Below, in pieces: positions 1 to 64,000 of a stretch of 64,000 nucleotides of DNA. Position numbers and translations under genes: made by a program. How positions within the stretch are numbered: position 1 is the first letter of the stretch; each line of letters opens with the position of its first letter. The stretch covers positions 320,001 to 384,000 of the forward strand of contig CBDANF010000003.1 in NCBI GenBank assembly GCA_965197475.1, read 5' to 3'. This DNA comes from Candidatus Poribacteria bacterium (GTDB taxonomy: Bacteria > Poribacteria > WGA-4E > WGA-3G). Below the pieces are notes generated by a model, which saw only the letters and a program-made list of their open reading frames with translations, made no database searches and had not been told where the DNA came from.

Positions 1-51
1 TTAATTTCCGAAATGCACATGACAGTGCAATTTTCAAGGAGGATTAAAACA

Positions 52-798
52 ATGCGTAAACAATTAGAGATAATTCTTACCGCTCTGTTTCCTATAATGG
101 TTTTGGCAATAGGTTATTTTGTTGTTTCTTCAAAAGTTCAAGTGCAGGCTAATCAGACAACATTCTATCCCGCAGAAGCAGGTCCTTATTATGATGATCC
201 TGGTGTAGACGGAACGTATTTCGGCGTTGAAATTAATTCTGACGACTTGTGCGATGTGCAAAATGGCTTTAACATTGCAAGTACAACGGAAGCTGCCAGT
301 ATCCGTCGTATCCGTGCCGCAAATGGCAATCTTGGAATTCGTTGGAGTCGAACACAGGATTGGCGTTTTGGTGATGTTACGCCTTGGGGTGGTGACTCTG
401 CCTACATAATTTATACTGATGATATGGGATGGGGTGAGGTATACGACCCTGAGAAAACAGGCATAACTGGTTTTCCTTGGGAAGGAAGCGAAAGCCATGA
501 TCGATATGTCTATGAAGGTAAACAATATATATTTACTTTTGCCGTAGTAACAGGATATGAGCGTTTAACACATAATAATATAAAGTATGTCTGTCCAAGG
601 TACTATAAATCTGTTTATAATATTATATATTCTTGTAGTGCTAAAGCGACCCATTGGGCCGATGGCACATTTAGGGAAGTTCGCAAACACCAATTTGGTC
701 CTATAGAACTTCGTATTCCTGGAGACAGTAGTTCAGCGGCTCGACTTGTAGACGAAGATGGCTTTCGTGAATGGTTCCCTTGCATAGAGTTAGACTAA
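52..798 (+). CDS. Exported or membrane-anchored hypothetical protein with 4 conserved Cys (family A, copy 1)
   Basis: AGGAGG at 37-42 precedes ATG 52. N-terminal hydrophobic segment. Shares AGPYY-PG-DG-YFG-EI, TPWGG, TGFPW-G, CP and C-terminal W-x-x-C motifs with 1068..1769 and 12759..13502. Confidence 0.85.
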   Translation: MRKQLEIILTALFPIMVLAIGYFVVSSKVQVQANQTTFYPAEAGPYYDDPGVDGTYFGVEINSDDLCDVQNGFNIASTTEAASIRRIRAANGNLGIRWSRTQDWRFGDVTPWGGDSAYIIYTDDMGWGEVYDPEKTGITGFPWEGSESHDRYVYEGKQYIFTFAVVTGYERLTHNNIKYVCPRYYKSVYNIIYSCSAKATHWADGTFREVRKHQFGPIELRIPGDSSSAARLVDEDGFREWFPCIELD

Positions 799-1067
799 TG
801 CATCTCAAAGTCATCAGATTCCGATGTTTATCAGTGTTTACTTGTTATTTGTTCCTGAAAATACTCGTTGAGAGTAGATAAGATGTGTCTTTGTCCAGAT
901 ATTTCAAGTCGTATTTGATGAATTATTTTACGTATCAAACGACTTGGATGTTGTATCAAGAGATAAATTAATAGTTTATGCCTAAGTTTGCAGAGACACC
1001 ATGTCGTTTCTCCAAACTTATTGATGATAACTTCAAAATTGTGCAAATTATCACGGAGGATAAAAAA

Positions 1068-1769
1068 ATGCGTAAACAATTAGAGATAATTCTTACCGCT
1101 CTGTTTCCTGTAATGGTTTTGGCAGTAGGTTTTTTTGTCGTTTCTTCAAAAGCAGAATTGCGTAATAATGAAACAGCCATTCCTGAAGAGGCAGGTCCTT
1201 TTTATAGATACCCTGGTGTAGATGGAGAATATTTCGGAGCTGAAATTTATTTTAACGTTATGTGCGATGTTTTTAATGGCTTTGAAATTGTCTCGGCATT
1301 TGAAAATGCCACTGTCTCTGCTTCGGATATCGCTGGTGCAGTTAGTTGGGATAAAGTGCAGAATTGGAGATTTAACGGAGATACGCCGTGGGGCGGTCAC
1401 TTTGCCATAATTAGTGCTGATATAACTATCAGGTGGTCAGAGATCCGTACAGGGTTTCCTTGGAGTGGACACCAGGGCTCTGTGCGAGTCATTGATGATG
1501 GTGAACAAGTTATATACGACAGTGGCACTGTAATAGGATGGGAGCAGTTTACGGACCCAAATGAGGCAAAACACATCTGTCCTATGTCCTACTTTCACAC
1601 GTTGGATAATAAATTATTTTGTGTAGATAAGAGTTTTGAATTGGGCGAAATGATAATAATAGGAGAAGAAGGATTTGGCGATCCAGTGTTAGTTGATCCT
1701 GAAGAAGGTATATATAGTCGGAAGGTAGTAGATATAGGCAGATGGATCGATTGCAAAAAGTTAAATTAA
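1068..1769 (+). CDS. Exported or membrane-anchored hypothetical protein with 4 conserved Cys (family A, copy 2)
   Basis: GGAGGA before ATG 1068. The first ~28 aa (MRKQLEIILTALFP.MVLA.G.FVVSSK) are nearly identical to copy 1; the remainder is diverged but keeps the motifs. Confidence 0.85.
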   Translation: MRKQLEIILTALFPVMVLAVGFFVVSSKAELRNNETAIPEEAGPFYRYPGVDGEYFGAEIYFNVMCDVFNGFEIVSAFENATVSASDIAGAVSWDKVQNWRFNGDTPWGGHFAIISADITIRWSEIRTGFPWSGHQGSVRVIDDGEQVIYDSGTVIGWEQFTDPNEAKHICPMSYFHTLDNKLFCVDKSFELGEMIIIGEEGFGDPVLVDPEEGIYSRKVVDIGRWIDCKKLN

Positions 1770-1836
1770 AAATTGGTCATTGCAGTTACTATAAACTGAT
1801 ATATTTACGCGATTGCACTCCAGTGGAACTAGTGTT

Positions 1837-1903
1837 CTGTCCATTCTAATCTTGTAGGTCGGGTTTCGTGCCTCAACCCGACCTACAAGATTAGAATGGA
1901 CAG
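1837..1903. repeat. Perfect 29-bp inverted repeat with a GTAG REP-like core
   Basis: ctgtccattctaatcttgtaggtcgggtt (1837-1865) and aacccgacctacaagattagaatggacag (1875-1903), 9-nt loop. Outer imperfect pairing extends to about 1816/1917. Confidence 0.9.
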
Positions 1904-1996
1904 TCCACTGTAGAGTGTGATGCCAATCAATAAGTAGCAACTTGTGTTATTTATTTTACAATGTTAAAAGAAGGTTCTAACAGAGAGGTTATCTTT

Positions 1997-2830
1997 ATGC
2001 AGGTTAAAACTATAAAAGCTCTGTGTTGGTTTCTGTATATCTTCACTTTTGCAGTAGACCGGCGAAAGAGCACTATAAAAATTGTTTTTGGAGTTGTTTT
2101 ATTGAGTGCTTTGACAACTGGTAGTGGTTATACTGGAGTCTGGAAAGATGATTTTGATGACATAGCCCTCAATGGTTGGGAACGTATTGTTGAGAAAAAT
2201 CCTTGGTTGGCAGACTGGGAAGTTTCCCCATTTACTATTGGACGCCTTCTTGCAGTAATACAGAAACCAGAACAGGAGCAGGGAACAGCTGCAGATTTTC
2301 TACACTGGAATGTCCACCAATTTCAACTTGACAAGATAACAGTGGTAGGTGATGAAGTCCGTTACACGCCTGTTCCAAATAATCCGCGTGGTGAACTTTG
2401 CTTATTCCTCGGTAAACGACAACCTTCGCCTGACTTCGCAGAAGGTTATATTTTCAGTCCTGAAAAGACAACAAGAATACAGTTTACCGAAAACGGCGTT
2501 TACAAGAAGGGTGAAGTGAAAGAGGATTATGCTCTAATGTTTCGACTAACTTCTGAGCATTTAAAGGTTGTTTTTGAGGCCGGAAAGTTTCAACTCTGGA
2601 CGCAAGACCTTCTAATTACAGAATTTGTTGACGACGATATTCCCATGATTGATGTTGTTGGTTTAATCAGCGTATGTGAACTTTTAGGGAAATGGTTTGA
2701 TGGGACTATCTCAACCTTTTCAATTTCTGGGCAAGGTATCCCTACCAATAATTCTTTTGATGTGCAGTTGGAAAACACGCAATTGACTACAACTTGGGGG
2801 AAGTTGAAAGATCTTAAGCAAGCTCAATAG
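1997..2830 (+). CDS. Secreted hypothetical protein with C-terminal TTW tail (family T, subtype 1)
   Basis: GAGG RBS before ATG 1997. Signal-like N-terminus, WKDDFDD..W mature start, ends TQLTTTWGKLKD. Close paralog of 7264..8091. Confidence 0.85.
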   Translation: MQVKTIKALCWFLYIFTFAVDRRKSTIKIVFGVVLLSALTTGSGYTGVWKDDFDDIALNGWERIVEKNPWLADWEVSPFTIGRLLAVIQKPEQEQGTAADFLHWNVHQFQLDKITVVGDEVRYTPVPNNPRGELCLFLGKRQPSPDFAEGYIFSPEKTTRIQFTENGVYKKGEVKEDYALMFRLTSEHLKVVFEAGKFQLWTQDLLITEFVDDDIPMIDVVGLISVCELLGKWFDGTISTFSISGQGIPTNNSFDVQLENTQLTTTWGKLKDLKQAQ

Positions 2831-2882
2831 CCGCGTAACAGTTCTTATAGACACATCTTTAATTAATAAGGCAGCATATCTG

Positions 2883-5807
2883 ATGGACTTTGCATACATG
2901 CGGAAGCTCAGTAAACATCGGTTCAAACCTTCTATTTTACTTGTTGTGCTTACTATCATGTTAAGCACTTCGCTTTTTCTTTGTGTTTTTATTCGAACAG
3001 CGAATTATCCCCGTCTAGAAGAAACATATCTACTTGGTACTGACTCCTATCGTTTTCTTCGTCAAGCCGATCTGATTGTTTCTCAAGGACATTTGCCAGA
3101 AGTAGATACGCAACGATGGCAATTAGAAGGGAGAGATTTATCTACCTCGCCCACTCTCTTTTCTTATGTTCTTGCTTACGCTTATTGTCTTCTGCACTGG
3201 ATTTTTGCGGACATCAGTCTCTACAAGGTTGCTGTGTCCGCACCTATTGTGTGCTATTCGCTTTGTCTGTTGGCACTCTACGTTCTATGGAAGCATATTT
3301 TTGATACGCCTATCGCTCTTCTCGCTGTCAATTTTACCGCTATTTTCCCATCCTTAAATCTGCATCGTTCCGCCGCTGGTTTTGTGGACAGAGATGCTTT
3401 CGTCCTATTGTTGTGGTTGGTTATGTTCCTGTTCTACTTGAAGGCAGAATCTGGTATCTCTAAAACAGATTCATCTGCTGACATCACCCAGTCTTCCCCT
3501 CTGGTAAAGGGGATAAAGAGGAGTTCCGTATGTAGCAAATGGTCGATTTTCTTTTCTGCAGCGATATCGGGAATTGTCGGCGGATTGATCGCACTTTCTT
3601 GGGAGGGGGTAGGCCTTGCAATATCTATTCTTTCTATCTGGATCGGTGTCCGTGTGCTGCGGGGAGGTTTTTCTCGTCAAAGTGCGTTGGTTTATGTTAT
3701 CTGGTATCTCTGCTTCACCGTCCTTGTTTTCACATTTACGCGTGCCTATCACAACATCTGGGTTCCTTATGCTTTTTTGACAATTGTCATTCCAACTATT
3801 ACCCTTTTCTGTACCCTCACATTTTTTGGAGAGGAGAATTCAAAAACTACCAAAGCAGAAAAACCCGTTTCATTATGGAAACGTTTGCTGGAATTCTCAA
3901 GGTCCAGCAATATCCATAGATGCCTTTTCGGTTGCGTTATCACTACCTTCCTGTTGGCGGGGTTTGCTCTGTTGCAATCACCTGATATTGGTGAAACATT
4001 TCGTCGACTGTTTGACAATTTTGTCTCACCATTGGGGCAAAGCCGCCTTATGCGGACTGTTTCTGAACTTTTTGACTTAAGCGGAATCAGGTTTCTCAGT
4101 AGGTATTCAGTCATAGCTCTGGCGGCAATGGCAGGTTGTGGGGTCCTAGTTTACAATTTCTTTTCAAAAGAACGCGTTATTTTTCGGTTAACTCTAATTG
4201 GTTTTGAAATCGCGCTTGGTGGAACCCTTCTCTCCCTTTTCCTTACAAATTCGGATGTCTCTTTCAATATTTTTGGTTTTTCTTTTTTGATAAGTGGAAT
4301 TATAATAGGAATAGCATATATCCTTCGAACAGGAGATAATCTTGGAAATAATAAATATCTCTTACTGTTAATATGGATGTTTATTGGACTCGCCAGCAGC
4401 CGTGGTGCTGAACGATACCTCTTTTTTATTGATCCTGTGTTTGCTGTCTTCGTAAGTTTGCTGATTTTTACGGTGCTGCGCAGATGTATGAGGGAGCAAA
4501 TTGAAAATGATTCGTCTGATAAGACTGCAGCAAACGGTTCTGCTATCCAAATAGGGCCTGCAGTAAGAAATGTCCACACAGAATTGTGTGTGATAAGTCT
4601 TATCGTGGCTTCTGAACTATATATCGGATATCGTCTATCTGATGTAGATAGTTTCATAAGGTGGATATTTCTTGGCATGTCAATACCTTGTGGACTCTTC
4701 GGAGTTTTGCTGCTATACAAAATTGCGATGCTAAAAATAACCCACCTCCAAAGGTTTGGCTGCCTCGCGATCGTGTTTATTCTCATTCTTTTCACAAGTT
4801 CAGATGTTTTTTCTGTAGGTGGCGTTTTCAACCCCGCACCCTACCCGCTGCATAAAGGATTTGTCCGCGCAAGTACCGAGGCTGTAAGTAAAACAGCAGT
4901 TCCTCGTTCTCCGAAATTACAGAAGCATTTGGCTAATATAGCGGAGTATACCGATGAAGACGCGGTTATTGCCGCGTGGTGGGATTACGGAAGTAAAGTG
5001 AATTGGTTTACGAAACGTGCAACCGTTGTTGACGAGTACCACTACATTCCTTATTGGATATTTTTGACAGCACGACATGTCTTCAGTGGTATATCTTCTA
5101 CTGAAGCACTTGCATTTTTAAAAACACATAATGTAACGCATCTGTTGATAACGACAAACGAACTCCTTAAACTTGATACCGTTACGTATACAGGGTCCGA
5201 TGAAACTTATGACCGTGGTGCAGCTGTTCATTTTCTCATGCCGGGGCGCAGCCGTGAAGTTACGCCCTCCGTACGGCAAACAGACTTTATTCCACATAGT
5301 TATCGAACTGTGGATATGCTGTCGTTAAATGGAAAGGAATACCCACCCGGCAAATGGCTGCTGCGGGGTGTTTCAATTAGATCGGATGGTGATAGTTGGG
5401 AAGCGAAGGTTCATGGTGTAACCAAAGAAGGTGAGTTTTCTCTGCCGCCAGCAGAATTTCGGGTTGGCACATTACACATCAGTCATGAGAAAAAAGGGGT
5501 TCCCGGTTCTGTGGTTGTTTTTCATAACGAAATAGGTGGAAAATTGCAAGCATTCTATCTATCAGAAGGTGCTGCACGCTTACTTTCAGTACGATTATAT
5601 CTATTTTTGGAAGAGATTCCAGGTTTTTCATTGATATATGATACGAATTCTGAAGCGCGGTGTGATCCTGAAGGGTTCAGGCTCTGGAAAATTGATTATC
5701 CCGAAGCAATCCAACCCGATCCGAAATATCGGCAGCACGATTTTCCAAGCACTAAAAAGAAGTTGAAAAAATCTTGGGAACGTGGTAAGTTTTATAGTGT
5801 TCAGTAG
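2883..5807 (+). CDS. STT3/AglB/PglB-like oligosaccharyltransferase
   Basis: Many TM helices. Motifs GTDSY, RSAAGFVDRD (DxD), SWEG, TVSE (TIXE/SVSE-like), ERY, WWDYG (4977-4991) and ELLK (DK-like). Confidence 0.88.
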   Translation: MDFAYMRKLSKHRFKPSILLVVLTIMLSTSLFLCVFIRTANYPRLEETYLLGTDSYRFLRQADLIVSQGHLPEVDTQRWQLEGRDLSTSPTLFSYVLAYAYCLLHWIFADISLYKVAVSAPIVCYSLCLLALYVLWKHIFDTPIALLAVNFTAIFPSLNLHRSAAGFVDRDAFVLLLWLVMFLFYLKAESGISKTDSSADITQSSPLVKGIKRSSVCSKWSIFFSAAISGIVGGLIALSWEGVGLAISILSIWIGVRVLRGGFSRQSALVYVIWYLCFTVLVFTFTRAYHNIWVPYAFLTIVIPTITLFCTLTFFGEENSKTTKAEKPVSLWKRLLEFSRSSNIHRCLFGCVITTFLLAGFALLQSPDIGETFRRLFDNFVSPLGQSRLMRTVSELFDLSGIRFLSRYSVIALAAMAGCGVLVYNFFSKERVIFRLTLIGFEIALGGTLLSLFLTNSDVSFNIFGFSFLISGIIIGIAYILRTGDNLGNNKYLLLLIWMFIGLASSRGAERYLFFIDPVFAVFVSLLIFTVLRRCMREQIENDSSDKTAANGSAIQIGPAVRNVHTELCVISLIVASELYIGYRLSDVDSFIRWIFLGMSIPCGLFGVLLLYKIAMLKITHLQRFGCLAIVFILILFTSSDVFSVGGVFNPAPYPLHKGFVRASTEAVSKTAVPRSPKLQKHLANIAEYTDEDAVIAAWWDYGSKVNWFTKRATVVDEYHYIPYWIFLTARHVFSGISSTEALAFLKTHNVTHLLITTNELLKLDTVTYTGSDETYDRGAAVHFLMPGRSREVTPSVRQTDFIPHSYRTVDMLSLNGKEYPPGKWLLRGVSIRSDGDSWEAKVHGVTKEGEFSLPPAEFRVGTLHISHEKKGVPGSVVVFHNEIGGKLQAFYLSEGAARLLSVRLYLFLEEIPGFSLIYDTNSEARCDPEGFRLWKIDYPEAIQPDPKYRQHDFPSTKKKLKKSWERGKFYSVQ

Positions 5808-5912
5808 CAGTGGATGGATAATCTGTTTCTATAAACGCACATCTAAAAAAATAGAACGCGTCAATATTTCTTGACACAACGATGACATTAGGTAAATTTG
5901 CTTTAATTTTTA

Positions 5913-6104
5913 ACCCAAGTTGCTACCAATTAAAAATTCATCTTAATGTGTTCAATCTTTCGCTCCAGCGGAGCGATATGTTTATAGAAAAAAGTTAGTC
6001 TGTTCTTCCGCTCCAGCGGAGCGGTATGTCCAGTAACTATGAGTAGCACTTTTCTGAATATCCGCACCTATGATGTTTTCCAGGTTATAGGTGGCAACTG
6101 AGGT
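5913..6104. mobile_element. MITE-like element (TIR family ACC(C/T)AAGTTGCTAC) carrying two cgctccagcggagcg palindromes
   Basis: acccaagttgctacc (5913) and ggtggcaactgaggt (6090-6104) are imperfect TIRs. Direct repeat aattttta on both sides (5905-5912, 6105-6112). Palindromes at 5961 and 6009. Confidence 0.7.
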
Positions 6105-6159
6105 AATTTTTAGAAGTTTAGCAACTGCATGCAACAAGGCAAGCAACTGAGGTAATATC

Positions 6160-7257
6160 ATGTCAAAACGTTCCATTATCACAACAATCATCATTCCGGT
6201 TCTGCTGATTTCTGTGCTGGTTATTGTGCTTGTTAATAACCAGCAGGAGTTCCCTGGGGAACTGGTTTTTGCCGAAAACAGAGTCAATTTCGGGACAATC
6301 CCTGAATGGGAGGGGACCGTAACACGTTCAGTGATAGCGAGAAATGAGGGAAGAAGCCCATTGCGAATAGAAAGAATTCGTGCAGGGTGTAGTTATGCAA
6401 AAATTACCGGACCAAGACTGATTCAGCCTAATGAAGAAGGAACGTTCGAAGTTGTGCTTAATCCCAAAATTGTTCCAACTGATGCAAAAGCGGCGACAGC
6501 GATCCTTTTCACAGATAGTCCAAGAACCCCACAAGTTTATCTAACAATTGTTGCTGCATCAAAGCGGTTCGCCACACTGAGTGCTGAAATTTGTGATTTC
6601 GGACAGATAATCCCTGGAACAACACATAAAAAGAAAATAAAACTATGTGTAAACGCACCACTCAATTTAGAGAAAGTCCGACTCATGCCATCAGCGCATC
6701 CAAACCTGACTTGGAAAATGTCTCCAGATCCGAATTCGGAGTGTTTCCTCATCACAATTCAATTGCAGGCACCAAAAATATGGAAACAGGGAGACACAGA
6801 AACCCGACCCTATAATGCTGAAAAACTATTTTCTTCAATACTTACCGTCGCTTTTCCAAATGAGCGAACCTTGGCGTTACCTATTACTGCGAGAATCGTG
6901 CGACCCGTGACGGTGCAACCGAAAACCCTCTCCTATGGAGCAGTGGATAAAGACGCAAACCCATCTGCCGAATTCACACTTTCTGCGAAAAAGGGTTTTA
7001 AGGTACTCAGTATTCAGGTTCCTGACTATTTGCGGGTTGCTGCGCCGGACAATTGGACGCAATCCTTGCACGCCTACAACGCGCACTCACAACAAGAAAA
7101 ACGGTACAAGGTTTTTTGGGAGGTAGCAAATTCACCTGAACTGCTGCGTCAAGAGATCCTGGTCATGACAACAGCAGAAAAGTTACCGATTACTATTCCT
7201 GTCTACGGGTTAATTCGAACCGCAAAAAATGAAACTACCAAACTAACAGAGAGGTAA
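6160..7257 (+). CDS. DUF1573-like Ig-fold membrane-anchored protein
   Basis: N-terminal TM, then FGTI...RNEGRSPLRIERIRAGC matching the DUF1573 N-x-G-x-x-PL-x-I...C pattern. Repeated Ig-like modules (DFGQI, LSYG). Confidence 0.75.
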   Translation: MSKRSIITTIIIPVLLISVLVIVLVNNQQEFPGELVFAENRVNFGTIPEWEGTVTRSVIARNEGRSPLRIERIRAGCSYAKITGPRLIQPNEEGTFEVVLNPKIVPTDAKAATAILFTDSPRTPQVYLTIVAASKRFATLSAEICDFGQIIPGTTHKKKIKLCVNAPLNLEKVRLMPSAHPNLTWKMSPDPNSECFLITIQLQAPKIWKQGDTETRPYNAEKLFSSILTVAFPNERTLALPITARIVRPVTVQPKTLSYGAVDKDANPSAEFTLSAKKGFKVLSIQVPDYLRVAAPDNWTQSLHAYNAHSQQEKRYKVFWEVANSPELLRQEILVMTTAEKLPITIPVYGLIRTAKNETTKLTER

Positions 7258-7263
7258 ATTTTC

Positions 7264-8091
7264 ATGAGAATGAAAACTTTAAAATGCATTCACAGATTCT
7301 ATACGTTTTTACCTATTTTTAGTACTATTATTGATAAAAAAAAGATAATGGTAAAAACCCTTTTTTCTTTAGTCCTGTTATGTGTTCTCTTGTGCGGACA
7401 CAGTTACGCTGAGGTATGGAACGACTCGTTTGATGATGAGGAGCTCAAAGGATGGGAGCGAATTTGGCTGCGAAATCGTGGGGATGCCAAATGGGAAGCT
7501 GTTGATGGATTCCTCTTTGCCAATATTCAGGCAAATGATATCCCTCCAAGATGTCATAAGAACACAGTAGCTTTTCTGCACTGGAAAATCGTCCAATTTA
7601 ACTTTGAGCAGTTAACAATAGTAGGGGAAGAAATAACTTATCCACAGGAAGGAGGAGATGGTATGGGGGAACTCTGCTTGTTTATTGGGAAACGTCAAGA
7701 TGATCCTGATTTAGCAGTCCAAGGTTATATCGTTAGTCCCGAAGAGATTAGTAAAGTTACCATTTCAGAGAAGGAATATAGTAGAGGAAAGACGAAAGCG
7801 TGGTATGGGAACATATTCCAAAACACGACACGCAATCTTACAACTGTTTTTGATTCTGGCCATTTCCAAGTCCGGACTGGCGACGAACTGATAACTGAAT
7901 TCATTGATGAGAACTTAAAAACTATTGATATTGTGGGATTGCTCATTACGTGTCACTTCGGAGGAGAGTGGTTTGGCAGCAGGATATCAAGTATCTCGAT
8001 TTCTGATAAAGCAATAATCAAACCTAATCTTGCTGTACAATTACGAGGGACACAACTCACGACAACTTGGGGAGCGTTGAAGCGATTCTAA
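7264..8091 (+). CDS. Secreted hypothetical protein with C-terminal TTW tail (family T, subtype 1)
   Basis: Signal peptide ending SYA; WNDSFDD..GWERI, FLHW, GELCLF.GKRQ shared with 1997..2830; ends TQLTTTWGALKRF. Start could be 7264, 7270 or 7348. Confidence 0.85.
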   Translation: MRMKTLKCIHRFYTFLPIFSTIIDKKKIMVKTLFSLVLLCVLLCGHSYAEVWNDSFDDEELKGWERIWLRNRGDAKWEAVDGFLFANIQANDIPPRCHKNTVAFLHWKIVQFNFEQLTIVGEEITYPQEGGDGMGELCLFIGKRQDDPDLAVQGYIVSPEEISKVTISEKEYSRGKTKAWYGNIFQNTTRNLTTVFDSGHFQVRTGDELITEFIDENLKTIDIVGLLITCHFGGEWFGSRISSISISDKAIIKPNLAVQLRGTQLTTTWGALKRF

Positions 8092-8130
8092 TCAAAATCA
8101 AAACGTGTGTTTAAGATAAGGAGTTGTAAC

Positions 8131-8916
8131 ATGAAGCATATCATACGCATCTTAATAGGACTTACGTTATTCTTTGTGTCCGGTATTTTTTGTCCATCCG
8201 CTTTTTCACAAGGTTACCATGATGGTTTTGATGTTTTGAGAGAGAAAAACTGGGAACATTGGGGCAAATATGCTATATGGAAAACCGAAGACGGCATATT
8301 AAAGGGATGGATTAACGCACCCGATTTCGGGGATGTGGGGCCTACAATTGAGCTGCTCCAATTCAAGGATTTCAGTGGTGCTTATGAAAACTATGAGACC
8401 GCTAATGGTCAAGAAGTGATTCAAAGACAGATAAAAAATCCGGGATACGAAACCTTCACAATTATCGTCCAAAACATAGGTGAAAAGCGTGCGGATTTTG
8501 GCATAGCGCTCGGGAAGCGGTTTTCCGAACGCCGTGGAGACAGGCCATTTTTCTATCTGTTTCTAACGCATATATCATATTCTGTACGTTTTGATGTCGG
8601 GGGAGGTGTGGCATTTGGCAAGTCTACTGGACGGGAACCTCTTAACCCTGATACTAACTGGAGGACTCAAGAGTTGGAATCCATGGAACTACATTTCAAT
8701 AAAGGACATATTCAGTGGTTCGCGGATGGTGAAAAACGCGCTGATTTTGAAGACCCTGATTTTTCTTCTGTTGAGATTCTCGGATTTGTCGTAATTGGGA
8801 ATGGAGTTGCTGTTGGACATGCATGGGTAGATTCATTCAAGATTTCTGGTCCAGGGTTATCCGTTTCACCACAAGCAAAGTTAGCAACAACGTGGGGACA
8901 ACTCAAGCAGCGTTAG
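8131..8916 (+). CDS. Secreted hypothetical protein with C-terminal TTW tail (family T, subtype 2)
   Basis: AGGAG RBS; signal peptide; FGIALGKRF, MELHF, WVDSF.ISG; ends SVSPQAKLATTWGQLKQR. Confidence 0.85.
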   Translation: MKHIIRILIGLTLFFVSGIFCPSAFSQGYHDGFDVLREKNWEHWGKYAIWKTEDGILKGWINAPDFGDVGPTIELLQFKDFSGAYENYETANGQEVIQRQIKNPGYETFTIIVQNIGEKRADFGIALGKRFSERRGDRPFFYLFLTHISYSVRFDVGGGVAFGKSTGREPLNPDTNWRTQELESMELHFNKGHIQWFADGEKRADFEDPDFSSVEILGFVVIGNGVAVGHAWVDSFKISGPGLSVSPQAKLATTWGQLKQR

Positions 8917-8964
8917 TAGTAATACCAAGTTCATGTCCACACTTAGTGAGAAAAAGCAAACCGT

Positions 8965-11076
8965 ATGTACAACATTATCCTTACTTATATCGTCTTGCTT
9001 CTGCTATGTTTTGGTACTTCTATTGGAATCTGTCAATCCCAAAATGTCGGCACAATTCAGGGACAGGTAACAGATAAACAGAACAACCCACTCTCCGATT
9101 ATGTCATATCAGCAATATCACAAACAGACAACATAACTTACGCCGCCAAAACTAATTCTGGAGGGCAGTTTACGCTGACAAACCTTCCTGATGGCACTTG
9201 GGATGTGGAAGTTCGGCATTACAGCACGTTACTTGCACAACGTGAAGTTGCGGTTACCGAGAAAACCGAGGTAAAAGCCGATTTTGTGATTGAAGGCACA
9301 GGAATCATTTCCGGCTTTTTGCTTGATTCTGATAACAAACTTCCGTTGCCGATTACGGGTGAGGTCCAGATTGGTCTCCTCACACATGACGATGGGTGGA
9401 TAGAAAGCACGTACAACGGCACGGTATCCAACGGATATTTTGAAGTCAAAAATCTGTTATCGGGACGCTATCGTATTATTGATGCTTTTGACGGTTATGT
9501 TTTTGCGAAATCCGACTCGTCTACGGTGACGGTCTATCCTGATAGCAATATCGGCGGCATAGAGGTGTTTTTGAAACCGGGGGCATCTCTCTCTGGCAGT
9601 TTCGTTGATGCTGAAAATGGAAACCCTATCTCTGGCGTTACTGTCCGTGCAGCTTCCGAAGTGAAGGATACCGTCTATCCTGACAGAAGCTATGCACACC
9701 AAACAGAGACGGACGCAAAAGGTGAATTCCATCTCACAATACCGAATGATTCCGATACCTATTATGCCTTCACACTGATAGCATTGCATCCCCAGTACCA
9801 AACGCACCGTTGGCGATGGGAGATGTCTCCTGAGAAAAATGTATACGATTTAGGAGAACTTTCACTGAAACCGTTCCTCTCGCTGCAGGGCAGGGTTTCT
9901 GCTTCAAACGCACGTTACACAGTTGACGGACTCAAGGTGCAGTTAAAGATGCACAACAAATCCGCAGACTTCTTTCGTGCCGGGGCACAACCTGAACATA
10001 TAGTGCAAACCGATGCAGAAGGCAATTTCATCTTCTCTGAACTTCATCCGATTGAATACAGTTTGACAATTTCCCGAAATGATGTTATTATTGCATTTTT
10101 AGAGTCGGTCAATCCGCAAAGCAAAAAACCGCTCAAAATCCGCGTGCCAAAAATGCAAACGTTGTACGGCACGGTCGTTGATGCAAAGCAGAATCCTATT
10201 GCAGATGCGAATCTCTATGCAGCACGCCGCAGCGAAAACCGGCACGGACACCGTGCTCTCTTAGCAATGACGCAAACGGATGCAAATGGTGTTTTCCAAA
10301 TGCAGCTGTTAGAGACGAAACCACATCTTCTGTCCGTTGAGGTGTCTAAAAAGGGGTATCTTTCAAGTGTATATTCGAATGTAGATATTGAAAAAGAGCC
10401 GCTGATTGTTCCGCTTCAAAAAGGGTTTGTTGTAAGAGGACGCGTCATTCTACCGCAGGATGTCTCTTCAAACAGATATTATGACGTGAAAGTTTTCCCC
10501 GAAGGTGTCAAAATGGAACCGACGCTGAATCCGCGAACATTGAACAGACCGCTTCTATCAAAACGATTTCCTGTAACAGAAACGACTTTCGTATTGAACG
10601 GTCTCTTTGAGGAAAAGTATAGACTCTATATTGCCGGGGATGGCATCGCTGCAACCGAAATAGACGTGAAAGCATCTGCGAATGGTGAAGAGGTGTTCAT
10701 CGTAGCAGATAGACCAACGGTGGAGTTAAAGGGACAAGTGCTTTGGGCAGAAACAGGCAAACCCGTTGAGAATGCTCTGGTATCGCGTTCATGGTATCCA
10801 TGGGAATTGAGCCAATACGATATGTCGTTGACCTTAGATCGCTTTGAAACGGAGACAGACGCACAGGGTAATTTTGTGTTCTCAAATTTGACACAAGAAC
10901 GTTATCAATTACATATCCGTGCTGTTCAGTCGGTTTTTGAAAAAGAAGCGGGAACATATCAACGTACTCAGATTCAGAAACAGGTCGCAATTCCTATTTG
11001 TAGTGATAATACACATCGTATCTATCTTGGGAAAGTGGATGGAACACCATTTGCCACCGCTTCCACAGAAAATTGA
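8965..11076 (+). CDS. Secreted protein with repeated carboxypeptidase-regulatory-like (transthyretin/CnaB-like) domains
   Basis: Signal peptide. Repeats of G.V.D....P....V ... TDA.G.F....L....Y.L (e.g. GTIQGQVTD, TDAKGEF, TDAEGNF, TDANGVF, TDAQGNF). Confidence 0.8.
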   Translation: MYNIILTYIVLLLLCFGTSIGICQSQNVGTIQGQVTDKQNNPLSDYVISAISQTDNITYAAKTNSGGQFTLTNLPDGTWDVEVRHYSTLLAQREVAVTEKTEVKADFVIEGTGIISGFLLDSDNKLPLPITGEVQIGLLTHDDGWIESTYNGTVSNGYFEVKNLLSGRYRIIDAFDGYVFAKSDSSTVTVYPDSNIGGIEVFLKPGASLSGSFVDAENGNPISGVTVRAASEVKDTVYPDRSYAHQTETDAKGEFHLTIPNDSDTYYAFTLIALHPQYQTHRWRWEMSPEKNVYDLGELSLKPFLSLQGRVSASNARYTVDGLKVQLKMHNKSADFFRAGAQPEHIVQTDAEGNFIFSELHPIEYSLTISRNDVIIAFLESVNPQSKKPLKIRVPKMQTLYGTVVDAKQNPIADANLYAARRSENRHGHRALLAMTQTDANGVFQMQLLETKPHLLSVEVSKKGYLSSVYSNVDIEKEPLIVPLQKGFVVRGRVILPQDVSSNRYYDVKVFPEGVKMEPTLNPRTLNRPLLSKRFPVTETTFVLNGLFEEKYRLYIAGDGIAATEIDVKASANGEEVFIVADRPTVELKGQVLWAETGKPVENALVSRSWYPWELSQYDMSLTLDRFETETDAQGNFVFSNLTQERYQLHIRAVQSVFEKEAGTYQRTQIQKQVAIPICSDNTHRIYLGKVDGTPFATASTEN

Positions 11077-11100
11077 TCTCATATTGTTGAAAAGACTCAA

Positions 11101-11793
11101 ATGAAAAACATAGCACACACTTTGAGATTGTTCATCACGATTTTTGCTTTCCTTGCATTACAAGGCATCGCGAATGCTGTTACGTGGCAAGATGACTTTG
11201 ACCAGGAAACAGAAGACAACTGGCAACTACAAGGAAGCGATTCTGTATGGCGAATTGAAGATGGATATTTAAGAACAGAAATTCAGACAGAGAAGCAGTG
11301 GCGCACTCTATTTGAATTCTACCAATTTATAGCCTTCCCCGGACCTTATGATACTTTTACGATTGCGATTGATACCATCGGCGCATCCGTAGAAGCCCGA
11401 TTTGGTATTGCACTTGGAAAACGTTTCCTAAACGATGCAGGAGAGGTAGAGGAGATAGGTTATTATCTATTTTTGACAAACGATATGCAAGCGTCAAGGG
11501 ATGGCAAAGTGTTTCTTGGTCCCGGCAAACGTTGGCACACAGACGAACTCAATCAGATGGTGTTGCACTTTGATGGTGGTAGATTTCAACTAATCGGTGA
11601 TGACGAAACGCGTATGGATTTTATAGACGCTAACTTACTGAAAATTGATATAATCGGCTTTGTCCTTGTCGGATACGTTACAGATAGGACGAGTACAGAC
11701 AAAGCATGGGTGGATAAAATAACGATTTCGGGGCTTTCGGTATCGCCAAAGCGGAAATTAACGACTATCTGGGGACATCTGAAGCGAGAATAG
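11101..11793 (+). CDS. Secreted hypothetical protein with C-terminal TTW tail (family T, subtype 2)
   Basis: Signal peptide ending ANA; WQDDFD..NW; FIAFPGPY; ends SVSPKRKLTTIWGHLKRE. Confidence 0.85.
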   Translation: MKNIAHTLRLFITIFAFLALQGIANAVTWQDDFDQETEDNWQLQGSDSVWRIEDGYLRTEIQTEKQWRTLFEFYQFIAFPGPYDTFTIAIDTIGASVEARFGIALGKRFLNDAGEVEEIGYYLFLTNDMQASRDGKVFLGPGKRWHTDELNQMVLHFDGGRFQLIGDDETRMDFIDANLLKIDIIGFVLVGYVTDRTSTDKAWVDKITISGLSVSPKRKLTTIWGHLKRE

Positions 11794-11798
11794 ATATA

Positions 11799-12736
11799 GA
11801 GGGTATTGCCTAACTAATGATATTCATGGTTTCCATTCCGCCAAGTTTTAAAATGTCAAACACGTCTCCATTAACACGAAATCGTGCGAACAAGGCAATC
11901 GTTAGGTTCACCATCTCCACACTTTTTGAAACAATAATGGACGGACGTTTGAACCGGCCGAACCAGTGCCGCATCAAGCAATTGTTGCGTTCAATGCGAT
12001 GTGTCTCCGCCTTCGTTTGAACATGTTTTGAAGCAGGTAGGATGGATTCGTCCACCTGCCACTTGTCGGTGTAGGACATTTTGACATTCAAGGCTTTGAG
12101 GCGATGCGTCAGTTTTTCAAGGGTTTCTGTGTTGCGTCCGCCGCATTGCCAATCTATGAGGTATCCTGTGTTCCTGTCAAGTGCTTTCCATATCCAAAGT
12201 TTGTTTTTCTTCTTTCCGATATAATGCCACATTTCATCAAGCTCCAAAACTACGGTGGATCCGGGTGAAAATGTCCGTTTCGGGGCGTGTTTTTTCGCAT
12301 AGGAGCGTCCCCATTTGAGAACAGTTGTTACATGAATGTTGAAGAGTTTTGAGATAGCATTCATTGAAATACCGTGGCAGTCCAAGAGCAGAGCGAGGGT
12401 TTTATGTGTCTGGGGTTTACCTCGTGGTGTTTTGCGTGTGAATTGATAGTGGCAACTTGGACATTTATAGCGTTGTTTTGCGTTGACGAACCCGTTTTTG
12501 ACGAAGTGAATATGTTGACATCTTGGACACGCTTTCATGGTATCCTCCTGTGAGTAGAAATGAGTTGTTTTCAATGAGGATACAGGTTTTAGGCATATAA
12601 GTCAATGAAAATCAGTCTGATTTTTTCATTGACAACTCTCGTTATAAGTGTTATCATTACCGCAACTGAAATATGATGCAGCGCGGTTCAGAGGGTATCC
12701 CGCTAATTCTTGCATCATTATTTAACCAATACCCTC
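11799..12736 (-). mobile_element. IS1-family insertion sequence (938 bp)
   Basis: 23-bp terminal inverted repeats with 3 mismatches (gagggtattgcctaactaatgat / atcattatttaaccaataccctc). 8-bp target duplication TAGATATA at 11791-11798 and 12737-12744. Confidence 0.9.
11810..12538 (-). CDS. IS1-family transposase (single InsAB-type ORF)
   Basis: Zn-ribbon CPRC...KNG...QRYKCPSC, HTH, ELDEMWHYIGKK, YTD, ETHRIERNN catalytic region. AGGAGG RBS before ATG 12538. Confidence 0.92.
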   Translation of the reverse strand: MKACPRCQHIHFVKNGFVNAKQRYKCPSCHYQFTRKTPRGKPQTHKTLALLLDCHGISMNAISKLFNIHVTTVLKWGRSYAKKHAPKRTFSPGSTVVLELDEMWHYIGKKKNKLWIWKALDRNTGYLIDWQCGGRNTETLEKLTHRLKALNVKMSYTDKWQVDESILPASKHVQTKAETHRIERNNCLMRHWFGRFKRPSIIVSKSVEMVNLTIALFARFRVNGDVFDILKLGGMETMNIIS

Positions 12737-12758
12737 TAGATATAAAATAGGGAAAGTA

Positions 12759-13502
12759 ATGTTACGAAAAAATTTAGACCTGATTTTTAATGGATTATTG
12801 CTATTGGCAATTTTAGGCGTTTTGTTCTGGAGCACTTATGCGAAAGCAAAATTGAATCCGCATGAGCGCGCTGACCCCGCAGCATCGGGGGCATATTATA
12901 GGACACCCGGTAAAAACAGAAAGTGGTTCGGATCTGAAATAAACTCCTTAACACTCTGTGAAGGTGTGCATAACCTTTACAACAATAGAGGTTTTTTCGA
13001 CATTATAGAAACCATTGAGAATGCGGTTGTATCCAAGTCAAATATTCAAGGTGCATTACATTGGTACCGGCGACAAAAGTGGGGCTTCGCGAGCGACGAG
13101 ACACCTTGGGGCACAAACGTTTCTTATATAACGCTCCATGACGACCTTGGGTGGAGTGAAATTAATCGGGGAACTGGGACAACAGGCTTCCCTTGGAGTG
13201 GAATTGAACGGCATTGGCGCGACGGTAACATTATCCGATCACAATCCTCTGTGATGGGATGGCGGCAATATGCGCGAGGAAGAGAGCGGTGGATTTGCCC
13301 TATGTATTACAAAGTTGGTGGGTGGAATGACGAAGATCTTGAGGTACACTGTAAAACCCTCAGGACATGGTTTCCACCTGATTGGAATGTCTTAACACAG
13401 AAAGATAGAGATTTCGGCACCCCCGTTGAGAGAAAACCAGGGGTGATAAGTCGAAAAGGGAAACGGACAAACCGTTGGTACGATTGTATAAAGATCAATT
13501 AG
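12759..13502 (+). CDS. Exported or membrane-anchored hypothetical protein with 4 conserved Cys (family A, copy 3)
   Basis: Signal ending AKA; GAYY..PG...WFGSEI, TPWG, TGFPWSG, ICPM, WYDCIKIN align with copies 1 and 2. Confidence 0.85.
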   Translation: MLRKNLDLIFNGLLLLAILGVLFWSTYAKAKLNPHERADPAASGAYYRTPGKNRKWFGSEINSLTLCEGVHNLYNNRGFFDIIETIENAVVSKSNIQGALHWYRRQKWGFASDETPWGTNVSYITLHDDLGWSEINRGTGTTGFPWSGIERHWRDGNIIRSQSSVMGWRQYARGRERWICPMYYKVGGWNDEDLEVHCKTLRTWFPPDWNVLTQKDRDFGTPVERKPGVISRKGKRTNRWYDCIKIN

Positions 13503-13617
13503 CATGAACTCAATCGTTGGCACAGTCAATCTGTTAATTCGTTTGTAGTTGCGCAATTCACGCGCCTCTTATTTGCGGTCAGAAACGCGCAGCTGCATTT
13601 CTAGGCAAAACAGTAAA

Positions 13618-14319
13618 ATGATGAAAACCATGTCCATAATTTTACTAATCATTTTTAGTTTGGTCGGTAGTACCATCTCAACATCTGCGGACATCTGGCA
13701 CGATGATTTTGACACCGAAAATCCAGAAGCATGGAACATCGTAGGAAACAATGATGTATGGAAGGTAGTTGACGGATTTTTGCGCATTGAGGTTAATCGG
13801 GATTGGGCAGTCCAATATGATCTCTACGAATTTATTGCATTCCCCGCTCCCTATCGTGACTTTACTATCAAGATTAAGGATTTTGGTGGAGACAAAATAC
13901 GTCTCGGTTTTTGCGTGGGACGACGTTTTCCTGATACCCCTGAAGAAGATCCATTTTTTTATGTGTTTTTCCCAGATGAAATCAGAGCCGTGCGTTTTGA
14001 TGGCAAAGGAAGTAGGCATCCTTTTCATACTCGATTGTCGCGAGAACCTCGTTTACGCTGGGACACAGATACTCTGACGGAGATGGAGTTACATTTTAAT
14101 TCAGGGATCTTTCTACTGTTCGCTGATGGTGAATTCCGTGCTAAATTCCGAGATGCAAACTTCAATAGGATTGAGATTCTCGGTTTTGTCGTGGAGGGAA
14201 TAAATATCGCAAACCAATGGATTGGCAATGGATGGGTAGATTCGTTCACTATTTCCGGACTAAACGTTTCTCCTGAAGTAAAAGCAACCTCAACTTGGGC
14301 ACAACTTAAGAGGAATTGA
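13618..14319 (+). CDS. Secreted hypothetical protein with C-terminal TTW-like tail (family T, subtype 2)
   Basis: Signal peptide ending TSA; WHDDFD; FIAFPAPY; ends NVSPEVKATSTWAQLKRN. Confidence 0.85.
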   Translation: MMKTMSIILLIIFSLVGSTISTSADIWHDDFDTENPEAWNIVGNNDVWKVVDGFLRIEVNRDWAVQYDLYEFIAFPAPYRDFTIKIKDFGGDKIRLGFCVGRRFPDTPEEDPFFYVFFPDEIRAVRFDGKGSRHPFHTRLSREPRLRWDTDTLTEMELHFNSGIFLLFADGEFRAKFRDANFNRIEILGFVVEGINIANQWIGNGWVDSFTISGLNVSPEVKATSTWAQLKRN

Positions 14320-14825
14320 TGCGTCTTTATCCAAAAAAATCTCAAAGCGATATACAAAACAGGTCTGAGCGCGGATTATCTCAACAAATTATCAAGGAAT
14401 CGCTAATTGTTTGTGTTTGGATCAGTTTTGGAGCCTTAACACTCTGGGGGGCGGAGGTGGCTGGACTTTTCTCTTCCACCTTCCAAATTCAGGGAAGTTC
14501 TACCTTACAAGTTGATTTCCCTGCAGTCTACCAAATTTGGAAACGTGGAGAGGCTGTTTTTGTAGACTCGCGTTCCGCAGCCAACTTCAGGCGGGGGCAT
14601 ATCCCAGATGCCGTAAATGTACCTATCAACCGCGTGCAGCAGGAATTAGATGTACTGCCAACAGACAAAGAAGTGCTTTTGATTACCTATTGCGGAAGCA
14701 TTGAATGTCCAAATGCCTATCAGTTGATGAACGTTCTATTGGGGTACGGTTACCAAAACGTAAAGTTTTTTCCGCGCGGACTGAGAGGTTGGCAGGCATT
14801 AGGACACCTACTGGAAACAGAATGA
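14319..14825 (+). CDS. Membrane-anchored rhodanese-like domain protein
   Basis: TM helix, then FVDSR...F..GHIPDAVNVP, YCGSIEC, GY.NV...GL.GW. Confidence 0.88.
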   Translation: MRLYPKKSQSDIQNRSERGLSQQIIKESLIVCVWISFGALTLWGAEVAGLFSSTFQIQGSSTLQVDFPAVYQIWKRGEAVFVDSRSAANFRRGHIPDAVNVPINRVQQELDVLPTDKEVLLITYCGSIECPNAYQLMNVLLGYGYQNVKFFPRGLRGWQALGHLLETE

Positions 14826-15316
14826 CAATTCCGTCACTGTTGGTGACAACACTCAGAATTATTCTTGGGGCGATTCTTCTGTTCGCCGGGATTGCTAAGC
14901 TTGCGAATTTCAACGCGTTTGTAACCGATGTAGCCGGTTACCAGATATTACCGACGGGATTGGCAAAGCCGATAAGTTATCTATTGGTATCGGAAGAGAT
15001 AACGTTAGGGATAGCGTTGAGCATAGGCTATTTTTCGCGAGGCGCAGGTATATTGGCATCATTTCTCTTTCTGATATTTGCGATTGCATTGGCAAATGTG
15101 TTGTGGCGAGAACTACCCGTAGCGGATTGCGGCTGTGCCAATTTTCTTTTTACTATTCTGGATTTCTTAGGGTTTTCGATTTCAACAACGCCTAATTGGA
15201 AGATGGTTTTCGTAGATATTGGGTTAGGGGTAACATGTTTTGGGATAGCTTGTTCACCGCAACTGGGATATGGTTTGGAATCTTTTATCCCAAGAATGAG
15301 ACGTAATGAAGTTTAA
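14822..15316 (+). CDS. MauE/DoxX-family redox-associated membrane protein
   Basis: R..LG...LFAG.AK, E..LG..L..G and DCGC motif; 4 TM helices; overlaps the rhodanese stop. Confidence 0.85.
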   Translation: MTIPSLLVTTLRIILGAILLFAGIAKLANFNAFVTDVAGYQILPTGLAKPISYLLVSEEITLGIALSIGYFSRGAGILASFLFLIFAIALANVLWRELPVADCGCANFLFTILDFLGFSISTTPNWKMVFVDIGLGVTCFGIACSPQLGYGLESFIPRMRRNEV

Positions 15317-15369
15317 TTTACAATCTCTCCTAAATAATTCTGAAAATATTATAATTTTCAAAATTTAAG

Positions 15370-15397
15370 TTGACAAAAAATTAAATTCGCGTATAAT
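15370..15397 (+). promoter_or_regulatory. Consensus sigma70-type promoter
   Basis: TTGACA (15370-15375), 16 nt, TATAAT (15392-15397). Confidence 0.65.
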
Positions 15398-15450
15398 TTA
15401 CCAAAAGTGGTGAAAAAACTGATAATTTCGCGAATTTTTTGAAAAAAGAT

Positions 15451-15480
15451 TTGACATTTACTGAAACTTACTGTTATAAT
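15451..15480 (+). promoter_or_regulatory. Consensus sigma70-type promoter with extended -10
   Basis: TTGACA (15451-15456), 18 nt, TGn-TATAAT (TATAAT at 15475-15480). Confidence 0.65.
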
Positions 15481-15781
15481 ACCTATATTAAGTCGTATAT
15501 ATAAATATAAATTTAGGCGTGAAAAAGAGAAGCGAGACTTTAAACGTCGCAATCATGTTTTCTGATGAATGATGGAGGTTTTATCAATAGAGTAACCAAC
15601 ATTAATGAATAACCGACATGTAAATACCGCAATCCAGAAAAGATCACATCCAGATACTCGTCATTTAAGCAAGGACAGTGTTTGTGGGTTTGTATTAATT
15701 ACCCCCCCCTCACTTCACATTCGTTAATTTATTCACAGGACAAGGTCTTATTGCAGGATGGACATGCTGCAATATTTTTGT

Positions 15782-15834
15782 GCCCGCACGTACTTCGTCT
15801 TTCACGGAGTGTCACGTCGCGGGCTTTTGTTGTT
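15782..15834 (+). terminator. Putative intrinsic terminator or attenuator hairpin in a long leader
   Basis: gcccgc-acgt-acttcgt pairs with acggagt..acgt..gcgggc and is followed by ttttgttgtt. Confidence 0.45.
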
Positions 15835-16061
15835 ACACATTCGGAATTTCCGATGTTTATTATCCCTGCACTGCAGATGAAACCTATAACTATTGCTTAT
15901 TTTTTGATTTGACAAAATTCAGTGGAAAACGTAGAATTGCATTAACGCTACCCGAACAACCTGTCCGAAGGACGGACACTGAAAACCAAAACGGATAGCA
16001 TTCGCAAATTCACTATTTTCCACTTATCGCCACAGAAAAATGTGGCAAGGAGATAAACAAA

Positions 16062-16919
16062 ATGAAAAGAAGATTTGTTGAATGCGCGCTATTATTAGGC
16101 ATTGTGATGTCTGTTGTCTTTTTAGCACAAACGCAAGATGGATTGGGGCACAGTAAAAATATGCACGATCCTCAATTTGATGTTGATCCGAGTGGCAACG
16201 AAGTTGGGCAAGGTAATGGTAATGATCCGAGGGGCAAAAGTTTTCATTATTCTAACGGCAGTGTTATCGGCTATGTATGGGGTAAAGGTTGGCAGTACCG
16301 AGGAGGACTGTTGAATGGAGCGACCGAAGAACAGACAAATGATCCAAACGATACTGGTCACCCAGAAGACGAAATCCATCAAATGATTTATGTCTTGCAG
16401 ATTAGAGCTGACTGCTGGGCAAGGCCTTCGTCATGTGAGGCAGAAATAAAACCGAGTCTTAAATATGTTGATGCATTGGCTCCAAGAAGACATGTTTTTG
16501 GAGGATGGGGATCAATAAGTCTTAAATTTTCCCATGTGTGTTATCATGAAGTCGTCGGAATCTGGTCTCAGCAGCAGTGTGAGGTAAGGGAGAGAGAGGA
16601 AACACTGTGGAGTGCTGGTCAATCAATTTTCATTAAGGTTACTCTCAATGAATACGCTGAGAAGAGAAGTGGGAGTTTTGGTGCATCACTTAAAGGCGTT
16701 TCTGCTTCATATTCCCACGAGTATCAAGAAAAGTATAATGATCTTCACGCACGTGGATTTGGCATAAAAGCGAAACTCAGGGGCAATCCGTATGACCCTG
16801 TGATTTATAAACAAGATAAGTATGCGGGTGCCTCCGGATATGTTCAGAGCGCAAGAACTGGTGATCTCCTGGCAGCCCGTCCTGGTGTTGACAGTCATGA
16901 ATGTCCAGGTTCACAATGA
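16062..16919 (+). CDS. Secreted Cys-containing hypothetical protein
   Basis: AGGAG RBS, signal peptide, 285-aa ORF, 5 Cys in the predicted mature part. Confidence 0.8.
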   Translation: MKRRFVECALLLGIVMSVVFLAQTQDGLGHSKNMHDPQFDVDPSGNEVGQGNGNDPRGKSFHYSNGSVIGYVWGKGWQYRGGLLNGATEEQTNDPNDTGHPEDEIHQMIYVLQIRADCWARPSSCEAEIKPSLKYVDALAPRRHVFGGWGSISLKFSHVCYHEVVGIWSQQQCEVREREETLWSAGQSIFIKVTLNEYAEKRSGSFGASLKGVSASYSHEYQEKYNDLHARGFGIKAKLRGNPYDPVIYKQDKYAGASGYVQSARTGDLLAARPGVDSHECPGSQ

Positions 16920-17027
16920 GGATTGTAAACGACGATGCATAGATCAGCTGGGCGTTGGGGCGATATTTGGTGATCGCCCCAACAAATCAATAGTAGTTCT
17001 CTAACTACATCAATCGGAGGATGTAAA

Positions 17028-18383
17028 ATGAAAAGACGAATGATTTTAACAACGCTGCTTTTTCTTATAATTGTCATTGGTTTTTCTGTTTACCTGAATA
17101 ATAGAAAGACAGGACAACAGTCTATCACGGAGCAGCTTTCTACGTTCAAGCAGCATGAACACATCGCACCAGATGGCACTGTCGTGAAACATCAACACAC
17201 TTACGAGGTTCCCGAACTATCCGAAGGTGTTGTGAAACCGAAACCGGTTTCCGAGTCAAGGCATCCCATCCAGCGCGCATGGGAAGCACTTGACCTCGCA
17301 GCAATTAAAAGGAAATATCAACCTTACACCGTCGCTGAAATGCAGGAAATGTGGTCGCAATCTTATATGACCAACTTTGGTCCAAATTACCCACATGAAC
17401 TTGATGAGGCATATCCACAAGAGGAATGGCTTCAACACAATTTGGAATTAGGGCAACATTTCGCAGATTTTACGGACTATGAAACAACGTTGGAGCGGCG
17501 ATATATGATGGTAGATCATCGGGACAAGTGGAAAGTTAAGGACGAAGTAGGCAGAGAGGAAATGCGTGGATACCTTGATTTGCCGTCCTACGTAGACACC
17601 TGGGAAGAGTATGAGGATGCATTCCTTAAGACACTTATCACCTCTTATCACACGTTTGTAGTGGCAACAGAGTCGGATCCTGATATTGAAGGTGGCACTG
17701 TCGGCACCGATGGCACCCTCATCCCGTTCAAGAAGAACACTGTGTATGTCCATGTTAATATAGAAAAAGGTTTTTCAACGTTCACGGGAACAGAGTTAAC
17801 CAACGACGAAGAAAATACGTTAACAATGTATGGTGTTGTCCCTGAAGGGCTAACAGTTATCTATACAGATGAGGGAGGAAAACCTTTATCATCGGATACT
17901 CCTCCGCCTACTTTCCATGCGCGGCGTATGAAGGAATTGGAACAAGCACAAACATATCTGCAACAGCAAATAACAGATCATGAAGTATTGTTAGAACTTG
18001 ATGCTATTCTCAATCCACAGGAAAAAGGAGCAGGCACTACTTCTGTACCGCATGAACATGAACATGAGCAGGAGCATGACCACACACACGAGACACTGCA
18101 ACCTCCTGATAAGGTAACGCCACAGCAGTCTAATGCAAAGCAGCCCCTGCCGCATCTGAAGATACCACCGGAACTACGCACGCCAGAAGCGATCAATCAA
18201 TGGTTTACCGAATTAGAGGTACTGCACGGTGGGCAATTGCCGAAAGATTTGCAGGCACTCCGGGAAGTTATCACTGAATTGGAGAAAATAAGACAGGAAG
18301 GTGAAGCGAAGTTGAAACCGCCACAACCGCCAGAACGTCCGGCACCGCCAGAAGGAAATTCCCCTCCTGATAAGACAGACTAA
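17028..18383 (+). CDS. Membrane-anchored hypothetical protein with His-rich and Pro-rich segments
   Basis: GGAGG RBS; N-terminal TM; HEHEHEQEHDHTHE; PPQPPERPAPP tail; domain shared with the next gene. Confidence 0.85.
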   Translation: MKRRMILTTLLFLIIVIGFSVYLNNRKTGQQSITEQLSTFKQHEHIAPDGTVVKHQHTYEVPELSEGVVKPKPVSESRHPIQRAWEALDLAAIKRKYQPYTVAEMQEMWSQSYMTNFGPNYPHELDEAYPQEEWLQHNLELGQHFADFTDYETTLERRYMMVDHRDKWKVKDEVGREEMRGYLDLPSYVDTWEEYEDAFLKTLITSYHTFVVATESDPDIEGGTVGTDGTLIPFKKNTVYVHVNIEKGFSTFTGTELTNDEENTLTMYGVVPEGLTVIYTDEGGKPLSSDTPPPTFHARRMKELEQAQTYLQQQITDHEVLLELDAILNPQEKGAGTTSVPHEHEHEQEHDHTHETLQPPDKVTPQQSNAKQPLPHLKIPPELRTPEAINQWFTELEVLHGGQLPKDLQALREVITELEKIRQEGEAKLKPPQPPERPAPPEGNSPPDKTD

Positions 18384-18420
18384 GGGTTACCGCTTGAAGA
18401 TTCAAGCACGTGAAAACGCC

Positions 18421-19017
18421 ATGAAAAATCGAATAATTCGGGTAGTCATAGTCCTTTTCATGCTTGTTATCGTGGGCATCGTCTATCTCAGTGCTCAGAA
18501 GACAGATACGCCATCGTTGATAGACATTACTGAACAAGAACGCAACCATGAATTACGAAGTGTGAAAAAGTTTGCATGGTTTAAACATTGGGACCAACTT
18601 GACCTTGCCATTGTCAAAAGATATTATCAACGATACACCGTCGCTGAGATGCGGATAATATGGGATGAAAAAATGCATGCCAAGTCCGGTAACTTTGAAG
18701 GGAGAGAACATGCAGATGCTGTCTATCCTTGGGATACCTATCTTACGCGCCTGCTTGAATTGGGGTACCCTTTTGTTGACTTCTCAGACTATGAGAACGC
18801 CTTATATACGCGGATGTGTATACTAATTCCGACACGAACCTACTGGCATACCATCAATATATCTGCAAAAGGTGAGTATCTCAAGGTCCGCGGGTTGTCC
18901 GCTGATACAACCTGGACAACGTATGAGGAGTCATTGATAAAAAAGATCGTTGTCTGTCGTATCAATTGGTGGCGTTCAGGCGGTATAGATCCTTTTTCAG
19001 AGTGGGAATCACAGTAA
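18421..19017 (+). CDS. Membrane-anchored hypothetical protein, partial paralog of 17028..18383
   Basis: W..LDLA..KR.YQ.YTVAEM...W, YP, LELG..F.DF.DYE..L..R are shared with the upstream gene. Confidence 0.8.
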   Translation: MKNRIIRVVIVLFMLVIVGIVYLSAQKTDTPSLIDITEQERNHELRSVKKFAWFKHWDQLDLAIVKRYYQRYTVAEMRIIWDEKMHAKSGNFEGREHADAVYPWDTYLTRLLELGYPFVDFSDYENALYTRMCILIPTRTYWHTINISAKGEYLKVRGLSADTTWTTYEESLIKKIVVCRINWWRSGGIDPFSEWESQ

Positions 19018-19044
19018 TGTTTGTTCTCAGTCGGGAATAGGAAT

Positions 19045-19148
19045 TCCCTCCTACGGTAGGAGCGACCGTACTCCCTCCTACGGTAGGAACGATCTCTTGA
19101 TCGCGACCTTACTCCCTCCTGCTGTAGGAGCGATCTCCTGATCGCAAC
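19045..19148. repeat. Cluster of REP-like units (tccctcctacggtagga..cga)
   Basis: Units start at 19045, 19072 and 19113; internal cgatc..gatcg palindromes. Confidence 0.75.
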
Positions 19149-19220
19149 CGGACTCACAAATTTGGGACACAGCACTCTTTACTTGTGGAGGCGGTTACAA
19201 CGAAAATAAAGTCAGTAAAA

Positions 19221-19973
19221 ATGAAACATTCGTTAGCATTTATCGTTATCCTTGCAATCAGTTTCGGAATAACTCTGTTTCTTGTCCTTGGTCGTGGACG
19301 CGGTTCTGATGCACTAAACACATCTAAGACTTCTACACATCAAACAGGGGTTATTATAAACAACACTGTAACGCAGGAACGCAACCTCCCAAAACAGAGT
19401 CCCATCCAGAAGGGTGACGATAAGGTTCTTGTTTCTAACAATGAAGAAGACTTCTACCGCACCATTATTGAAAATAACATATTTCGACCACTTAACTGGA
19501 AACCGACACGACAAGACCCGGCGTATATATTGATCGGCACTCTCGTACCTTCAGATGATAGTACTGCTACCGCATACATTAGTGAACGGAAGACAGATCA
19601 GTTTTACACCGTAAAGGTTGGTGAAAAAATAGGTAATGCTACTGTTACAGCGATTCTCCCAAAGCATGTCACGTTGGACAAAGAAGGCAAGGCGTTAAAC
19701 CTCTATATGGCATCTGCCTCACTTCTAAGCCGAACCCGTAGTGGCAGAAGTTCATCCTACCGCCCATCACCTCAGCCACAAGTCACATCCCAGAATCGCA
19801 ATTCGCAAACACGCAGCACAACGGACAAAGAACGCCAAGCGTGGCGAGATACACAAAAAGAACGGATAGCAGAATTGAAAGAGATGGCAGAAAAGCTCCG
19901 CGCCGTTTCAGAGGAAGAACGCAGCCGAATGCAGGAACATCTTGAACAACGTGCAAGCAGAAACTCCCAATAA
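19221..19973 (+). CDS. GspC/PilP-like (T2SS HR-domain-like) membrane-anchored protein with coiled C-terminus
   Basis: N-terminal TM; NIFRP...LIGTL......AYI......YTVKVGEKIG.A.V..I....VTL..EG....L resembles the GspC HR domain; charged helical tail. Confidence 0.6.
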   Translation: MKHSLAFIVILAISFGITLFLVLGRGRGSDALNTSKTSTHQTGVIINNTVTQERNLPKQSPIQKGDDKVLVSNNEEDFYRTIIENNIFRPLNWKPTRQDPAYILIGTLVPSDDSTATAYISERKTDQFYTVKVGEKIGNATVTAILPKHVTLDKEGKALNLYMASASLLSRTRSGRSSSYRPSPQPQVTSQNRNSQTRSTTDKERQAWRDTQKERIAELKEMAEKLRAVSEEERSRMQEHLEQRASRNSQ

Positions 19974-19995
19974 GACTAACGTGAAAACTTATCAA

Positions 19996-22455
19996 ATGAA
20001 CCACTCCTTACTGCCCCGTATCGGTGCATCACTCATACTCCTCACGCTTTTATTTTTATCGTTTTGGATTCGGGTACAAGGTGTAGAACGTATTCCGGAT
20101 GGGCAGTTTAGTGCTAACGATGCCTACCTTTATTATTGGAATGCACAAAGAATTGCTGAACTCGGATATCTCCCTGCTATTGACGAACACCGATGGCTGC
20201 CTCAAGGTAGAGACGTAAGCCAAACGCTTGCCTTTTACTCCTACGTGCTCGCTTACACGCATAGAGTAACAAAGTTATTCTTTTACAAGGTCTCCCTCTA
20301 CCACATCCAACTTTATGCCCCCGCTGTTTGTTTCACACTTGCCCTTGGAATTTTAGCACTTTTTCTTACCCGCACAGTCGGATTTCTATTTGCTTTCATT
20401 GTCACCGTGCTGCTGGCAACGTTGCCGGGCTGTGTGGATAGAAGTGCCGCGGGCTTTAGTGATAGAGACGCGTGGTGTTGGTTGTTAGGCACTCTCGCTG
20501 TCGTTTCCTACCTATGGAAAGAGCAGATACCTTTAAATCCCCCTGACAAAGGGGGTTGCGTCCCTGTCAAAGAAGGAAAAGGGCTAAAAAATTGGCGTAG
20601 GTACACTGCTACCGGACTCTGCGGGTTTATTGTTTTTTTAGGTGGACTCTCTTGGGAAGGGTTCGGTGTATTTCTTTTAGTTATCCTCTTTATAGAACTT
20701 TGGAAGTTCTGCACCTCCGACACAGAAGAGCATCTGCTTGAGTATGCAATATGGGTGGCAATGTTCGTGCCGTGGCTTTATCTCACTTCACCTGCATATC
20801 GGGGCGGTCAGGTTTTCACTACACATCTCACTGCCCTTGTGTTGGTGCCACCGCTTGTCGTCCTTGGACTTCAAGGGGTAAGATATATCCTGCTTCATTT
20901 CTTTAAACCGCTCCAAATCCATGCCAGAAAAATAGCAGGACTCCTAACACTTCTTGCGATTGTGGGCGCGGGATTCTACGTTTTTTCCCAAGTTGGGACC
21001 TTTGCGAGTACCACGGTCCCGTTTAGTGAAAACCGATTGATGCAGCAGACAACCGAATTAGAAAACCCAAGTTTTATGTATTGGGTGTCTCGATATGGGG
21101 GTGTGTTTGTGTTGGGCAGCATTGGCTTAGTAGGCACATGCTTTCATTTGTGGAAATGGGAAGGGGTTCCTTTGGCAGTCTCCCTTTCCTTATTTGCACT
21201 CACAACCTTCTTGCGAGGTCCTCTCATCGGTTTCATAAGTGCCTCTCTATGTGATGCGTTGTTTCTCGCTGCGTTAGGACTTGCTATCATCGGCATCGGA
21301 TTCGCATGTTTCCGAAAAGAAGTAGGACAAAATGAACGTGCCTTCATCGCAACTGTAGCGTGGTTCATCTTATGGGTAGGTTTGTCGAAAAGTGCAGTAC
21401 GTTATGACTTCTTTATCGGAATCCCACTGGCAATTGGAACAGCATCTATTTTGGCACGTTCACCTACGTCTGGCAAACCCGTTCACATTAGTGGTAGAGA
21501 CATTCACCCTAAATTAGTAACCGCGGCGTTTGCAGTCGGCATGTTGGTACTTCTTCTATTTTGGGCACCTGTTGGTGGCTATGCCAATAGAGCAATCCGA
21601 GTTGCCAGTGAACGTCCACCGGTACCTGGACACAGCAGTTTGCTTCAGGCATACACTTGGATGAAAACCGAACTCCGCGCAGATACAACGGTGATGGCTG
21701 CAAACTGGGGGTACGGCAGCCAACTTAACGTCCTTGGCAGTGTAAAAACTATTGTTGACCAAGACCATTTTATACAGCACTGGATACATCTCTACTACCG
21801 ACACGTTTATTGTGCCCAATCTGAACAAGAAGCTTTAGAATTCCTCAAAACACACCACGCAACACATCTGATGATCACAGCTTCTGATCTAACCATCAAC
21901 GCAGGTGGGATGTCATACGTCGGCAGCGATGCTGATTTAGACAGACACTTCGACTTTTACGCACTTGATGCAATGCCCACCGCACCCGGAACACAATACA
22001 CTCTTGCACCGAAAATATATCAAAGACCTCCGCGTTTCATGCCACAAACCACATTAGATACCATTGACATCCGCGGCACCGAAATTGAAAACTTATCCGT
22101 AACCGCACGGTTCAAAACAGGCGATATATCACACATCCCTTATGTCGCTTATGTCGGCAACCAGCGGATCACACCAAAAGAAAAAACGGATACAGAAAAC
22201 GGCAGTCTTGTTATACTCTTCGACGTACAAAAGAAACTTCTATACAGTTTTTACCTTCCAGCCATCGGATGGAACAGTCTTGCAGTCAAATTGTTCATAC
22301 GTGGCGAACACACGGAGGCATTTGTAAACGTTCACACTATTACCCCAAAAGGTATAGATATTCCTCCGGAAGTCAAAATATGGAAAATCAACTATCCACC
22401 TGACATCAAAAAGAACCAGAAATATCTTGAAACAGAACCACCCGAAGGTTATTGA
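19996..22455 (+). CDS. STT3/AglB-like oligosaccharyltransferase with variant NWGYG motif
   Basis: ANDAY, RSAAGFSDRD, SWEG, TTELE, VRY, NWGYG (21703-21717), EALEFLKTH..THL.IT; collinear with 2883..5807. Confidence 0.85.
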   Translation: MNHSLLPRIGASLILLTLLFLSFWIRVQGVERIPDGQFSANDAYLYYWNAQRIAELGYLPAIDEHRWLPQGRDVSQTLAFYSYVLAYTHRVTKLFFYKVSLYHIQLYAPAVCFTLALGILALFLTRTVGFLFAFIVTVLLATLPGCVDRSAAGFSDRDAWCWLLGTLAVVSYLWKEQIPLNPPDKGGCVPVKEGKGLKNWRRYTATGLCGFIVFLGGLSWEGFGVFLLVILFIELWKFCTSDTEEHLLEYAIWVAMFVPWLYLTSPAYRGGQVFTTHLTALVLVPPLVVLGLQGVRYILLHFFKPLQIHARKIAGLLTLLAIVGAGFYVFSQVGTFASTTVPFSENRLMQQTTELENPSFMYWVSRYGGVFVLGSIGLVGTCFHLWKWEGVPLAVSLSLFALTTFLRGPLIGFISASLCDALFLAALGLAIIGIGFACFRKEVGQNERAFIATVAWFILWVGLSKSAVRYDFFIGIPLAIGTASILARSPTSGKPVHISGRDIHPKLVTAAFAVGMLVLLLFWAPVGGYANRAIRVASERPPVPGHSSLLQAYTWMKTELRADTTVMAANWGYGSQLNVLGSVKTIVDQDHFIQHWIHLYYRHVYCAQSEQEALEFLKTHHATHLMITASDLTINAGGMSYVGSDADLDRHFDFYALDAMPTAPGTQYTLAPKIYQRPPRFMPQTTLDTIDIRGTEIENLSVTARFKTGDISHIPYVAYVGNQRITPKEKTDTENGSLVILFDVQKKLLYSFYLPAIGWNSLAVKLFIRGEHTEAFVNVHTITPKGIDIPPEVKIWKINYPPDIKKNQKYLETEPPEGY

Positions 22456-22549
22456 GTATCTCATTATACCACACGGATGCTCCTTTGACACACAATCTTA
22501 TTTCTTATGTCGGACTCACGATATTGTGAATACATATCGCAAACATATT

Positions 22550-23278
22550 TTACGAATCGCTACAAATCGCATCAGCGCGTAGTATTTCATAATACGGCAA
22601 ACACTCCGATAAAATACTTTCCAACGTTTTAGGAAAAGGTTCACGTTTCGGTTGATATGGCGCAAAACCTTCGCTCCGATGTACATTATGATACCAATGC
22701 AGTGCCCAAACACCATCCGAGGGATGTCCACCGAGCGGCCATGACAACATTGATTCCTCAAACGGAAGTCCTAACCGAGAACAGAGTATTGATAATACGT
22801 TTTTTGGTGCAAGCAACAATTCCCGCGCACCCAAGATAGGGGGCGATTGTCCCATCTCTCGTAATTCCATCAACAATTCAGCTTGTATCTTTAAGCCTGT
22901 GTCGTTCAAAGTCGGAATCCCAATGACTTTCGTTAAAGAGGGAAGCATCTCCTTCGGATCGCGGATCAACAAGATATTGACTGTTTTCTGCATAAATGAT
23001 CTGTCAATATCAACGAGGTGGTGTGCCATCTGCTTCATAAAGAGGACAGGTTTCGCACAGGGACCGAGGATTACGTCACGGATGACCGCAGCACCGTCAG
23101 CCTGCATAGATGCCATAACATCTTTTCGACCAGGATGTACTGCACCTGTGACGTGAAGGTAGTGCGCATACAGCGGTTCATCAACGATTACGGTATCGTT
23201 CCGTTGCCCGAAAGCATACATTAATGCTGTTGAAATATTCCGTGGTCCTGACCAGAGACAGATTCGTTGGAGTTGCAT
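22550..23278 (-). CDS. Sulfotransferase-like P-loop protein (WSGPRN family)
   Basis: WSGPRNISTALMYAF, DEPLY, KQMAHH, LLIRDP, W..HWY..V..S.GF; GAGG RBS. Confidence 0.85.
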   Translation of the reverse strand: MQLQRICLWSGPRNISTALMYAFGQRNDTVIVDEPLYAHYLHVTGAVHPGRKDVMASMQADGAAVIRDVILGPCAKPVLFMKQMAHHLVDIDRSFMQKTVNILLIRDPKEMLPSLTKVIGIPTLNDTGLKIQAELLMELREMGQSPPILGARELLLAPKNVLSILCSRLGLPFEESMLSWPLGGHPSDGVWALHWYHNVHRSEGFAPYQPKREPFPKTLESILSECLPYYEILRADAICSDS

Positions 23279-23334
23279 CTAAATTCCTCACTTGTATAAT
23301 ATATCGTTTTACATTTAGATGTCAAGTGTTTGAG

Positions 23335-23498
23335 GGGTGTGTAAAGTTTTTGGCATTAACCATTCCCTTTCTCTTGTAGGAGGGTTTTCAACCCTGATTT
23401 CCAATATATCAAGCGCGCATTTGCCATTGATTTGACACCAAGTTTCCCAAAATCCGCATAATCCGCGATTCAGAAATTGACAAAAACTTTACACACCC
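23335..23498. mobile_element. MITE-like element (TIR GGGTGTGTAAAGTTTTTG) with an internal REP-like hairpin
   Basis: Perfect 18-bp TIR at 23335-23352 and 23481-23498. Internal gtaggagggttttcaaccctgat at ~23377. Related element at 42578-42710. No clear TSD. Confidence 0.65.
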
Positions 23499-23772
23499 TC
23501 GCTTTCCTTTATTGTTGCGCGGGTCTGGAATTTCTGCTAACATCTCAAGTAAGTGGCAAAAGGATTTTCTTGTCATACTTCACCTCAAAATAGTTTGGTT
23601 TTTAAGGTGAAGTATAGCAGAAGGCGCATGAAAAGTCACGCGCCTTCTGTCGAAAACTGCCAGTTTACATGCTTTGTCTCCGCATGCGATGTGCTGCCTA
23701 TGTTGTCGCCTCATAAAAATAACGTTCTCATTTTATCATCCTTAGCACTAATAGGACAAGAAGAAAATAACC

Positions 23773-24250
23773 TACACTAATCACAACATGGCAGCGCACA
23801 GGAACCTTGCCCTACGAATTTAGTGTTGCTATTAAAAAGAGACACCCAACTTAACACTACGTTCAGGATGGTTGTCCATTTCAATGTAAGCCTCAACCGA
23901 ATCTTCAAATGGAATAATTGGGTCAACGATGTCTTCACAGTCAAATCTACCTTCTGCAAGCCATTTCCAGCAGGTGTCTACGATACGTCTAAAATTCCAA
24001 CGCGGATGGTCGCTGTTTGGATCGCTGTTTGCACGTGCAAAGATGAGGTTCGGAATGTTGAAATGTGCTATAGCACCCAGGTCCAGTCCGCCTTTGCATT
24101 CCTTTGCCCAACCTGCAACAACAACCGTGCCTTCAAATGCCACACTCCGAATTGCATCGTCAAGTGCGTTGTAATTCGCGCTCTTTTCAATTGCAACATC
24201 AAGTTCGAGTCCACCTGTGGCTTCCTTAAGCACTTCACCGACATTACATG
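23773..24250 (-). pseudogene. Duplicated 3' fragment and downstream flank of the Zn-binding dehydrogenase gene at 28949..29920
   Basis: Direct repeat of 28891..29367; the encoded C-terminal ~135 aa are nearly identical, but the N-terminal ~190 aa are missing. Confidence 0.85.
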
Positions 24251-24445
24251 AAAAACGCTTTCTTGCGGTTTTTCAGGGGTAACCGTTTTTTGACTCTGTT
24301 CAAGGACACTCAAGCCGCACCCCGTGTTAATAACGATGGTTAGCGTTACAATAACAAAAGCAAAACTCAATTTAGCAAAACTCTTCGCACTGTTTTTTCT
24401 CCTTGTAATGATTCTCAATGATATTATGCCCACTCTACTGTTCAC
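24251..24445 (-). pseudogene. 5' remnant of a probable lipoprotein gene, fused out of frame to the dehydrogenase fragment
   Basis: MNSRVG...FAFVIVTLTIVINTGC (basic, hydrophobic, Cys) runs into the repeat boundary at ~24250. Confidence 0.4.
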
Positions 24446-24459
24446 ACAATTGGATCCGT

Positions 24460-24593
24460 TTTATAGTAAACCCATATTATTTATATGCTGCGGTAGATGC
24501 GGTTTCCTAACCGCATCTACCGAGTCTGGTAAATGGTGCGGTTAAGAAACCGCACCAGGGGTGTGTCCACATATTTTTAGATTTTACTATAAA
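24460..24593. mobile_element. MITE-like element with short TIR enclosing an inverted REP-like doublet
   Basis: tttatagtaaa ... tttactataaa ends; cggtagatgcggtttcctaaccgcatctaccg (24491-24522) and tggtgcggttaagaaaccgcacca (24534-24557). Confidence 0.55.
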
Positions 24594-24828
24594 CGGGCGA
24601 GGTTACAAACCTTACGAGTAAAACTATGGATTTTATTATTTGCTATTATCAGTATATGCACAATTTTTGTGCCAATGCCAATACGCTAAATATGTTGATG
24701 AGTCTGGTATTTCAACGTTTGAATTGCCCGAAAAGGTGCAATAGGGAGATGACTGCACGATTTTGTGCAGAAGCAGATGGTAAAATTCAAGGGATTATGG
24801 GACAGCAGGGGTTGTGTCCCATAAAAGT

Positions 24829-25773
24829 TTATCGGATGGCAATTGGATTACCGGGTGAGCCACTTGCACCTTTAAGACGCAGCGGCGCAAAACTGAAGGC
24901 GAATTCATAAACCTTGTCCGCCGCTAATTCCTCTGTGATAATGTTCTCAAGGTTATAAATGCCGTGTTTGACAATAAACAGTTGATGCACCGGAAACGCA
25001 AGGGATTCATCCGGATTCGGGACCACCTCAATTCCCCAATTATCACAACACGCCATCACAATTTTCTGATCAACGAGGTATTGTCCCGCTTCCAATCCGA
25101 TGCCGGGTTCTGTCTTGCTGTAGCGATCATTATCTGTCATCCAGAATTTTCCCCAACCAGTGTGGATAACCACAACATCACCTGGTGTGATCTCAACGTT
25201 CTGCTTTTTCAGCGCGCCCTCTAAATCAGCACGTGTAATTTCATAACTATCATCAAGGACTTCAACGTCTTTATAACTAGCAACATCAATCAGCACGCCG
25301 CGGGTGACGATTTGTCCGATCTCACCGCTGAAGATCTCCTCAAACCATGTCGTTTTGTTTTCACCGAGTGGACCGGATATTTTTGGAATCCGCAAGCTAT
25401 AATGCCGTGTGCCGAAGACAGGCATACCGCTTTCGTAAACTCTGCCGAGTTGATAAACCTCGCCAGTTTTAATTAAGGTTGCCGCTTCTAACACTTTTTG
25501 CTGTGTTAATCGGTTTGCAGCACCACGACGGTCATCTGCACCCCATTCGGACGGAAACGATGACTCCGGTGGTTTCGGGTCATTTTCAAGTTTGACGATA
25601 GACTTCCACACCTTAGGTTTCAGTGGTCGTGGTGATTGCTCAGATTGAAACGCTTCAGCTTGCGGTAAACGTCCGGCGTTTATGAACTGATCGGTTAGCG
25701 TATATGTTACTATTAGGATAATCAATCCCAATATAACTATAAACAGCACGAGGTGTTTCGGTTTATTAAACAT
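24829..25773 (-). CDS. Exported cyclase-family (kynurenine formamidase-like) protein with an apparent internal in-frame deletion
   Basis: WGADD.RGAAN, VTRGVLIDV, PGDVV.IHTGW, EPG, DNW..E, PVHQ, ENI, PL..KGASGSP.NPIA. The metal-binding GT.xD...H segment is absent. Confidence 0.8.
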   Translation of the reverse strand: MFNKPKHLVLFIVILGLIILIVTYTLTDQFINAGRLPQAEAFQSEQSPRPLKPKVWKSIVKLENDPKPPESSFPSEWGADDRRGAANRLTQQKVLEAATLIKTGEVYQLGRVYESGMPVFGTRHYSLRIPKISGPLGENKTTWFEEIFSGEIGQIVTRGVLIDVASYKDVEVLDDSYEITRADLEGALKKQNVEITPGDVVVIHTGWGKFWMTDNDRYSKTEPGIGLEAGQYLVDQKIVMACCDNWGIEVVPNPDESLAFPVHQLFIVKHGIYNLENIITEELAADKVYEFAFSFAPLRLKGASGSPGNPIAIR

Positions 25774-25794
25774 TGTGTTGTCTCCTTATCAAAT

Positions 25795-28700
25795 TTAATT
25801 TTTGCCTAAAATGCCCGCCAAGATAGCGCGCTGTAACCGAGTCGTCTTTGTCTTTTTGGTAATACGAACACTTGGATCCCTTGTCGTTGGTGGATTTTCG
25901 GAAACCCCACTCAGCGTGATAGGTAAGGTGAGTGTTTCATCATTCACTTCGATTGTTACCTGTAGTACGTCACCAGATTTCCACGTTTTAGCACTTTCAC
26001 GGAGGTCAGCAAATGTTTCAATTTTCATACCGTCAACAGAAATTAAACGCCAAGTTTCATTTTCTATACTCGCTTTTAGCACATCATAAACATAATCGGT
26101 TGTCGGCAATTCTTCGCTGTATTCTATCTGTACATCTAAACCTGCATAGTTGAAATATTCCGCAAGCGGTAGACGTTCTTTTCCTGTAACATAGGTTTTG
26201 AAGAAAGTATCAAAATCTTTACCGGCTACCTTATTTACGGTCCTAATGATATCGTGCTGTGTATACTCTATAGAATTATCAGAAAACTTTTGATACATCT
26301 GCTGCATTACGTGATTAAAATTTTTCCTATTTTTTGTAAGGTGGCGTATTTGTAAGTCTAATGATGCTGCAACAAGACTTCCTCCAGCGTTCAGAAGTCG
26401 AGCATCAGTAGAACCATCAACTACTGCCAATTTCCGTGGCACGGACAAATATAATTCGCAAGCACGTTCTAACCTTTCCAGAAATTTACTTTCAGATAGA
26501 TAGCCGAGACGGGACGAAGTAATTTCCGAATAGTAATTCGTGACTCCTATGCTGAACCAGCGTTCCTTTGCTGTAAATGGATTGAGTGCGGTGAGACCGT
26601 TCCAGATACGGAACACTTCATGACCGAGAAAAGGTGCCCACTCATGTTTTGTTGCGTCATCTAAAGTCCAATCCATTAAAATCCTGACACTGCGACCAGT
26701 CTTGTACCCGTGTATCCGTTTTCCGACTTTCTTCTCATAAGGATTTACGAAAAACATAAGGCGACCTTCCGGCTCTCCGTTAAAGACCTTTGAATAAGCA
26801 CATAGGAACTGTTCAAATGTGTCTTGCATTGTATTTTGATATGACTTAGGCCTGCCGCCGATAGCAAGCACTACTTCAGTCTTACCAGATTTTACCCGAG
26901 CCTCAGCGTGCTGCCCAATAAGCAGTGCAGAATTTGTTAACTCCTCCTGATCAGTGACAGTGAACCTATTGCTAGTGTCTCCGATGGGTTGCCAAGGTGT
27001 TGACACACGCCACCAGCTTTCAGGCAGTTTGAACTCTACTTCAATTTCATTAATTTGTTTACCGACAATGAAAAGCTCCTCACTTGTCCACTGAGTGGTA
27101 CCCAATCTGCTAAAAGGCAATATTCCCGGGGTCGTAGGCGTTTCCCACTTTCTATTATCATATCCTAATGAGATTTTGTAGCTTAATGTCAATGGAAATT
27201 TAATATCCTCGTCATGCGTATGTCTAGGAAATCTAAATTCCCATATACCCGTAGTGGACCAACTGCCGCTCGGTTTTCTACCGCGAGCATCTACTAAGGT
27301 TACGTCACGAATATAAGCACCAGAACCTTTGAGATGCAACAAGATTTTCTCATGCACTGGTTCTACTGGGGTTAAACCACAAATAACCGTCATAGTTTCA
27401 GGTGCATCTGCATTTGCAGATATAACATACGAAGCCTTTTTTAAAGCAGTTATCTGTTCGGGTTCCCTAATTTTCTGTTCCTTTCCATGTTCAACAACCT
27501 GAAATATCTCAATAAACCCTTTGGGATTATTATTATTCCATTTGTACGTCCAAGTTGTGCCGAGGTCCAAAGGAAGATATTCCTCACTTTTACTTGGCAC
27601 ATGAAACTTAGCCAATTCAGATTCTGTGACAACACCATTTGAATGTTCGTAGCGCGTTTTGACAATCCCAACACCTTTGGCAAACCACAGATAGCGCGTG
27701 CCGTTAACAAACGCATTCTCCTCCTCTGAGCCAGTAGTTGCACCTGTGAGTACAGTTTTCTGCTTAAGGCACTCTCGAAAAGTTCCGGCAGCGATCTTAA
27801 CCTGTTCAAAACCCTCTATAGTGATTTCCTCCAACGAACGATGAGCTCCGGGTTGCGTCCAAATCTTTCCTATATTTAAAGGAAAGCGAAGTAAGTCTGT
27901 TTCATGATAGGCAGTAATATTATCTAACAACGTATGTTTCAGAATCGAGGCAGAATTTGCACCTGACAGTCCGCGATCAACAGAACGTGTTAATGCCAAA
28001 GCACTATCAGTTTTTGCTATATTGAAAACCGCTTCTCTTAAATCTTCACCTTTTTCTGTAGCAACCTTGACATTGAGTGTGCGCCATACTTGAGCAGAGA
28101 ATTTATTATCTTTGCCACTGAGTTGAACTTTTTCAATAAAAGTCTCGTCAAAATAGTTATTATGCCATTTGTAGGTCCACATCGTGCCAGAGGTCAAAGG
28201 TAGGTATTCATTACTATTACCAGAAACCTTACGATCAATCAATTCCGCTTCAGTAATAATACCGTTAGAATGTTCATAACGCATCTTTACAAGTCCGACA
28301 CCTTTGGCAAACCACAGATAACGGATGCCGTTAACCAGAGCGTTTTTCACTTCTGCAAACGCAGGAGTACCTGCCAAGCCAACGTTATGCTTAGTGTTTG
28401 TAAAGACAGTTTTATGCTTGAGACAATTCGGAAAGATGCCAGCGGTAACCTTGACTGTTTCCGAATTTTCTATGGTTACCCGTGCCCGTAAATTCCTATC
28501 TGATGATTCTGTATTTTCCCATTCCCAAGTGCTACCTACAGATAAAGGAAACTTGAAAAGGGTTGGTCGGATATTTCCTTTCTTATCATACCGGTTCATT
28601 GTTCTAAGATTATTAAACAGCATACTCATAGAATCCGGGGTAGTTCCTATCTGTTGCGAGAATCTTGAGAGGGACACAGTCATAAATATATCTGTTTTTT

Positions 28701-28851
28701 TAATTTTATATGTCCCCTTTCCCAATCCTACACCGATATCAGACATTACTTCAACAGTTAAGTTGCGTTCAATTGTTTCAGTAGCACTGTCAATGGAGTT
28801 GCAAAAGGTTATCACTATAATCACACTTAAAATGGAAAATAACGATTTCAT
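25795..28851 (-). CDS. Secreted multidomain protein: two N-terminal repeats, M61-like peptidase domain (degenerate), PDZ-like remnant
   Basis: GAGGAG RBS. Duplicated FPL..G..W / AG.F..CLK.KT / RYLWFAKGVG.VK.RYEHSNG / EYLPL..GT.WTYKW. HEVFR, WFSIGVTNYY, GSLVAASLDLQIR. Confidence 0.75.
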   Translation of the reverse strand: MKSLFSILSVIIVITFCNSIDSATETIERNLTVEVMSDIGVGLGKGTYKIKKTDIFMTVSLSRFSQQIGTTPDSMSMLFNNLRTMNRYDKKGNIRPTLFKFPLSVGSTWEWENTESSDRNLRARVTIENSETVKVTAGIFPNCLKHKTVFTNTKHNVGLAGTPAFAEVKNALVNGIRYLWFAKGVGLVKMRYEHSNGIITEAELIDRKVSGNSNEYLPLTSGTMWTYKWHNNYFDETFIEKVQLSGKDNKFSAQVWRTLNVKVATEKGEDLREAVFNIAKTDSALALTRSVDRGLSGANSASILKHTLLDNITAYHETDLLRFPLNIGKIWTQPGAHRSLEEITIEGFEQVKIAAGTFRECLKQKTVLTGATTGSEEENAFVNGTRYLWFAKGVGIVKTRYEHSNGVVTESELAKFHVPSKSEEYLPLDLGTTWTYKWNNNNPKGFIEIFQVVEHGKEQKIREPEQITALKKASYVISANADAPETMTVICGLTPVEPVHEKILLHLKGSGAYIRDVTLVDARGRKPSGSWSTTGIWEFRFPRHTHDEDIKFPLTLSYKISLGYDNRKWETPTTPGILPFSRLGTTQWTSEELFIVGKQINEIEVEFKLPESWWRVSTPWQPIGDTSNRFTVTDQEELTNSALLIGQHAEARVKSGKTEVVLAIGGRPKSYQNTMQDTFEQFLCAYSKVFNGEPEGRLMFFVNPYEKKVGKRIHGYKTGRSVRILMDWTLDDATKHEWAPFLGHEVFRIWNGLTALNPFTAKERWFSIGVTNYYSEITSSRLGYLSESKFLERLERACELYLSVPRKLAVVDGSTDARLLNAGGSLVAASLDLQIRHLTKNRKNFNHVMQQMYQKFSDNSIEYTQHDIIRTVNKVAGKDFDTFFKTYVTGKERLPLAEYFNYAGLDVQIEYSEELPTTDYVYDVLKASIENETWRLISVDGMKIETFADLRESAKTWKSGDVLQVTIEVNDETLTLPITLSGVSENPPTTRDPSVRITKKTKTTRLQRAILAGILGKN

Positions 28852-28948
28852 TTCATTCTCCTCATCACAAAATGGTACATGGGAACGACATACACTAATC
28901 ACAACATGGCAGGGCACAGAGATCCTGCCCTACAATGTGCTTTCGCTA

Positions 28949-29920
28949 TTAGAAAGAGACACCCAACTTAACACTACGTTCAGGATGATTGTCCATCTCT
29001 ATGTATGCCTCAACCGAATCTTCAAATGGAATAACTGGGTCAACGATGTCTTCACAGTCAAACCTACCTTCCGCGAGCCATTTCCAGCAGGTGTTTACAA
29101 TACGTCTAAAATTCCAACGCGGATGGTCGCGGTTCGGATCGCTGTTGGCACGTGCGAAGATCAGGTTCGGAATGTTGAAATGTGCGACAGCACCCAGATC
29201 CAGTCCGCCTTTGCATTCCTTCGCCCAACCTGCAACGACAACCGTGCCTTCAAACGCTACACTCCGAATTGCATCGTCAAGTGCGTTGTAATTCGCGCTT
29301 GTTTCAATGGCAACGTCAAGCCCAAGTCCGCCAGTGGCTTCTTTCAGCACTTCACCGACATTGCATGTAGTCGGATCCAAGACGAGATCCGCACCTGTTT
29401 TCTCAGCGACAGCGCGGCGTCCTTCAATTGGGTCAACACAAGCGATGAAATCGGCACCCGCTTCCTTCGCGTACTGCTGGGTTACGAGTCCAATTGCACC
29501 AAGTCCAAAGACTGCAACACGATCACCGACACGCACTTGTCCATCGCGTATAGCGGATAATGCAAAGTGAGCAGGATCATAGCAGACTGCCTCTTTCCAT
29601 GTCATCCGTTCAGGCATTTTGAGGACACCACCTGCTCCCCATGTATGAGTCTCCTTGAGATGTCCGTGTCCAGCGACGCGCTCACCAATTTCGCAGTCCT
29701 CAACTTCTTCGCCGATTTCTATAATCTTCCCGACGCACATATTTCCGAGTCCCTGCGGAAATCCCGCGCCTCGGAGTCCGTAATACATTGTCATCTCAGT
29801 GCCGCGTTTCGGCGCGCCGAATTCGACTTGGACTCGGACACTGCCTTTTGGGACAGGTCCATCTTCATATTCTCTCAAAACGGGTTGCCGAGGTGCAACC
29901 GCCACTAATTCTTTTGGCAT
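28949..29920 (-). CDS. Zinc-binding alcohol dehydrogenase-like (MDR family) oxidoreductase
   Basis: GroES-like N-terminus (GTE, G.I.EIG..V.....GERV) and Rossmann VAVFGLGAIG; AGGAG RBS. Confidence 0.88.
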   Translation of the reverse strand: MPKELVAVAPRQPVLREYEDGPVPKGSVRVQVEFGAPKRGTEMTMYYGLRGAGFPQGLGNMCVGKIIEIGEEVEDCEIGERVAGHGHLKETHTWGAGGVLKMPERMTWKEAVCYDPAHFALSAIRDGQVRVGDRVAVFGLGAIGLVTQQYAKEAGADFIACVDPIEGRRAVAEKTGADLVLDPTTCNVGEVLKEATGGLGLDVAIETSANYNALDDAIRSVAFEGTVVVAGWAKECKGGLDLGAVAHFNIPNLIFARANSDPNRDHPRWNFRRIVNTCWKWLAEGRFDCEDIVDPVIPFEDSVEAYIEMDNHPERSVKLGVSF

Positions 29921-29982
29921 TTTTTTCTCCTTAAAAGTAGTAGGCACACGCTCTGTGCCGTAAACCGAAATCAGATTATTAA

Positions 29983-32478
29983 CTAATGCGGAATACCTAA
30001 TTGATGCATCCGACGGTGAATCGCCTTTCGTGCCTCTTGGAATGGACGAGAGAGGAATTCCAAATGATCATGTTCGCCGTGGTGATGCGTTACGGTACCG
30101 GGTTCATGATGACGTGCTGTCTGTCGAATATAGGACAACCCGCCTTCAATCAAGGTCAACATATAGTTTGCCGTTTCTGGATCAAACATCCACCATTCAC
30201 TACCGACAGCGATGTAAATTGGGGATGTATGAGCAATGATGCCGCGCCTCCACCCATCGTGATGCGGGACTGCCTGTGCATAGTTAGGTCCACCGCACCG
30301 CGCAGCTAACCACGAATGCTTATCAACATTCAGATTGGCTTTAAGACGTAACTGGTGCGATCCACTGCTTTCCTCTGTAGAGGCAACAACTTCTCCTGCT
30401 TGAACAATCTGCAAAGTATGGATAGGAAAAATAGAATTCGCGGAGGCTTCAACTTCTACAGTGCCACCGTTACCGGGCAGATTGATAGTGCTGCCTATCG
30501 GTTGTCCATCAGCGGTGAGTCGGATCATTGGACCACCACTAAGAAATGTGTTGCCAGCACTCATATATTTGCACCAGTTGTCATAGTTGGATTCCTCGTT
30601 TTCGGGAATGTGGACGTACGTTCTATAAACACCTACCGGAACATCGCTCGTCATCTTATCCGTGCCACCGACGAGTGGCAATTTATAGCCACAGTTGAGA
30701 TAACGATAGTATTCATTGTGTCCATACATCGCGTTTGTGAGGTATTCAACAGCATCAACACGTTCAGTTGCGATCAACGTTGCAGGTTCGCAATTCGGAT
30801 TAGGAATATGCGGTAAAACCACGGTGCCACCTTGTGCGTGACAAGCATCTGCCCAATGCGATAGCGTGACCTCCATGTTTCCACCGAGTTCTGCTTCGCC
30901 AGGTCCATCGGAACACCACGGCGCGACCTGCTTTTTCAACCCAAGCAGTGTCAGGTGTCCCAGCACATGCTGCCGATTTTCCTGCGTTGCATAGACAATA
31001 CTTTGCCCATCCGCAGAAACCGTAGGTCTTCCAATGAATTCCTCTGTATTTGTGAAGAGGTGTCCCCACTGCGAAAGGAGGAGATTGACTACCCCAAGGT
31101 CTTCACCTTGTGCTTCGGTATGTGCCCCTTGCGTAGAAAGGAAGTGGACGTGTGTATCACCACTGAAATAGCGATCGGCGTTCATATTGCACCACCGCTT
31201 AATCCGTAACGTCAACTCACGCTGTCCCGGTTTTATGTTCACAGTTGTTCGCAAAGGCGTATATTCAAATCCACGAGCAACATCCACGATGACATCACCA
31301 CGAGGCAGCCATCCCTGACAGGTGCCATCAATATAAGCATAACTAATCTGTCCCAACCGCACATCACCACCTATATCTATGTGCCATGTGCCCATGTTAG
31401 AGTTGACATGCGCGTGATGTCCGTGGGGAGCGTAAGGCACACCGTGCGGGGAGCGGAAGTGGACACGACACGGAACAGGTTTATTCGTGTCTTCATCTAT
31501 AACGGTGGTATGCACCCAGTTCCTGCCTGTGTCAATGACTTCCACCTTGACCCGTTCGTTCGGTTGGACAACTCTCTTTTTTTGGAGTTCACCCCAGTTG
31601 ACCGTGCCAAGCACTTCACCTCGGTTTTTAACCTCAACAGTAGCGGATGGTGTAGCGGATACCTCTACATACGCTGGACTGCTTTTGTTGTTTTGAAATT
31701 CTCCCCATCCTTTGAAATCGTCATTGATAAACTCTTCGGATGAGTTTTCTGGCAGTGGATAAGGATAGGTCGCAGTGCCGCGATCAACGTTGACTTCCAT
31801 GTCAAAAGGTTTGTCAGCATCTTCTGCTTGGGGGAGTGTGATTTTAACCTCACGGTTAGGACGTCGTGGGATTGGGTCCTCGTCAAGGTGACCAAGTGTG
31901 ATTGCTGCAACGATAAACTTACGTTCCTGTGGTCGAATTTCGATAGATGCTATTTCAACATCAGGATTGGGATTTTTCCAAATCCACAGATAATAGTTAC
32001 GTGGAACAGTTTGGGTAGCCTCTGTTTGCCGATTCCCTGCTGAACCCCACGGTCCTTGGTGACGTGCGATCAAACCTTCCTTTTGGTCAGGTATTGCAAT
32101 AAAGGTCTGTTGCCCCCAACCCTGCGGAATGCTGCCGATCTCAAAACGTTCACGAATTGGCACTTTCATCGAATGACCGTTAGCGTAGTAGAAAACATAG
32201 TCAGCGATGAGTTTTCCAATCGGTTCACCTTCATGGATGCGGGATTCAAGCAGCCGATGTGCGATGATAACCCGTTTTGGGGTTGCATTGACAGGAATTT
32301 GGATCGGATTTGTATTTACATCTTCACCGAAACCTAAGAAACATTTTTCACCTTCGGAAATATTGAAAGGAAGTCCGTGAAATGTTTGCGGACCGGTGTT
32401 TGGCGCAGCGTTCACACCGATAATTTCTGCGCCGACATTACACAACGTAGAAAGAGAAATAGGTTGATAGTCTTGCAT
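29983..32478 (-). CDS. CehA/McbA-family (PHP-like) metallohydrolase
   Basis: GDTHVH, QENR.HVLGH, H..GG....PH, YR.LNCG..LP..GGTD, AHTSPIY. Confidence 0.8.
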   Translation of the reverse strand: MQDYQPISLSTLCNVGAEIIGVNAAPNTGPQTFHGLPFNISEGEKCFLGFGEDVNTNPIQIPVNATPKRVIIAHRLLESRIHEGEPIGKLIADYVFYYANGHSMKVPIRERFEIGSIPQGWGQQTFIAIPDQKEGLIARHQGPWGSAGNRQTEATQTVPRNYYLWIWKNPNPDVEIASIEIRPQERKFIVAAITLGHLDEDPIPRRPNREVKITLPQAEDADKPFDMEVNVDRGTATYPYPLPENSSEEFINDDFKGWGEFQNNKSSPAYVEVSATPSATVEVKNRGEVLGTVNWGELQKKRVVQPNERVKVEVIDTGRNWVHTTVIDEDTNKPVPCRVHFRSPHGVPYAPHGHHAHVNSNMGTWHIDIGGDVRLGQISYAYIDGTCQGWLPRGDVIVDVARGFEYTPLRTTVNIKPGQRELTLRIKRWCNMNADRYFSGDTHVHFLSTQGAHTEAQGEDLGVVNLLLSQWGHLFTNTEEFIGRPTVSADGQSIVYATQENRQHVLGHLTLLGLKKQVAPWCSDGPGEAELGGNMEVTLSHWADACHAQGGTVVLPHIPNPNCEPATLIATERVDAVEYLTNAMYGHNEYYRYLNCGYKLPLVGGTDKMTSDVPVGVYRTYVHIPENEESNYDNWCKYMSAGNTFLSGGPMIRLTADGQPIGSTINLPGNGGTVEVEASANSIFPIHTLQIVQAGEVVASTEESSGSHQLRLKANLNVDKHSWLAARCGGPNYAQAVPHHDGWRRGIIAHTSPIYIAVGSEWWMFDPETANYMLTLIEGGLSYIRQTARHHEPGTVTHHHGEHDHLEFLSRPFQEARKAIHRRMHQLGIPH

Positions 32479-32766
32479 GATTTTCCTCAATTCGGATTAG
32501 TGGCAGATAAAGTAAAATCTAAAACATATTTATAATTCTATGGTTAGCGGGTTGTAGTCACGCAATTCATTGCACCTCTTTTTGAATTTTACTCAGCGAG
32601 TGTGTCTTCCAAATCTGCAATTTTTGATTCTTCTTTGTAAGTTTCTTTTCTGTAATTCGTAGTTTTAAGTGGTTATGTAAAAGTTCGCCTTCAACAAGCC
32701 TATATTCGCCACGGTCTGGCTTTTCAAGTTCCCCACGATCTACTAAAGATGCTAACACCTTGTTTA

Positions 32767-35700
32767 CTATTTCACTGTAGTAAGTACCAACGAGCCAGCT
32801 TTATCCGTTAACTCACCGCGTTCAATCATTTTATAAATTATGCCTTCAATTTCGTCTTGCATGTCCCAATTAACCTTTTTAAAACCAAATAACCTACAAG
32901 TTGCGTGAGGTAAATCGTCTTGTTCAATGCCGCAAGATTCCGATACAATCAACTTGATTGCCTCTTGTATTTCTTCAGGTGCAATAAGTTTAAACTTGCG
33001 TGAAGTATTTGGAAGTTCACTACGATCTCGCACAGTGATTTGTTCCTGCCCAGTCCAATATAGAAATGTCTCATATAGAGATGTCTCTTTGATCTGAATA
33101 CTTTCAGAACGAGCTGCTTGTGTTGCAGCAAATTTAACTGCGTTTTGAATACGATTGCCGATCCTTTTGAACCCTGCAGCATTGGCAATACGTTTTGCTA
33201 CTTCATTAATGTGCACTGGACTCTCAATTTCAACAACACGTTGAATCCAGTCCATCATCGTGCGGCACGGGACCGCATGTAAATCAAGCCCATTGGTAGA
33301 AATAGATAGTTCGGCAAGTTTATATTTTTTTGCTAAGGAATTGGGTTTCGGTTCCGTTATTGGATTAGCATTTGTATCAGCTTTTGCTTCTGGTTCCTCC
33401 TCACCCTCGTTGGAACCGTGAGCATTGTTTTCAGGAGTATTGCCATGAATGAAAGGGATATGCGCCTTAGCTGCTTCAATCGCTTCAGCTGTCTTTTTGA
33501 GTTCACGGTCTGGAAATCTAAACCAGTCGGTACTCCAAATACGATGGATACGCCAACCTAAGTCTTCAAGATGATTCTGTCTTATTCGGTCGCGGTCACG
33601 CGCTGATTGTGCCCTGTGGTATGTTGCTCCATCACATTCAATCCCTAATAAATAATGCCCTGGACGTTCCGGGTCCTTAGCCCCGAGATCAATAAAATAG
33701 CCCTCAATACCAATCTGATGGTCAATTTCATAGCCGCATCCACGTAAGGCATCTGCCACCTCTACCTCAAAAGGAGAGTCTGGTGATCTACCGATTAATT
33801 CTGGGATGTCAAGTTCGTCTGTCTGTGCATATTTCAAGTAACGTTTAAGTGCCACAACGCCAGATGGGTTAGTTGGTCCAGGATCAATGTCATCAGCTGT
33901 CAAATTGGTAAACACTTCACTACGTTGTTTTGCACGTGTAATCAATACATTCAATCGTCTTTCTCCCCCTTTTTTGTTAAGGGGACCGAAGTTCATCGTA
34001 ATCTTTCCATTAATATCGCGTCCATAACCAACACTAATGAAAATGACATCGCGCTCATCTCCTTGAACGTTTTCTAAATTTTTGATAAAAAACGGCTCTT
34101 CGGGATGAGCATTAAAGAACGTTTGTTCGGTTGATGAGTCCTCTCGACGTAAAAGTTCAAGTTGATCTTGTACCGCTTGCATTTGAGCAGTGCTAAACGT
34201 TGCTACGCCAAGTGTCAAATCAGGACGTGAATGTGCATGTTCCATCACTTTTTCTGCAACTATTTGGGCTTCTTTTAGATTGGTTCTACTGCCTCCACGG
34301 TCATAAGCAGTATCAGGTAGGTAATGATAAACTAATCCAACTTTTTCCCTCGCAGCATCCGGACTTGGAAAGATTATAAGTCTATTTTTGTAAAATACAT
34401 AGTTTGATACCGCAATCAACGAAGGATGTCTGCTACGATAGTGCCAACGTAACATGCGTTCTGGCGCGTTTTGAGCACTGAACAATCCCAAAATGCTCTC
34501 TGTATCACCTGGTAAGTCTTCTTCTGTGTCTTCGGTATCAGTATTGTCCCCTATGTGCTTATCAAAGAAAGAAGTCGGTGGAAGTTGTTTGCTATCACCA
34601 ACGACAACAGTTTGTTTGCCTCGAACAATTGCTCCGAAAGCATCAACAGGTTTTACTTGGCTTGCTTCGTCAAAAACTACCAAGTCGAAGTCAACACTAT
34701 TCGGTGGTAGGAACGTCGCTACTGAGAGCGGACTCATCATAAATATTGGCTTAATTGCTTGTATTGCATTTCCTGTCCTGGTCATAAGCTGACGAATTGG
34801 TAGATGCCGCCGCTTTTTTTGAAATTCCCGCTTGAGCAATCCTAATTGTCCACTGGACGCTTCGTACTGAGGTAGGTGTTTCCAATGTTCGTACGCTACT
34901 TTTACCTTATTGTATTCAAGTGATCTGTGGTCTAACTCCTTGAACCGTTCGACAATATGCTGATGGGTATCGCTACTAAAACCTGCAAGGACCGAGCGTT
35001 CCTGCATTGCTGTCTCAATTTTTGCGCTATACCACGCATGTTTGAGTATATCCGACAAACATTCGCCAGCATCTTGCCAGACATTTGCAACCTTCACAAT
35101 TTCAACGAAACCACTATCTGTTAACGCCTCAGCCCGGTGGTTATACGAAACCATATCCTGGAGACTGTCTGATTCAGTTTCCCAGCATTTGAAGATTTTT
35201 GCCTGTTCAGAAAATGTGAGATGTTTTAATCCATTATCCTTTCCAAAACGAGCTTTTTCGTCAAGTTGAATTTTATCAATCACAACTTGGAGGAGATTAG
35301 GATAGTTACTCTGGTGTTCCTCAACGGTTGCAAGTAGCCCCTTAAGTGTCTCCAAATTCGGATTTGATGCAAGGTATGCAACTAACACTTCTGGTAATTT
35401 GTCGTTTGCTACCGATTCGTGCAGAGCTGAAAGGTACTTGACGATTACTCGGAGTTGGTCCCAATCCGATGATTGCCCCTGCCAGTTTGTACCAAATAAT
35501 TCTTGCCCAATCTCCTGTATCTTTTTGAGATGAGGTAGTTCACGTTGCGCTTCAAGAATTGCATCAACAATACGGAGTTGTGCATCGTGGACTTTGGGCA
35601 GTTGTTGTGAACATAAGCCCGTAAGTTCACTACGGGCACGTCGATATTTTAGTGAAATTATGCGCCTCCACCTTTTATCTCCATAAGCCGCTATCATTTG

Positions 35701-37515
35701 ACGAATTTCTAAAACGTTTTGCTCCCAAGCTTCAGGTATAAGAATATGATCATGTATATTATGCAGATCGCTCAACCTTTCTCCTGCGTTTAGTCCCAAT
35801 TCTAAATCACTTCTATGTGTTTTCCATTCCGTTGACTGCACGGTAACCCCTGATAAGTCTGGTGCATCTAACGCGTGACGAGCTGTGTGAATGAGATTTT
35901 CGACTGCTCCACAAGTGTTCGGGACAGGAAGTTTGAGGTGCTGTGCAAGTTGTTCGGATGAATCTTTGAGTCCCAAAACACTTTCTCTTGCTTCTGCCGC
36001 TGCTCGTTTAAGTGGCTCTCTGTCGGTAGGAGGAAAGACCTTACAAAGGCTTCCCCAAAACGGATGATTTATTGGTATGCCTATCCGCTTAAGGAGTGTC
36101 TGGAATTCTTCTGTTATCGCTAATCCTTTTCTAAATTCAGATGTTGAATGTTGAAATTTATTTGATTCTAAAGTTGGAAGTTCCTTTTCTGCAAGGGTCC
36201 GCTGCACTACTAAAAGTTCTCCATACACCTGATAAGGTGTAATACCACTTTCGCCAATTGGCTTGTTAACTGCCTCACAGTAACTGTTCAAACGCTCACG
36301 GTCACTGAGAAGAGACTCAAGTTCTTGTTTCATATCTGTTATCCGAGGTTCGCTGATATCAAGAATTCGCTTCAGTTCATCAACGACAGCTTTTTTGTTC
36401 ATCTTATGACTGTGCAGTTCCAGGCACGCGTCTCCGAGTCCTACCCCGTCTAGCTTGCGCTTGACCACTTCCAAAGCTGCCATTTTTTCTGCAACAAACA
36501 GCACCCGCTTTCCTTCTGCAATAGCTGCTGCAATCAAATTGGTGATGGTTTGGGACTTCCCAGTACCCGGTGGACCTTGAATAACGAGATTTCGTCCTTG
36601 ACTCACATCGTGGATAGCTAATGCCTGTGAACTGTCTGCATCAACTACGTGATGGGTATTGGTGGGAGTAAGGTGTTTGTCAATATTAGGTATGCCATCA
36701 TCAAGGGATGACTTTGGTTCTTGAAATCCGTTTTCGATCACTGACTGTAATACCGAATGCATAGTCAGGGCATTATCAGGCCAATTGTCAACGTCTAAAT
36801 CGTAGTGCATCAGAAACTTAGCAAATGAGAAAAAACCAAGCGCAATCACAGAATCATCAACCGACCACCGATTAAAGTTGCCAATTGCCTCGCTTACGTC
36901 TTCAAAATATTTTAGAATGTTGGACTGATTAAGGGCATCCGCTTCGGGAAGATCTGGTAATTGAATACCAAACTCGACTTTTAGTTTTTCTTGAAGAGAA
37001 AGATTCGTTCCAATCTCCTCCTCTGTGTATTGAACACGGAAATTAGCACGTACACTGGTACGACTAAGCTCTACTGGAATCAGTATTAATGGAGCACGGC
37101 GTAATGTCTCACTTGATTCAGATTCATACCACTCAAGCATACCGAGTGCAAGATAGAGTGTAGTCACTCCTTGTTCTTCAAGTGCGGTGCGCGCTGTATA
37201 ATAAGTATTCAACAAACGCTTTTGAAGTTCGTTAGATGAATGGTTTGTCTGAAGTTTGGTATCGGTATATCGATCAGGATCATATTCCTCTTCATCTTCA
37301 AACAGAAAAACGTTGTCTTCTTCAGATTCATGTCTTGGTAGGAAAGACATAGTTTTCTTATCTTGTACAAGAATCTGATAAATATCTGGTGGAGATTCAT
37401 CAACAATCTCTACGCCTCGCGCCTTAAGAAGTTTATAGTTGATCAATGGGTTACGGAAGCTTAAGTCAAGTAGTTCAGAACGTGCCTCATCTAATTTCGT
37501 TTGTACAGAATTCAT
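32767..37515 (-). CDS. DUF4011 + SF1 helicase + Vsr-like endonuclease + DUF3320 protein (Hhe-like candidate defence protein)
   Basis: LLDLS.RN.L.N (DUF4011), ADSSQ, QGPPGTGKSQT, FDEASQ, GD.KQLPPT, HYRS, NVQGDERD, RRLNV..TRA, SPFE..V, IECDG..YH....RDRD..R...L...GW...RIWSTDW. Confidence 0.88.
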   Translation of the reverse strand: MNSVQTKLDEARSELLDLSFRNPLINYKLLKARGVEIVDESPPDIYQILVQDKKTMSFLPRHESEEDNVFLFEDEEEYDPDRYTDTKLQTNHSSNELQKRLLNTYYTARTALEEQGVTTLYLALGMLEWYESESSETLRRAPLILIPVELSRTSVRANFRVQYTEEEIGTNLSLQEKLKVEFGIQLPDLPEADALNQSNILKYFEDVSEAIGNFNRWSVDDSVIALGFFSFAKFLMHYDLDVDNWPDNALTMHSVLQSVIENGFQEPKSSLDDGIPNIDKHLTPTNTHHVVDADSSQALAIHDVSQGRNLVIQGPPGTGKSQTITNLIAAAIAEGKRVLFVAEKMAALEVVKRKLDGVGLGDACLELHSHKMNKKAVVDELKRILDISEPRITDMKQELESLLSDRERLNSYCEAVNKPIGESGITPYQVYGELLVVQRTLAEKELPTLESNKFQHSTSEFRKGLAITEEFQTLLKRIGIPINHPFWGSLCKVFPPTDREPLKRAAAEARESVLGLKDSSEQLAQHLKLPVPNTCGAVENLIHTARHALDAPDLSGVTVQSTEWKTHRSDLELGLNAGERLSDLHNIHDHILIPEAWEQNVLEIRQMIAAYGDKRWRRIISLKYRRARSELTGLCSQQLPKVHDAQLRIVDAILEAQRELPHLKKIQEIGQELFGTNWQGQSSDWDQLRVIVKYLSALHESVANDKLPEVLVAYLASNPNLETLKGLLATVEEHQSNYPNLLQVVIDKIQLDEKARFGKDNGLKHLTFSEQAKIFKCWETESDSLQDMVSYNHRAEALTDSGFVEIVKVANVWQDAGECLSDILKHAWYSAKIETAMQERSVLAGFSSDTHQHIVERFKELDHRSLEYNKVKVAYEHWKHLPQYEASSGQLGLLKREFQKKRRHLPIRQLMTRTGNAIQAIKPIFMMSPLSVATFLPPNSVDFDLVVFDEASQVKPVDAFGAIVRGKQTVVVGDSKQLPPTSFFDKHIGDNTDTEDTEEDLPGDTESILGLFSAQNAPERMLRWHYRSRHPSLIAVSNYVFYKNRLIIFPSPDAAREKVGLVYHYLPDTAYDRGGSRTNLKEAQIVAEKVMEHAHSRPDLTLGVATFSTAQMQAVQDQLELLRREDSSTEQTFFNAHPEEPFFIKNLENVQGDERDVIFISVGYGRDINGKITMNFGPLNKKGGERRLNVLITRAKQRSEVFTNLTADDIDPGPTNPSGVVALKRYLKYAQTDELDIPELIGRSPDSPFEVEVADALRGCGYEIDHQIGIEGYFIDLGAKDPERPGHYLLGIECDGATYHRAQSARDRDRIRQNHLEDLGWRIHRIWSTDWFRFPDRELKKTAEAIEAAKAHIPFIHGNTPENNAHGSNEGEEEPEAKADTNANPITEPKPNSLAKKYKLAELSISTNGLDLHAVPCRTMMDWIQRVVEIESPVHINEVAKRIANAAGFKRIGNRIQNAVKFAATQAARSESIQIKETSLYETFLYWTGQEQITVRDRSELPNTSRKFKLIAPEEIQEAIKLIVSESCGIEQDDLPHATCRLFGFKKVNWDMQDEIEGIIYKMIERGELTDKAGSLVLTTVK

Positions 37516-37728
37516 CTCATATACACCATAATTTAATTGTTGAGTTAACCGTTATATTTTTACTTATTGAGACGTTAAACGCATATAAGCATATCAAAAA
37601 AGAGGGTTTTGCTCCAATCAGACGTTCCTCTTGGCAGAAATCACATATCAGAGGACTTCTGAATAACATCGTTATGCAATCCATTAAATAGAATCGTATA
37701 ACTTATAGTTGTGCCAGGCAATTATCAC

Positions 37729-38004
37729 CTACGATGATTCGATCGCGTGGAGGCGTTCAGCTAACCACAAGTTAACCAAAGTTTCCGGTAAGATACCCTG
37801 TTCCAGTGCTTGTTTTTCAATTTTTTCATAGATCTCTGGGGTAAGCGTTACACGACACTTTCGCTGCATCCGAACCTCAAAATCGACTTCATGTGTTTCA
37901 TCCCAGTGGTCAGCCAAGCTATGCGTGTCCCAATAGTCGGCTATCTCCTCCAGAGTTCGTGCCTTAGATACACTGGTAACTTGTTCGTCTTTATTTTCTT
38001 TCAT
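37729..38004 (-). CDS. CopG/BrnA-like antitoxin (orphan)
   Basis: EEIADYWDTHSLAD.WD motif plus C-terminal RHH-like segment (..A..QGI.PETLVN.WL.E). Confidence 0.75.
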   Translation of the reverse strand: MKENKDEQVTSVSKARTLEEIADYWDTHSLADHWDETHEVDFEVRMQRKCRVTLTPEIYEKIEKQALEQGILPETLVNLWLAERLHAIESS

Positions 38005-38046
38005 ACTTTATTAGACACATCCTTTCGCACATCCAAGTATAACGAT

Positions 38047-39042
38047 TTAGAGCGGAAATTCTATTGCCTGTCCCTGTTCAGAAGACATATAGAACGCCTG
38101 CATCAATTCTGTTAGATTGCGTCCATCTTGAATAGTAATCGTCATCGGTTCATCGCGGACGATAGCATTGATCCACTGCTGCAGTGGTGACGGTGGTGCT
38201 GTAGGCGCATCAGCAATGTATTTTGCTTTTTCTTCATCAGACAGTTTGCGGGTCTGGAAATGCATCTCGCCATGTCCAGCGGCAAATGAACCTTCCGTGC
38301 CGTAAATCTCAAGCATATTCGGACCGGAGCGGTGCGTCCATGCAACATCAATCACGCCGAGTGCTTTGTTTGCAAATTCCACAACAGAAACACTGTTGTC
38401 ATCAATCGGAAAGTTACCAGTGAAATTGTTTATCTTAGCGATTGCACTTTTCGGTTCACCCATCAACCAACGTATCACATCAACACGGTGGCATCCTAAA
38501 TCAAAGAGTGCGCCACCACCAGCGCGGACTGGGTCTGCGAACCAAGCACTTGTGCCACTAAACCATTTATCAAGTGCAGCGGAGTGCGCAATTCGTCCTC
38601 TACCGAACGTTATGTCACCGAGAAGTCCATCATCTATCGCTTTTTTTGCGAACAGAATCTCAGAGTTAGCTCGGGAAGGAAGCGAAATCATAAACTGGAC
38701 ACCCGCTTTTTCTACTGCCTCAATAATCGGATCACATTCTGCTACGGTGATAGCGAGAGCTTTTTCGGTGAAAATATGTTTGCCAGCTTCAGCGGCAGCA
38801 ATCATAACACGCGGATGGTCAGATGTAATCGCGTCAACAGCAACAGCATCAACATCATCGCGAGTTAAAACTTCATCAAGGTTAGTATAGAACGGGACTT
38901 TGTATTGTTCTGCAGCTGCTTTTCCGCCATATTCCTCTTCGTCCCAAATAGCGACGAGTTCGGTTTCAGGGTTTTCGTGAATGCTTTGGGCATATCCACC
39001 TGCGTGAACATGCGCCATACTAATTTTTGCAACTCTTATCAT
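38047..39042 (-). CDS. Gfo/Idh/MocA-family oxidoreductase
   Basis: H...AAEAGKHIFTEK, GGGALFDLGCH. Confidence 0.9.
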   Translation of the reverse strand: MIRVAKISMAHVHAGGYAQSIHENPETELVAIWDEEEYGGKAAAEQYKVPFYTNLDEVLTRDDVDAVAVDAITSDHPRVMIAAAEAGKHIFTEKALAITVAECDPIIEAVEKAGVQFMISLPSRANSEILFAKKAIDDGLLGDITFGRGRIAHSAALDKWFSGTSAWFADPVRAGGGALFDLGCHRVDVIRWLMGEPKSAIAKINNFTGNFPIDDNSVSVVEFANKALGVIDVAWTHRSGPNMLEIYGTEGSFAAGHGEMHFQTRKLSDEEKAKYIADAPTAPPSPLQQWINAIVRDEPMTITIQDGRNLTELMQAFYMSSEQGQAIEFPL

Positions 39043-39061
39043 TTAATTCTCCTTTAATAAA

Positions 39062-39835
39062 TTATTTTATTCCTCCGACAGAAGATCGTGTAGCGAAATG
39101 ATTCCAACCACGAAGGACCAATTGGACATTAGTGTGTCTATTTTCAGCATCAATCTGATCATCACCAGCATGCATTTGGACAAGCACACTCTTTCGCATC
39201 TTTTTTGAGCGGTTCGGCATTGAGCCGTGCAGCGTGAAGTAGCTAAAGAAAAGCACATCCCCCGGTTCCGCCTCCAATACATTAGCACCCGCAATCGGGT
39301 ACCGTTCAGTGATTTCAGCGTTCTGTCCACCACCCATCATGCCATCAGTCCGACCTAGTTCCTTATGGGAACCCGGATAAACACGTACACACCCCATCTC
39401 ATCAGTGGCATCCGACACATAGATTATCGCTGCTATCATCGAATCTTTGAAAGATGGGAAATACTGCCAATCCTGATGCATCGGAAAAGGTGAACCTTTC
39501 TCTGGCGGTTTGCAGAAAAGTTTGGAATGGTGCAGCATAATATCCGGTCCAAGGATTGCTTCGGCAGCGTTAAGGAAATTGTCTTGCTGGAACGCCTTCA
39601 TCCACACACCAGAAAAACTCTGGATATTATGTGTGTGAATAATGACAGATTCTCCGCCATCAAGTTCATCCATCAATTTACCGCCCCAACGGGCATTGAT
39701 GTTCTCATCGCTTTTAACCAACTGGTCTACCACGCGATCAAAGTCGTGTTCCATTAATTTGACCTCATCGGGTGAATAGACCCCTTTTGCGAAATAGTAT
39801 CCGTTTTCCTGAAAGAATTGTCCAATGTCTGACAT
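39062..39835 (-). CDS. Phytanoyl-CoA dioxygenase (PhyH)-family Fe/2OG enzyme
   Basis: FF.ENGY, K.P, HQD, G....PGSHK, GDVLFF...LHGS..NRS...R. Confidence 0.9.
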   Translation of the reverse strand: MSDIGQFFQENGYYFAKGVYSPDEVKLMEHDFDRVVDQLVKSDENINARWGGKLMDELDGGESVIIHTHNIQSFSGVWMKAFQQDNFLNAAEAILGPDIMLHHSKLFCKPPEKGSPFPMHQDWQYFPSFKDSMIAAIIYVSDATDEMGCVRVYPGSHKELGRTDGMMGGGQNAEITERYPIAGANVLEAEPGDVLFFSYFTLHGSMPNRSKKMRKSVLVQMHAGDDQIDAENRHTNVQLVLRGWNHFATRSSVGGIK

Positions 39836-40608
39836 TACGATTTTGTAACCTCCAAATAGAGTTCAACAAGCCAATTCGGCTTAAGATTTTCTGTGTTATT
39901 TTTCTCTTTAAGTTCTTGTTGCAATTGGTTGATTGTCCTGAATACATCAAACTTCCCATTGTTGAGAATACCGAGAAGATTTGTCTTTGGCAAAGTTTCA
40001 GAACCTATACCACAGAGTTTCGAAACATCTTCCAGGCGATTAGTAGCAATTACGAGAGTTTTTCTCATTGATTGAAGCTCGCCAAGTAATTCTACCATCT
40101 CAATTTGCCCGCGTGGGTCAAGTAGCACTAACGGTTCATCAAGCAACCACAACTGTGGATCATGTAGAAACGTTTTCGCAAACAGGAGACGTTGACGTTC
40201 TCCTGTTGATAGAACACCAATTTTGTTGTCACGTAGATGCTGAATGTCCATTAATTCAAGCACAGAATCAATTGAAGCGGTGCGCTCCTGCTTGTCTAAT
40301 TTGTATGCAGCAGCGAAAAAATTGAGGTATTGCACTACTGATAACTCTGGGTATCCTTCAAAAGCAACGGGTATATACCCGATGTGCGGACGCACCTGTT
40401 TCAAGTTTGAAAACGCATCTATCCCAGAAATAGAGACAGTGCCTGATGTCGGTTCAACTAAGGTTGCCAAAATGTTGAGTAGGAGTGTCTTTCCCGCGCC
40501 GTTTCCACCGAGCAGGACGAGGGATTCTCCAGCTGCCACCTGAAACGTGATTTCTGTGAGAAACGACTTCTTGTTGATGGATTTGCTGAGGTTTTGGACA
40601 TCAAGCAA
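39835..40608 (-). CDS. ABC transporter ATP-binding protein
   Basis: Walker A GGNGAGKT, signature LSTGE, Walker B LLDEP; TTG start with GGAG. Confidence 0.85.
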   Translation of the reverse strand: MLDVQNLSKSINKKSFLTEITFQVAAGESLVLLGGNGAGKTLLLNILATLVEPTSGTVSISGIDAFSNLKQVRPHIGYIPVAFEGYPELSVVQYLNFFAAAYKLDKQERTASIDSVLELMDIQHLRDNKIGVLSTGERQRLLFAKTFLHDPQLWLLDEPLVLLDPRGQIEMVELLGELQSMRKTLVIATNRLEDVSKLCGIGSETLPKTNLLGILNNGKFDVFRTINQLQQELKEKNNTENLKPNWLVELYLEVTKS

Positions 40609-40633
40609 TTAGATTCTCCAGTGTTGCCCTTAT

Positions 40634-40996
40634 TCATCGGGTGTCAAGACTTGTGGTTTCTGCTAATTTCTGTGCCACAAGCGCGTAGAGACTCATTCCT
40701 GCTTTAGCAGCTTCATCTGTTAAGCGGTGATAAAGCTGAGGGTCAACAGGGACATTGAACGGCACGTCATTTAATTCTCGCGCAGGCACTTTTGGAACGG
40801 GGACATTGTCCTCTTGGTAACACTCTTTCATCAACTCCCACGCTGTTTTCAATTCGATCAATGCCTGGGCAGGCGTAGGTCCGAAAGCGGAAACATTTGG
40901 AAGTTCAATAAAATGGGCAAGATAATCACCGTCTTCGTCAAGAAAAATCTTGATGGTAAATCCATCAAAATCGTCATGGTTATTCTTCATCTTCAA
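40634..40996 (-). CDS. hicB: HicB-family antitoxin
   Basis: DGDYLA...ELP...A.G.T...AL..L..A; C-terminal DNA-binding segment; overlaps hicA. Confidence 0.88.
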   Translation of the reverse strand: MKMKNNHDDFDGFTIKIFLDEDGDYLAHFIELPNVSAFGPTPAQALIELKTAWELMKECYQEDNVPVPKVPARELNDVPFNVPVDPQLYHRLTDEAAKAGMSLYALVAQKLAETTSLDTR

Positions 40997-41225
40997 TTTC
41001 CTTATTGTATTGCGTTAAAAATTGCCTGACTTGGTAACCTTTAGCCATTGACTTGTTCGGTTGAATTGATAATCTATATCCTCTGGGTGAATACCAAATC
41101 CGATGGCTACCTCGCTGTCGGCGTTGCACCCATCCAAATTGGCGCATGAGTCGTTCAAATTCAGAAAATTTCAATCCGTTTGGGTTTTGCTGCGCTTTTT
41201 CAAATAAAGCCTCTCTTCGATTCAT
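40980..41225 (-). CDS. hicA: HicA-family toxin
   Basis: F.E...L....GW...RQRGSH..., AK.YQV.Q. Confidence 0.88.
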   Translation of the reverse strand: MNRREALFEKAQQNPNGLKFSEFERLMRQFGWVQRRQRGSHRIWYSPRGYRLSIQPNKSMAKGYQVRQFLTQYNKEIEDEE

Positions 41226-41287
41226 GTTGTACCTCTAATTCTGAGGCAGAAAATGAGCATTTATATTCATCTCATATAACCAGTATC

Positions 41288-42289
41288 TTAACTGAGATCA
41301 ACCTTGATAGGTCTTCCAAGTTCGGCAGACTGCCATGCGGCTTCGGTCAATTGAATTACGCGCAACCCGTTTTCAACACCGATCGGATTTTCTGTCCTTT
41401 CGCCTCGGATCAGTTCAATGAAGGCGACATCCTTGTTACCCCCTTCTGGCAGATCAGCTTCATCAACGGGAGTAGGTTTGCCACCCTTACCTTGCCGATA
41501 GAGTTGACCCGCGCGTAGAAAGAGTGCACCGTCCTCCATCCAAATGGAGAAATCTTCTTGCACACCGCCATACGCATGTCCAACGATGCTGATATTACAC
41601 AACGCACCCGTATCAAATTTGATTGACATTGCTGTGAGGACATCTACCTCAATGTCCAAATTATCTATTATCGCGAACACTGTATCAGGACTTGCTTCCA
41701 ATACCCATAGGAGAATATCAATCAGGTGGCTGCCAGAGTCATTCAGCTGTCCACCGCCGCCGAGGAACGGGTCTTGCCGCCATTTCCCCTGTTGATTCCG
41801 ATACCAATTCTGCGATTGATGAGCTGCGACAAAGTTAACGTGCCCAAGCTCGCCACTTTGGACAACTTTACGACAGTATTGATAGGTAGGACTCAAGTGG
41901 CGTTGATAACCAATCATTAAGTGCAAGCCTGTTTCTTCAACTTTTGCCATCACCTGTTTGGCGTGGTCTACCGTGCAAACCATCGGTTTTTCGGTATGAA
42001 CGTGGCAACCAGCATCAAGTGCTGACATGATATGCTCAAAGTGGAGTCCGTGTGGTGAACTAATGACGACTGCATCGGGTTTTGCATCAGATAGCATTTC
42101 AACGTAGTCAGCGTAGGTAGGGACCGAATCGTCTAAACCTACGGTCTCTTTGAACGCTTTAAGTGCGTTTTCGCTTGGGTCGGCAAGAGCGACAATCTCT
42201 AAATCTTCAACACCAGAAACGCTACGTCCGTGCCCACGTGAGTTGCCACCACACCCGATGAATCCAAAATTTAATTTCTGTTTAGCCAT
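41288..42289 (-). CDS. Gfo/Idh/MocA-family oxidoreductase
   Basis: FIGCGG, HV.TEKP, GGGQL.DSGSH. Confidence 0.9.
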   Translation of the reverse strand: MAKQKLNFGFIGCGGNSRGHGRSVSGVEDLEIVALADPSENALKAFKETVGLDDSVPTYADYVEMLSDAKPDAVVISSPHGLHFEHIMSALDAGCHVHTEKPMVCTVDHAKQVMAKVEETGLHLMIGYQRHLSPTYQYCRKVVQSGELGHVNFVAAHQSQNWYRNQQGKWRQDPFLGGGGQLNDSGSHLIDILLWVLEASPDTVFAIIDNLDIEVDVLTAMSIKFDTGALCNISIVGHAYGGVQEDFSIWMEDGALFLRAGQLYRQGKGGKPTPVDEADLPEGGNKDVAFIELIRGERTENPIGVENGLRVIQLTEAAWQSAELGRPIKVDLS

Positions 42290-42577
42290 GCATGTTCCTC
42301 ATTCAATTCTTTTGCTTTAGGTTACCACGACCTATAAGAAAAATCAAGAAATTGTTCTGATATTTCTTACAATCGTGCAGAGCCTAATTACAATCAACAC
42401 AAAGCAGGCATAACGCCATGAAAATACGTTTTCGTTTTGAAGATTTGCTTGACATTTAGTGCGTAGGATACCATCCTAATTGATAAAAACTCATATCTAA
42501 TTATAAATTAGGGGGTTATCTCATGCAACAGCATCTTATCAGATTTACAACTATTTTTCAACTGCTTCTATTCAAAC

Positions 42578-42710
42578 GGGTGTGTATAGTTTTGACATGA
42601 ATACGCCTTCTCTTTTGTTGGAGGGGTTTTCAACCCCGATAAATCGGGCTTACAAGGTTTCCCTCTAACAAGAAAGATGACATGGTTAATGACAAAATAT
42701 TTACATACCC
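42578..42710. mobile_element. MITE-like element related to 23335..23498, with a REP-like hairpin
   Basis: gggtgtgtatagttttg ... caaaatatttacataccc imperfect TIRs; gttggaggggttttcaaccccgat inside. Confidence 0.55.
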
Positions 42711-42808
42711 CAGGACAAATGGAAGCTTGACTTGTACTATCAATATATGTTAAAATACAATTAACATATATTAATTGTTGCACATCTGCAACAATTAAGG
42801 TTAAAAAT

Positions 42809-42837
42809 TTGATATACGATTTGAAATGTGTTATAAT
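42809..42837 (+). promoter_or_regulatory. Sigma70-type promoter of the rpsF operon
   Basis: TTGATA, 17 nt, TGn-TATAAT; preceded by a perfect 12-bp inverted repeat ttaattgttgca / tgcaacaattaa (42771-42798). Confidence 0.6.
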
Positions 42838-42954
42838 TACGTAACGTTATAGATTTTAGGAACATTCTATCCGAGAGATCGAACAATATAAAAACTAATC
42901 TCTGCTCCCTGTGATTTATGCAGTGGAGCCGTGAGTCCATAGAGAGGATATAAA

Positions 42955-43371
42955 TTGAAACCGTACGAACTTATGCTTATCATCACCCCTGACCATGAGG
43001 AGAATCAAGCGGAAGCACTCATTGAAAACGTCAAGGGTATTATTGAAGGTGGCGGAAATCTTATCAATATTGATGTTTGGAGAAAGAGACGACTCGCCTA
43101 TCCGATACGGAAGCACAGTGAAGGTTATTACGTAGTTTATGTTTTTGAAAGCGAGTCAAGTTTCATTGCAGAGTTAAACCAAGCACTCCGTGTTATTGAA
43201 GCAATTCTACGACACATGATTGTGCTCTACGAAGATGACGTTGAGAAGTTGAAAGCAGCACAAGACGAAGCGGCAATGCCCGAAGTCTCGGATGCTGATA
43301 CTGCCGAAGACACAACTGAATCTGTAGAAGATTCGGCGGAATCTGTAGAAGATACTGCTGAATCTGTTTAA
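42955..43371 (+). CDS. rpsF: 30S ribosomal protein S6
   Basis: YELM.I..P, W..R.LAYPI.K..EG.Y, ILRH; acidic tail; synteny with ssb and rpsR. Confidence 0.96.
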   Translation: MKPYELMLIITPDHEENQAEALIENVKGIIEGGGNLINIDVWRKRRLAYPIRKHSEGYYVVYVFESESSFIAELNQALRVIEAILRHMIVLYEDDVEKLKAAQDEAAMPEVSDADTAEDTTESVEDSAESVEDTAESV

Positions 43372-43443
43372 AAAGACATCATCCTAAAACCTGCGAAATG
43401 GAATATGTTTTATTCCGTTACGCGCTAAAATAAGGAGCATATC

Positions 43444-43917
43444 ATGGCAAGTTATAACAAGGTCATTCTGATGGGCAATCTCACCCGCGATCCTGAGATG
43501 AAGTATCTGCCAAGCGGAACCGCTGTTGCGAATTTTGGGCTCGCTATGAGTGAACGCTACACCGATCGGCAAACTGGTGAACAGAAAGAGAATGTCTGCT
43601 TTGTTGATGTAGAAGCGTGGGACAAACAAGCCGAACTTGTAAACGAGTATCTGAGTAAAGGTAGTCCTATTTTCATTGAAGGATCTCTCAAGTTTGAATC
43701 TTGGGAGGCAGAAGATGGAACTAAGCGTAACAAACTAAAAGTAAGACTTTTCCGGTTACAATTTATCGGTGGCAGGCGAGATGACGATGAAGGCGGCGGT
43801 GGTTACGCTGAAGCTCAAACCGCATCTCCAAGGACACAAGTTCATACCGATGTCGCACCCGAACCATCAGCAGGCAAGAGCAACACATCATCAACAGAGG
43901 ATGATATTCCGTTCTAA
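43444..43917 (+). CDS. ssb: Single-stranded DNA-binding protein
   Basis: NKVILMGNLTRDPE; C-terminal DDIPF. Confidence 0.97.
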   Translation: MASYNKVILMGNLTRDPEMKYLPSGTAVANFGLAMSERYTDRQTGEQKENVCFVDVEAWDKQAELVNEYLSKGSPIFIEGSLKFESWEAEDGTKRNKLKVRLFRLQFIGGRRDDDEGGGGYAEAQTASPRTQVHTDVAPEPSAGKSNTSSTEDDIPF

Positions 43918-44188
43918 ATAAGTTAACAGGTCAATTTCATCCTAATTTAGCCTATGCGCGGCTAAATTTTGCTTCGTCACGCGGCTAAATTTCATTTTAA
44001 GTTTAAAGTTACACCATTGATCAGAGCGCGGACAAAGTGCGCCTACCAGGGTAGATGTATACTTATTTTATGTTTCTTCATAGATGATAGTAGCGTGATA
44101 CGGTATCATAACCTTTGGCATCTACCCGTATCGGTAATGTAATATAGTGTTGGAGCACCAATGTGCAGGTAGAAAGGAGTTAATTAAT

Positions 44189-44389
44189 ATGGCATATCGT
44201 CGGAGAAACCGTTTTAGTAAACTGGAATCCATAGATTACAAAGATGTGGATACGCTAAGGAAGTTTGTGAACGAACGTGGGAAGATTGTGAGTCGGCGAG
44301 TTTCTGGACTTTCGGCAAAACAACAACGAATGGTAACCCGGGCGGTTAAACGGGCGCGAAATATGGCACTCTTGCCTTTTACGCGGTAA
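44189..44389 (+). CDS. rpsR: 30S ribosomal protein S18
   Basis: IDYKD...L.KF..ERGKI..RR.SG..AKQQR....A.KRAR.MALLPF; AAGGAG RBS. Confidence 0.96.
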
Positions 44390-44515
44390 ACTTTGGAGAT
44401 ATAAATTATACTGTAGCGTGGAATCAACGCCGCATACGCTTAAGGCATTCGGTGAGTTTTCCCTGAGACGACTCTGAGTCGTCTCATTGATTCTTCTGCT
44501 ATTCGGATGGATATT

Positions 44516-44965
44516 ATGGAAGTCATACTCAAAAAAAGCATAGAGGGGCTGGGAGCCTCAGGTGATGTTCTTAAAGTCGCTGATGGTTATGCACGCAATT
44601 ATCTTCTGCCAATGCAGTTAGCAGTGCATGCAACGGAGCGGGATCAGCGTCACCTTGAACATCAGAAACGTGTTATTGATCAACAAGAAACTAAAGACAG
44701 AGAACAGGCGCGTGAAATTGCATCACAGATATCTGGTGTCACATGCCATCTAACCAGACGGGCAGGCGAAAACGACCGCCTTTTCGGTTCTGTAACGCCC
44801 ACAGATATTGTTGACTCGCTGCGGACAGCAGCAAGTCTTGAACTTGATCGACGTGTTATTGAACTCACAGAACCGATTCGAGAACTCGGTGCTTTTACAG
44901 TCTCTGTAAAATTACACGCAGATGTGACAGCAGAACTACGTGTCGTTGTGGAAAGGGAAGAATAG
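44516..44965 (+). CDS. rplI: 50S ribosomal protein L9
   Basis: MEVIL.....LG..GD...V.DGYARNYL.P, LFGSVT..DI, PI..LG. Confidence 0.96.
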   Translation: MEVILKKSIEGLGASGDVLKVADGYARNYLLPMQLAVHATERDQRHLEHQKRVIDQQETKDREQAREIASQISGVTCHLTRRAGENDRLFGSVTPTDIVDSLRTAASLELDRRVIELTEPIRELGAFTVSVKLHADVTAELRVVVEREE

Positions 44966-44987
44966 CGATACCTTTACTATTAGTGTA

Positions 44988-45139
44988 ACCTAAGTTGCTA
45001 CCTTTTTTCGAACGCTCTTGTGGGAGGGGTTTATAACCCCGATTTAGTGCAGAAAACATCAGATTCAACCGAAAATACTGGTAATTTGAATAAAATACAG
45101 TGTGTGCCTGCTTGAAATTTTGTAAGTAGCAACTTAGGT
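44988..45139. mobile_element. MITE-like element (TIR ACCTAAGTTGCTAC) with a REP-like hairpin
   Basis: Perfect 14-bp TIR at 44988-45001 and 45126-45139; direct repeat tagtgta at 44981-44987 and 45140-45146; gtgggaggggtttataaccccgat inside. Confidence 0.8.
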
Positions 45140-45179
45140 TAGTGTATTTGACACTGTTTAACTCGGATGAGGCATAATC

Positions 45180-46517
45180 ATGCAAACGCAAGCATTTGAC
45201 TCCCTTATGGATAAAGAAGCTGAGCAAGCTGTGCTGGGGTCAATGATGACTGAGAAGTCAATTATTCCTCGCATAGAGTTAATGCTGGGTTCTACGTCCG
45301 ATGCGTTTTCTACTACCGATCATCAACTTATCTATACAGCGATCCTTGCTGTTTATAATCGCGCCAAAAACGCGGATCCGATCCTTGTTGCGAATGAGCT
45401 GAATCGGACAGAACAGCTGAACCGGGTTGGCGGAGCAGATTATCTTTATGAACTACAAGCCCCGATTGTTGAAACTGAAAGTACAGAGTTCTATGCAGAA
45501 ATACTATTAGAAAAGGCGACACGACGTCGGTTAATTCGAGCAGCTACGCAGATTCGTGATCTCGCGCATGATGAAAGTGTAGAGATTAGCGAAGTTCTTG
45601 ATCAATCACAAGAAGCCGTCTTTGAATTAGGTCAAGCTGGTAACAAACGTGGGTTTGAACATATTCGTTCATTGCTCAAACAGAGCATTGAGGTCATAGA
45701 AAAACTCTTTCAGAAGAAAGATCGGTATTTAGGTGTTCCTACAGGTTTTATAGATTTTGATAACTTGACCTCCGGATTACAACCTGGTAACTTTATTATC
45801 ATCGCCGCGCGCCCAAGCATGGGGAAAACCACCTTGGTGCTGAATATGGCGCAGAACATCGCGATTGAACAGAAACGACCTGTCGCAATTTTTAGTTTAG
45901 AGCAGCCCGCACAAGATATAGCTATGCGTATGCTTTCTGCTGAATCGCAAATTGATTTCGGACGGTTGCGCTTAGGAAACTTCAGCGAGGAATATTGGGC
46001 ACCTTTGGGTCAAAGCGTTGGCCGACTCAGCGAAGCACCTATCTTGATTAATGATAATCGATCGATAACAGTTCAAGGGCTTCGTGCGGAAGCGAGACGT
46101 TTGAAAGGTGAACACGAAGACCTCGCCTTGATTATCGTCGACTACATCCAAATCCTGCGAGGCTCCGGCCGCTATAATGTTCGTGAACAGGAAATCTCTG
46201 AGGTTTCACGTGCATTGAAAATTCTTGCGTGGGAATTGAATATTCCTGTCCTTGCCTGCGCGCAGCTCAGTAGAGAAGTTGAACGGCGTCCGAACAAGTT
46301 ACCACAACTCTCCGATTTGCGAGAATCTGGGGCAATTGAACAGGATGCGGACGTGGTCGCCTTTCTATACCGAGAAGACTATTACGACGATGAAGATGAC
46401 TACATAGACGAGACGGTCGAAGCAAATATATTGATAAAAAAGCAGCGGAACGGTCCCCAAGGAACTGTTGTTCTGCATTTCTGCAAAAAGCAGATGCGTT
46501 TCGAAAATGCAAGTTAA
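45180..46517 (+). CDS. dnaB: Replicative DNA helicase
   Basis: EAEQAVLG, GVPTGF..FD..T.GL, AARPSMGKT, DYIQ, QLSR.VE.R, DLRESGAIEQDAD, KQRNGP.G. Confidence 0.97.
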   Translation: MQTQAFDSLMDKEAEQAVLGSMMTEKSIIPRIELMLGSTSDAFSTTDHQLIYTAILAVYNRAKNADPILVANELNRTEQLNRVGGADYLYELQAPIVETESTEFYAEILLEKATRRRLIRAATQIRDLAHDESVEISEVLDQSQEAVFELGQAGNKRGFEHIRSLLKQSIEVIEKLFQKKDRYLGVPTGFIDFDNLTSGLQPGNFIIIAARPSMGKTTLVLNMAQNIAIEQKRPVAIFSLEQPAQDIAMRMLSAESQIDFGRLRLGNFSEEYWAPLGQSVGRLSEAPILINDNRSITVQGLRAEARRLKGEHEDLALIIVDYIQILRGSGRYNVREQEISEVSRALKILAWELNIPVLACAQLSREVERRPNKLPQLSDLRESGAIEQDADVVAFLYREDYYDDEDDYIDETVEANILIKKQRNGPQGTVVLHFCKKQMRFENAS

Positions 46518-46546
46518 TAAAAATTCTCTGTGTGGAAGATTTTTCT

Positions 46547-47353
46547 ATGCGCAATCCGCCTTCTGAGCCAACACCTTCAAATGGGTTGACGTTCTTAATA
46601 AAAAATCGGGTTTACCGTGCGCTTTCAGAAATCGGGGATGCATTCCGTCTAATTGCCGAAACCATTTTCCAAATTTTCAGGCCACCGTTTCAATTTGACC
46701 TGTTAATGAAGCAGCTGCTTCTAATCGGTTTTAACTCGTTATCAGTTGTTTTAGTATCCGGTTTCTTTACGGGAATGGTATTGGGTGTTCAAGGGTACGT
46801 TCAGTTGAAACCGTATGCAGTTGAAGGGTCGGTGGCTCAATTTGTCAGTGTCTCTGTCGTAACAGAACTGGGTCCGATGATAACAGCATTTGTGCTTTCT
46901 GGACGGATCGGTGCATCTATTACGGCTGAACTTTCAACAATGAAAGTTACTGAGCAAATTGATGCCCTGGAAGTTATGGGAACAAATCCGGTGAAATACT
47001 TAGTTGTTCCCCGTTTTCTCGCCTGTACGATTATGCTCCCAACCCTTACCATTTTTTCGACCTTTGCAGGTATTTTCGGCGGTTATGTCGCAGTGGTATC
47101 CTTATTTGATTTCAGCGGTGACTTTTTCATTTTGCAAGTCCAAAAACACATGCTTGTGAAGAATGTGCTAATTAGTTTGATCAAAGCAACTTCATTCGGG
47201 ATGGCAATTGCCTCTGTGGGATGCTACAAAGGTTTCAGCATTTCAACCGCTGGCGGGGCAGAAGGTGTAGGAACGGCAACAACCGGTTCTGCCGTTACTT
47301 CTCTCATAACTATCTTGGTATTAGATTTTGTTTTAGGAGCATTGCTCACATGA
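46547..47353 (+). CDS. mlaE: MlaE-family ABC permease
   Basis: ELGP..TA....GR.G....AEL.TMKVTEQIDALEVMG.NP..YLVVPR. Confidence 0.93.
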   Translation: MRNPPSEPTPSNGLTFLIKNRVYRALSEIGDAFRLIAETIFQIFRPPFQFDLLMKQLLLIGFNSLSVVLVSGFFTGMVLGVQGYVQLKPYAVEGSVAQFVSVSVVTELGPMITAFVLSGRIGASITAELSTMKVTEQIDALEVMGTNPVKYLVVPRFLACTIMLPTLTIFSTFAGIFGGYVAVVSLFDFSGDFFILQVQKHMLVKNVLISLIKATSFGMAIASVGCYKGFSISTAGGAEGVGTATTGSAVTSLITILVLDFVLGALLT

Positions 47354-47388
47354 TATTTCACAGAACTTAAGTACCGAAAACTATTGCT

Positions 47389-48174
47389 ATGATTTCGATT
47401 AAAAATGTCAGAAAAGCATTCGAGTTGAAAAATGTTTTAAACGGATTAGACCTTGAGATTCCGCGTGGTGAAACCCTTGTGATAATGGGACGAAGCGGTT
47501 GTGGGAAAAGTGTTTTGCTCAAGATTATCGCAGGTCTTCTCTCTGTAGATTCAGGTGAGGTTTGGGTTGACGGAACAGAGATATCTAAGCTTAAAAAGAG
47601 ATCACTAAACCAGATTCGCAGAAAAATCGGGATGCTCTTTCAGTCTGCAGCGTTATTTGATTCAATGTCCGTAGCGGAAAACGTTGCTTTTATGCTGGAG
47701 CAACATACGGATTTAAGCCAGCAAGAGATGCGGAAGGTCGTAGATGAGAAACTTAAATTAGTGGATTTGGATGGTGTTCAGGAACTACGACCCGCACAAC
47801 TGAGTGGCGGTATGCGAAAACGGGTGGGACTCGCACGTGCCCTCGCTTTCAACCCAGAAATCATTTTATACGATGAACCCACAACAGGGCTTGACCCTGT
47901 TACTTGCACCGAAATTAACGAGCTGATTCGTGACCTACATCAGCAACTGGAAGTTACCTCTGTGGTCGTAACACATGATATGCATAGTGCGTTCAGTGTG
48001 GGAACGCTCATGGTGATGCTCCACGAAGGCAGGCAGATCGCCTATGGAACACCAGAGGCACTGATTAATGAAGATGACCCAATTTTACAACAGTTCATCC
48101 TCTTTGGTGCACCAGATCAGATTCTCAACATTGACAATCCGACTCTGAAGCAATTTATAGGAAGGAGTACTTAA
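47389..48174 (+). CDS. mlaF: MlaF/Mkl-family ABC ATPase
   Basis: GRSGCGKS, LFQ..ALFDS, LSGGMRKRVGLARA, YDEPTTGLDP. Confidence 0.93.
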   Translation: MISIKNVRKAFELKNVLNGLDLEIPRGETLVIMGRSGCGKSVLLKIIAGLLSVDSGEVWVDGTEISKLKKRSLNQIRRKIGMLFQSAALFDSMSVAENVAFMLEQHTDLSQQEMRKVVDEKLKLVDLDGVQELRPAQLSGGMRKRVGLARALAFNPEIILYDEPTTGLDPVTCTEINELIRDLHQQLEVTSVVVTHDMHSAFSVGTLMVMLHEGRQIAYGTPEALINEDDPILQQFILFGAPDQILNIDNPTLKQFIGRST

Positions 48175-49739
48175 TGAAGTTTTGGAGCCCGTCTGTAAAA
48201 GTCGGATTGATGGTTATTGTAGCTGTTGTTCTACTTGCAATTCTCCTTACAAATGCCGGGAACTGGCCGTGGGGAACACGCGGGGATGATTTATATTTTC
48301 AATTCCGTGCTGTCAATGGGCTCTATGTAGGTTCGGGAGTTTATCTATCCGGTGTTTCTATCGGCAAGGTAACGCACATTGAGCTCCAGCCGGACACAAA
48401 TACTGTCGAAATCCGGGCTCGCGTCAAAAATGCTTTTGAATGGTTAAGAAAAGGTTGTGATGCGCGCATCTCTATGAGCGGCTTTGTCGGTGAGACATAC
48501 ATCGCACTAAACAACGGGGATGTGGGAAATCCGCCGCTTCAACCTGCTGATCTCCCGATTATCGGAATTGACCCGGTGAATCCGCTTGAATTGCTTGAAC
48601 AAACCGGTTCCGGATTGAGTAAAGCTATCGAATTAACTTCGGCAGCAAACGAGGTCCTACAAGCGAGTCAGGAAGAAATTCAACAAGGCATCAAAGAAAC
48701 ACGGAAATTGGTCGAATTGACTGGTAAGACACTTACAAAGTTTAGTGAACATATAGACACAACAGTCGAGACTTTGCAGAACCTAACTTCAAAATACGAC
48801 GCACGTTTCGAATCAACTCTTTCGCAAGTGGACAAGTTGTTAGATCAGTTGGGTAATGATTCCTTATTGCTCAGTAGCCAAATTAGTGATGTGAGCCGTT
48901 CCGTGTTGAGAATGATTGACCAAAATTCGCCAAAAGTAAATTCTATGATAACGGACTTGCAGCGGAGCACATCTGATTTCCGACGGTTGGCAACACAATT
49001 TCGCCAAGATTCAAGTTCTTTGAAAACCGAAATTTCTGGTCTTATCACGCAAGGAAGTACGTTCATTGAAAAAGGGAGCACAGATATCGCACCAATTATA
49101 GAAAACCTTCAGACTGCAACAGCTTCGCTCACCACTTTAGAGAAAAATATCAGTGAACTGTTAAATTCAGTAAAACATGGTGAGGGAACAGTCGCACAAC
49201 TACTTAATAATCCTGAACCATTTGCAGAAGCAAAAGAAACCTTCAATAACCTGAATGAGATGCTAACAGGGTTGAAAAATTTTTATCAACAGACAGACAG
49301 ACAGTTAAAAGGCTTTAAACTTCCTAAATATTCATGGGATACTGAACTCCAATATCTAAGTCTTGAGGAAAATCTACATACCGAATTCGGGTTTTCGCTT
49401 TTACCACCTTCAAAGAGTCGTTACCGTTTCGGACTCGGTATTCGAGACGAAAAAATTGGAGTTGAATTTCAATATGCTTATGATTTTACAGATTATCTCC
49501 AAGGCAAATTCGGTTTCATGCGTTCCAAGGTTGGTGTTGGGTTTGACCTATGGTTGTTATCACGCCGACTGGGCATCGGAGTTGAAAGCATCAGTCTAAC
49601 AAGGGACAAACCTGAATTAAACGCTGAAATGAGTTTGCGTTTTTTCCGCGGTGCACATGTCCTCGTCGGTGTTGAAAATTGGTGGAGTGAAGATAGACGT
49701 TGGACAACAGGGCTTAAGTTAATCACAAGCGACTGGTAA
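48174..49739 (+). CDS. mlaD: Long MlaD/MCE protein with helical stalk and C-terminal beta-rich domain
   Basis: TM, MCE domain (GL..GS.V..SGV.IGKV..I, G.VGE.YI.L), long coiled region, GEGTVAQLL, amphipathic beta-strand C-terminus. Confidence 0.88.
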   Translation: MKFWSPSVKVGLMVIVAVVLLAILLTNAGNWPWGTRGDDLYFQFRAVNGLYVGSGVYLSGVSIGKVTHIELQPDTNTVEIRARVKNAFEWLRKGCDARISMSGFVGETYIALNNGDVGNPPLQPADLPIIGIDPVNPLELLEQTGSGLSKAIELTSAANEVLQASQEEIQQGIKETRKLVELTGKTLTKFSEHIDTTVETLQNLTSKYDARFESTLSQVDKLLDQLGNDSLLLSSQISDVSRSVLRMIDQNSPKVNSMITDLQRSTSDFRRLATQFRQDSSSLKTEISGLITQGSTFIEKGSTDIAPIIENLQTATASLTTLEKNISELLNSVKHGEGTVAQLLNNPEPFAEAKETFNNLNEMLTGLKNFYQQTDRQLKGFKLPKYSWDTELQYLSLEENLHTEFGFSLLPPSKSRYRFGLGIRDEKIGVEFQYAYDFTDYLQGKFGFMRSKVGVGFDLWLLSRRLGIGVESISLTRDKPELNAEMSLRFFRGAHVLVGVENWWSEDRRWTTGLKLITSDW

Positions 49740-49820
49740 AATAGTTTTCAGCTTTCTACATAAGAGATTAGAGGCGAGCGAGTTTTAAAAGGGAAAGTCA
49801 ATAGTCAAAAGCGGATTGTT

Positions 49821-51182
49821 ATGGCTCAAGCAAAGCACAAATTTGTTTGTCAAGAATGTGGGTATACAACGCCGAGAGGACTCGGAAAATGTCCGGGATG
49901 TCAAGCGTGGAACAGTTTTGCTGAAGAAACAGAAATTGTTACGACATCCCCTTTACATCTGAACATCGGTCAACGTTCTAACAAACCGGAGCCAATTTCT
50001 AACGTAACAGCAGCGGATGTAGAACGGCAACTCACAGGAATGCCTGAGTTTGATAGAGTGCTTGGTGGCGGCATTGTACCAGGTTCCGTAATTTTAATCG
50101 GGGGCGACCCGGGGATAGGCAAATCCACGCTTTTGTTACAAGCTAGCGATGCGTTAAGCCGCAAATATGGCAGCGTGCTTTATGTTTCTGGCGAAGAATC
50201 GGTCAGCCAGACAAAGATCCGTTCAACCCGACTCGGTGTGACTTCCAATACCCTCTATGTTTTGTGCGAAAATAACTTAGAACAGATCGAAAAACATATT
50301 GAGGAACTCCAACCGCAGGCAGTTGTAATTGACTCCATTCAGGCGGTCTATCTAACGGAATTCCAATCCGCACCAGGGAGTATCACACAAATCCGTGAAT
50401 GTGCAGCGCATCTTCTAATATGTGCCAAAAGTCGGAACATTCCAATTTTTCTTGTTGGACATGTGACAAAAGAGGGGACATTGGCTGGACCCCGTATTTT
50501 GGAACATATCGTGGATACAGTCCTCTATTTTGAAGGAGAACGGCATCATATTTATCGTGTTCTACGTGCGGTTAAGAATCGGTTTGGGTCAACAAATGAA
50601 CTCGGTATCTTTGAGATGCAGAACAAAGGTCTCGTAGATGTCAAAAATCCATCGCAACTCTTTTTGAGTGATAGAGAGGAGGAAATTTCTGGTTCCGTTG
50701 TCGTGTCAAGTATGGAAGGCACCCGTCCACTCTTATTGGAGGTGCAGGCACTAGTCGTTACGACTCACTACGGAACGCCTCGCAATACCGCGACTGGAAT
50801 TGACCGCAACCGTGTCGCACTGCTGATCGCAGTGCTGAACAAACGGATCGGTATGGACATTGGCGACTCAGATGTCTTCGTGAACATTACTGGCGGGTTA
50901 CGTGTTGATGAACCCGGAATTGACCTCGGCGTGTTGATGGCAATTATTTCTAACCATCGTAACGCGCCGATAGACCCGCGAACGGTCGTCATCGGTGAAG
51001 TCGGATTGGGTGGTGAGATTCGACCAGTGCCACATGTTGAAAAGCGGATCCGAGAAGCAGCAAAACTCGGATTTACTCAAGCAATTTTTCCGAATTACCA
51101 TCAGAAAGGATTAGAAATCAATGAAACAATAGAACTTATTGGTGTGAAAAATATCTATGACAGTCTAAATGTATTATTATAA
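49821..51182 (+). CDS. radA: DNA repair protein RadA/Sms
   Basis: CQECG..CPGC zinc finger, GGDPGIGKSTLL, KNRFG, EGTRP, GEVGLGGE.R. Confidence 0.97.
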   Translation: MAQAKHKFVCQECGYTTPRGLGKCPGCQAWNSFAEETEIVTTSPLHLNIGQRSNKPEPISNVTAADVERQLTGMPEFDRVLGGGIVPGSVILIGGDPGIGKSTLLLQASDALSRKYGSVLYVSGEESVSQTKIRSTRLGVTSNTLYVLCENNLEQIEKHIEELQPQAVVIDSIQAVYLTEFQSAPGSITQIRECAAHLLICAKSRNIPIFLVGHVTKEGTLAGPRILEHIVDTVLYFEGERHHIYRVLRAVKNRFGSTNELGIFEMQNKGLVDVKNPSQLFLSDREEEISGSVVVSSMEGTRPLLLEVQALVVTTHYGTPRNTATGIDRNRVALLIAVLNKRIGMDIGDSDVFVNITGGLRVDEPGIDLGVLMAIISNHRNAPIDPRTVVIGEVGLGGEIRPVPHVEKRIREAAKLGFTQAIFPNYHQKGLEINETIELIGVKNIYDSLNVLL

Positions 51183-51456
51183 CTCTAATAGACAAACAAC
51201 AGAATATTCAATTTACGCACAATTCCTACGGTCTAACAAGTGCTTATAATCAAAACGGTCTATTGAGACAAGTACTGCAAGATTCTGTAGGCAGACGATA
51301 AAAAACCCGAAATAAAATTTTCCGTGGATTCAAGCATCTATCTAATATATGCTGTCTTTTCCGTAAGACAATGTAGCATGACCCGATCTGCGGGAACAAG
51401 GTTCAAAATAACGCTAAACGAGTTTCACCGCTTCCACCAGCGCGGAGAAAAGAACT

Positions 51457-52476
51457 ATGCAAATTTGGGGAATACGTCTATTTTTTATATTGGCAAGTGC
51501 TGTCGCCTGCTATTTTCCAGACACTAACTTTTCACACGCTTTTATTGGATTTGCTGTGGCATGTATCCTCGTAGCGGGTGAAATATCCCTTCATGTCCCC
51601 CCCACTCGTAGGATCGTTGCAAGTGGTGTAGGACTAGCACTCGGGTTGTTGATCTCTCAAGGGGTACTCCAATTCCTGAATCAATCCAACTCAATTTTTA
51701 ATCAATACATCGCTCTAAGTATTGTCGTGATCCTCGGATGTGGTTATATTGGAATGGTCTGTGGTTACTACATTTCTGAAAGTTTACCCGTCGTGAAATT
51801 ACTAAATTCGTATCACTATACGCAAACGGGATCACCATTTGCGACAAACGATTCTAATGGATTCAAAATTTTAGATACAAGTGTTATTATTGATGGGCGT
51901 ATCCTTGAAATCTGCGAGACACAATTTATTGACGGAACGTTGTTAATTCCAAGGTTTGTTTTAAATGAATTGCAACATATAGCGGATTCAACCGACTTAC
52001 TTCGTAGAAATAAGGGACGGCGCGGTTTTGATATTCTACGTTCGCTCCAAAATAGTCCGTCTATTGCCGTTGAAATTATAGAAGAAGATGTGACACACCT
52101 TACTGAGGTAGACGCTAAACTTGTACATCTCGCGAGAAAATATTTCGCAAAAATAATTACCAATGATTTGAATCTAAATAAAGTCGCAGAATTACAGGGT
52201 GTCAGGGTACTAAATATCAACGAATTAGCAAATGCTATCCGTCCAATTGTAGTTGCCGGAGAGATTATTCAGGTACATCTGCAGAAAGTCGGCAAAGAAC
52301 CGAATCAGGGCGTAGGTTATCTTGATGATGGAACAATGGTTATCGTTGAAGATGGCAAATCGCATATCGGGCAGACGCTTGACGTTGTTGTTACACAGAT
52401 GTTACGAACCAGTACTGGACAGATGATTTTTGCACGAAATGCGGATGAATCTCTACCTGAGAAAGGTTTTCGATGA
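51457..52476 (+). CDS. Membrane PIN/TRAM-domain protein (YacL-like)
   Basis: TM helices, KILDTSVIIDGRI, ELQ.IADS.D...R.KGRRG, TND.NLNKVA, GKE..QGVGYLDDGTM.IVE. Confidence 0.92.
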   Translation: MQIWGIRLFFILASAVACYFPDTNFSHAFIGFAVACILVAGEISLHVPPTRRIVASGVGLALGLLISQGVLQFLNQSNSIFNQYIALSIVVILGCGYIGMVCGYYISESLPVVKLLNSYHYTQTGSPFATNDSNGFKILDTSVIIDGRILEICETQFIDGTLLIPRFVLNELQHIADSTDLLRRNKGRRGFDILRSLQNSPSIAVEIIEEDVTHLTEVDAKLVHLARKYFAKIITNDLNLNKVAELQGVRVLNINELANAIRPIVVAGEIIQVHLQKVGKEPNQGVGYLDDGTMVIVEDGKSHIGQTLDVVVTQMLRTSTGQMIFARNADESLPEKGFR

Positions 52477-52477
52477 G

Positions 52478-53191
52478 ATGGCCAGATGGTCGCAGATGAA
52501 CAGCAAAATATCTGTCCTTATTCCTGCTGCTGGGCACGGCAGACGGATGGAAACATCAGTTAAAAAGCCGTATTTAGTGTTAGGCGATAAGCCAATTTTA
52601 TCGCATACAATAGATCGGTTTGAACAAAATAGTGTTATTGACGAAATTTTTGTGATTGTGGACGAATCAGATTTCATGGTGTGCCGCGAAAATGTTCTCA
52701 CACCTTTTCGCTTTCGGAAGGTGCGCGAATTGGTACCCGGCGGTGAAACACGGCAGATTTCTGTGTTCAACGGGCTCCGCGCTCTTACAGAAAATGTTGA
52801 TTTTGTCGTTGTCCATGATGGTGTGCGCCCGTTTATAGATGATAAAATTATTTTCGAATGTCTTGAAGCAGCAGCAGAATGCGGTGCTGCTGTCTCTGCT
52901 GTACCAGTGAAAGAGACTATTAAAGTGGCAAATGAAGAACTTTTCATTGATCATACGCCAAAACGGGATCGGTTATGGCGTGTCCAAACACCACAAGTCT
53001 TTCGTAAATCACTATTAGTAGCAGCACACAAAAAGGCAATGTCGGGTGGAATTGACGCACCGGATGACGCTGCATTGGTCGAAAAACTCGGTTCTCCTGT
53101 AAAATTGGTCATGGGTAGTTACAAAAATGTAAAACTAACAACTCCAGAGGATTTGCGAGTTGCTGAAACTTTGCTAAACGATGAGATGTAA
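52478..53191 (+). CDS. ispD: 2-C-methyl-D-erythritol 4-phosphate cytidylyltransferase
   Basis: PAAG.G.RM, GG.TRQ.SV..GL, VHDGVRP, QTPQ.F, DDA, N.K.TT.EDL. Start 52478 or 52496. Confidence 0.95.
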   Translation: MARWSQMNSKISVLIPAAGHGRRMETSVKKPYLVLGDKPILSHTIDRFEQNSVIDEIFVIVDESDFMVCRENVLTPFRFRKVRELVPGGETRQISVFNGLRALTENVDFVVVHDGVRPFIDDKIIFECLEAAAECGAAVSAVPVKETIKVANEELFIDHTPKRDRLWRVQTPQVFRKSLLVAAHKKAMSGGIDAPDDAALVEKLGSPVKLVMGSYKNVKLTTPEDLRVAETLLNDEM

Positions 53192-53280
53192 TACCAAATT
53201 AACTTGATCCCACTCGGTAGGCGCGCTTTGTAAGCGCGCTGTCTGCCCAGAAAAATAAGACTAATCCTGTTAATTTGGTA
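53192..53280. mobile_element. 89-bp MITE-like element (TIR TACCAAATTAAC, TAA target duplication) with a REP-like hairpin
   Basis: taa|taccaaattaac ... gttaatttggta|taa; gtaggcgcgctttgtaagcgcgc inside. Confidence 0.7.
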
Positions 53281-53379
53281 TAAGTTATAATATCTGAAGC
53301 AAGACTCAGAAAGATTTTTCGGAGATAGCAGTTCTTGAGGATACGAGTTCTAATTTGAATCAAAGAATTCGGAGAAAAG

Positions 53380-53853
53380 ATGCGGATAGGGATCGGTTAC
53401 GACGTTCATAGACTTACTGAGAATCGAAAATTAATTTTGGGCGGAGTAGAAATCCCTTCCCATTTGGGATTGTTGGGACATTCAGATGCAGATGTGTTGA
53501 CCCACGCGATCTGTGATGCGATTTTAGGCGCAGCAGCACTGGGGGATATCGGCACACACTTTCCAGATACGGACGAAAGTTATGCCGGAATGGACAGTCA
53601 ATTTTTCCTTCGTACTATCGCAGCGAAGGTTAGAGAACAGGATTACGCAATTGAAAATGTTGACAGCACAGTTGTTGCCCAACAACCGAAATTGGCACCT
53701 TATATCTTACAGATGCGTAGCGTACTCGCAAAAACATTAGATATTTCAGAAACACAGGTGAGTGTTAAAGCCACAACCGCAGAGGGTTTAGGTATTATCG
53801 GCACAAGAAAGGCAATAGTCGCGCAAGCTATTGCGTGCCTCATCAAAACCTAA
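53380..53853 (+). CDS. ispF: 2-C-methyl-D-erythritol 2,4-cyclodiphosphate synthase
   Basis: MRIGIGYDVH, GHSDADV..HA..DA.LGA...GDIG.HFPD, VKATT.E.LG. Confidence 0.97.
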   Translation: MRIGIGYDVHRLTENRKLILGGVEIPSHLGLLGHSDADVLTHAICDAILGAAALGDIGTHFPDTDESYAGMDSQFFLRTIAAKVREQDYAIENVDSTVVAQQPKLAPYILQMRSVLAKTLDISETQVSVKATTAEGLGIIGTRKAIVAQAIACLIKT

Positions 53854-53937
53854 TTCCGTAGTGTTGTAAACATGAATCTCTGTGTATTCGTAGTAGGGCA
53901 TTTTATTGCGCGTTCACCAAAAAACAAAGGAATAGGA

Positions 53938-55392
53938 ATGGGGTTAAAGATATATAATTCCCTTAGTCGACAACTTGAGGAGTTTTTACCACTGAAGGAA
54001 GGGCATGTCTCAATGTACAGTTGTGGACCCACCGTCTACGACTATATTCACATCGGCAATGCCCGCACGGCACTCGTCACTGATATTATACGGCGGTATC
54101 TTGCATACAAAGGGTATGTCGTCAAATTAGTCCAAAATCTCACAGATATTGATGACAAAATTATCGCTCGTGCACAAATACTTGGAACCAGTCCGAATCA
54201 GCTTGCATATACGAATGGTGAGGCATACTTTGAGGACACACAACGACTCGGGATTCAACCGGCAGATGTGCATCCCAAGGCAACTGAACACATTCCAGAG
54301 ATGATTGATCTAATTCAAACACTCATTGATAAAGGTGCTGCTTACGTTGTTGATGGGAGTGTGTATTATCGCGTCAATTCCTTTAATGGATACGGTAAAT
54401 TGTCACGACGAAAGCCTGAAGATTTGTTAGCGGGCGCGCGCGTTGAAGTTGATGAACGCAAGGAAGACCCGCGCGATTTTGACATGTGGAAGGCGGCGAA
54501 ACCGGGTGAACCTTATTGGGATAGTCCTTGGGGACATGGGAGGCCTGGGTGGCACATTGAATGTTCATCTATGGCAATGAAACACCTCGGCGAAACGATT
54601 GATATTCATGCAGGTGGTGAAGACCTCCTGTTTCCACATCACGAAAACGAAATTGCACAGAGTGAGTTGGCAACAGGCAACCCCTTTGCCCGTTACTGGA
54701 TTCATGTTGCTTTTCTGAAAATAGATGGAAAGCGAATGGGAAAATCTGAACAAAACTTTATTTTTTTACGGGACGCATTAGATAGATATTCTGCAGAGGT
54801 AATCCGTCATTTCTTGATTTCTGCTCATTACCGACATCCGCTTGATTACAGTTTGGATAGTTTGCAAACATCCGAATCCGCACTCAAACGTTTAAAAAAC
54901 TGTTTAGAAGCATTGAAAAAATATGAAGATACACCCGAAATTATTGAGGGACAAAATTCAACATCATTGAACGTTTCCGATGGAGACACTACGCTACTGT
55001 CAGCCGTAGAAACCATGCAGTCGCAATTTTCCAATGCAATGGATACCGACTTCAATACAGCACAAGCAGTAGGCGCAATTTTCACATTTGTCAGTCAAGT
55101 CAATAGGTCTCTCGGAACTTCTGCTGATGTATCTAACCAAACTTTCGCGCGAGCCTACAAGGCTTTAATTGAAACCTGTCAAGTGCTTGGAATCTATACG
55201 ACAAACGAACAGGATTCTGGGGACACCTTTGAATATCTCAATCCACTGCTTGAACTTCTATTAGAGATAAGACAAGACGCTCGTAACCAGAAAGATTGGA
55301 ATACATCCGATAAGATTCGCGATCGACTAAAAGAACTTAACATTGAAATCCAGGACACCCATGAGGGATCTACTTGGAAATTTCTACAGTAA
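53938..55392 (+). CDS. cysS: Cysteine--tRNA ligase
   Basis: CGPTVYD..HIGN, TDIDDKII, GRPGWHIECS, FPHHENE.AQ, RMGKS (KMSKS-like), DD/DTDFNT. Confidence 0.97.
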   Translation: MGLKIYNSLSRQLEEFLPLKEGHVSMYSCGPTVYDYIHIGNARTALVTDIIRRYLAYKGYVVKLVQNLTDIDDKIIARAQILGTSPNQLAYTNGEAYFEDTQRLGIQPADVHPKATEHIPEMIDLIQTLIDKGAAYVVDGSVYYRVNSFNGYGKLSRRKPEDLLAGARVEVDERKEDPRDFDMWKAAKPGEPYWDSPWGHGRPGWHIECSSMAMKHLGETIDIHAGGEDLLFPHHENEIAQSELATGNPFARYWIHVAFLKIDGKRMGKSEQNFIFLRDALDRYSAEVIRHFLISAHYRHPLDYSLDSLQTSESALKRLKNCLEALKKYEDTPEIIEGQNSTSLNVSDGDTTLLSAVETMQSQFSNAMDTDFNTAQAVGAIFTFVSQVNRSLGTSADVSNQTFARAYKALIETCQVLGIYTTNEQDSGDTFEYLNPLLELLLEIRQDARNQKDWNTSDKIRDRLKELNIEIQDTHEGSTWKFLQ

Positions 55393-55729
55393 CTATGAGA
55401 CCTGGCCATTTTATATTTATCTGTGTCGTTAAAAATTTTACGAAGGCTTTTGATTCGGTGAATTGCTTGGGAAATACGCATTGCAGCGGCACAAACAGGG
55501 AATTGGCAATCCTTCCTGAGGGCGAAATATGCTGTCAGGTGTTCAAAGCTAAAAAAAGTCGTCAATATTACAGAAAAGTGGTATAATAATTATGGAGGAT
55601 GCCTTTAAGTTTCGGTTTGCTTCATAGTAAGCATAAAAGTTCTCCTTTTGTCACACACTATTTCTTACATCAAATTCACGTTGTGTATGATAATGATACA
55701 TTAACAAATCAACTTATGTGAGGGAACCT

Positions 55730-56746
55730 ATGAAAACCAAAAAATACACTTTAAATGCCAATGGCGTGAAAACAGTCCCATTTTCACGGCTTATACCAGA
55801 ACTGCTTTTAATTCTCATCGTGGGTTGTTTGTTCTTCAGTAGTTGCACCGCCCTACAGGAAGCACAACAACGTAGAGAAAAGCGCATGTTAGAAAAAAGG
55901 GACGATAAGTATTTAACACTTGCTCCATCTAAGGGAGAGACCAAAGTTGACGAAGATGGACGAAAAGCAGAAAGCGACCACTACACGCTTACACTCAATG
56001 AGAAATTGAATAGTCACGAAGATTTTGACGAGACAACGGAACGGAATGAATTTTTGCAAGGTGCGCTTTCGTATATGGAAAGTCTCTACAATGAATTGCA
56101 TGAGCGTTTCGGCTTTGAACCCGAATATAAAATTCACGTGACGATATATAAGAACTATATGGGAAACACACAAGCAGATACTCAAAAGCAATACATTCAC
56201 TCAAATCAAGGGAAAACTCTTAAAAGTATTAAGATGAATTTTCCATTGTCAATGTATCAAAATGTCGGTGTTCGGGCACACGAGTTGACGCATGCTTTTA
56301 CGTCTCCCTATTTTCTCCCAACTTGGTTTGACGAAGGCATCGCTGTGATGATTCAAACTGAGTATGGAAAAAGCGGCTCACATCCCAAGTTTGATAGTCT
56401 TGAAAGAAATTTGAAACGTAATTTGGACGGTGTTAATAGTCTTGAAGACTGGGAATCAGGCGGGAGTCCACAATTGACTCGGTGGCGATACAGTTACGCT
56501 TACACGATTATCGCGGAGCTCCAAAAAATATATGGTGCGGATTTCTATATCAAAGCCTTCCGGCTGATGGAGGCAGATCAGTTGCACAACAAATTGCCCA
56601 GTAGGATGTCCACGAGTTTTCTGATCTATTATCTCGACCAAGCTACCGAATCAGACTTGGTGTCTTTTTTTCAAGGTCTCTACTTTAACGTTCGTAGACT
56701 GACAAAAGCGGATATCCTTCAGAATATCGAACAGACGAATCAATAA
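55730..56746 (+). CDS. Lipoprotein, gluzincin-type (MA-like) zinc metallopeptidase
   Basis: Lipobox FSSC; HELTH...P.WFDEGIA; YSY. Confidence 0.7.
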   Translation: MKTKKYTLNANGVKTVPFSRLIPELLLILIVGCLFFSSCTALQEAQQRREKRMLEKRDDKYLTLAPSKGETKVDEDGRKAESDHYTLTLNEKLNSHEDFDETTERNEFLQGALSYMESLYNELHERFGFEPEYKIHVTIYKNYMGNTQADTQKQYIHSNQGKTLKSIKMNFPLSMYQNVGVRAHELTHAFTSPYFLPTWFDEGIAVMIQTEYGKSGSHPKFDSLERNLKRNLDGVNSLEDWESGGSPQLTRWRYSYAYTIIAELQKIYGADFYIKAFRLMEADQLHNKLPSRMSTSFLIYYLDQATESDLVSFFQGLYFNVRRLTKADILQNIEQTNQ

Positions 56747-56839
56747 AGCTTTGTAATTTGTGTGAAGATTATCTATAATTGTCTATACACTATTCTGCTT
56801 GAGAAGATTAGTATCACTTCCTAAAAAGGGGGTAAAATA

Positions 56840-57409
56840 ATGATTTATCGATTCACCACATTCTTTTCACTGCTCTGTCTTTCTGTCCTGCTGATAGGGT
56901 GTAGTACGTTCTTTTCTGTGCAGGAGTGGAGCGACAACTACGCACTTATGGATGGGGCACAATCGACGAGTCCGCAAATGATAGATGGGAAACTTGAGAC
57001 CATAGGTGAAACAACTTTCTCCGGGAAAACCAAGAGAAAACTCCTACACGGTGGGTCTGAAGTCGTTATTACGTTACCCGGAAAGAAAAGAATCCGTAGG
57101 ATTGTGCTTCACGCGAATAACTTAAAACAGTTTAACATCTATGCGGATAGAGAGGGAGAAAAAACAGCTGGATCGGATTGGCAATTGATTAAAGAGGTGC
57201 AAAGTGTCAAAACCGATCCGATTGATCTTACTGTTATGATTCCGTTTGCCACAGATCGGATCCAAATAAGGGTGTTAAAGACCACGGAAGATGCCCAAAT
57301 GGCGCGAGAAAAAAACCAAAGATTGGGCGGACTTACCTTTGTCGGGACAATCGGGGCACCAGGTAAAATCCGAGAACTTGAACTCTACGGCTACAAGACC
57401 TCTGAATAG
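56840..57409 (+). CDS. Lipoprotein with discoidin/F5-8C-like fold (copy 1, C-terminally truncated)
   Basis: Lipobox LIGC; NYAL..GA, IDG...T, I.RI.L, IRELELYG; ends at a TAG where copy 2 has CAG. Confidence 0.75.
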   Translation: MIYRFTTFFSLLCLSVLLIGCSTFFSVQEWSDNYALMDGAQSTSPQMIDGKLETIGETTFSGKTKRKLLHGGSEVVITLPGKKRIRRIVLHANNLKQFNIYADREGEKTAGSDWQLIKEVQSVKTDPIDLTVMIPFATDRIQIRVLKTTEDAQMAREKNQRLGGLTFVGTIGAPGKIRELELYGYKTSE

Positions 57410-57584
57410 GAAAGGGAAGAAGGTACCGCGATCTCCGTAGACTGGCAAAAGCGGAGATACTTCAAAATATCAAACAGATAAACCAATAAAGTTTTGTAAT
57501 TTATGTCAAAATTATGTGTAATTGTCTATGCGCTATTCTTCTTGAGAAGATTAGCATCACTTCCTAAAATAAGGAGTAAAATAA

Positions 57585-58220
57585 ATGATTTATCGATTCA
57601 CCCCATTCTTTTCTCTACTCTGTCTTTCTGTCCTGTTTGTAGGGTGTAGCGCACTCTTTTCTGTGCAGGAGTGGAGCGACAACTACGCGCTTATGGATGG
57701 GGCACGAGCGACAAGCCCGCAAATGATTGATGGAAAACTTGAGACCATAGGAGAAACGATTTTCTCTGGGGAAGCCAATAGAAGACTCGTACGTGGCGGT
57801 TCTGAAGTTGTTGTTACGTTACCCGAAAAGAAAAAGATCCATAGGATTGTGCTTCATTCGGATAACTTAAAACATATTATTATCTATGCGGATAAAGGGG
57901 GAGGAATAATAGCGGGCTCAGATTGGCAATTTGTTAAAGAGTTGCAAAGTATCAAAACCAATCCGGTTGATCTAAAGTTTTCGATACCGCTCCACACAGA
58001 TCGCATACGAATACGGGTATTAAAAACCACGCAAGATGCCCAAATGGCGCGAGAAAAAAACCAAAGATTGGGCGGAATTACCTTCGTCGGCACCTCAGGT
58101 GCCCCTGGTAAAATTCGAGAACTTGAACTCTACGGTTACAAGACTTCTGAACAGATGGAGGAGGATGAAGTTATTGATGATCGTGAAAAAGAACTTGATG
58201 ATCTACTTGACTTAGAGTAA
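57585..58220 (+). CDS. Lipoprotein with discoidin/F5-8C-like fold (copy 2, acidic tail)
   Basis: Lipobox FVGC; close paralog of 56840..57409; tail EEDEVIDDREKELDDLLDLE. Confidence 0.8.
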   Translation: MIYRFTPFFSLLCLSVLFVGCSALFSVQEWSDNYALMDGARATSPQMIDGKLETIGETIFSGEANRRLVRGGSEVVVTLPEKKKIHRIVLHSDNLKHIIIYADKGGGIIAGSDWQFVKELQSIKTNPVDLKFSIPLHTDRIRIRVLKTTQDAQMAREKNQRLGGITFVGTSGAPGKIRELELYGYKTSEQMEEDEVIDDREKELDDLLDLE

Positions 58221-58315
58221 CATAAATTTGGAGTTGAGGTGGTTGTTGCTAAAACGCCGCCTCAACTTTATACTTTCCGGGTTGACATCTGTTCCAAGCG
58301 ACAAGGAGGCAATAT

Positions 58316-58903
58316 ATGCGTTTTGGATTATTGGTCATAATTTTTTGTGGAGTGCTTGGTGTGTCAGGATGTTTTCTCTCATCAACCCCATCGCTCAACT
58401 GGAGTGAAAACATTGCTATTAAAGCTGCGAGCACTGATCCGAAGATTAATGATGACAATATATATACCGAAGGACAAACCTCTCCTCTGGTTGTAAAGAA
58501 AGCAGATATAACTTTAGAAGAGGAATCCGAGAAGTTTACCGAGGCGGTTTTAATCTGGAATGTCCCTCAGACAATCCAACACATCGTGGTTAAGGCAAAA
58601 GAAGGACAATTAGAATTCTTCCAGATGCAATATATGGATGAGGATGAGGAGTGGATCACAGTTAGAGAAGCGAGAGACAACATACGGCCTGTTTATAAAT
58701 TTACCCTCAGAGATCCAATCGTAACCACGAAATTTCGTTTGAAAGTTCCGCGCAGATGGGATTCGAAATACGTTGGAGGTCAAATGCGTGCAACACGAAG
58801 TGAAACTGGTGCCCCAACTTCCACAGAGTTCAGGAATATACAGGAGATAGAGATCTATTACGCACTTCCAACACCAGATGCCGAAGCCTCACCAATGCAG
58901 TGA
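58316..58903 (+). CDS. Lipoprotein with discoidin-like fold (distant paralog)
   Basis: GGAGG RBS; lipobox VSGC; WSENIA, IND...T, IQEIEIY. Confidence 0.7.
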   Translation: MRFGLLVIIFCGVLGVSGCFLSSTPSLNWSENIAIKAASTDPKINDDNIYTEGQTSPLVVKKADITLEEESEKFTEAVLIWNVPQTIQHIVVKAKEGQLEFFQMQYMDEDEEWITVREARDNIRPVYKFTLRDPIVTTKFRLKVPRRWDSKYVGGQMRATRSETGAPTSTEFRNIQEIEIYYALPTPDAEASPMQ

Positions 58904-58992
58904 ATACAGCAGACACTCGGTTCGCTCTGCTAAAGAAATGTGTTATTGCGCAAAACATATATACTGCGGTTTTCAGGAGAATTCTTTTTGCA

Positions 58993-60231
58993 ATGTTATC
59001 TCAGGAAACAACAAATCTTCTCCATCTCAGCCTAATCCAAGGCATAGGTCCGAAAACCGCTCAATTTTTGATCGAAATTTTTGGCAGTGCGGAAAAAGTG
59101 CTAAATGCCACCCCGCAAGAACTACAAAAAATCGAGGAACTTTCGCCATCGGCACACGAACGTTTGATCCAAAAACACCTCGGATGTCCGTTAGCGCGCG
59201 AACTGGAATTAATACATGAATATGGATGCCAGATTATAACGTTATACGACACTGCATACCCACCTTTGTTGAAGGAAATTGACACCCCTCCTCTTCTACT
59301 TTATATCAGAGGCGAGTTGAAACCGGAAGATGCGCTTAATGTTGCGCTCGTCGGTTCCCGACAAGCAAAAGATTATGGAAGACGGGTCAGTTACCAACTT
59401 AGCTACCAACTTGCACAACGCGGTCTGACAGTGACAAGCGGGTTCGCGAAGGGAATAGATACCTGCGCACATCGAGGTGCGCTTGAGGCGGGTGGCAGAA
59501 CAATTGCTGTAATGGGGAACGGTCTCAGTCTAATCTATCCGGCAGGGAATAGTGAATTGGCAGAAAAAATTGCAGAGTCCGGCGCGTTAATATCCGAGTT
59601 CCCAATGGGTATGAAACCGAGAGGTGAAAACTTCCCAAGACGTAATCGCATCATTAGTGGATTAACACTCGGAACCGTTGTGGTAGAGGCATCAAATCGG
59701 AGCGGGGCACTTATTACCGCCCGACTCGCAAGCGATCAAGGCAGAGAGGTGTTTGCTGTTCCTGGAGAAATTTTCTCTGAGTTATCAACTGGAACTCATA
59801 GATTGATTGATGACGGTGCTAAACTTATCAGCACCGTGGATGACTTGTTAGAAGCATTACCGCAACATGCCCTCCGTCAAATATCTGCTCTTACACCACC
59901 CACCGTGCAGGATAACGGCATAGAAATTCCTCAAATACCATCTGTTGCAAAAAGTGAAGATAAGCATATAAGTAAGCCTCTTTCCAAAACGTCTGCTGCG
60001 GTAGACATTGAAGCTGCCCCTATAATTCCGCCACCAGAACTAACAACTGATGAAAAAACGGTGTTCAATGCAATTGAAACACCCTCGTCACATATTGATA
60101 CTATCGTTCGGGCAACGCAGTTATCAATTAGTCAAGTTTCAAGTGTCCTCTTGATGCTGGAACTCAAAGGTGCAATTCAGCAGTTGCCCGGCAAACAGTT
60201 CACCAAACTATTTGAGAGGGTTATTTTGTGA
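58993..60231 (+). CDS. dprA: DNA-processing protein DprA
   Basis: GIGP, YP..LKEI..PP..LY.RG, VGSR, SG.A.GID..AH, SEFP, FPRRNRIISG, SGALITA, C-terminal LL.LEL.G...Q.PG. Start could be GTG 58900. Confidence 0.96.
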   Translation: MLSQETTNLLHLSLIQGIGPKTAQFLIEIFGSAEKVLNATPQELQKIEELSPSAHERLIQKHLGCPLARELELIHEYGCQIITLYDTAYPPLLKEIDTPPLLLYIRGELKPEDALNVALVGSRQAKDYGRRVSYQLSYQLAQRGLTVTSGFAKGIDTCAHRGALEAGGRTIAVMGNGLSLIYPAGNSELAEKIAESGALISEFPMGMKPRGENFPRRNRIISGLTLGTVVVEASNRSGALITARLASDQGREVFAVPGEIFSELSTGTHRLIDDGAKLISTVDDLLEALPQHALRQISALTPPTVQDNGIEIPQIPSVAKSEDKHISKPLSKTSAAVDIEAAPIIPPPELTTDEKTVFNAIETPSSHIDTIVRATQLSISQVSSVLLMLELKGAIQQLPGKQFTKLFERVIL

Positions 60232-61199
60232 ATTCAACAGAATTAGATTTTGAAAAACCTCTAATTGAATTAGAACGCCATCTCACACAATTGGATACTT
60301 TCACGGAAGAACATCCAGACTTAGATCTCACAGAGGGTATTGCCGCACTGAAACAGAATGCCGACACGCTTACAAAGCAGACCTTCCAAAAACTGAGTCG
60401 ATGGGATAAAGTACGATTAGCCCGGCATCCGCAACGCCCACAATCCTCCCTATATATCAACGCACTTCTTGATGACTTTGTTGAGCTCCGCAGTGATAAG
60501 TTGTACGGCGACGACCGCGCACTTATCGGTGGCTTCGCATGGTTTGATGAACAACCCATCGTCTACCTTGCACAGCAGAAAGGCACAAATCTTGAAGAAC
60601 GACAGGAGATGAACTTTGGGTATACACACCCTGAAGGGTACCGAAAAGCAAGACGTTTGATGCAGTTAGCAAACAAATTCAACCGTCCTTTAGTCTGCTT
60701 TGTTGATACACCGGGGGCACATTTTGATCTCCGTTCTGAGGAATATGGACAAGCGACAGCAATCGCTGAGAATCTTGCTGAGATGATGCAGATGCGTGTT
60801 CCGATCCTCGTCATCATTATCGGCGAAGGTGGAAGCGGTGGCGCATTGGCAATAGCACTCGGAAATCGCGTATTGATGATGGAATATGCCATCTACTGTG
60901 TCGCACCTCCCGAAGCGTGTAGTGGTATCGTTTGGAAAGACAAAGGCGAACACGCTCCTGAAGCAACAGAAGGTTATAAACCCACTGCTCCAGACCTGCT
61001 TAAATTAGGCATCATTGATCAAATTATTCGAGAACCCCTCGGAGGTGCACACAGAGATGCGGAAGCTGCTGTTCGCAGCGTCAAACGCGCAATTCGAAAG
61101 CATCTCACTGAATTGCTGCAGATGACTGATAAACAACTAATTCAACAAAGATATGAACGCTATCGAAATCTCGGACTTTATGGAGAAGATGATATTTAA
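60228..61199 (+). CDS. accA: Acetyl-CoA carboxylase carboxyltransferase subunit alpha
   Basis: LDFEKP..EL, ARHP.RP, PEGYRKA.R.M..A.KF, DTPGA, GEGGSGGALA, EP.GGAHRD. Confidence 0.96.
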   Translation: MNSTELDFEKPLIELERHLTQLDTFTEEHPDLDLTEGIAALKQNADTLTKQTFQKLSRWDKVRLARHPQRPQSSLYINALLDDFVELRSDKLYGDDRALIGGFAWFDEQPIVYLAQQKGTNLEERQEMNFGYTHPEGYRKARRLMQLANKFNRPLVCFVDTPGAHFDLRSEEYGQATAIAENLAEMMQMRVPILVIIIGEGGSGGALAIALGNRVLMMEYAIYCVAPPEACSGIVWKDKGEHAPEATEGYKPTAPDLLKLGIIDQIIREPLGGAHRDAEAAVRSVKRAIRKHLTELLQMTDKQLIQQRYERYRNLGLYGEDDI

Positions 61200-61262
61200 T
61201 TCCATTGAAATGAAACCGATACTACAAAAAATGAATAATCGTGTCCGTCTCCACAAACACAC

Positions 61263-62393
61263 ATGAAAATTCGAACAATTACCATAGGTATTCCGTTCCC
61301 TTTTTCCTCCTATCAACTTCAACGTGCTGCAAAATTTAACGCCGCTTGCCGATCCTGCTTTGAAGCGAACGGTTACGACGTACAAACAACACGTGTAAGC
61401 TGTCAAATTTGGAATGAGTCACGAGATGTAGATACAATCCTTGCGTTAGAGTCCGAAGCACAAGCATTAGGAATTGAGTTCCTTAGCTTAGGCACAATCC
61501 AGCCGGAGAAACGTTACACAGAAATGCATCTCACTCGTGTCGCCGATGTGATTGTCCAGAGTGAGATACTCTTCGCCACCGTCACCCTTACGACAGAATC
61601 TGGACATATAGACTTAAACACCGCTGAAAGCACTGCGGGTATCATTCAGCAGATAGCACACCAAACTGATGCTGGCTACGGAAACCTCCGCTTCGCAGCG
61701 TTGATGAACTGCCCACCAAATACACCCTTCTTCCCAGCTGCATTTTGGCACGACACCAGAACTAACTTCAGCATCGGATGGCAGGCGATTGACTTTGTAG
61801 AAGCCGCTTTCACGGATGCACCAAATTTAGAAACAGCCCTGCAAAATCTGAAAACCCTTATGGAAACAGAAGGACAGAAGATTGTTAAACTTGCAGAAAC
61901 GTTCGCAAAGGAATGGGGTATAAAGTTTATCGGCATAGACACATCTCTTGCACCGATGGGTGATGAAAGCATCGCTTACGCAATGGAAAAACAACTCCCC
62001 GGATACTTTGGCGAACGCGGTACTTTATCAGTCGCTGCCGGTTTAACGCAAACACTTCGTACACTTTCGCTCCCGTTGTGCGGGTATTCGGGATTAATGC
62101 TTCCTGTCCTTGAAGATGTTGGATTGGGTGAGCGCAGTGAAGCAGGTCTTTTCAATTTAGACAGTCTCCTACTCTATTCTACCGTTTGCGGAACCGGTCT
62201 GGACACAATTCCTATTCCAGGCGATGCTTCCATATCTCAGATCATCGCTATTTTGACTGATGTTGCTACACTCTCTGAACGGCTCAAAAAACCGCTATCG
62301 GTCCGCCTTTTTCCCGTTCCAGGATTGAAGGCAGGCGATATGACCCAGTTTCAATCCCCGTATCTGACAAATACTGCTGTGATACAGATATAG
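61263..62393 (+). CDS. DUF711-family protein
   Basis: MKIRTIT, VQT.R, NLRFAA, PFFPAA, GID.SLAP, GYSGLMLPVLED..L, YS.VCG.GLDT.P.PG, KPL..RL.P.PG. Confidence 0.88.
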   Translation: MKIRTITIGIPFPFSSYQLQRAAKFNAACRSCFEANGYDVQTTRVSCQIWNESRDVDTILALESEAQALGIEFLSLGTIQPEKRYTEMHLTRVADVIVQSEILFATVTLTTESGHIDLNTAESTAGIIQQIAHQTDAGYGNLRFAALMNCPPNTPFFPAAFWHDTRTNFSIGWQAIDFVEAAFTDAPNLETALQNLKTLMETEGQKIVKLAETFAKEWGIKFIGIDTSLAPMGDESIAYAMEKQLPGYFGERGTLSVAAGLTQTLRTLSLPLCGYSGLMLPVLEDVGLGERSEAGLFNLDSLLLYSTVCGTGLDTIPIPGDASISQIIAILTDVATLSERLKKPLSVRLFPVPGLKAGDMTQFQSPYLTNTAVIQI

Positions 62394-62591
62394 ACAGAAA
62401 TTCATGGCAAAGTATGAACTTTTCATTTTTCTGGCAAAAAATTTAACAAAAATCGGTTTTTGTATATAATAAACAGACTCATGTCAAGACTAAGTGCGGA
62501 GGTTTTTAGAGAATCCAAGTGTACAGTGAGTTTATTCAAATAAAACGCACATACTTTTTACATGATGCCGAGGTAGACAAATCGGATTCTG

Positions 62592-63065
62592 TCATGAAGG
62601 TCTATAACCTCCGAAAGTTGAGAATGTATCGGTTTCGCTGTCGTATCGACTCACACCTTCATCTGTAGCAAACCAAACCCATTTTCCATCAACCGCAACA
62701 GCGTTGACCATATCATTTGCCAATCCGTCTTCCATCGTGTAGTGAAGCCATCTGTCTTGTGTGCGTTTCCAGCGAGAAACTCCTCTTGCGGTTGCAATCC
62801 ATACATTCTCTGAATCGGCAGCGATACAGTTGACTTCATTGCTGATAAGCGTGCGTTTCACGGGCCATGTCTTGGTGGGTTTTGAATTTGGACAGGAATT
62901 CGCGTAAAGCGTATCGGATTGCGGGTCAGTTATTCCTAACGGCCCACACCCTACAACGAGAAATAAGGGTATCAGTAATAAGATATACGCTACTGTAGGT
63001 GCGGACAACCATTTGTGCTTGCAAGTAATTGAGGGAGGATCGCTGTCATCTAATCGGTTCATCAT
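62592..63065 (-). pseudogene. Truncated lipoprotein with two-component-regulator-propeller (Reg_prop-like) repeats
   Basis: Lipobox VVGC; WIAT..GVSR, DGLANDMVNAVAVDG.WVWFAT..GVSRY; only about 2 blades before the stop. Confidence 0.55.
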
Positions 63066-63084
63066 TTTTTCACACCTCTTAATT

Positions 63085-63999
63085 TTAGTTGCGCATTTTC
63101 AAATCTGCCCACGTAGTGGTAAACTTACCACTTGCGGACACGAGTCCTCTCAGACGAACTGTTGCTAATTGTTTCCGAACCCCCGCATGCGAAACATCCT
63201 CTATCCGATAATAGTAAACGGTATTCGGTTTGGCGGCGGTATCTGTCCATGTATACTCATTCCGTTCACCTGTGGTGCCTGCACCTTGTATCATTGTGGG
63301 ATTGACGATTTTGAATTCATCCTCCTTTGTTTCACTACGGTATATGAAAAATCCTGCGTTGTCCACTTCAGATTCGGTAGTCCATTTTAGGACAACGCCT
63401 GTATCGGCGTGTTCTGCCCGGAAATAGGATAAGGTGACGGGTAACGGTTCGCCACCCCACTTGAGATATATTTTTATATCTGGATTCTTTTCCAAGAGTT
63501 CAAAGAGTGGTTCTCTATCCTCAATTGGGTTCCCCTCAAGTCGTAATTCTTTAAGATTTACAAGTTCAGACAAAGGCCTCACATCACTAATTTGATTGCC
63601 CGTAAGGTTTAAAAAGCGTAACCTTGTTAAGCCTACAAGCGGACTTACATCACTAATTTGATTGGCCACTATCTCTAATCGGCTTAACTGTGTCAATCCT
63701 GCAAAAGGACTGACATCGTTAATTTTATTCCCAGAGATTAATAAGTTGCTCAATTGTGTTAATCCTACAAGTGGTGTAAGGTCAACAATTTGGTTCTGAC
63801 CGAGGTATATATACGTTAGATTGACTGCCTTTTGAAGCCCTGTAAGATCCGTTATACGCTTGCTTTCGACATGTAGTCTGTACAATGCCCGCATATCCAG
63901 TTGTGTGATGGCATCCCCAGGAGCTAAGCCAAGTCTATTCTTAATTAAAGATGCTAAATTCATATCTGGTATTGAAATAGTTTCGGGTGGTGGCAGCAA
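63085..63999 (-). CDS. Internalin-like leucine-rich-repeat protein (5'-partial) with LPVxL Ig-like domain and TTW tail
   Basis: IPD.NL, repeats L..N.I.D.SPL.GLT.L..L; PLPVTLSYF...W.TESE.DN.GF.IYRS...YYYR; ends VSASGKFTTTWADLKMRN. The ORF runs off the window end. Confidence 0.88.
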   Translation of the reverse strand: MLPPPETISIPDMNLASLIKNRLGLAPGDAITQLDMRALYRLHVESKRITDLTGLQKAVNLTYIYLGQNQIVDLTPLVGLTQLSNLLISGNKINDVSPFAGLTQLSRLEIVANQISDVSPLVGLTRLRFLNLTGNQISDVRPLSELVNLKELRLEGNPIEDREPLFELLEKNPDIKIYLKWGGEPLPVTLSYFRAEHADTGVVLKWTTESEVDNAGFFIYRSETKEDEFKIVNPTMIQGAGTTGERNEYTWTDTAAKPNTVYYYRIEDVSHAGVRKQLATVRLRGLVSASGKFTTTWADLKMRN

Positions 64000-64000
64000 A

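Follow-up and report, generated by a model that had tools for sequence, protein, structure and literature searches.

Relation to described systems

Eukaryotic STT3 and archaeal AglB are catalytic oligosaccharyltransferases (CAZy family GT66), and Campylobacter PglB is a single-subunit bacterial enzyme of the STT3 family that acts in the periplasm. Eukaryotic OST also has oxidoreductase subunits, Ost3/Ost6 and MagT1/TUSC3. Sponge-symbiont Poribacteria carry relatives of this eukaryotic and archaeal protein-glycosylating enzyme amid genes for exported proteins. The locus described here occupies positions 13-22455 of a 64,000-nucleotide stretch of a Candidatus Poribacteria genome (the window) and encodes two such proteins, OST1 and OST2, that are 24-30% identical by blastp.

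Both share with STT3 and AglB the Pfam STT3 N-terminal domain; in a motif alignment OST1 also carries the EL1 Asp, a DxD motif (DRD), the Glu of a TIXE-like motif (TVSE) and an intact WWDYG. The differences are that the host is bacterial, that its genome holds six STT3-like loci, that OST1 is patchy and dispensable, and that xWxYG replaces WWDYG in every other Poribacteria subfamily. NCBIfam model archaeo_STT3 aligns over residues 26-554 with 68 bits, far under its 450-bit family cut-off. OST1 itself matches yeast STT3 (6c26, E 6e-9), and the best solved relatives of its subfamily profile are yeast STT3 (E 1.5e-15), STT3A (3.4e-12) and A. fulgidus AglB (1.2e-6). Likeness to PglB is confined to a weak match with its C-terminal domain (3aag, E 0.0058), OST1 being closer in sequence to STT3 and AglB. 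Unlike the pgl locus, the Poribacteria OST genes have no glycan-assembly or flippase genes next to them and lie among genes for exported proteins.

A second resemblance is to the MauE/MauD-type and DsbB/VKOR-like systems of periplasmic thiol oxidation, in that a MauE protein with a conserved CGC is encoded with an anchored CxxxxC partner and Cys-rich neighbors, and may serve in thiol oxidation. The partner here is rhodanese-like, not a thioredoxin-like MauD, and no methylamine dehydrogenase genes occur in the annotated stretches (the island, the rest of the window and 20 kb upstream). An STT3 enzyme encoded with thiol-redox and Cys-rich exported proteins likewise recalls Ost3/Ost6 and MagT1/TUSC3, but there is no homology, and clusters that lack OST1 can carry the Poribacteria rhodanese and MauE as well.

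Two adjacent cassettes

Besides the STT3-family proteins, the region encodes three family A paralogs, five family T paralogs, a DUF1573 protein, a CarboxypepD_reg-repeat protein, a rhodanese, MauE, a GspC-like protein and an IS1 transposase (Table 1). An earlier note on this DNA had listed these genes, and every one was recovered in place. It had also described them as co-oriented and their products as exported or membrane proteins, the transposase excepted. Every island gene but that one is on the plus strand, and of the 19 island proteins, 17 have hydrophobic segments, at the N terminus or several per protein, in a 19-residue hydropathy scan. Only the transposase and T1 lack them, and a shorter signal-like stretch can be seen in the T1 sequence. 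The absence of glycosyltransferase, flippase and nucleotide-sugar genes, claimed for the island, holds by annotation for the remaining window and 20 kb upstream as well; three Bac_transf initiating transferases sit elsewhere in the genome.

What the note had presented as a single island is instead two adjacent cassettes (13-15316 and 16062-22455), each conserved independently of the other. Its division into two modules agrees with the close relatives G107 and G078, in which the sulfotransferase gene directly follows MauE and the syntenic site lacks cassette 2. The IS1 element is also an insertion relative to these genomes; in relatives the orthologs of T4 and A3 adjoin or overlap each other, and a 37-base stretch between the transposase ORF and A3 has 12 occurrences in the genome. 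The separate promoters proposed for the second module correspond to two 12-of-12 sigma-70-like consensus sites upstream of it, promoter-like by sequence, in a spacer with no Rfam match. Cassette 2, which sits here as an insert between MauE and a sulfotransferase gene, is a separate operon from cassette 1.

Contigs from RNA libraries (sponge metatranscriptome runs, in which DNA carry-over is possible) match the spacer at 15419-15734 and 15482-15705. Exact matches fall in A1 (31-268), A2 (1211-1572), T2 (7675-8034) and T5 (14030-14271); identical contigs exist also for the CarboxypepD_reg gene and A3/T5, and a rhodanese/MauE contig differs at one base. These matches give a weak hint that cassette 1 genes are transcribed.

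Table 1. Features of the locus in window coordinates
Feature	Position	Strand	Description	Evidence
A1	13..798	+	Family A, membrane-anchored 4-Cys orphan-fold exported protein	blastp paralogy, Cys, hydropathy
A2	978..1769	+	Family A paralog	blastp paralogy, Cys
T1	1961..2830	+	Family T, predicted ConA-like beta-sandwich with C-terminal tag	
OST1	2883..5807	+	STT3-family GT-C enzyme	Pfam STT3 E 1.1e-14; 16 hydrophobic segments
REP-like palindrome	5958..6030	.	Two copies, OST1-DUF1573 spacer	
DUF1573	6160..7257	+	Ig-like, N-terminally anchored	Pfam E 7.8e-10
T2	7264..8091	+	Family T with tag	
T3	8107..8916	+	Family T with tag	
CarboxypepD_reg	8965..11076	+	Secreted, repeated transthyretin-like domains	Pfam E 4.7e-50, 5 stretches
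T4	11101..11793	+	Family T with tag; modelled sequence	AF2 pLDDT 85.5
IS1-family transposase	11810..12574	-	Between T4 and A3	NCBIfam E 2.7e-57
A3	12759..13502	+	Widely conserved family A ortholog	AF2 pLDDT 84.9
T5	13549..14319	+	Family T with tag	
Rhodanese-like	14316..14825	+	Membrane-anchored, conserved CxxxxC	Pfam E 2.9e-13
MauE	14822..15316 (listed ORF starts 14705)	+	MauE/DoxX-family membrane protein, conserved CGC	Pfam E 3.7e-19
Spacer	15317..16061	+	A+T-rich, cassette junction	Two perfect sigma-70-like consensus sites, 15370-15397, 15451-15480
X1	16062..16919	+	Secreted orphan protein, first cassette 2 gene	
X2	17028..18383	+	Anchored orphan protein, many conserved His	
X3	18394..19017	+	Shorter X2 paralog	
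GspC-like	19185..19973	+	Single-pass protein	T2SSC E 1e-5; NCBIfam GspC_delta E 3.2e-8
OST2	19942..22455	+	STT3-like GT-C enzyme, NWGYG in place of WWDYG	Pfam STT3 E 2.1e-10
Sulfotransferase_5	22550..23278	-	Boundary marker; directly after MauE in G107, G078	Pfam E 2.5e-47

OST1 and cassette 1

The core of cassette 1 consists of CarboxypepD_reg, T, A, T and DUF1573 genes, with or without the rhodanese-MauE pair; in loci of genera g6 and g4 the cluster lacks this pair. Family A proteins (A1, A2 and A3 are 30-40% identical by blastp) have four conserved cysteines, present in 13-14 of 14 sequences; the A3 model matches nothing among solved structures, and the true start of A2 is probably near 1068. 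Cysteines are kept in the DUF1573 protein (Cys 77 and 145, 10 of 10 sequences), the rhodanese (Cys 126 and 131 of CxxxxC, 7 of 7) and MauE (Cys 142 and 144 of CGC, 7 of 7). MauE is present in a single copy in its own genome, at this locus, and most likely starts at about 14822 rather than 14705, because the extra 5' sequence shows little conservation and runs into the rhodanese gene.

OST1 is present in 13 of 176 Poribacteria genomes and family A, the marker of the cassette 1 core, in 114, including all 13. Wherever the contig is long enough, OST1 is located in the cassette 1 cluster; in G072 and G077 it shares one contig with a family A gene. Nine loci were fetched, representing three taxonomic families (f1, f3 and f5), and in all nine the OST1 ortholog lies among A, T, DUF1573 and CarboxypepD_reg genes in shuffled order, adjoining DUF1573 in most and accompanied by rhodanese-MauE in six. 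Outside f1, OST1 occurs in two of the four genomes that have family A (G029 and G005) and in none of the 61 that lack it. Its clade branches in an order that tracks taxonomy, f5, then f3, then f1. Linkage of OST homologs to families A and T, DUF1573 and MauE in other genomes, on which the earlier note had staked its proposal, was found.

The dependence is one-way, as the core cluster exists without OST1. All 12 core clusters sampled from OST1-less genomes have A, T, CarboxypepD_reg and DUF1573 intact with no STT3 gene, OST1 is broken in three of its 13 genomes (G109, G077 and G108), and G107, syntenic with the window, has no OST1 and carries its T1 ortholog directly upstream of DUF1573. OST1 is an optional add-on of cassette 1, not its heart, and since the core persists without it in most genomes, glycosylation cannot be required for maturation of the cluster.

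Sequons (N-x-S/T) are not enriched in the OST neighbors relative to shuffled sequences: observed and shuffled counts are 21 vs 24.3 for A, 48 vs 47.4 for T, 8 vs 20.3 for DUF1573, 42 vs 38.2 for CarboxypepD_reg, 30 vs 25.9 for X1, 8 vs 15.7 for X2 and 4 vs 8.3 for X3. No alignment column holds a strongly conserved sequon, the best being 6/14 in A, 6/44 in T and 7/10 in CarboxypepD_reg. In an alignment of 37 STT3-like sequences, of those covering the respective site 34/34 have the EL1 Asp, 35/35 DRD and 35/35 the EL5 Glu; WWDYG is intact in 8/8 OST1-type sequences vs 0/28 others covering it, OST1 being the only subfamily to retain it. The putative client-plus-modifier cassette of the earlier note is partly supported: the gene linkage stands, while the one-way dependence, the lack of sequon enrichment, the predicted lectin-type fold of family T and the presence of the T tail in genomes lacking STT3 count against it. 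Because the canonical acceptor motif is confined to OST1, dependence is one-way and there is no sequon signal, "maturation island" and "clients" describe what we infer and not what we observe.

OST2, acceptors and family T

In cassette 2, X2 and X3 are 29% identical by blastp. The GspC-like protein, whose T2SSC match at 25.9 bits narrowly misses the 27-bit cut-off, has a conserved core and 12 paralogs in the genome, and the end of its ORF overlaps the start of OST2. The order X1-X-GspC-like-OST is found in 11 of 11 genus-level loci (L073-L083) and is kept even between paralogous copies of just 51-55% identity. OST2 falls within a large family-f1 expansion of STT3-like proteins. Its paralogs in genus g6 have X1 or X matches in none of seven loci, their neighbors being unrelated (WD40 proteins, a MacB-like permease).

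From the genes present, their motifs and linkage, and the phyletic pattern we infer transferase activity, donor, acceptors and redox role as follows, with confidence that is about even: two adjacent, independently conserved, Poribacteria-specific envelope cassettes, with OST1 a dispensable N-glycosylating enzyme and OST2 acting on another acceptor. Cassette 1 is a widespread exported-protein cluster, with rhodanese and MauE as a putative thiol-redox pair in many genomes, and OST1 would be an ancestral yet dispensable STT3-type oligosaccharyltransferase retained in a minority of genomes, this one included. Its periplasmic activity would be to transfer a lipid-linked glycan, made by genes located elsewhere in the genome, to the Asn of N-x-S/T in exported proteins, of which the co-encoded ones would be the likeliest preferred, though not obligate, targets; rhodanese and MauE may oxidise the family A cysteines. 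Cassette 2 is a separate inserted operon with its own promoter-like sites. OST2 belongs to a lineage-specific STT3-like GT-C expansion whose members keep the metal-binding and catalytic acidic residues; because WWDYG is without its first Trp and its Asp in these proteins, the acceptor of OST2 probably differs from that of OST1.

It is unlikely, if still worth serious weight, that the genes merely share a variable, insertion-prone envelope locus, the STT3-like enzymes being general-purpose or acting on targets elsewhere and the neighbors being neighbors by descent. Persistence of the core without OST1, the inserted cassette 2 and IS1 element, REP-like palindromes flanking the joints, the missing sequon signal and the unrelated neighbors in genus g6 all fit such co-location, but it does not readily account for the constant set of genes around OST1 in three families despite rearranged order, for its restriction outside f1 to genomes with family A, or for the preserved order and overlapping GspC-like and OST2 reading frames of cassette 2. 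That the diverged paralogs, OST2 type above all, pass sugar to a lipid or polysaccharide and glycosylate no protein is improbable: the loss of WWDYG outside OST1, the long branch between the OST2 and OST1 clades and two short paralogs in this genome that adjoin CDP-alcohol phosphatidyltransferase genes point that way, but OST2 still has the Tyr, the Gly and the second Trp of that motif along with a long periplasmic C-terminal domain and the conserved DxDH...W block that follows, and the other genes of its operon encode exported proteins rather than lipid enzymes.

Family T proteins (T1-T5, 20-41% identical by blastp) matched no Pfam or NCBIfam model. The T4 model resembles GH16 glucanases and ConA-like lectins, among the latter legume lectins as well as VIP36 and Emp47p, two cargo lectins, and predicts a ConA-like lectin fold for the family. 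The T proteins could accordingly be read as lectins that bind the organism's own or a host glycan and are not substrates, with OST1 only decorating or feeding a glycan-binding surface assembly. The lack of a conserved sequon in T and the carbohydrate-binding domains of other tag-bearing proteins (Laminin_G_3, CBM9, NPCBM, F5/8 type C) would suit this; the fold is very common, however, the TM-scores reach only about 0.4-0.57, and T proteins also occur in clusters without OST1, so that we give it little probability.

The TTW tail, which the earlier note took as a mark of the five T paralogs, is a phylum-wide C-terminal tag found on many unrelated exported proteins across Poribacteria, also in genomes without STT3. 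In this it resembles PEP-CTERM, LPXTG, GlyGly-CTERM and the T9SS C-terminal domain. It differs from such sorting signals in that it spans about 16 residues, with the protein ending 1-10 residues later and no hydrophobic helix or basic cluster following, and from the T9SS domain in that it is not predicted to be a folded domain, residues 216-230 of the T4 tail having pLDDT under 50 in the AF2 model.

Gene content and the two cassettes

All sizeable ORFs between positions 13 and 22455 of the window (G000:C3:320001-384000, from a source genome of 5.7 Mb in three contigs) lie on the forward strand, the IS1 transposase excepted. Pfam, NCBIfam and blastp searches confirmed the gene content described in the earlier note, and the features are collected in the table. 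By blastp, the three members of family A (4-Cys anchored exported proteins) share 30-40% identity, the five members of family T (proteins with a C-terminal TTW tail) 20-41%, and the STT3-like proteins OST1 and OST2 24-30%; X2 and X3 are paralogs too. Hydropathy backs export or membrane anchoring in 17 of the 19 proteins of the region; the other two are the transposase and T1, which has a shorter signal-like stretch.

Features of the region and related loci (window positions, except where contig C3 is named)
Feature	Positions	Strand	Basis or remark
OST1	2883-5807	+	Pfam STT3 (PF02516), E 1.1e-14
REP-like palindromes, OST1-DUF1573 spacer	5958-6030		
DUF1573 protein	6160-7257	+	Pfam/NCBIfam
CarboxypepD_reg protein	8965-11076	+	Pfam/NCBIfam, five stretches
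IS1 transposase	11810-12574	-	Pfam/NCBIfam
IS1-family element	11810-12758		separates T4 from A3
Promoter-like site	12629-12657		11/12 match, directed toward A3
37-base repeat	12700-12736		transposase ORF-A3 spacer
Rhodanese	14316-14825	+	Pfam/NCBIfam
MauE	14705-15316	+	PF07291, E 3.7e-19; start more likely ~14822
A+T-rich spacer	15317-16061		745 bp
X2	17028-18383	+	His-rich
REP-like palindromes, X3-GspC spacer	19040-19150		
GspC-like protein	19185-19973	+	T2SSC 25.9 bits, cut-off 27
OST2	19942-22455	+	Pfam STT3 (PF02516), E 2.1e-10
DUF4011/helicase protein	32767-37515	-	1582 aa
Tagged LRR protein	63085-63999	-	far end of window
Third long STT3-like gene	C3:531350-533809	-	NWEYG
Third STT3-like gene with PD40 pair	C3:531350-536093	-	L054 8351-13094
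Short STT3-like gene	C3:1751560-1753227		L055
Short STT3-like gene	C3:2522021-2524060		L056
Pup-proteasome genes	C3:300563-308273		L053 563-8273

The statement that the region is free of glycosyltransferase and flippase genes held up: no such glycan-assembly genes occur in the region itself, the remaining window or the 20 kb upstream. In a pgl-type N-glycosylation locus the OST sits among glycan-assembly genes and a flippase, whereas the surroundings of OST1 and OST2 contain neither. The genome does have three Bac_transf genes, at other places.

The earlier note regarded the region as one surface-protein maturation island made up of two modules. The modules are distinct, and together they do not form one island. 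Cassette 1 (13-15316, A1 to MauE) and cassette 2 (16062-22455, X1 to OST2) adjoin only in the source genome and in G109; in G105 they lie apart, at 1.40 and 5.84 Mb. The syntenic genome G107 follows the gene order of the window (T1, DUF1573, T2, T3, CarboxypepD_reg, T4, A3, T5, rhodanese, MauE, sulfotransferase) without A1, A2, OST1, the IS or any of cassette 2.

Cassette 2 has a stable composition of its own. The order X1, X2, (X3), GspC-like, OST2 recurs at all 11 loci fetched (L073-L083), including paralogous copies 51-55% identical to OST2. In genus g6, X1 or X matches were found at none of seven OST2-type loci, where the neighbors are WD40 proteins and a MacB-like permease. X2 has eight His positions shared by at least 90% of 11 orthologs, and this protein also has a His/Glu-rich stretch, a composition that suggests metal binding. 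The GspC-like protein falls just short of the T2SSC cut-off and scores 33.7 bits against GspC_delta, for which the cut-off is 150; no secretin or pseudopilin gene adjoins it among the Pfam matches of the window or in the fetched loci, and the genome encodes 12 paralogs. Complex prediction for OST2 (residues 20-837) with the GspC-like protein (10-185) gave no verdict (score 0.00), which speaks neither for nor against binding. The spacer before X1 contains two perfect sigma-70-like consensus sites (15370-15397 and 15451-15480), which are pattern matches only. Rfam models run over 1-23500 returned no match; because none falls in the spacer, it may hold a long leader or a small RNA.

The OST1-DUF1573 and X3-GspC spacers both contain repeats of short REP-like palindromes, and many contigs from public runs end or stack up at these two places.

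A bacterial STT3-like lineage with altered-motif paralogs

PF02516 matches above cut-off in both OST1 and OST2 predict the N-terminal multi-pass GT-C domain, with 16 hydrophobic segments in OST1 and nine in OST2. The alignment of OST1 with yeast STT3 spans the DxD and WWDYG regions. A profile built from eight OST1-type orthologs, searched against solved structures, gave E values of 1.5e-15 for yeast STT3, 3.4e-12 for mammalian STT3A, 1.2e-6 for A. fulgidus AglB and only 0.0058 for the C-terminal domain of PglB.

Motifs were compared across 37 STT3-like sequences from the source genome and its relatives, with counts taken over the sequences that cover each site. The acidic residues that serve metal binding and catalysis in STT3, AglB and PglB are kept throughout: the EL1 Asp (34/34), the DxD-type motif (here DRD, 35/35) and the EL5 Glu (TIXE/SVSE, 35/35). 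WWDYG is intact in eight of eight OST1-type sequences and in none of the 28 others, which have NWGYG (OST2), NWEYG, HWEYG, SWEYG and similar versions. A conserved DxDH(Y/F)..W block occurs where the DK/MI motif is expected after WWDYG. Judged by these motifs, OST1 alone looks like a canonical N-OST.

The source genome has six STT3-like loci. OST1 matches reaching at least E 1e-10 were found in 119 of the 176 Poribacteria genomes compared. OST2-type genes (E 1e-60 or better) are present in 95, nearly all of them in family f1 (93 of its 111 genomes), and are often multi-copy. A quick IQ-TREE phylogeny, midpoint-rooted and with no true outgroup, places a long branch between the OST1 clade and the f1 expansion; within the OST1 clade, branching mirrors taxonomy, with f5 first, then f3, then f1. 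The picture is of a bacterial lineage of STT3/AglB type in which paralogs with altered motifs have expanded, and it is absent from the papers that the searches could reach. Literature listings gave no paper linking Poribacteria to STT3, a joint mention of oligosaccharyltransferase being unrelated, and listings on WWDYG, PglB and phylogeny held none on Poribacteria by title or abstract.

To our knowledge, what is known of STT3-type N-glycosylation in bacteria comes in practice from PglB of Campylobacter and its relatives. An uncultured phylum of sponge symbionts has a second bacterial STT3-like lineage, whose sequences stand nearer to eukaryotic STT3 and archaeal AglB. With several STT3-like copies per genome and the canonical acceptor motif in one subfamily, it offers a natural series for studying acceptor choice by WWDYG, and it could supply glyco-engineering with single-subunit OSTs of new specificity.

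A remaining hint of a link between STT3-like genes and the C-terminal tail described below comes from the third long STT3-like gene, which lies directly 3' of two tagged PD40 beta-propeller proteins; in G092 one tagged protein is kept directly upstream of its ortholog. One of the two short STT3-like genes is split into two ORFs. A CDP-alcohol phosphatidyltransferase gene adjoins each short gene, and this adjacency hints at a lipid-linked role for the short subfamily.

Linkage and loss of OST1

Thirteen of the 176 genomes have an OST1-type gene, defined by a match at E 1e-150 or better. At all nine loci fetched (G105, G071, G108, G070, G069, G109, G076, G029 of family f3 and G005 of family f5), OST1 lies amid family A, family T, DUF1573 and CarboxypepD_reg genes in varying order, with rhodanese and MauE at six of the nine. 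Two further genomes (G072, G077) have a family A gene on the same contig as OST1; the G081 contig is too short to judge linkage. The A, T, DUF1573 and CarboxypepD_reg partners are missing around STT3-like genes that are more distant (G050, G045, G041; about 30% identity).

Family A has no Pfam domain and forms only 32 clusters among 5.8 billion proteins, under Poribacteria names only. It is present in 114 of the 176 genomes, including 109 of the 111 in f1. At all 12 family A loci from genomes lacking OST1, the CarboxypepD_reg-T-A-T arrangement is preserved, and the surrounding stretch of about 10 kb contains no STT3-like gene; DUF1573 is near in nine of these and MauE in five, four of which have rhodanese too. 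The association of the OSTs with families A and T, DUF1573 and MauE, which the earlier note made the test of its reading, runs one way in other genomes: OST1 keeps to the cluster at every locus fetched, but the cluster does not depend on OST1.

OST1 is also broken in three genomes: by stops and split ORFs in G109, by a split in G077, and in G108 by a 1.15-kb segment with a 353-aa ORF on the opposite strand. Outside f1, OST1 occurs in two of four genomes that have family A (G029 and G005) and in none of 61 that lack it. This phyletic pattern, together with the tree, is consistent with OST1 having belonged to the ancestral cluster and having then been lost, by itself, several times. OST1 is an optional, decaying member of an otherwise autonomous cluster, and its repeated loss limits any claim that glycosylation is essential to the cluster proteins. 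The cluster itself is a conserved, unstudied envelope gene set that includes an orphan-fold family.

The proposal that each OST is grouped with its own client proteins survives in part. Both STT3-like genes do lie in conserved cassettes of exported proteins, but the sequences of the neighbors carry no mark of N-glycosylation substrates. Counts of N-x-S/T are at or below shuffled expectation in A, T, DUF1573, CarboxypepD_reg, X2 and X3 and marginally above it in X1, and no sequon column is strongly conserved in the neighbor families. The T4 model (pLDDT 85.5) is a ConA-like beta-sandwich that matches lectins and GH16 enzymes. For the A3 model (pLDDT 84.9), solved structures offered no convincing relative, with a best E of 0.055 by Foldseek against PDB and a best VIA Z of 3.8. 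A pseudopilin identity for family A is doubtful: EpsH and GspH matches are weak (Z 3.2 and 2.9, against 3.8 for the top match), and a prepilin-type Gly-Phe motif is not visible in the alignment.

Conserved cysteines number four in family A and two in DUF1573, and are found as CxxxxC in the rhodanese and CGC in MauE (7/7). This MauE, the sole copy in the genome, has the membrane domain and conserved Cys pair of the methylamine-utilization protein. The latter goes with methylamine dehydrogenase genes, but no mau or dehydrogenase families appear among Pfam matches of the window and the 20 kb upstream. It is plausible that rhodanese and MauE oxidize family A thiols; as both are missing from the g6 and g4 clusters, such a role would not be universal.

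A joint reading of these results would make the Poribacteria STT3 proteins cassette-borne transferases with dedicated clients. OST1, beside a thiol-redox module of rhodanese, MauE and DUF1573, would act on Cys-rich exported proteins, a pairing parallel to that of eukaryotic STT3B with MagT1/TUSC3, and the xWxYG paralogs would use new, non-N-x-S/T acceptors in adjoining orphan proteins. We consider this unlikely; were it true, it would mean a variable, swappable glyco-coat directed toward the sponge host or phages.

Contigs from two RNA-library runs labeled sponge metagenome were compared with the window. Those identical to it cover 31-268 (A1), 1211-1572 (A2), 7675-8034 (T2), 10338-10584 (CarboxypepD_reg), 13371-13572 and 14030-14271 (A3/T5), and 15419-15734 (spacer); one at 14711-15023 (rhodanese/MauE) differs by one base, and a second spacer contig matches 15482-15705. 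Neither run gave contigs for OST1 or X1-X3, an absence that is not evidence of silence. The contigs are a weak hint of transcription in the host, weak because DNA can be present in RNA libraries.

A phylum-wide C-terminal tail

The TTW tail, approximately VEPxGKL(A/T)TTWGx(L/I)K, spans about 16 residues and is followed by the end of the protein 1-10 residues later. It is not particular to the five paralogs, for it terminates 64 ORFs for exported proteins in the source genome, which form at least 20 unrelated similarity groups once the tail is removed. Tagged proteins include Laminin_G_3, PD40 propeller, LRR, LDL-receptor class B, F5/8 type C, NPCBM-metallopeptidase and CBM9 types. A degenerate DNA pattern of the tail occurs in 175 of the 176 genomes, with from a handful to about 110 copies each; the reversed control gave 0-1 matches. 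A stricter pattern applied to species-level genomes gave, among the 80 matches listed, 78 from Poribacteria and two from 'uncultured bacterium'.

Use of the tail as an acceptor tag for an OST is rejected, as it also occurs in genomes without PF02516 above cut-off. In five tail-bearing genomes (G019, G020, G022, G034, G062) no protein passes that cut-off, with one sub-threshold match at 16.8 bits. The tail is phylum-wide, STT3-less genomes included, and is therefore a tag independent of STT3 rather than an OST recognition element. Tripartite PEP-CTERM and LPXTG signals have a hydrophobic helix and a basic cluster after the motif, both of which the T tail lacks. The literature matches listed for the motif included no relevant paper by title or abstract. 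In the T4 model the tail forms the last 15 residues, with pLDDT under 50.

Other features were seen in and near the window. The 37-base stretch between the transposase ORF and A3 has 12 occurrences in the genome. The 1582-aa protein combines DUF4011, AAA_11/AAA_12 helicase, MTES_1575 restriction-endonuclease-like and DUF3320 regions. Upstream of the window lies a Pup-proteasome set consisting of two Pup-ligase family genes, a proteasome subunit and a proteasomal AAA ATPase.
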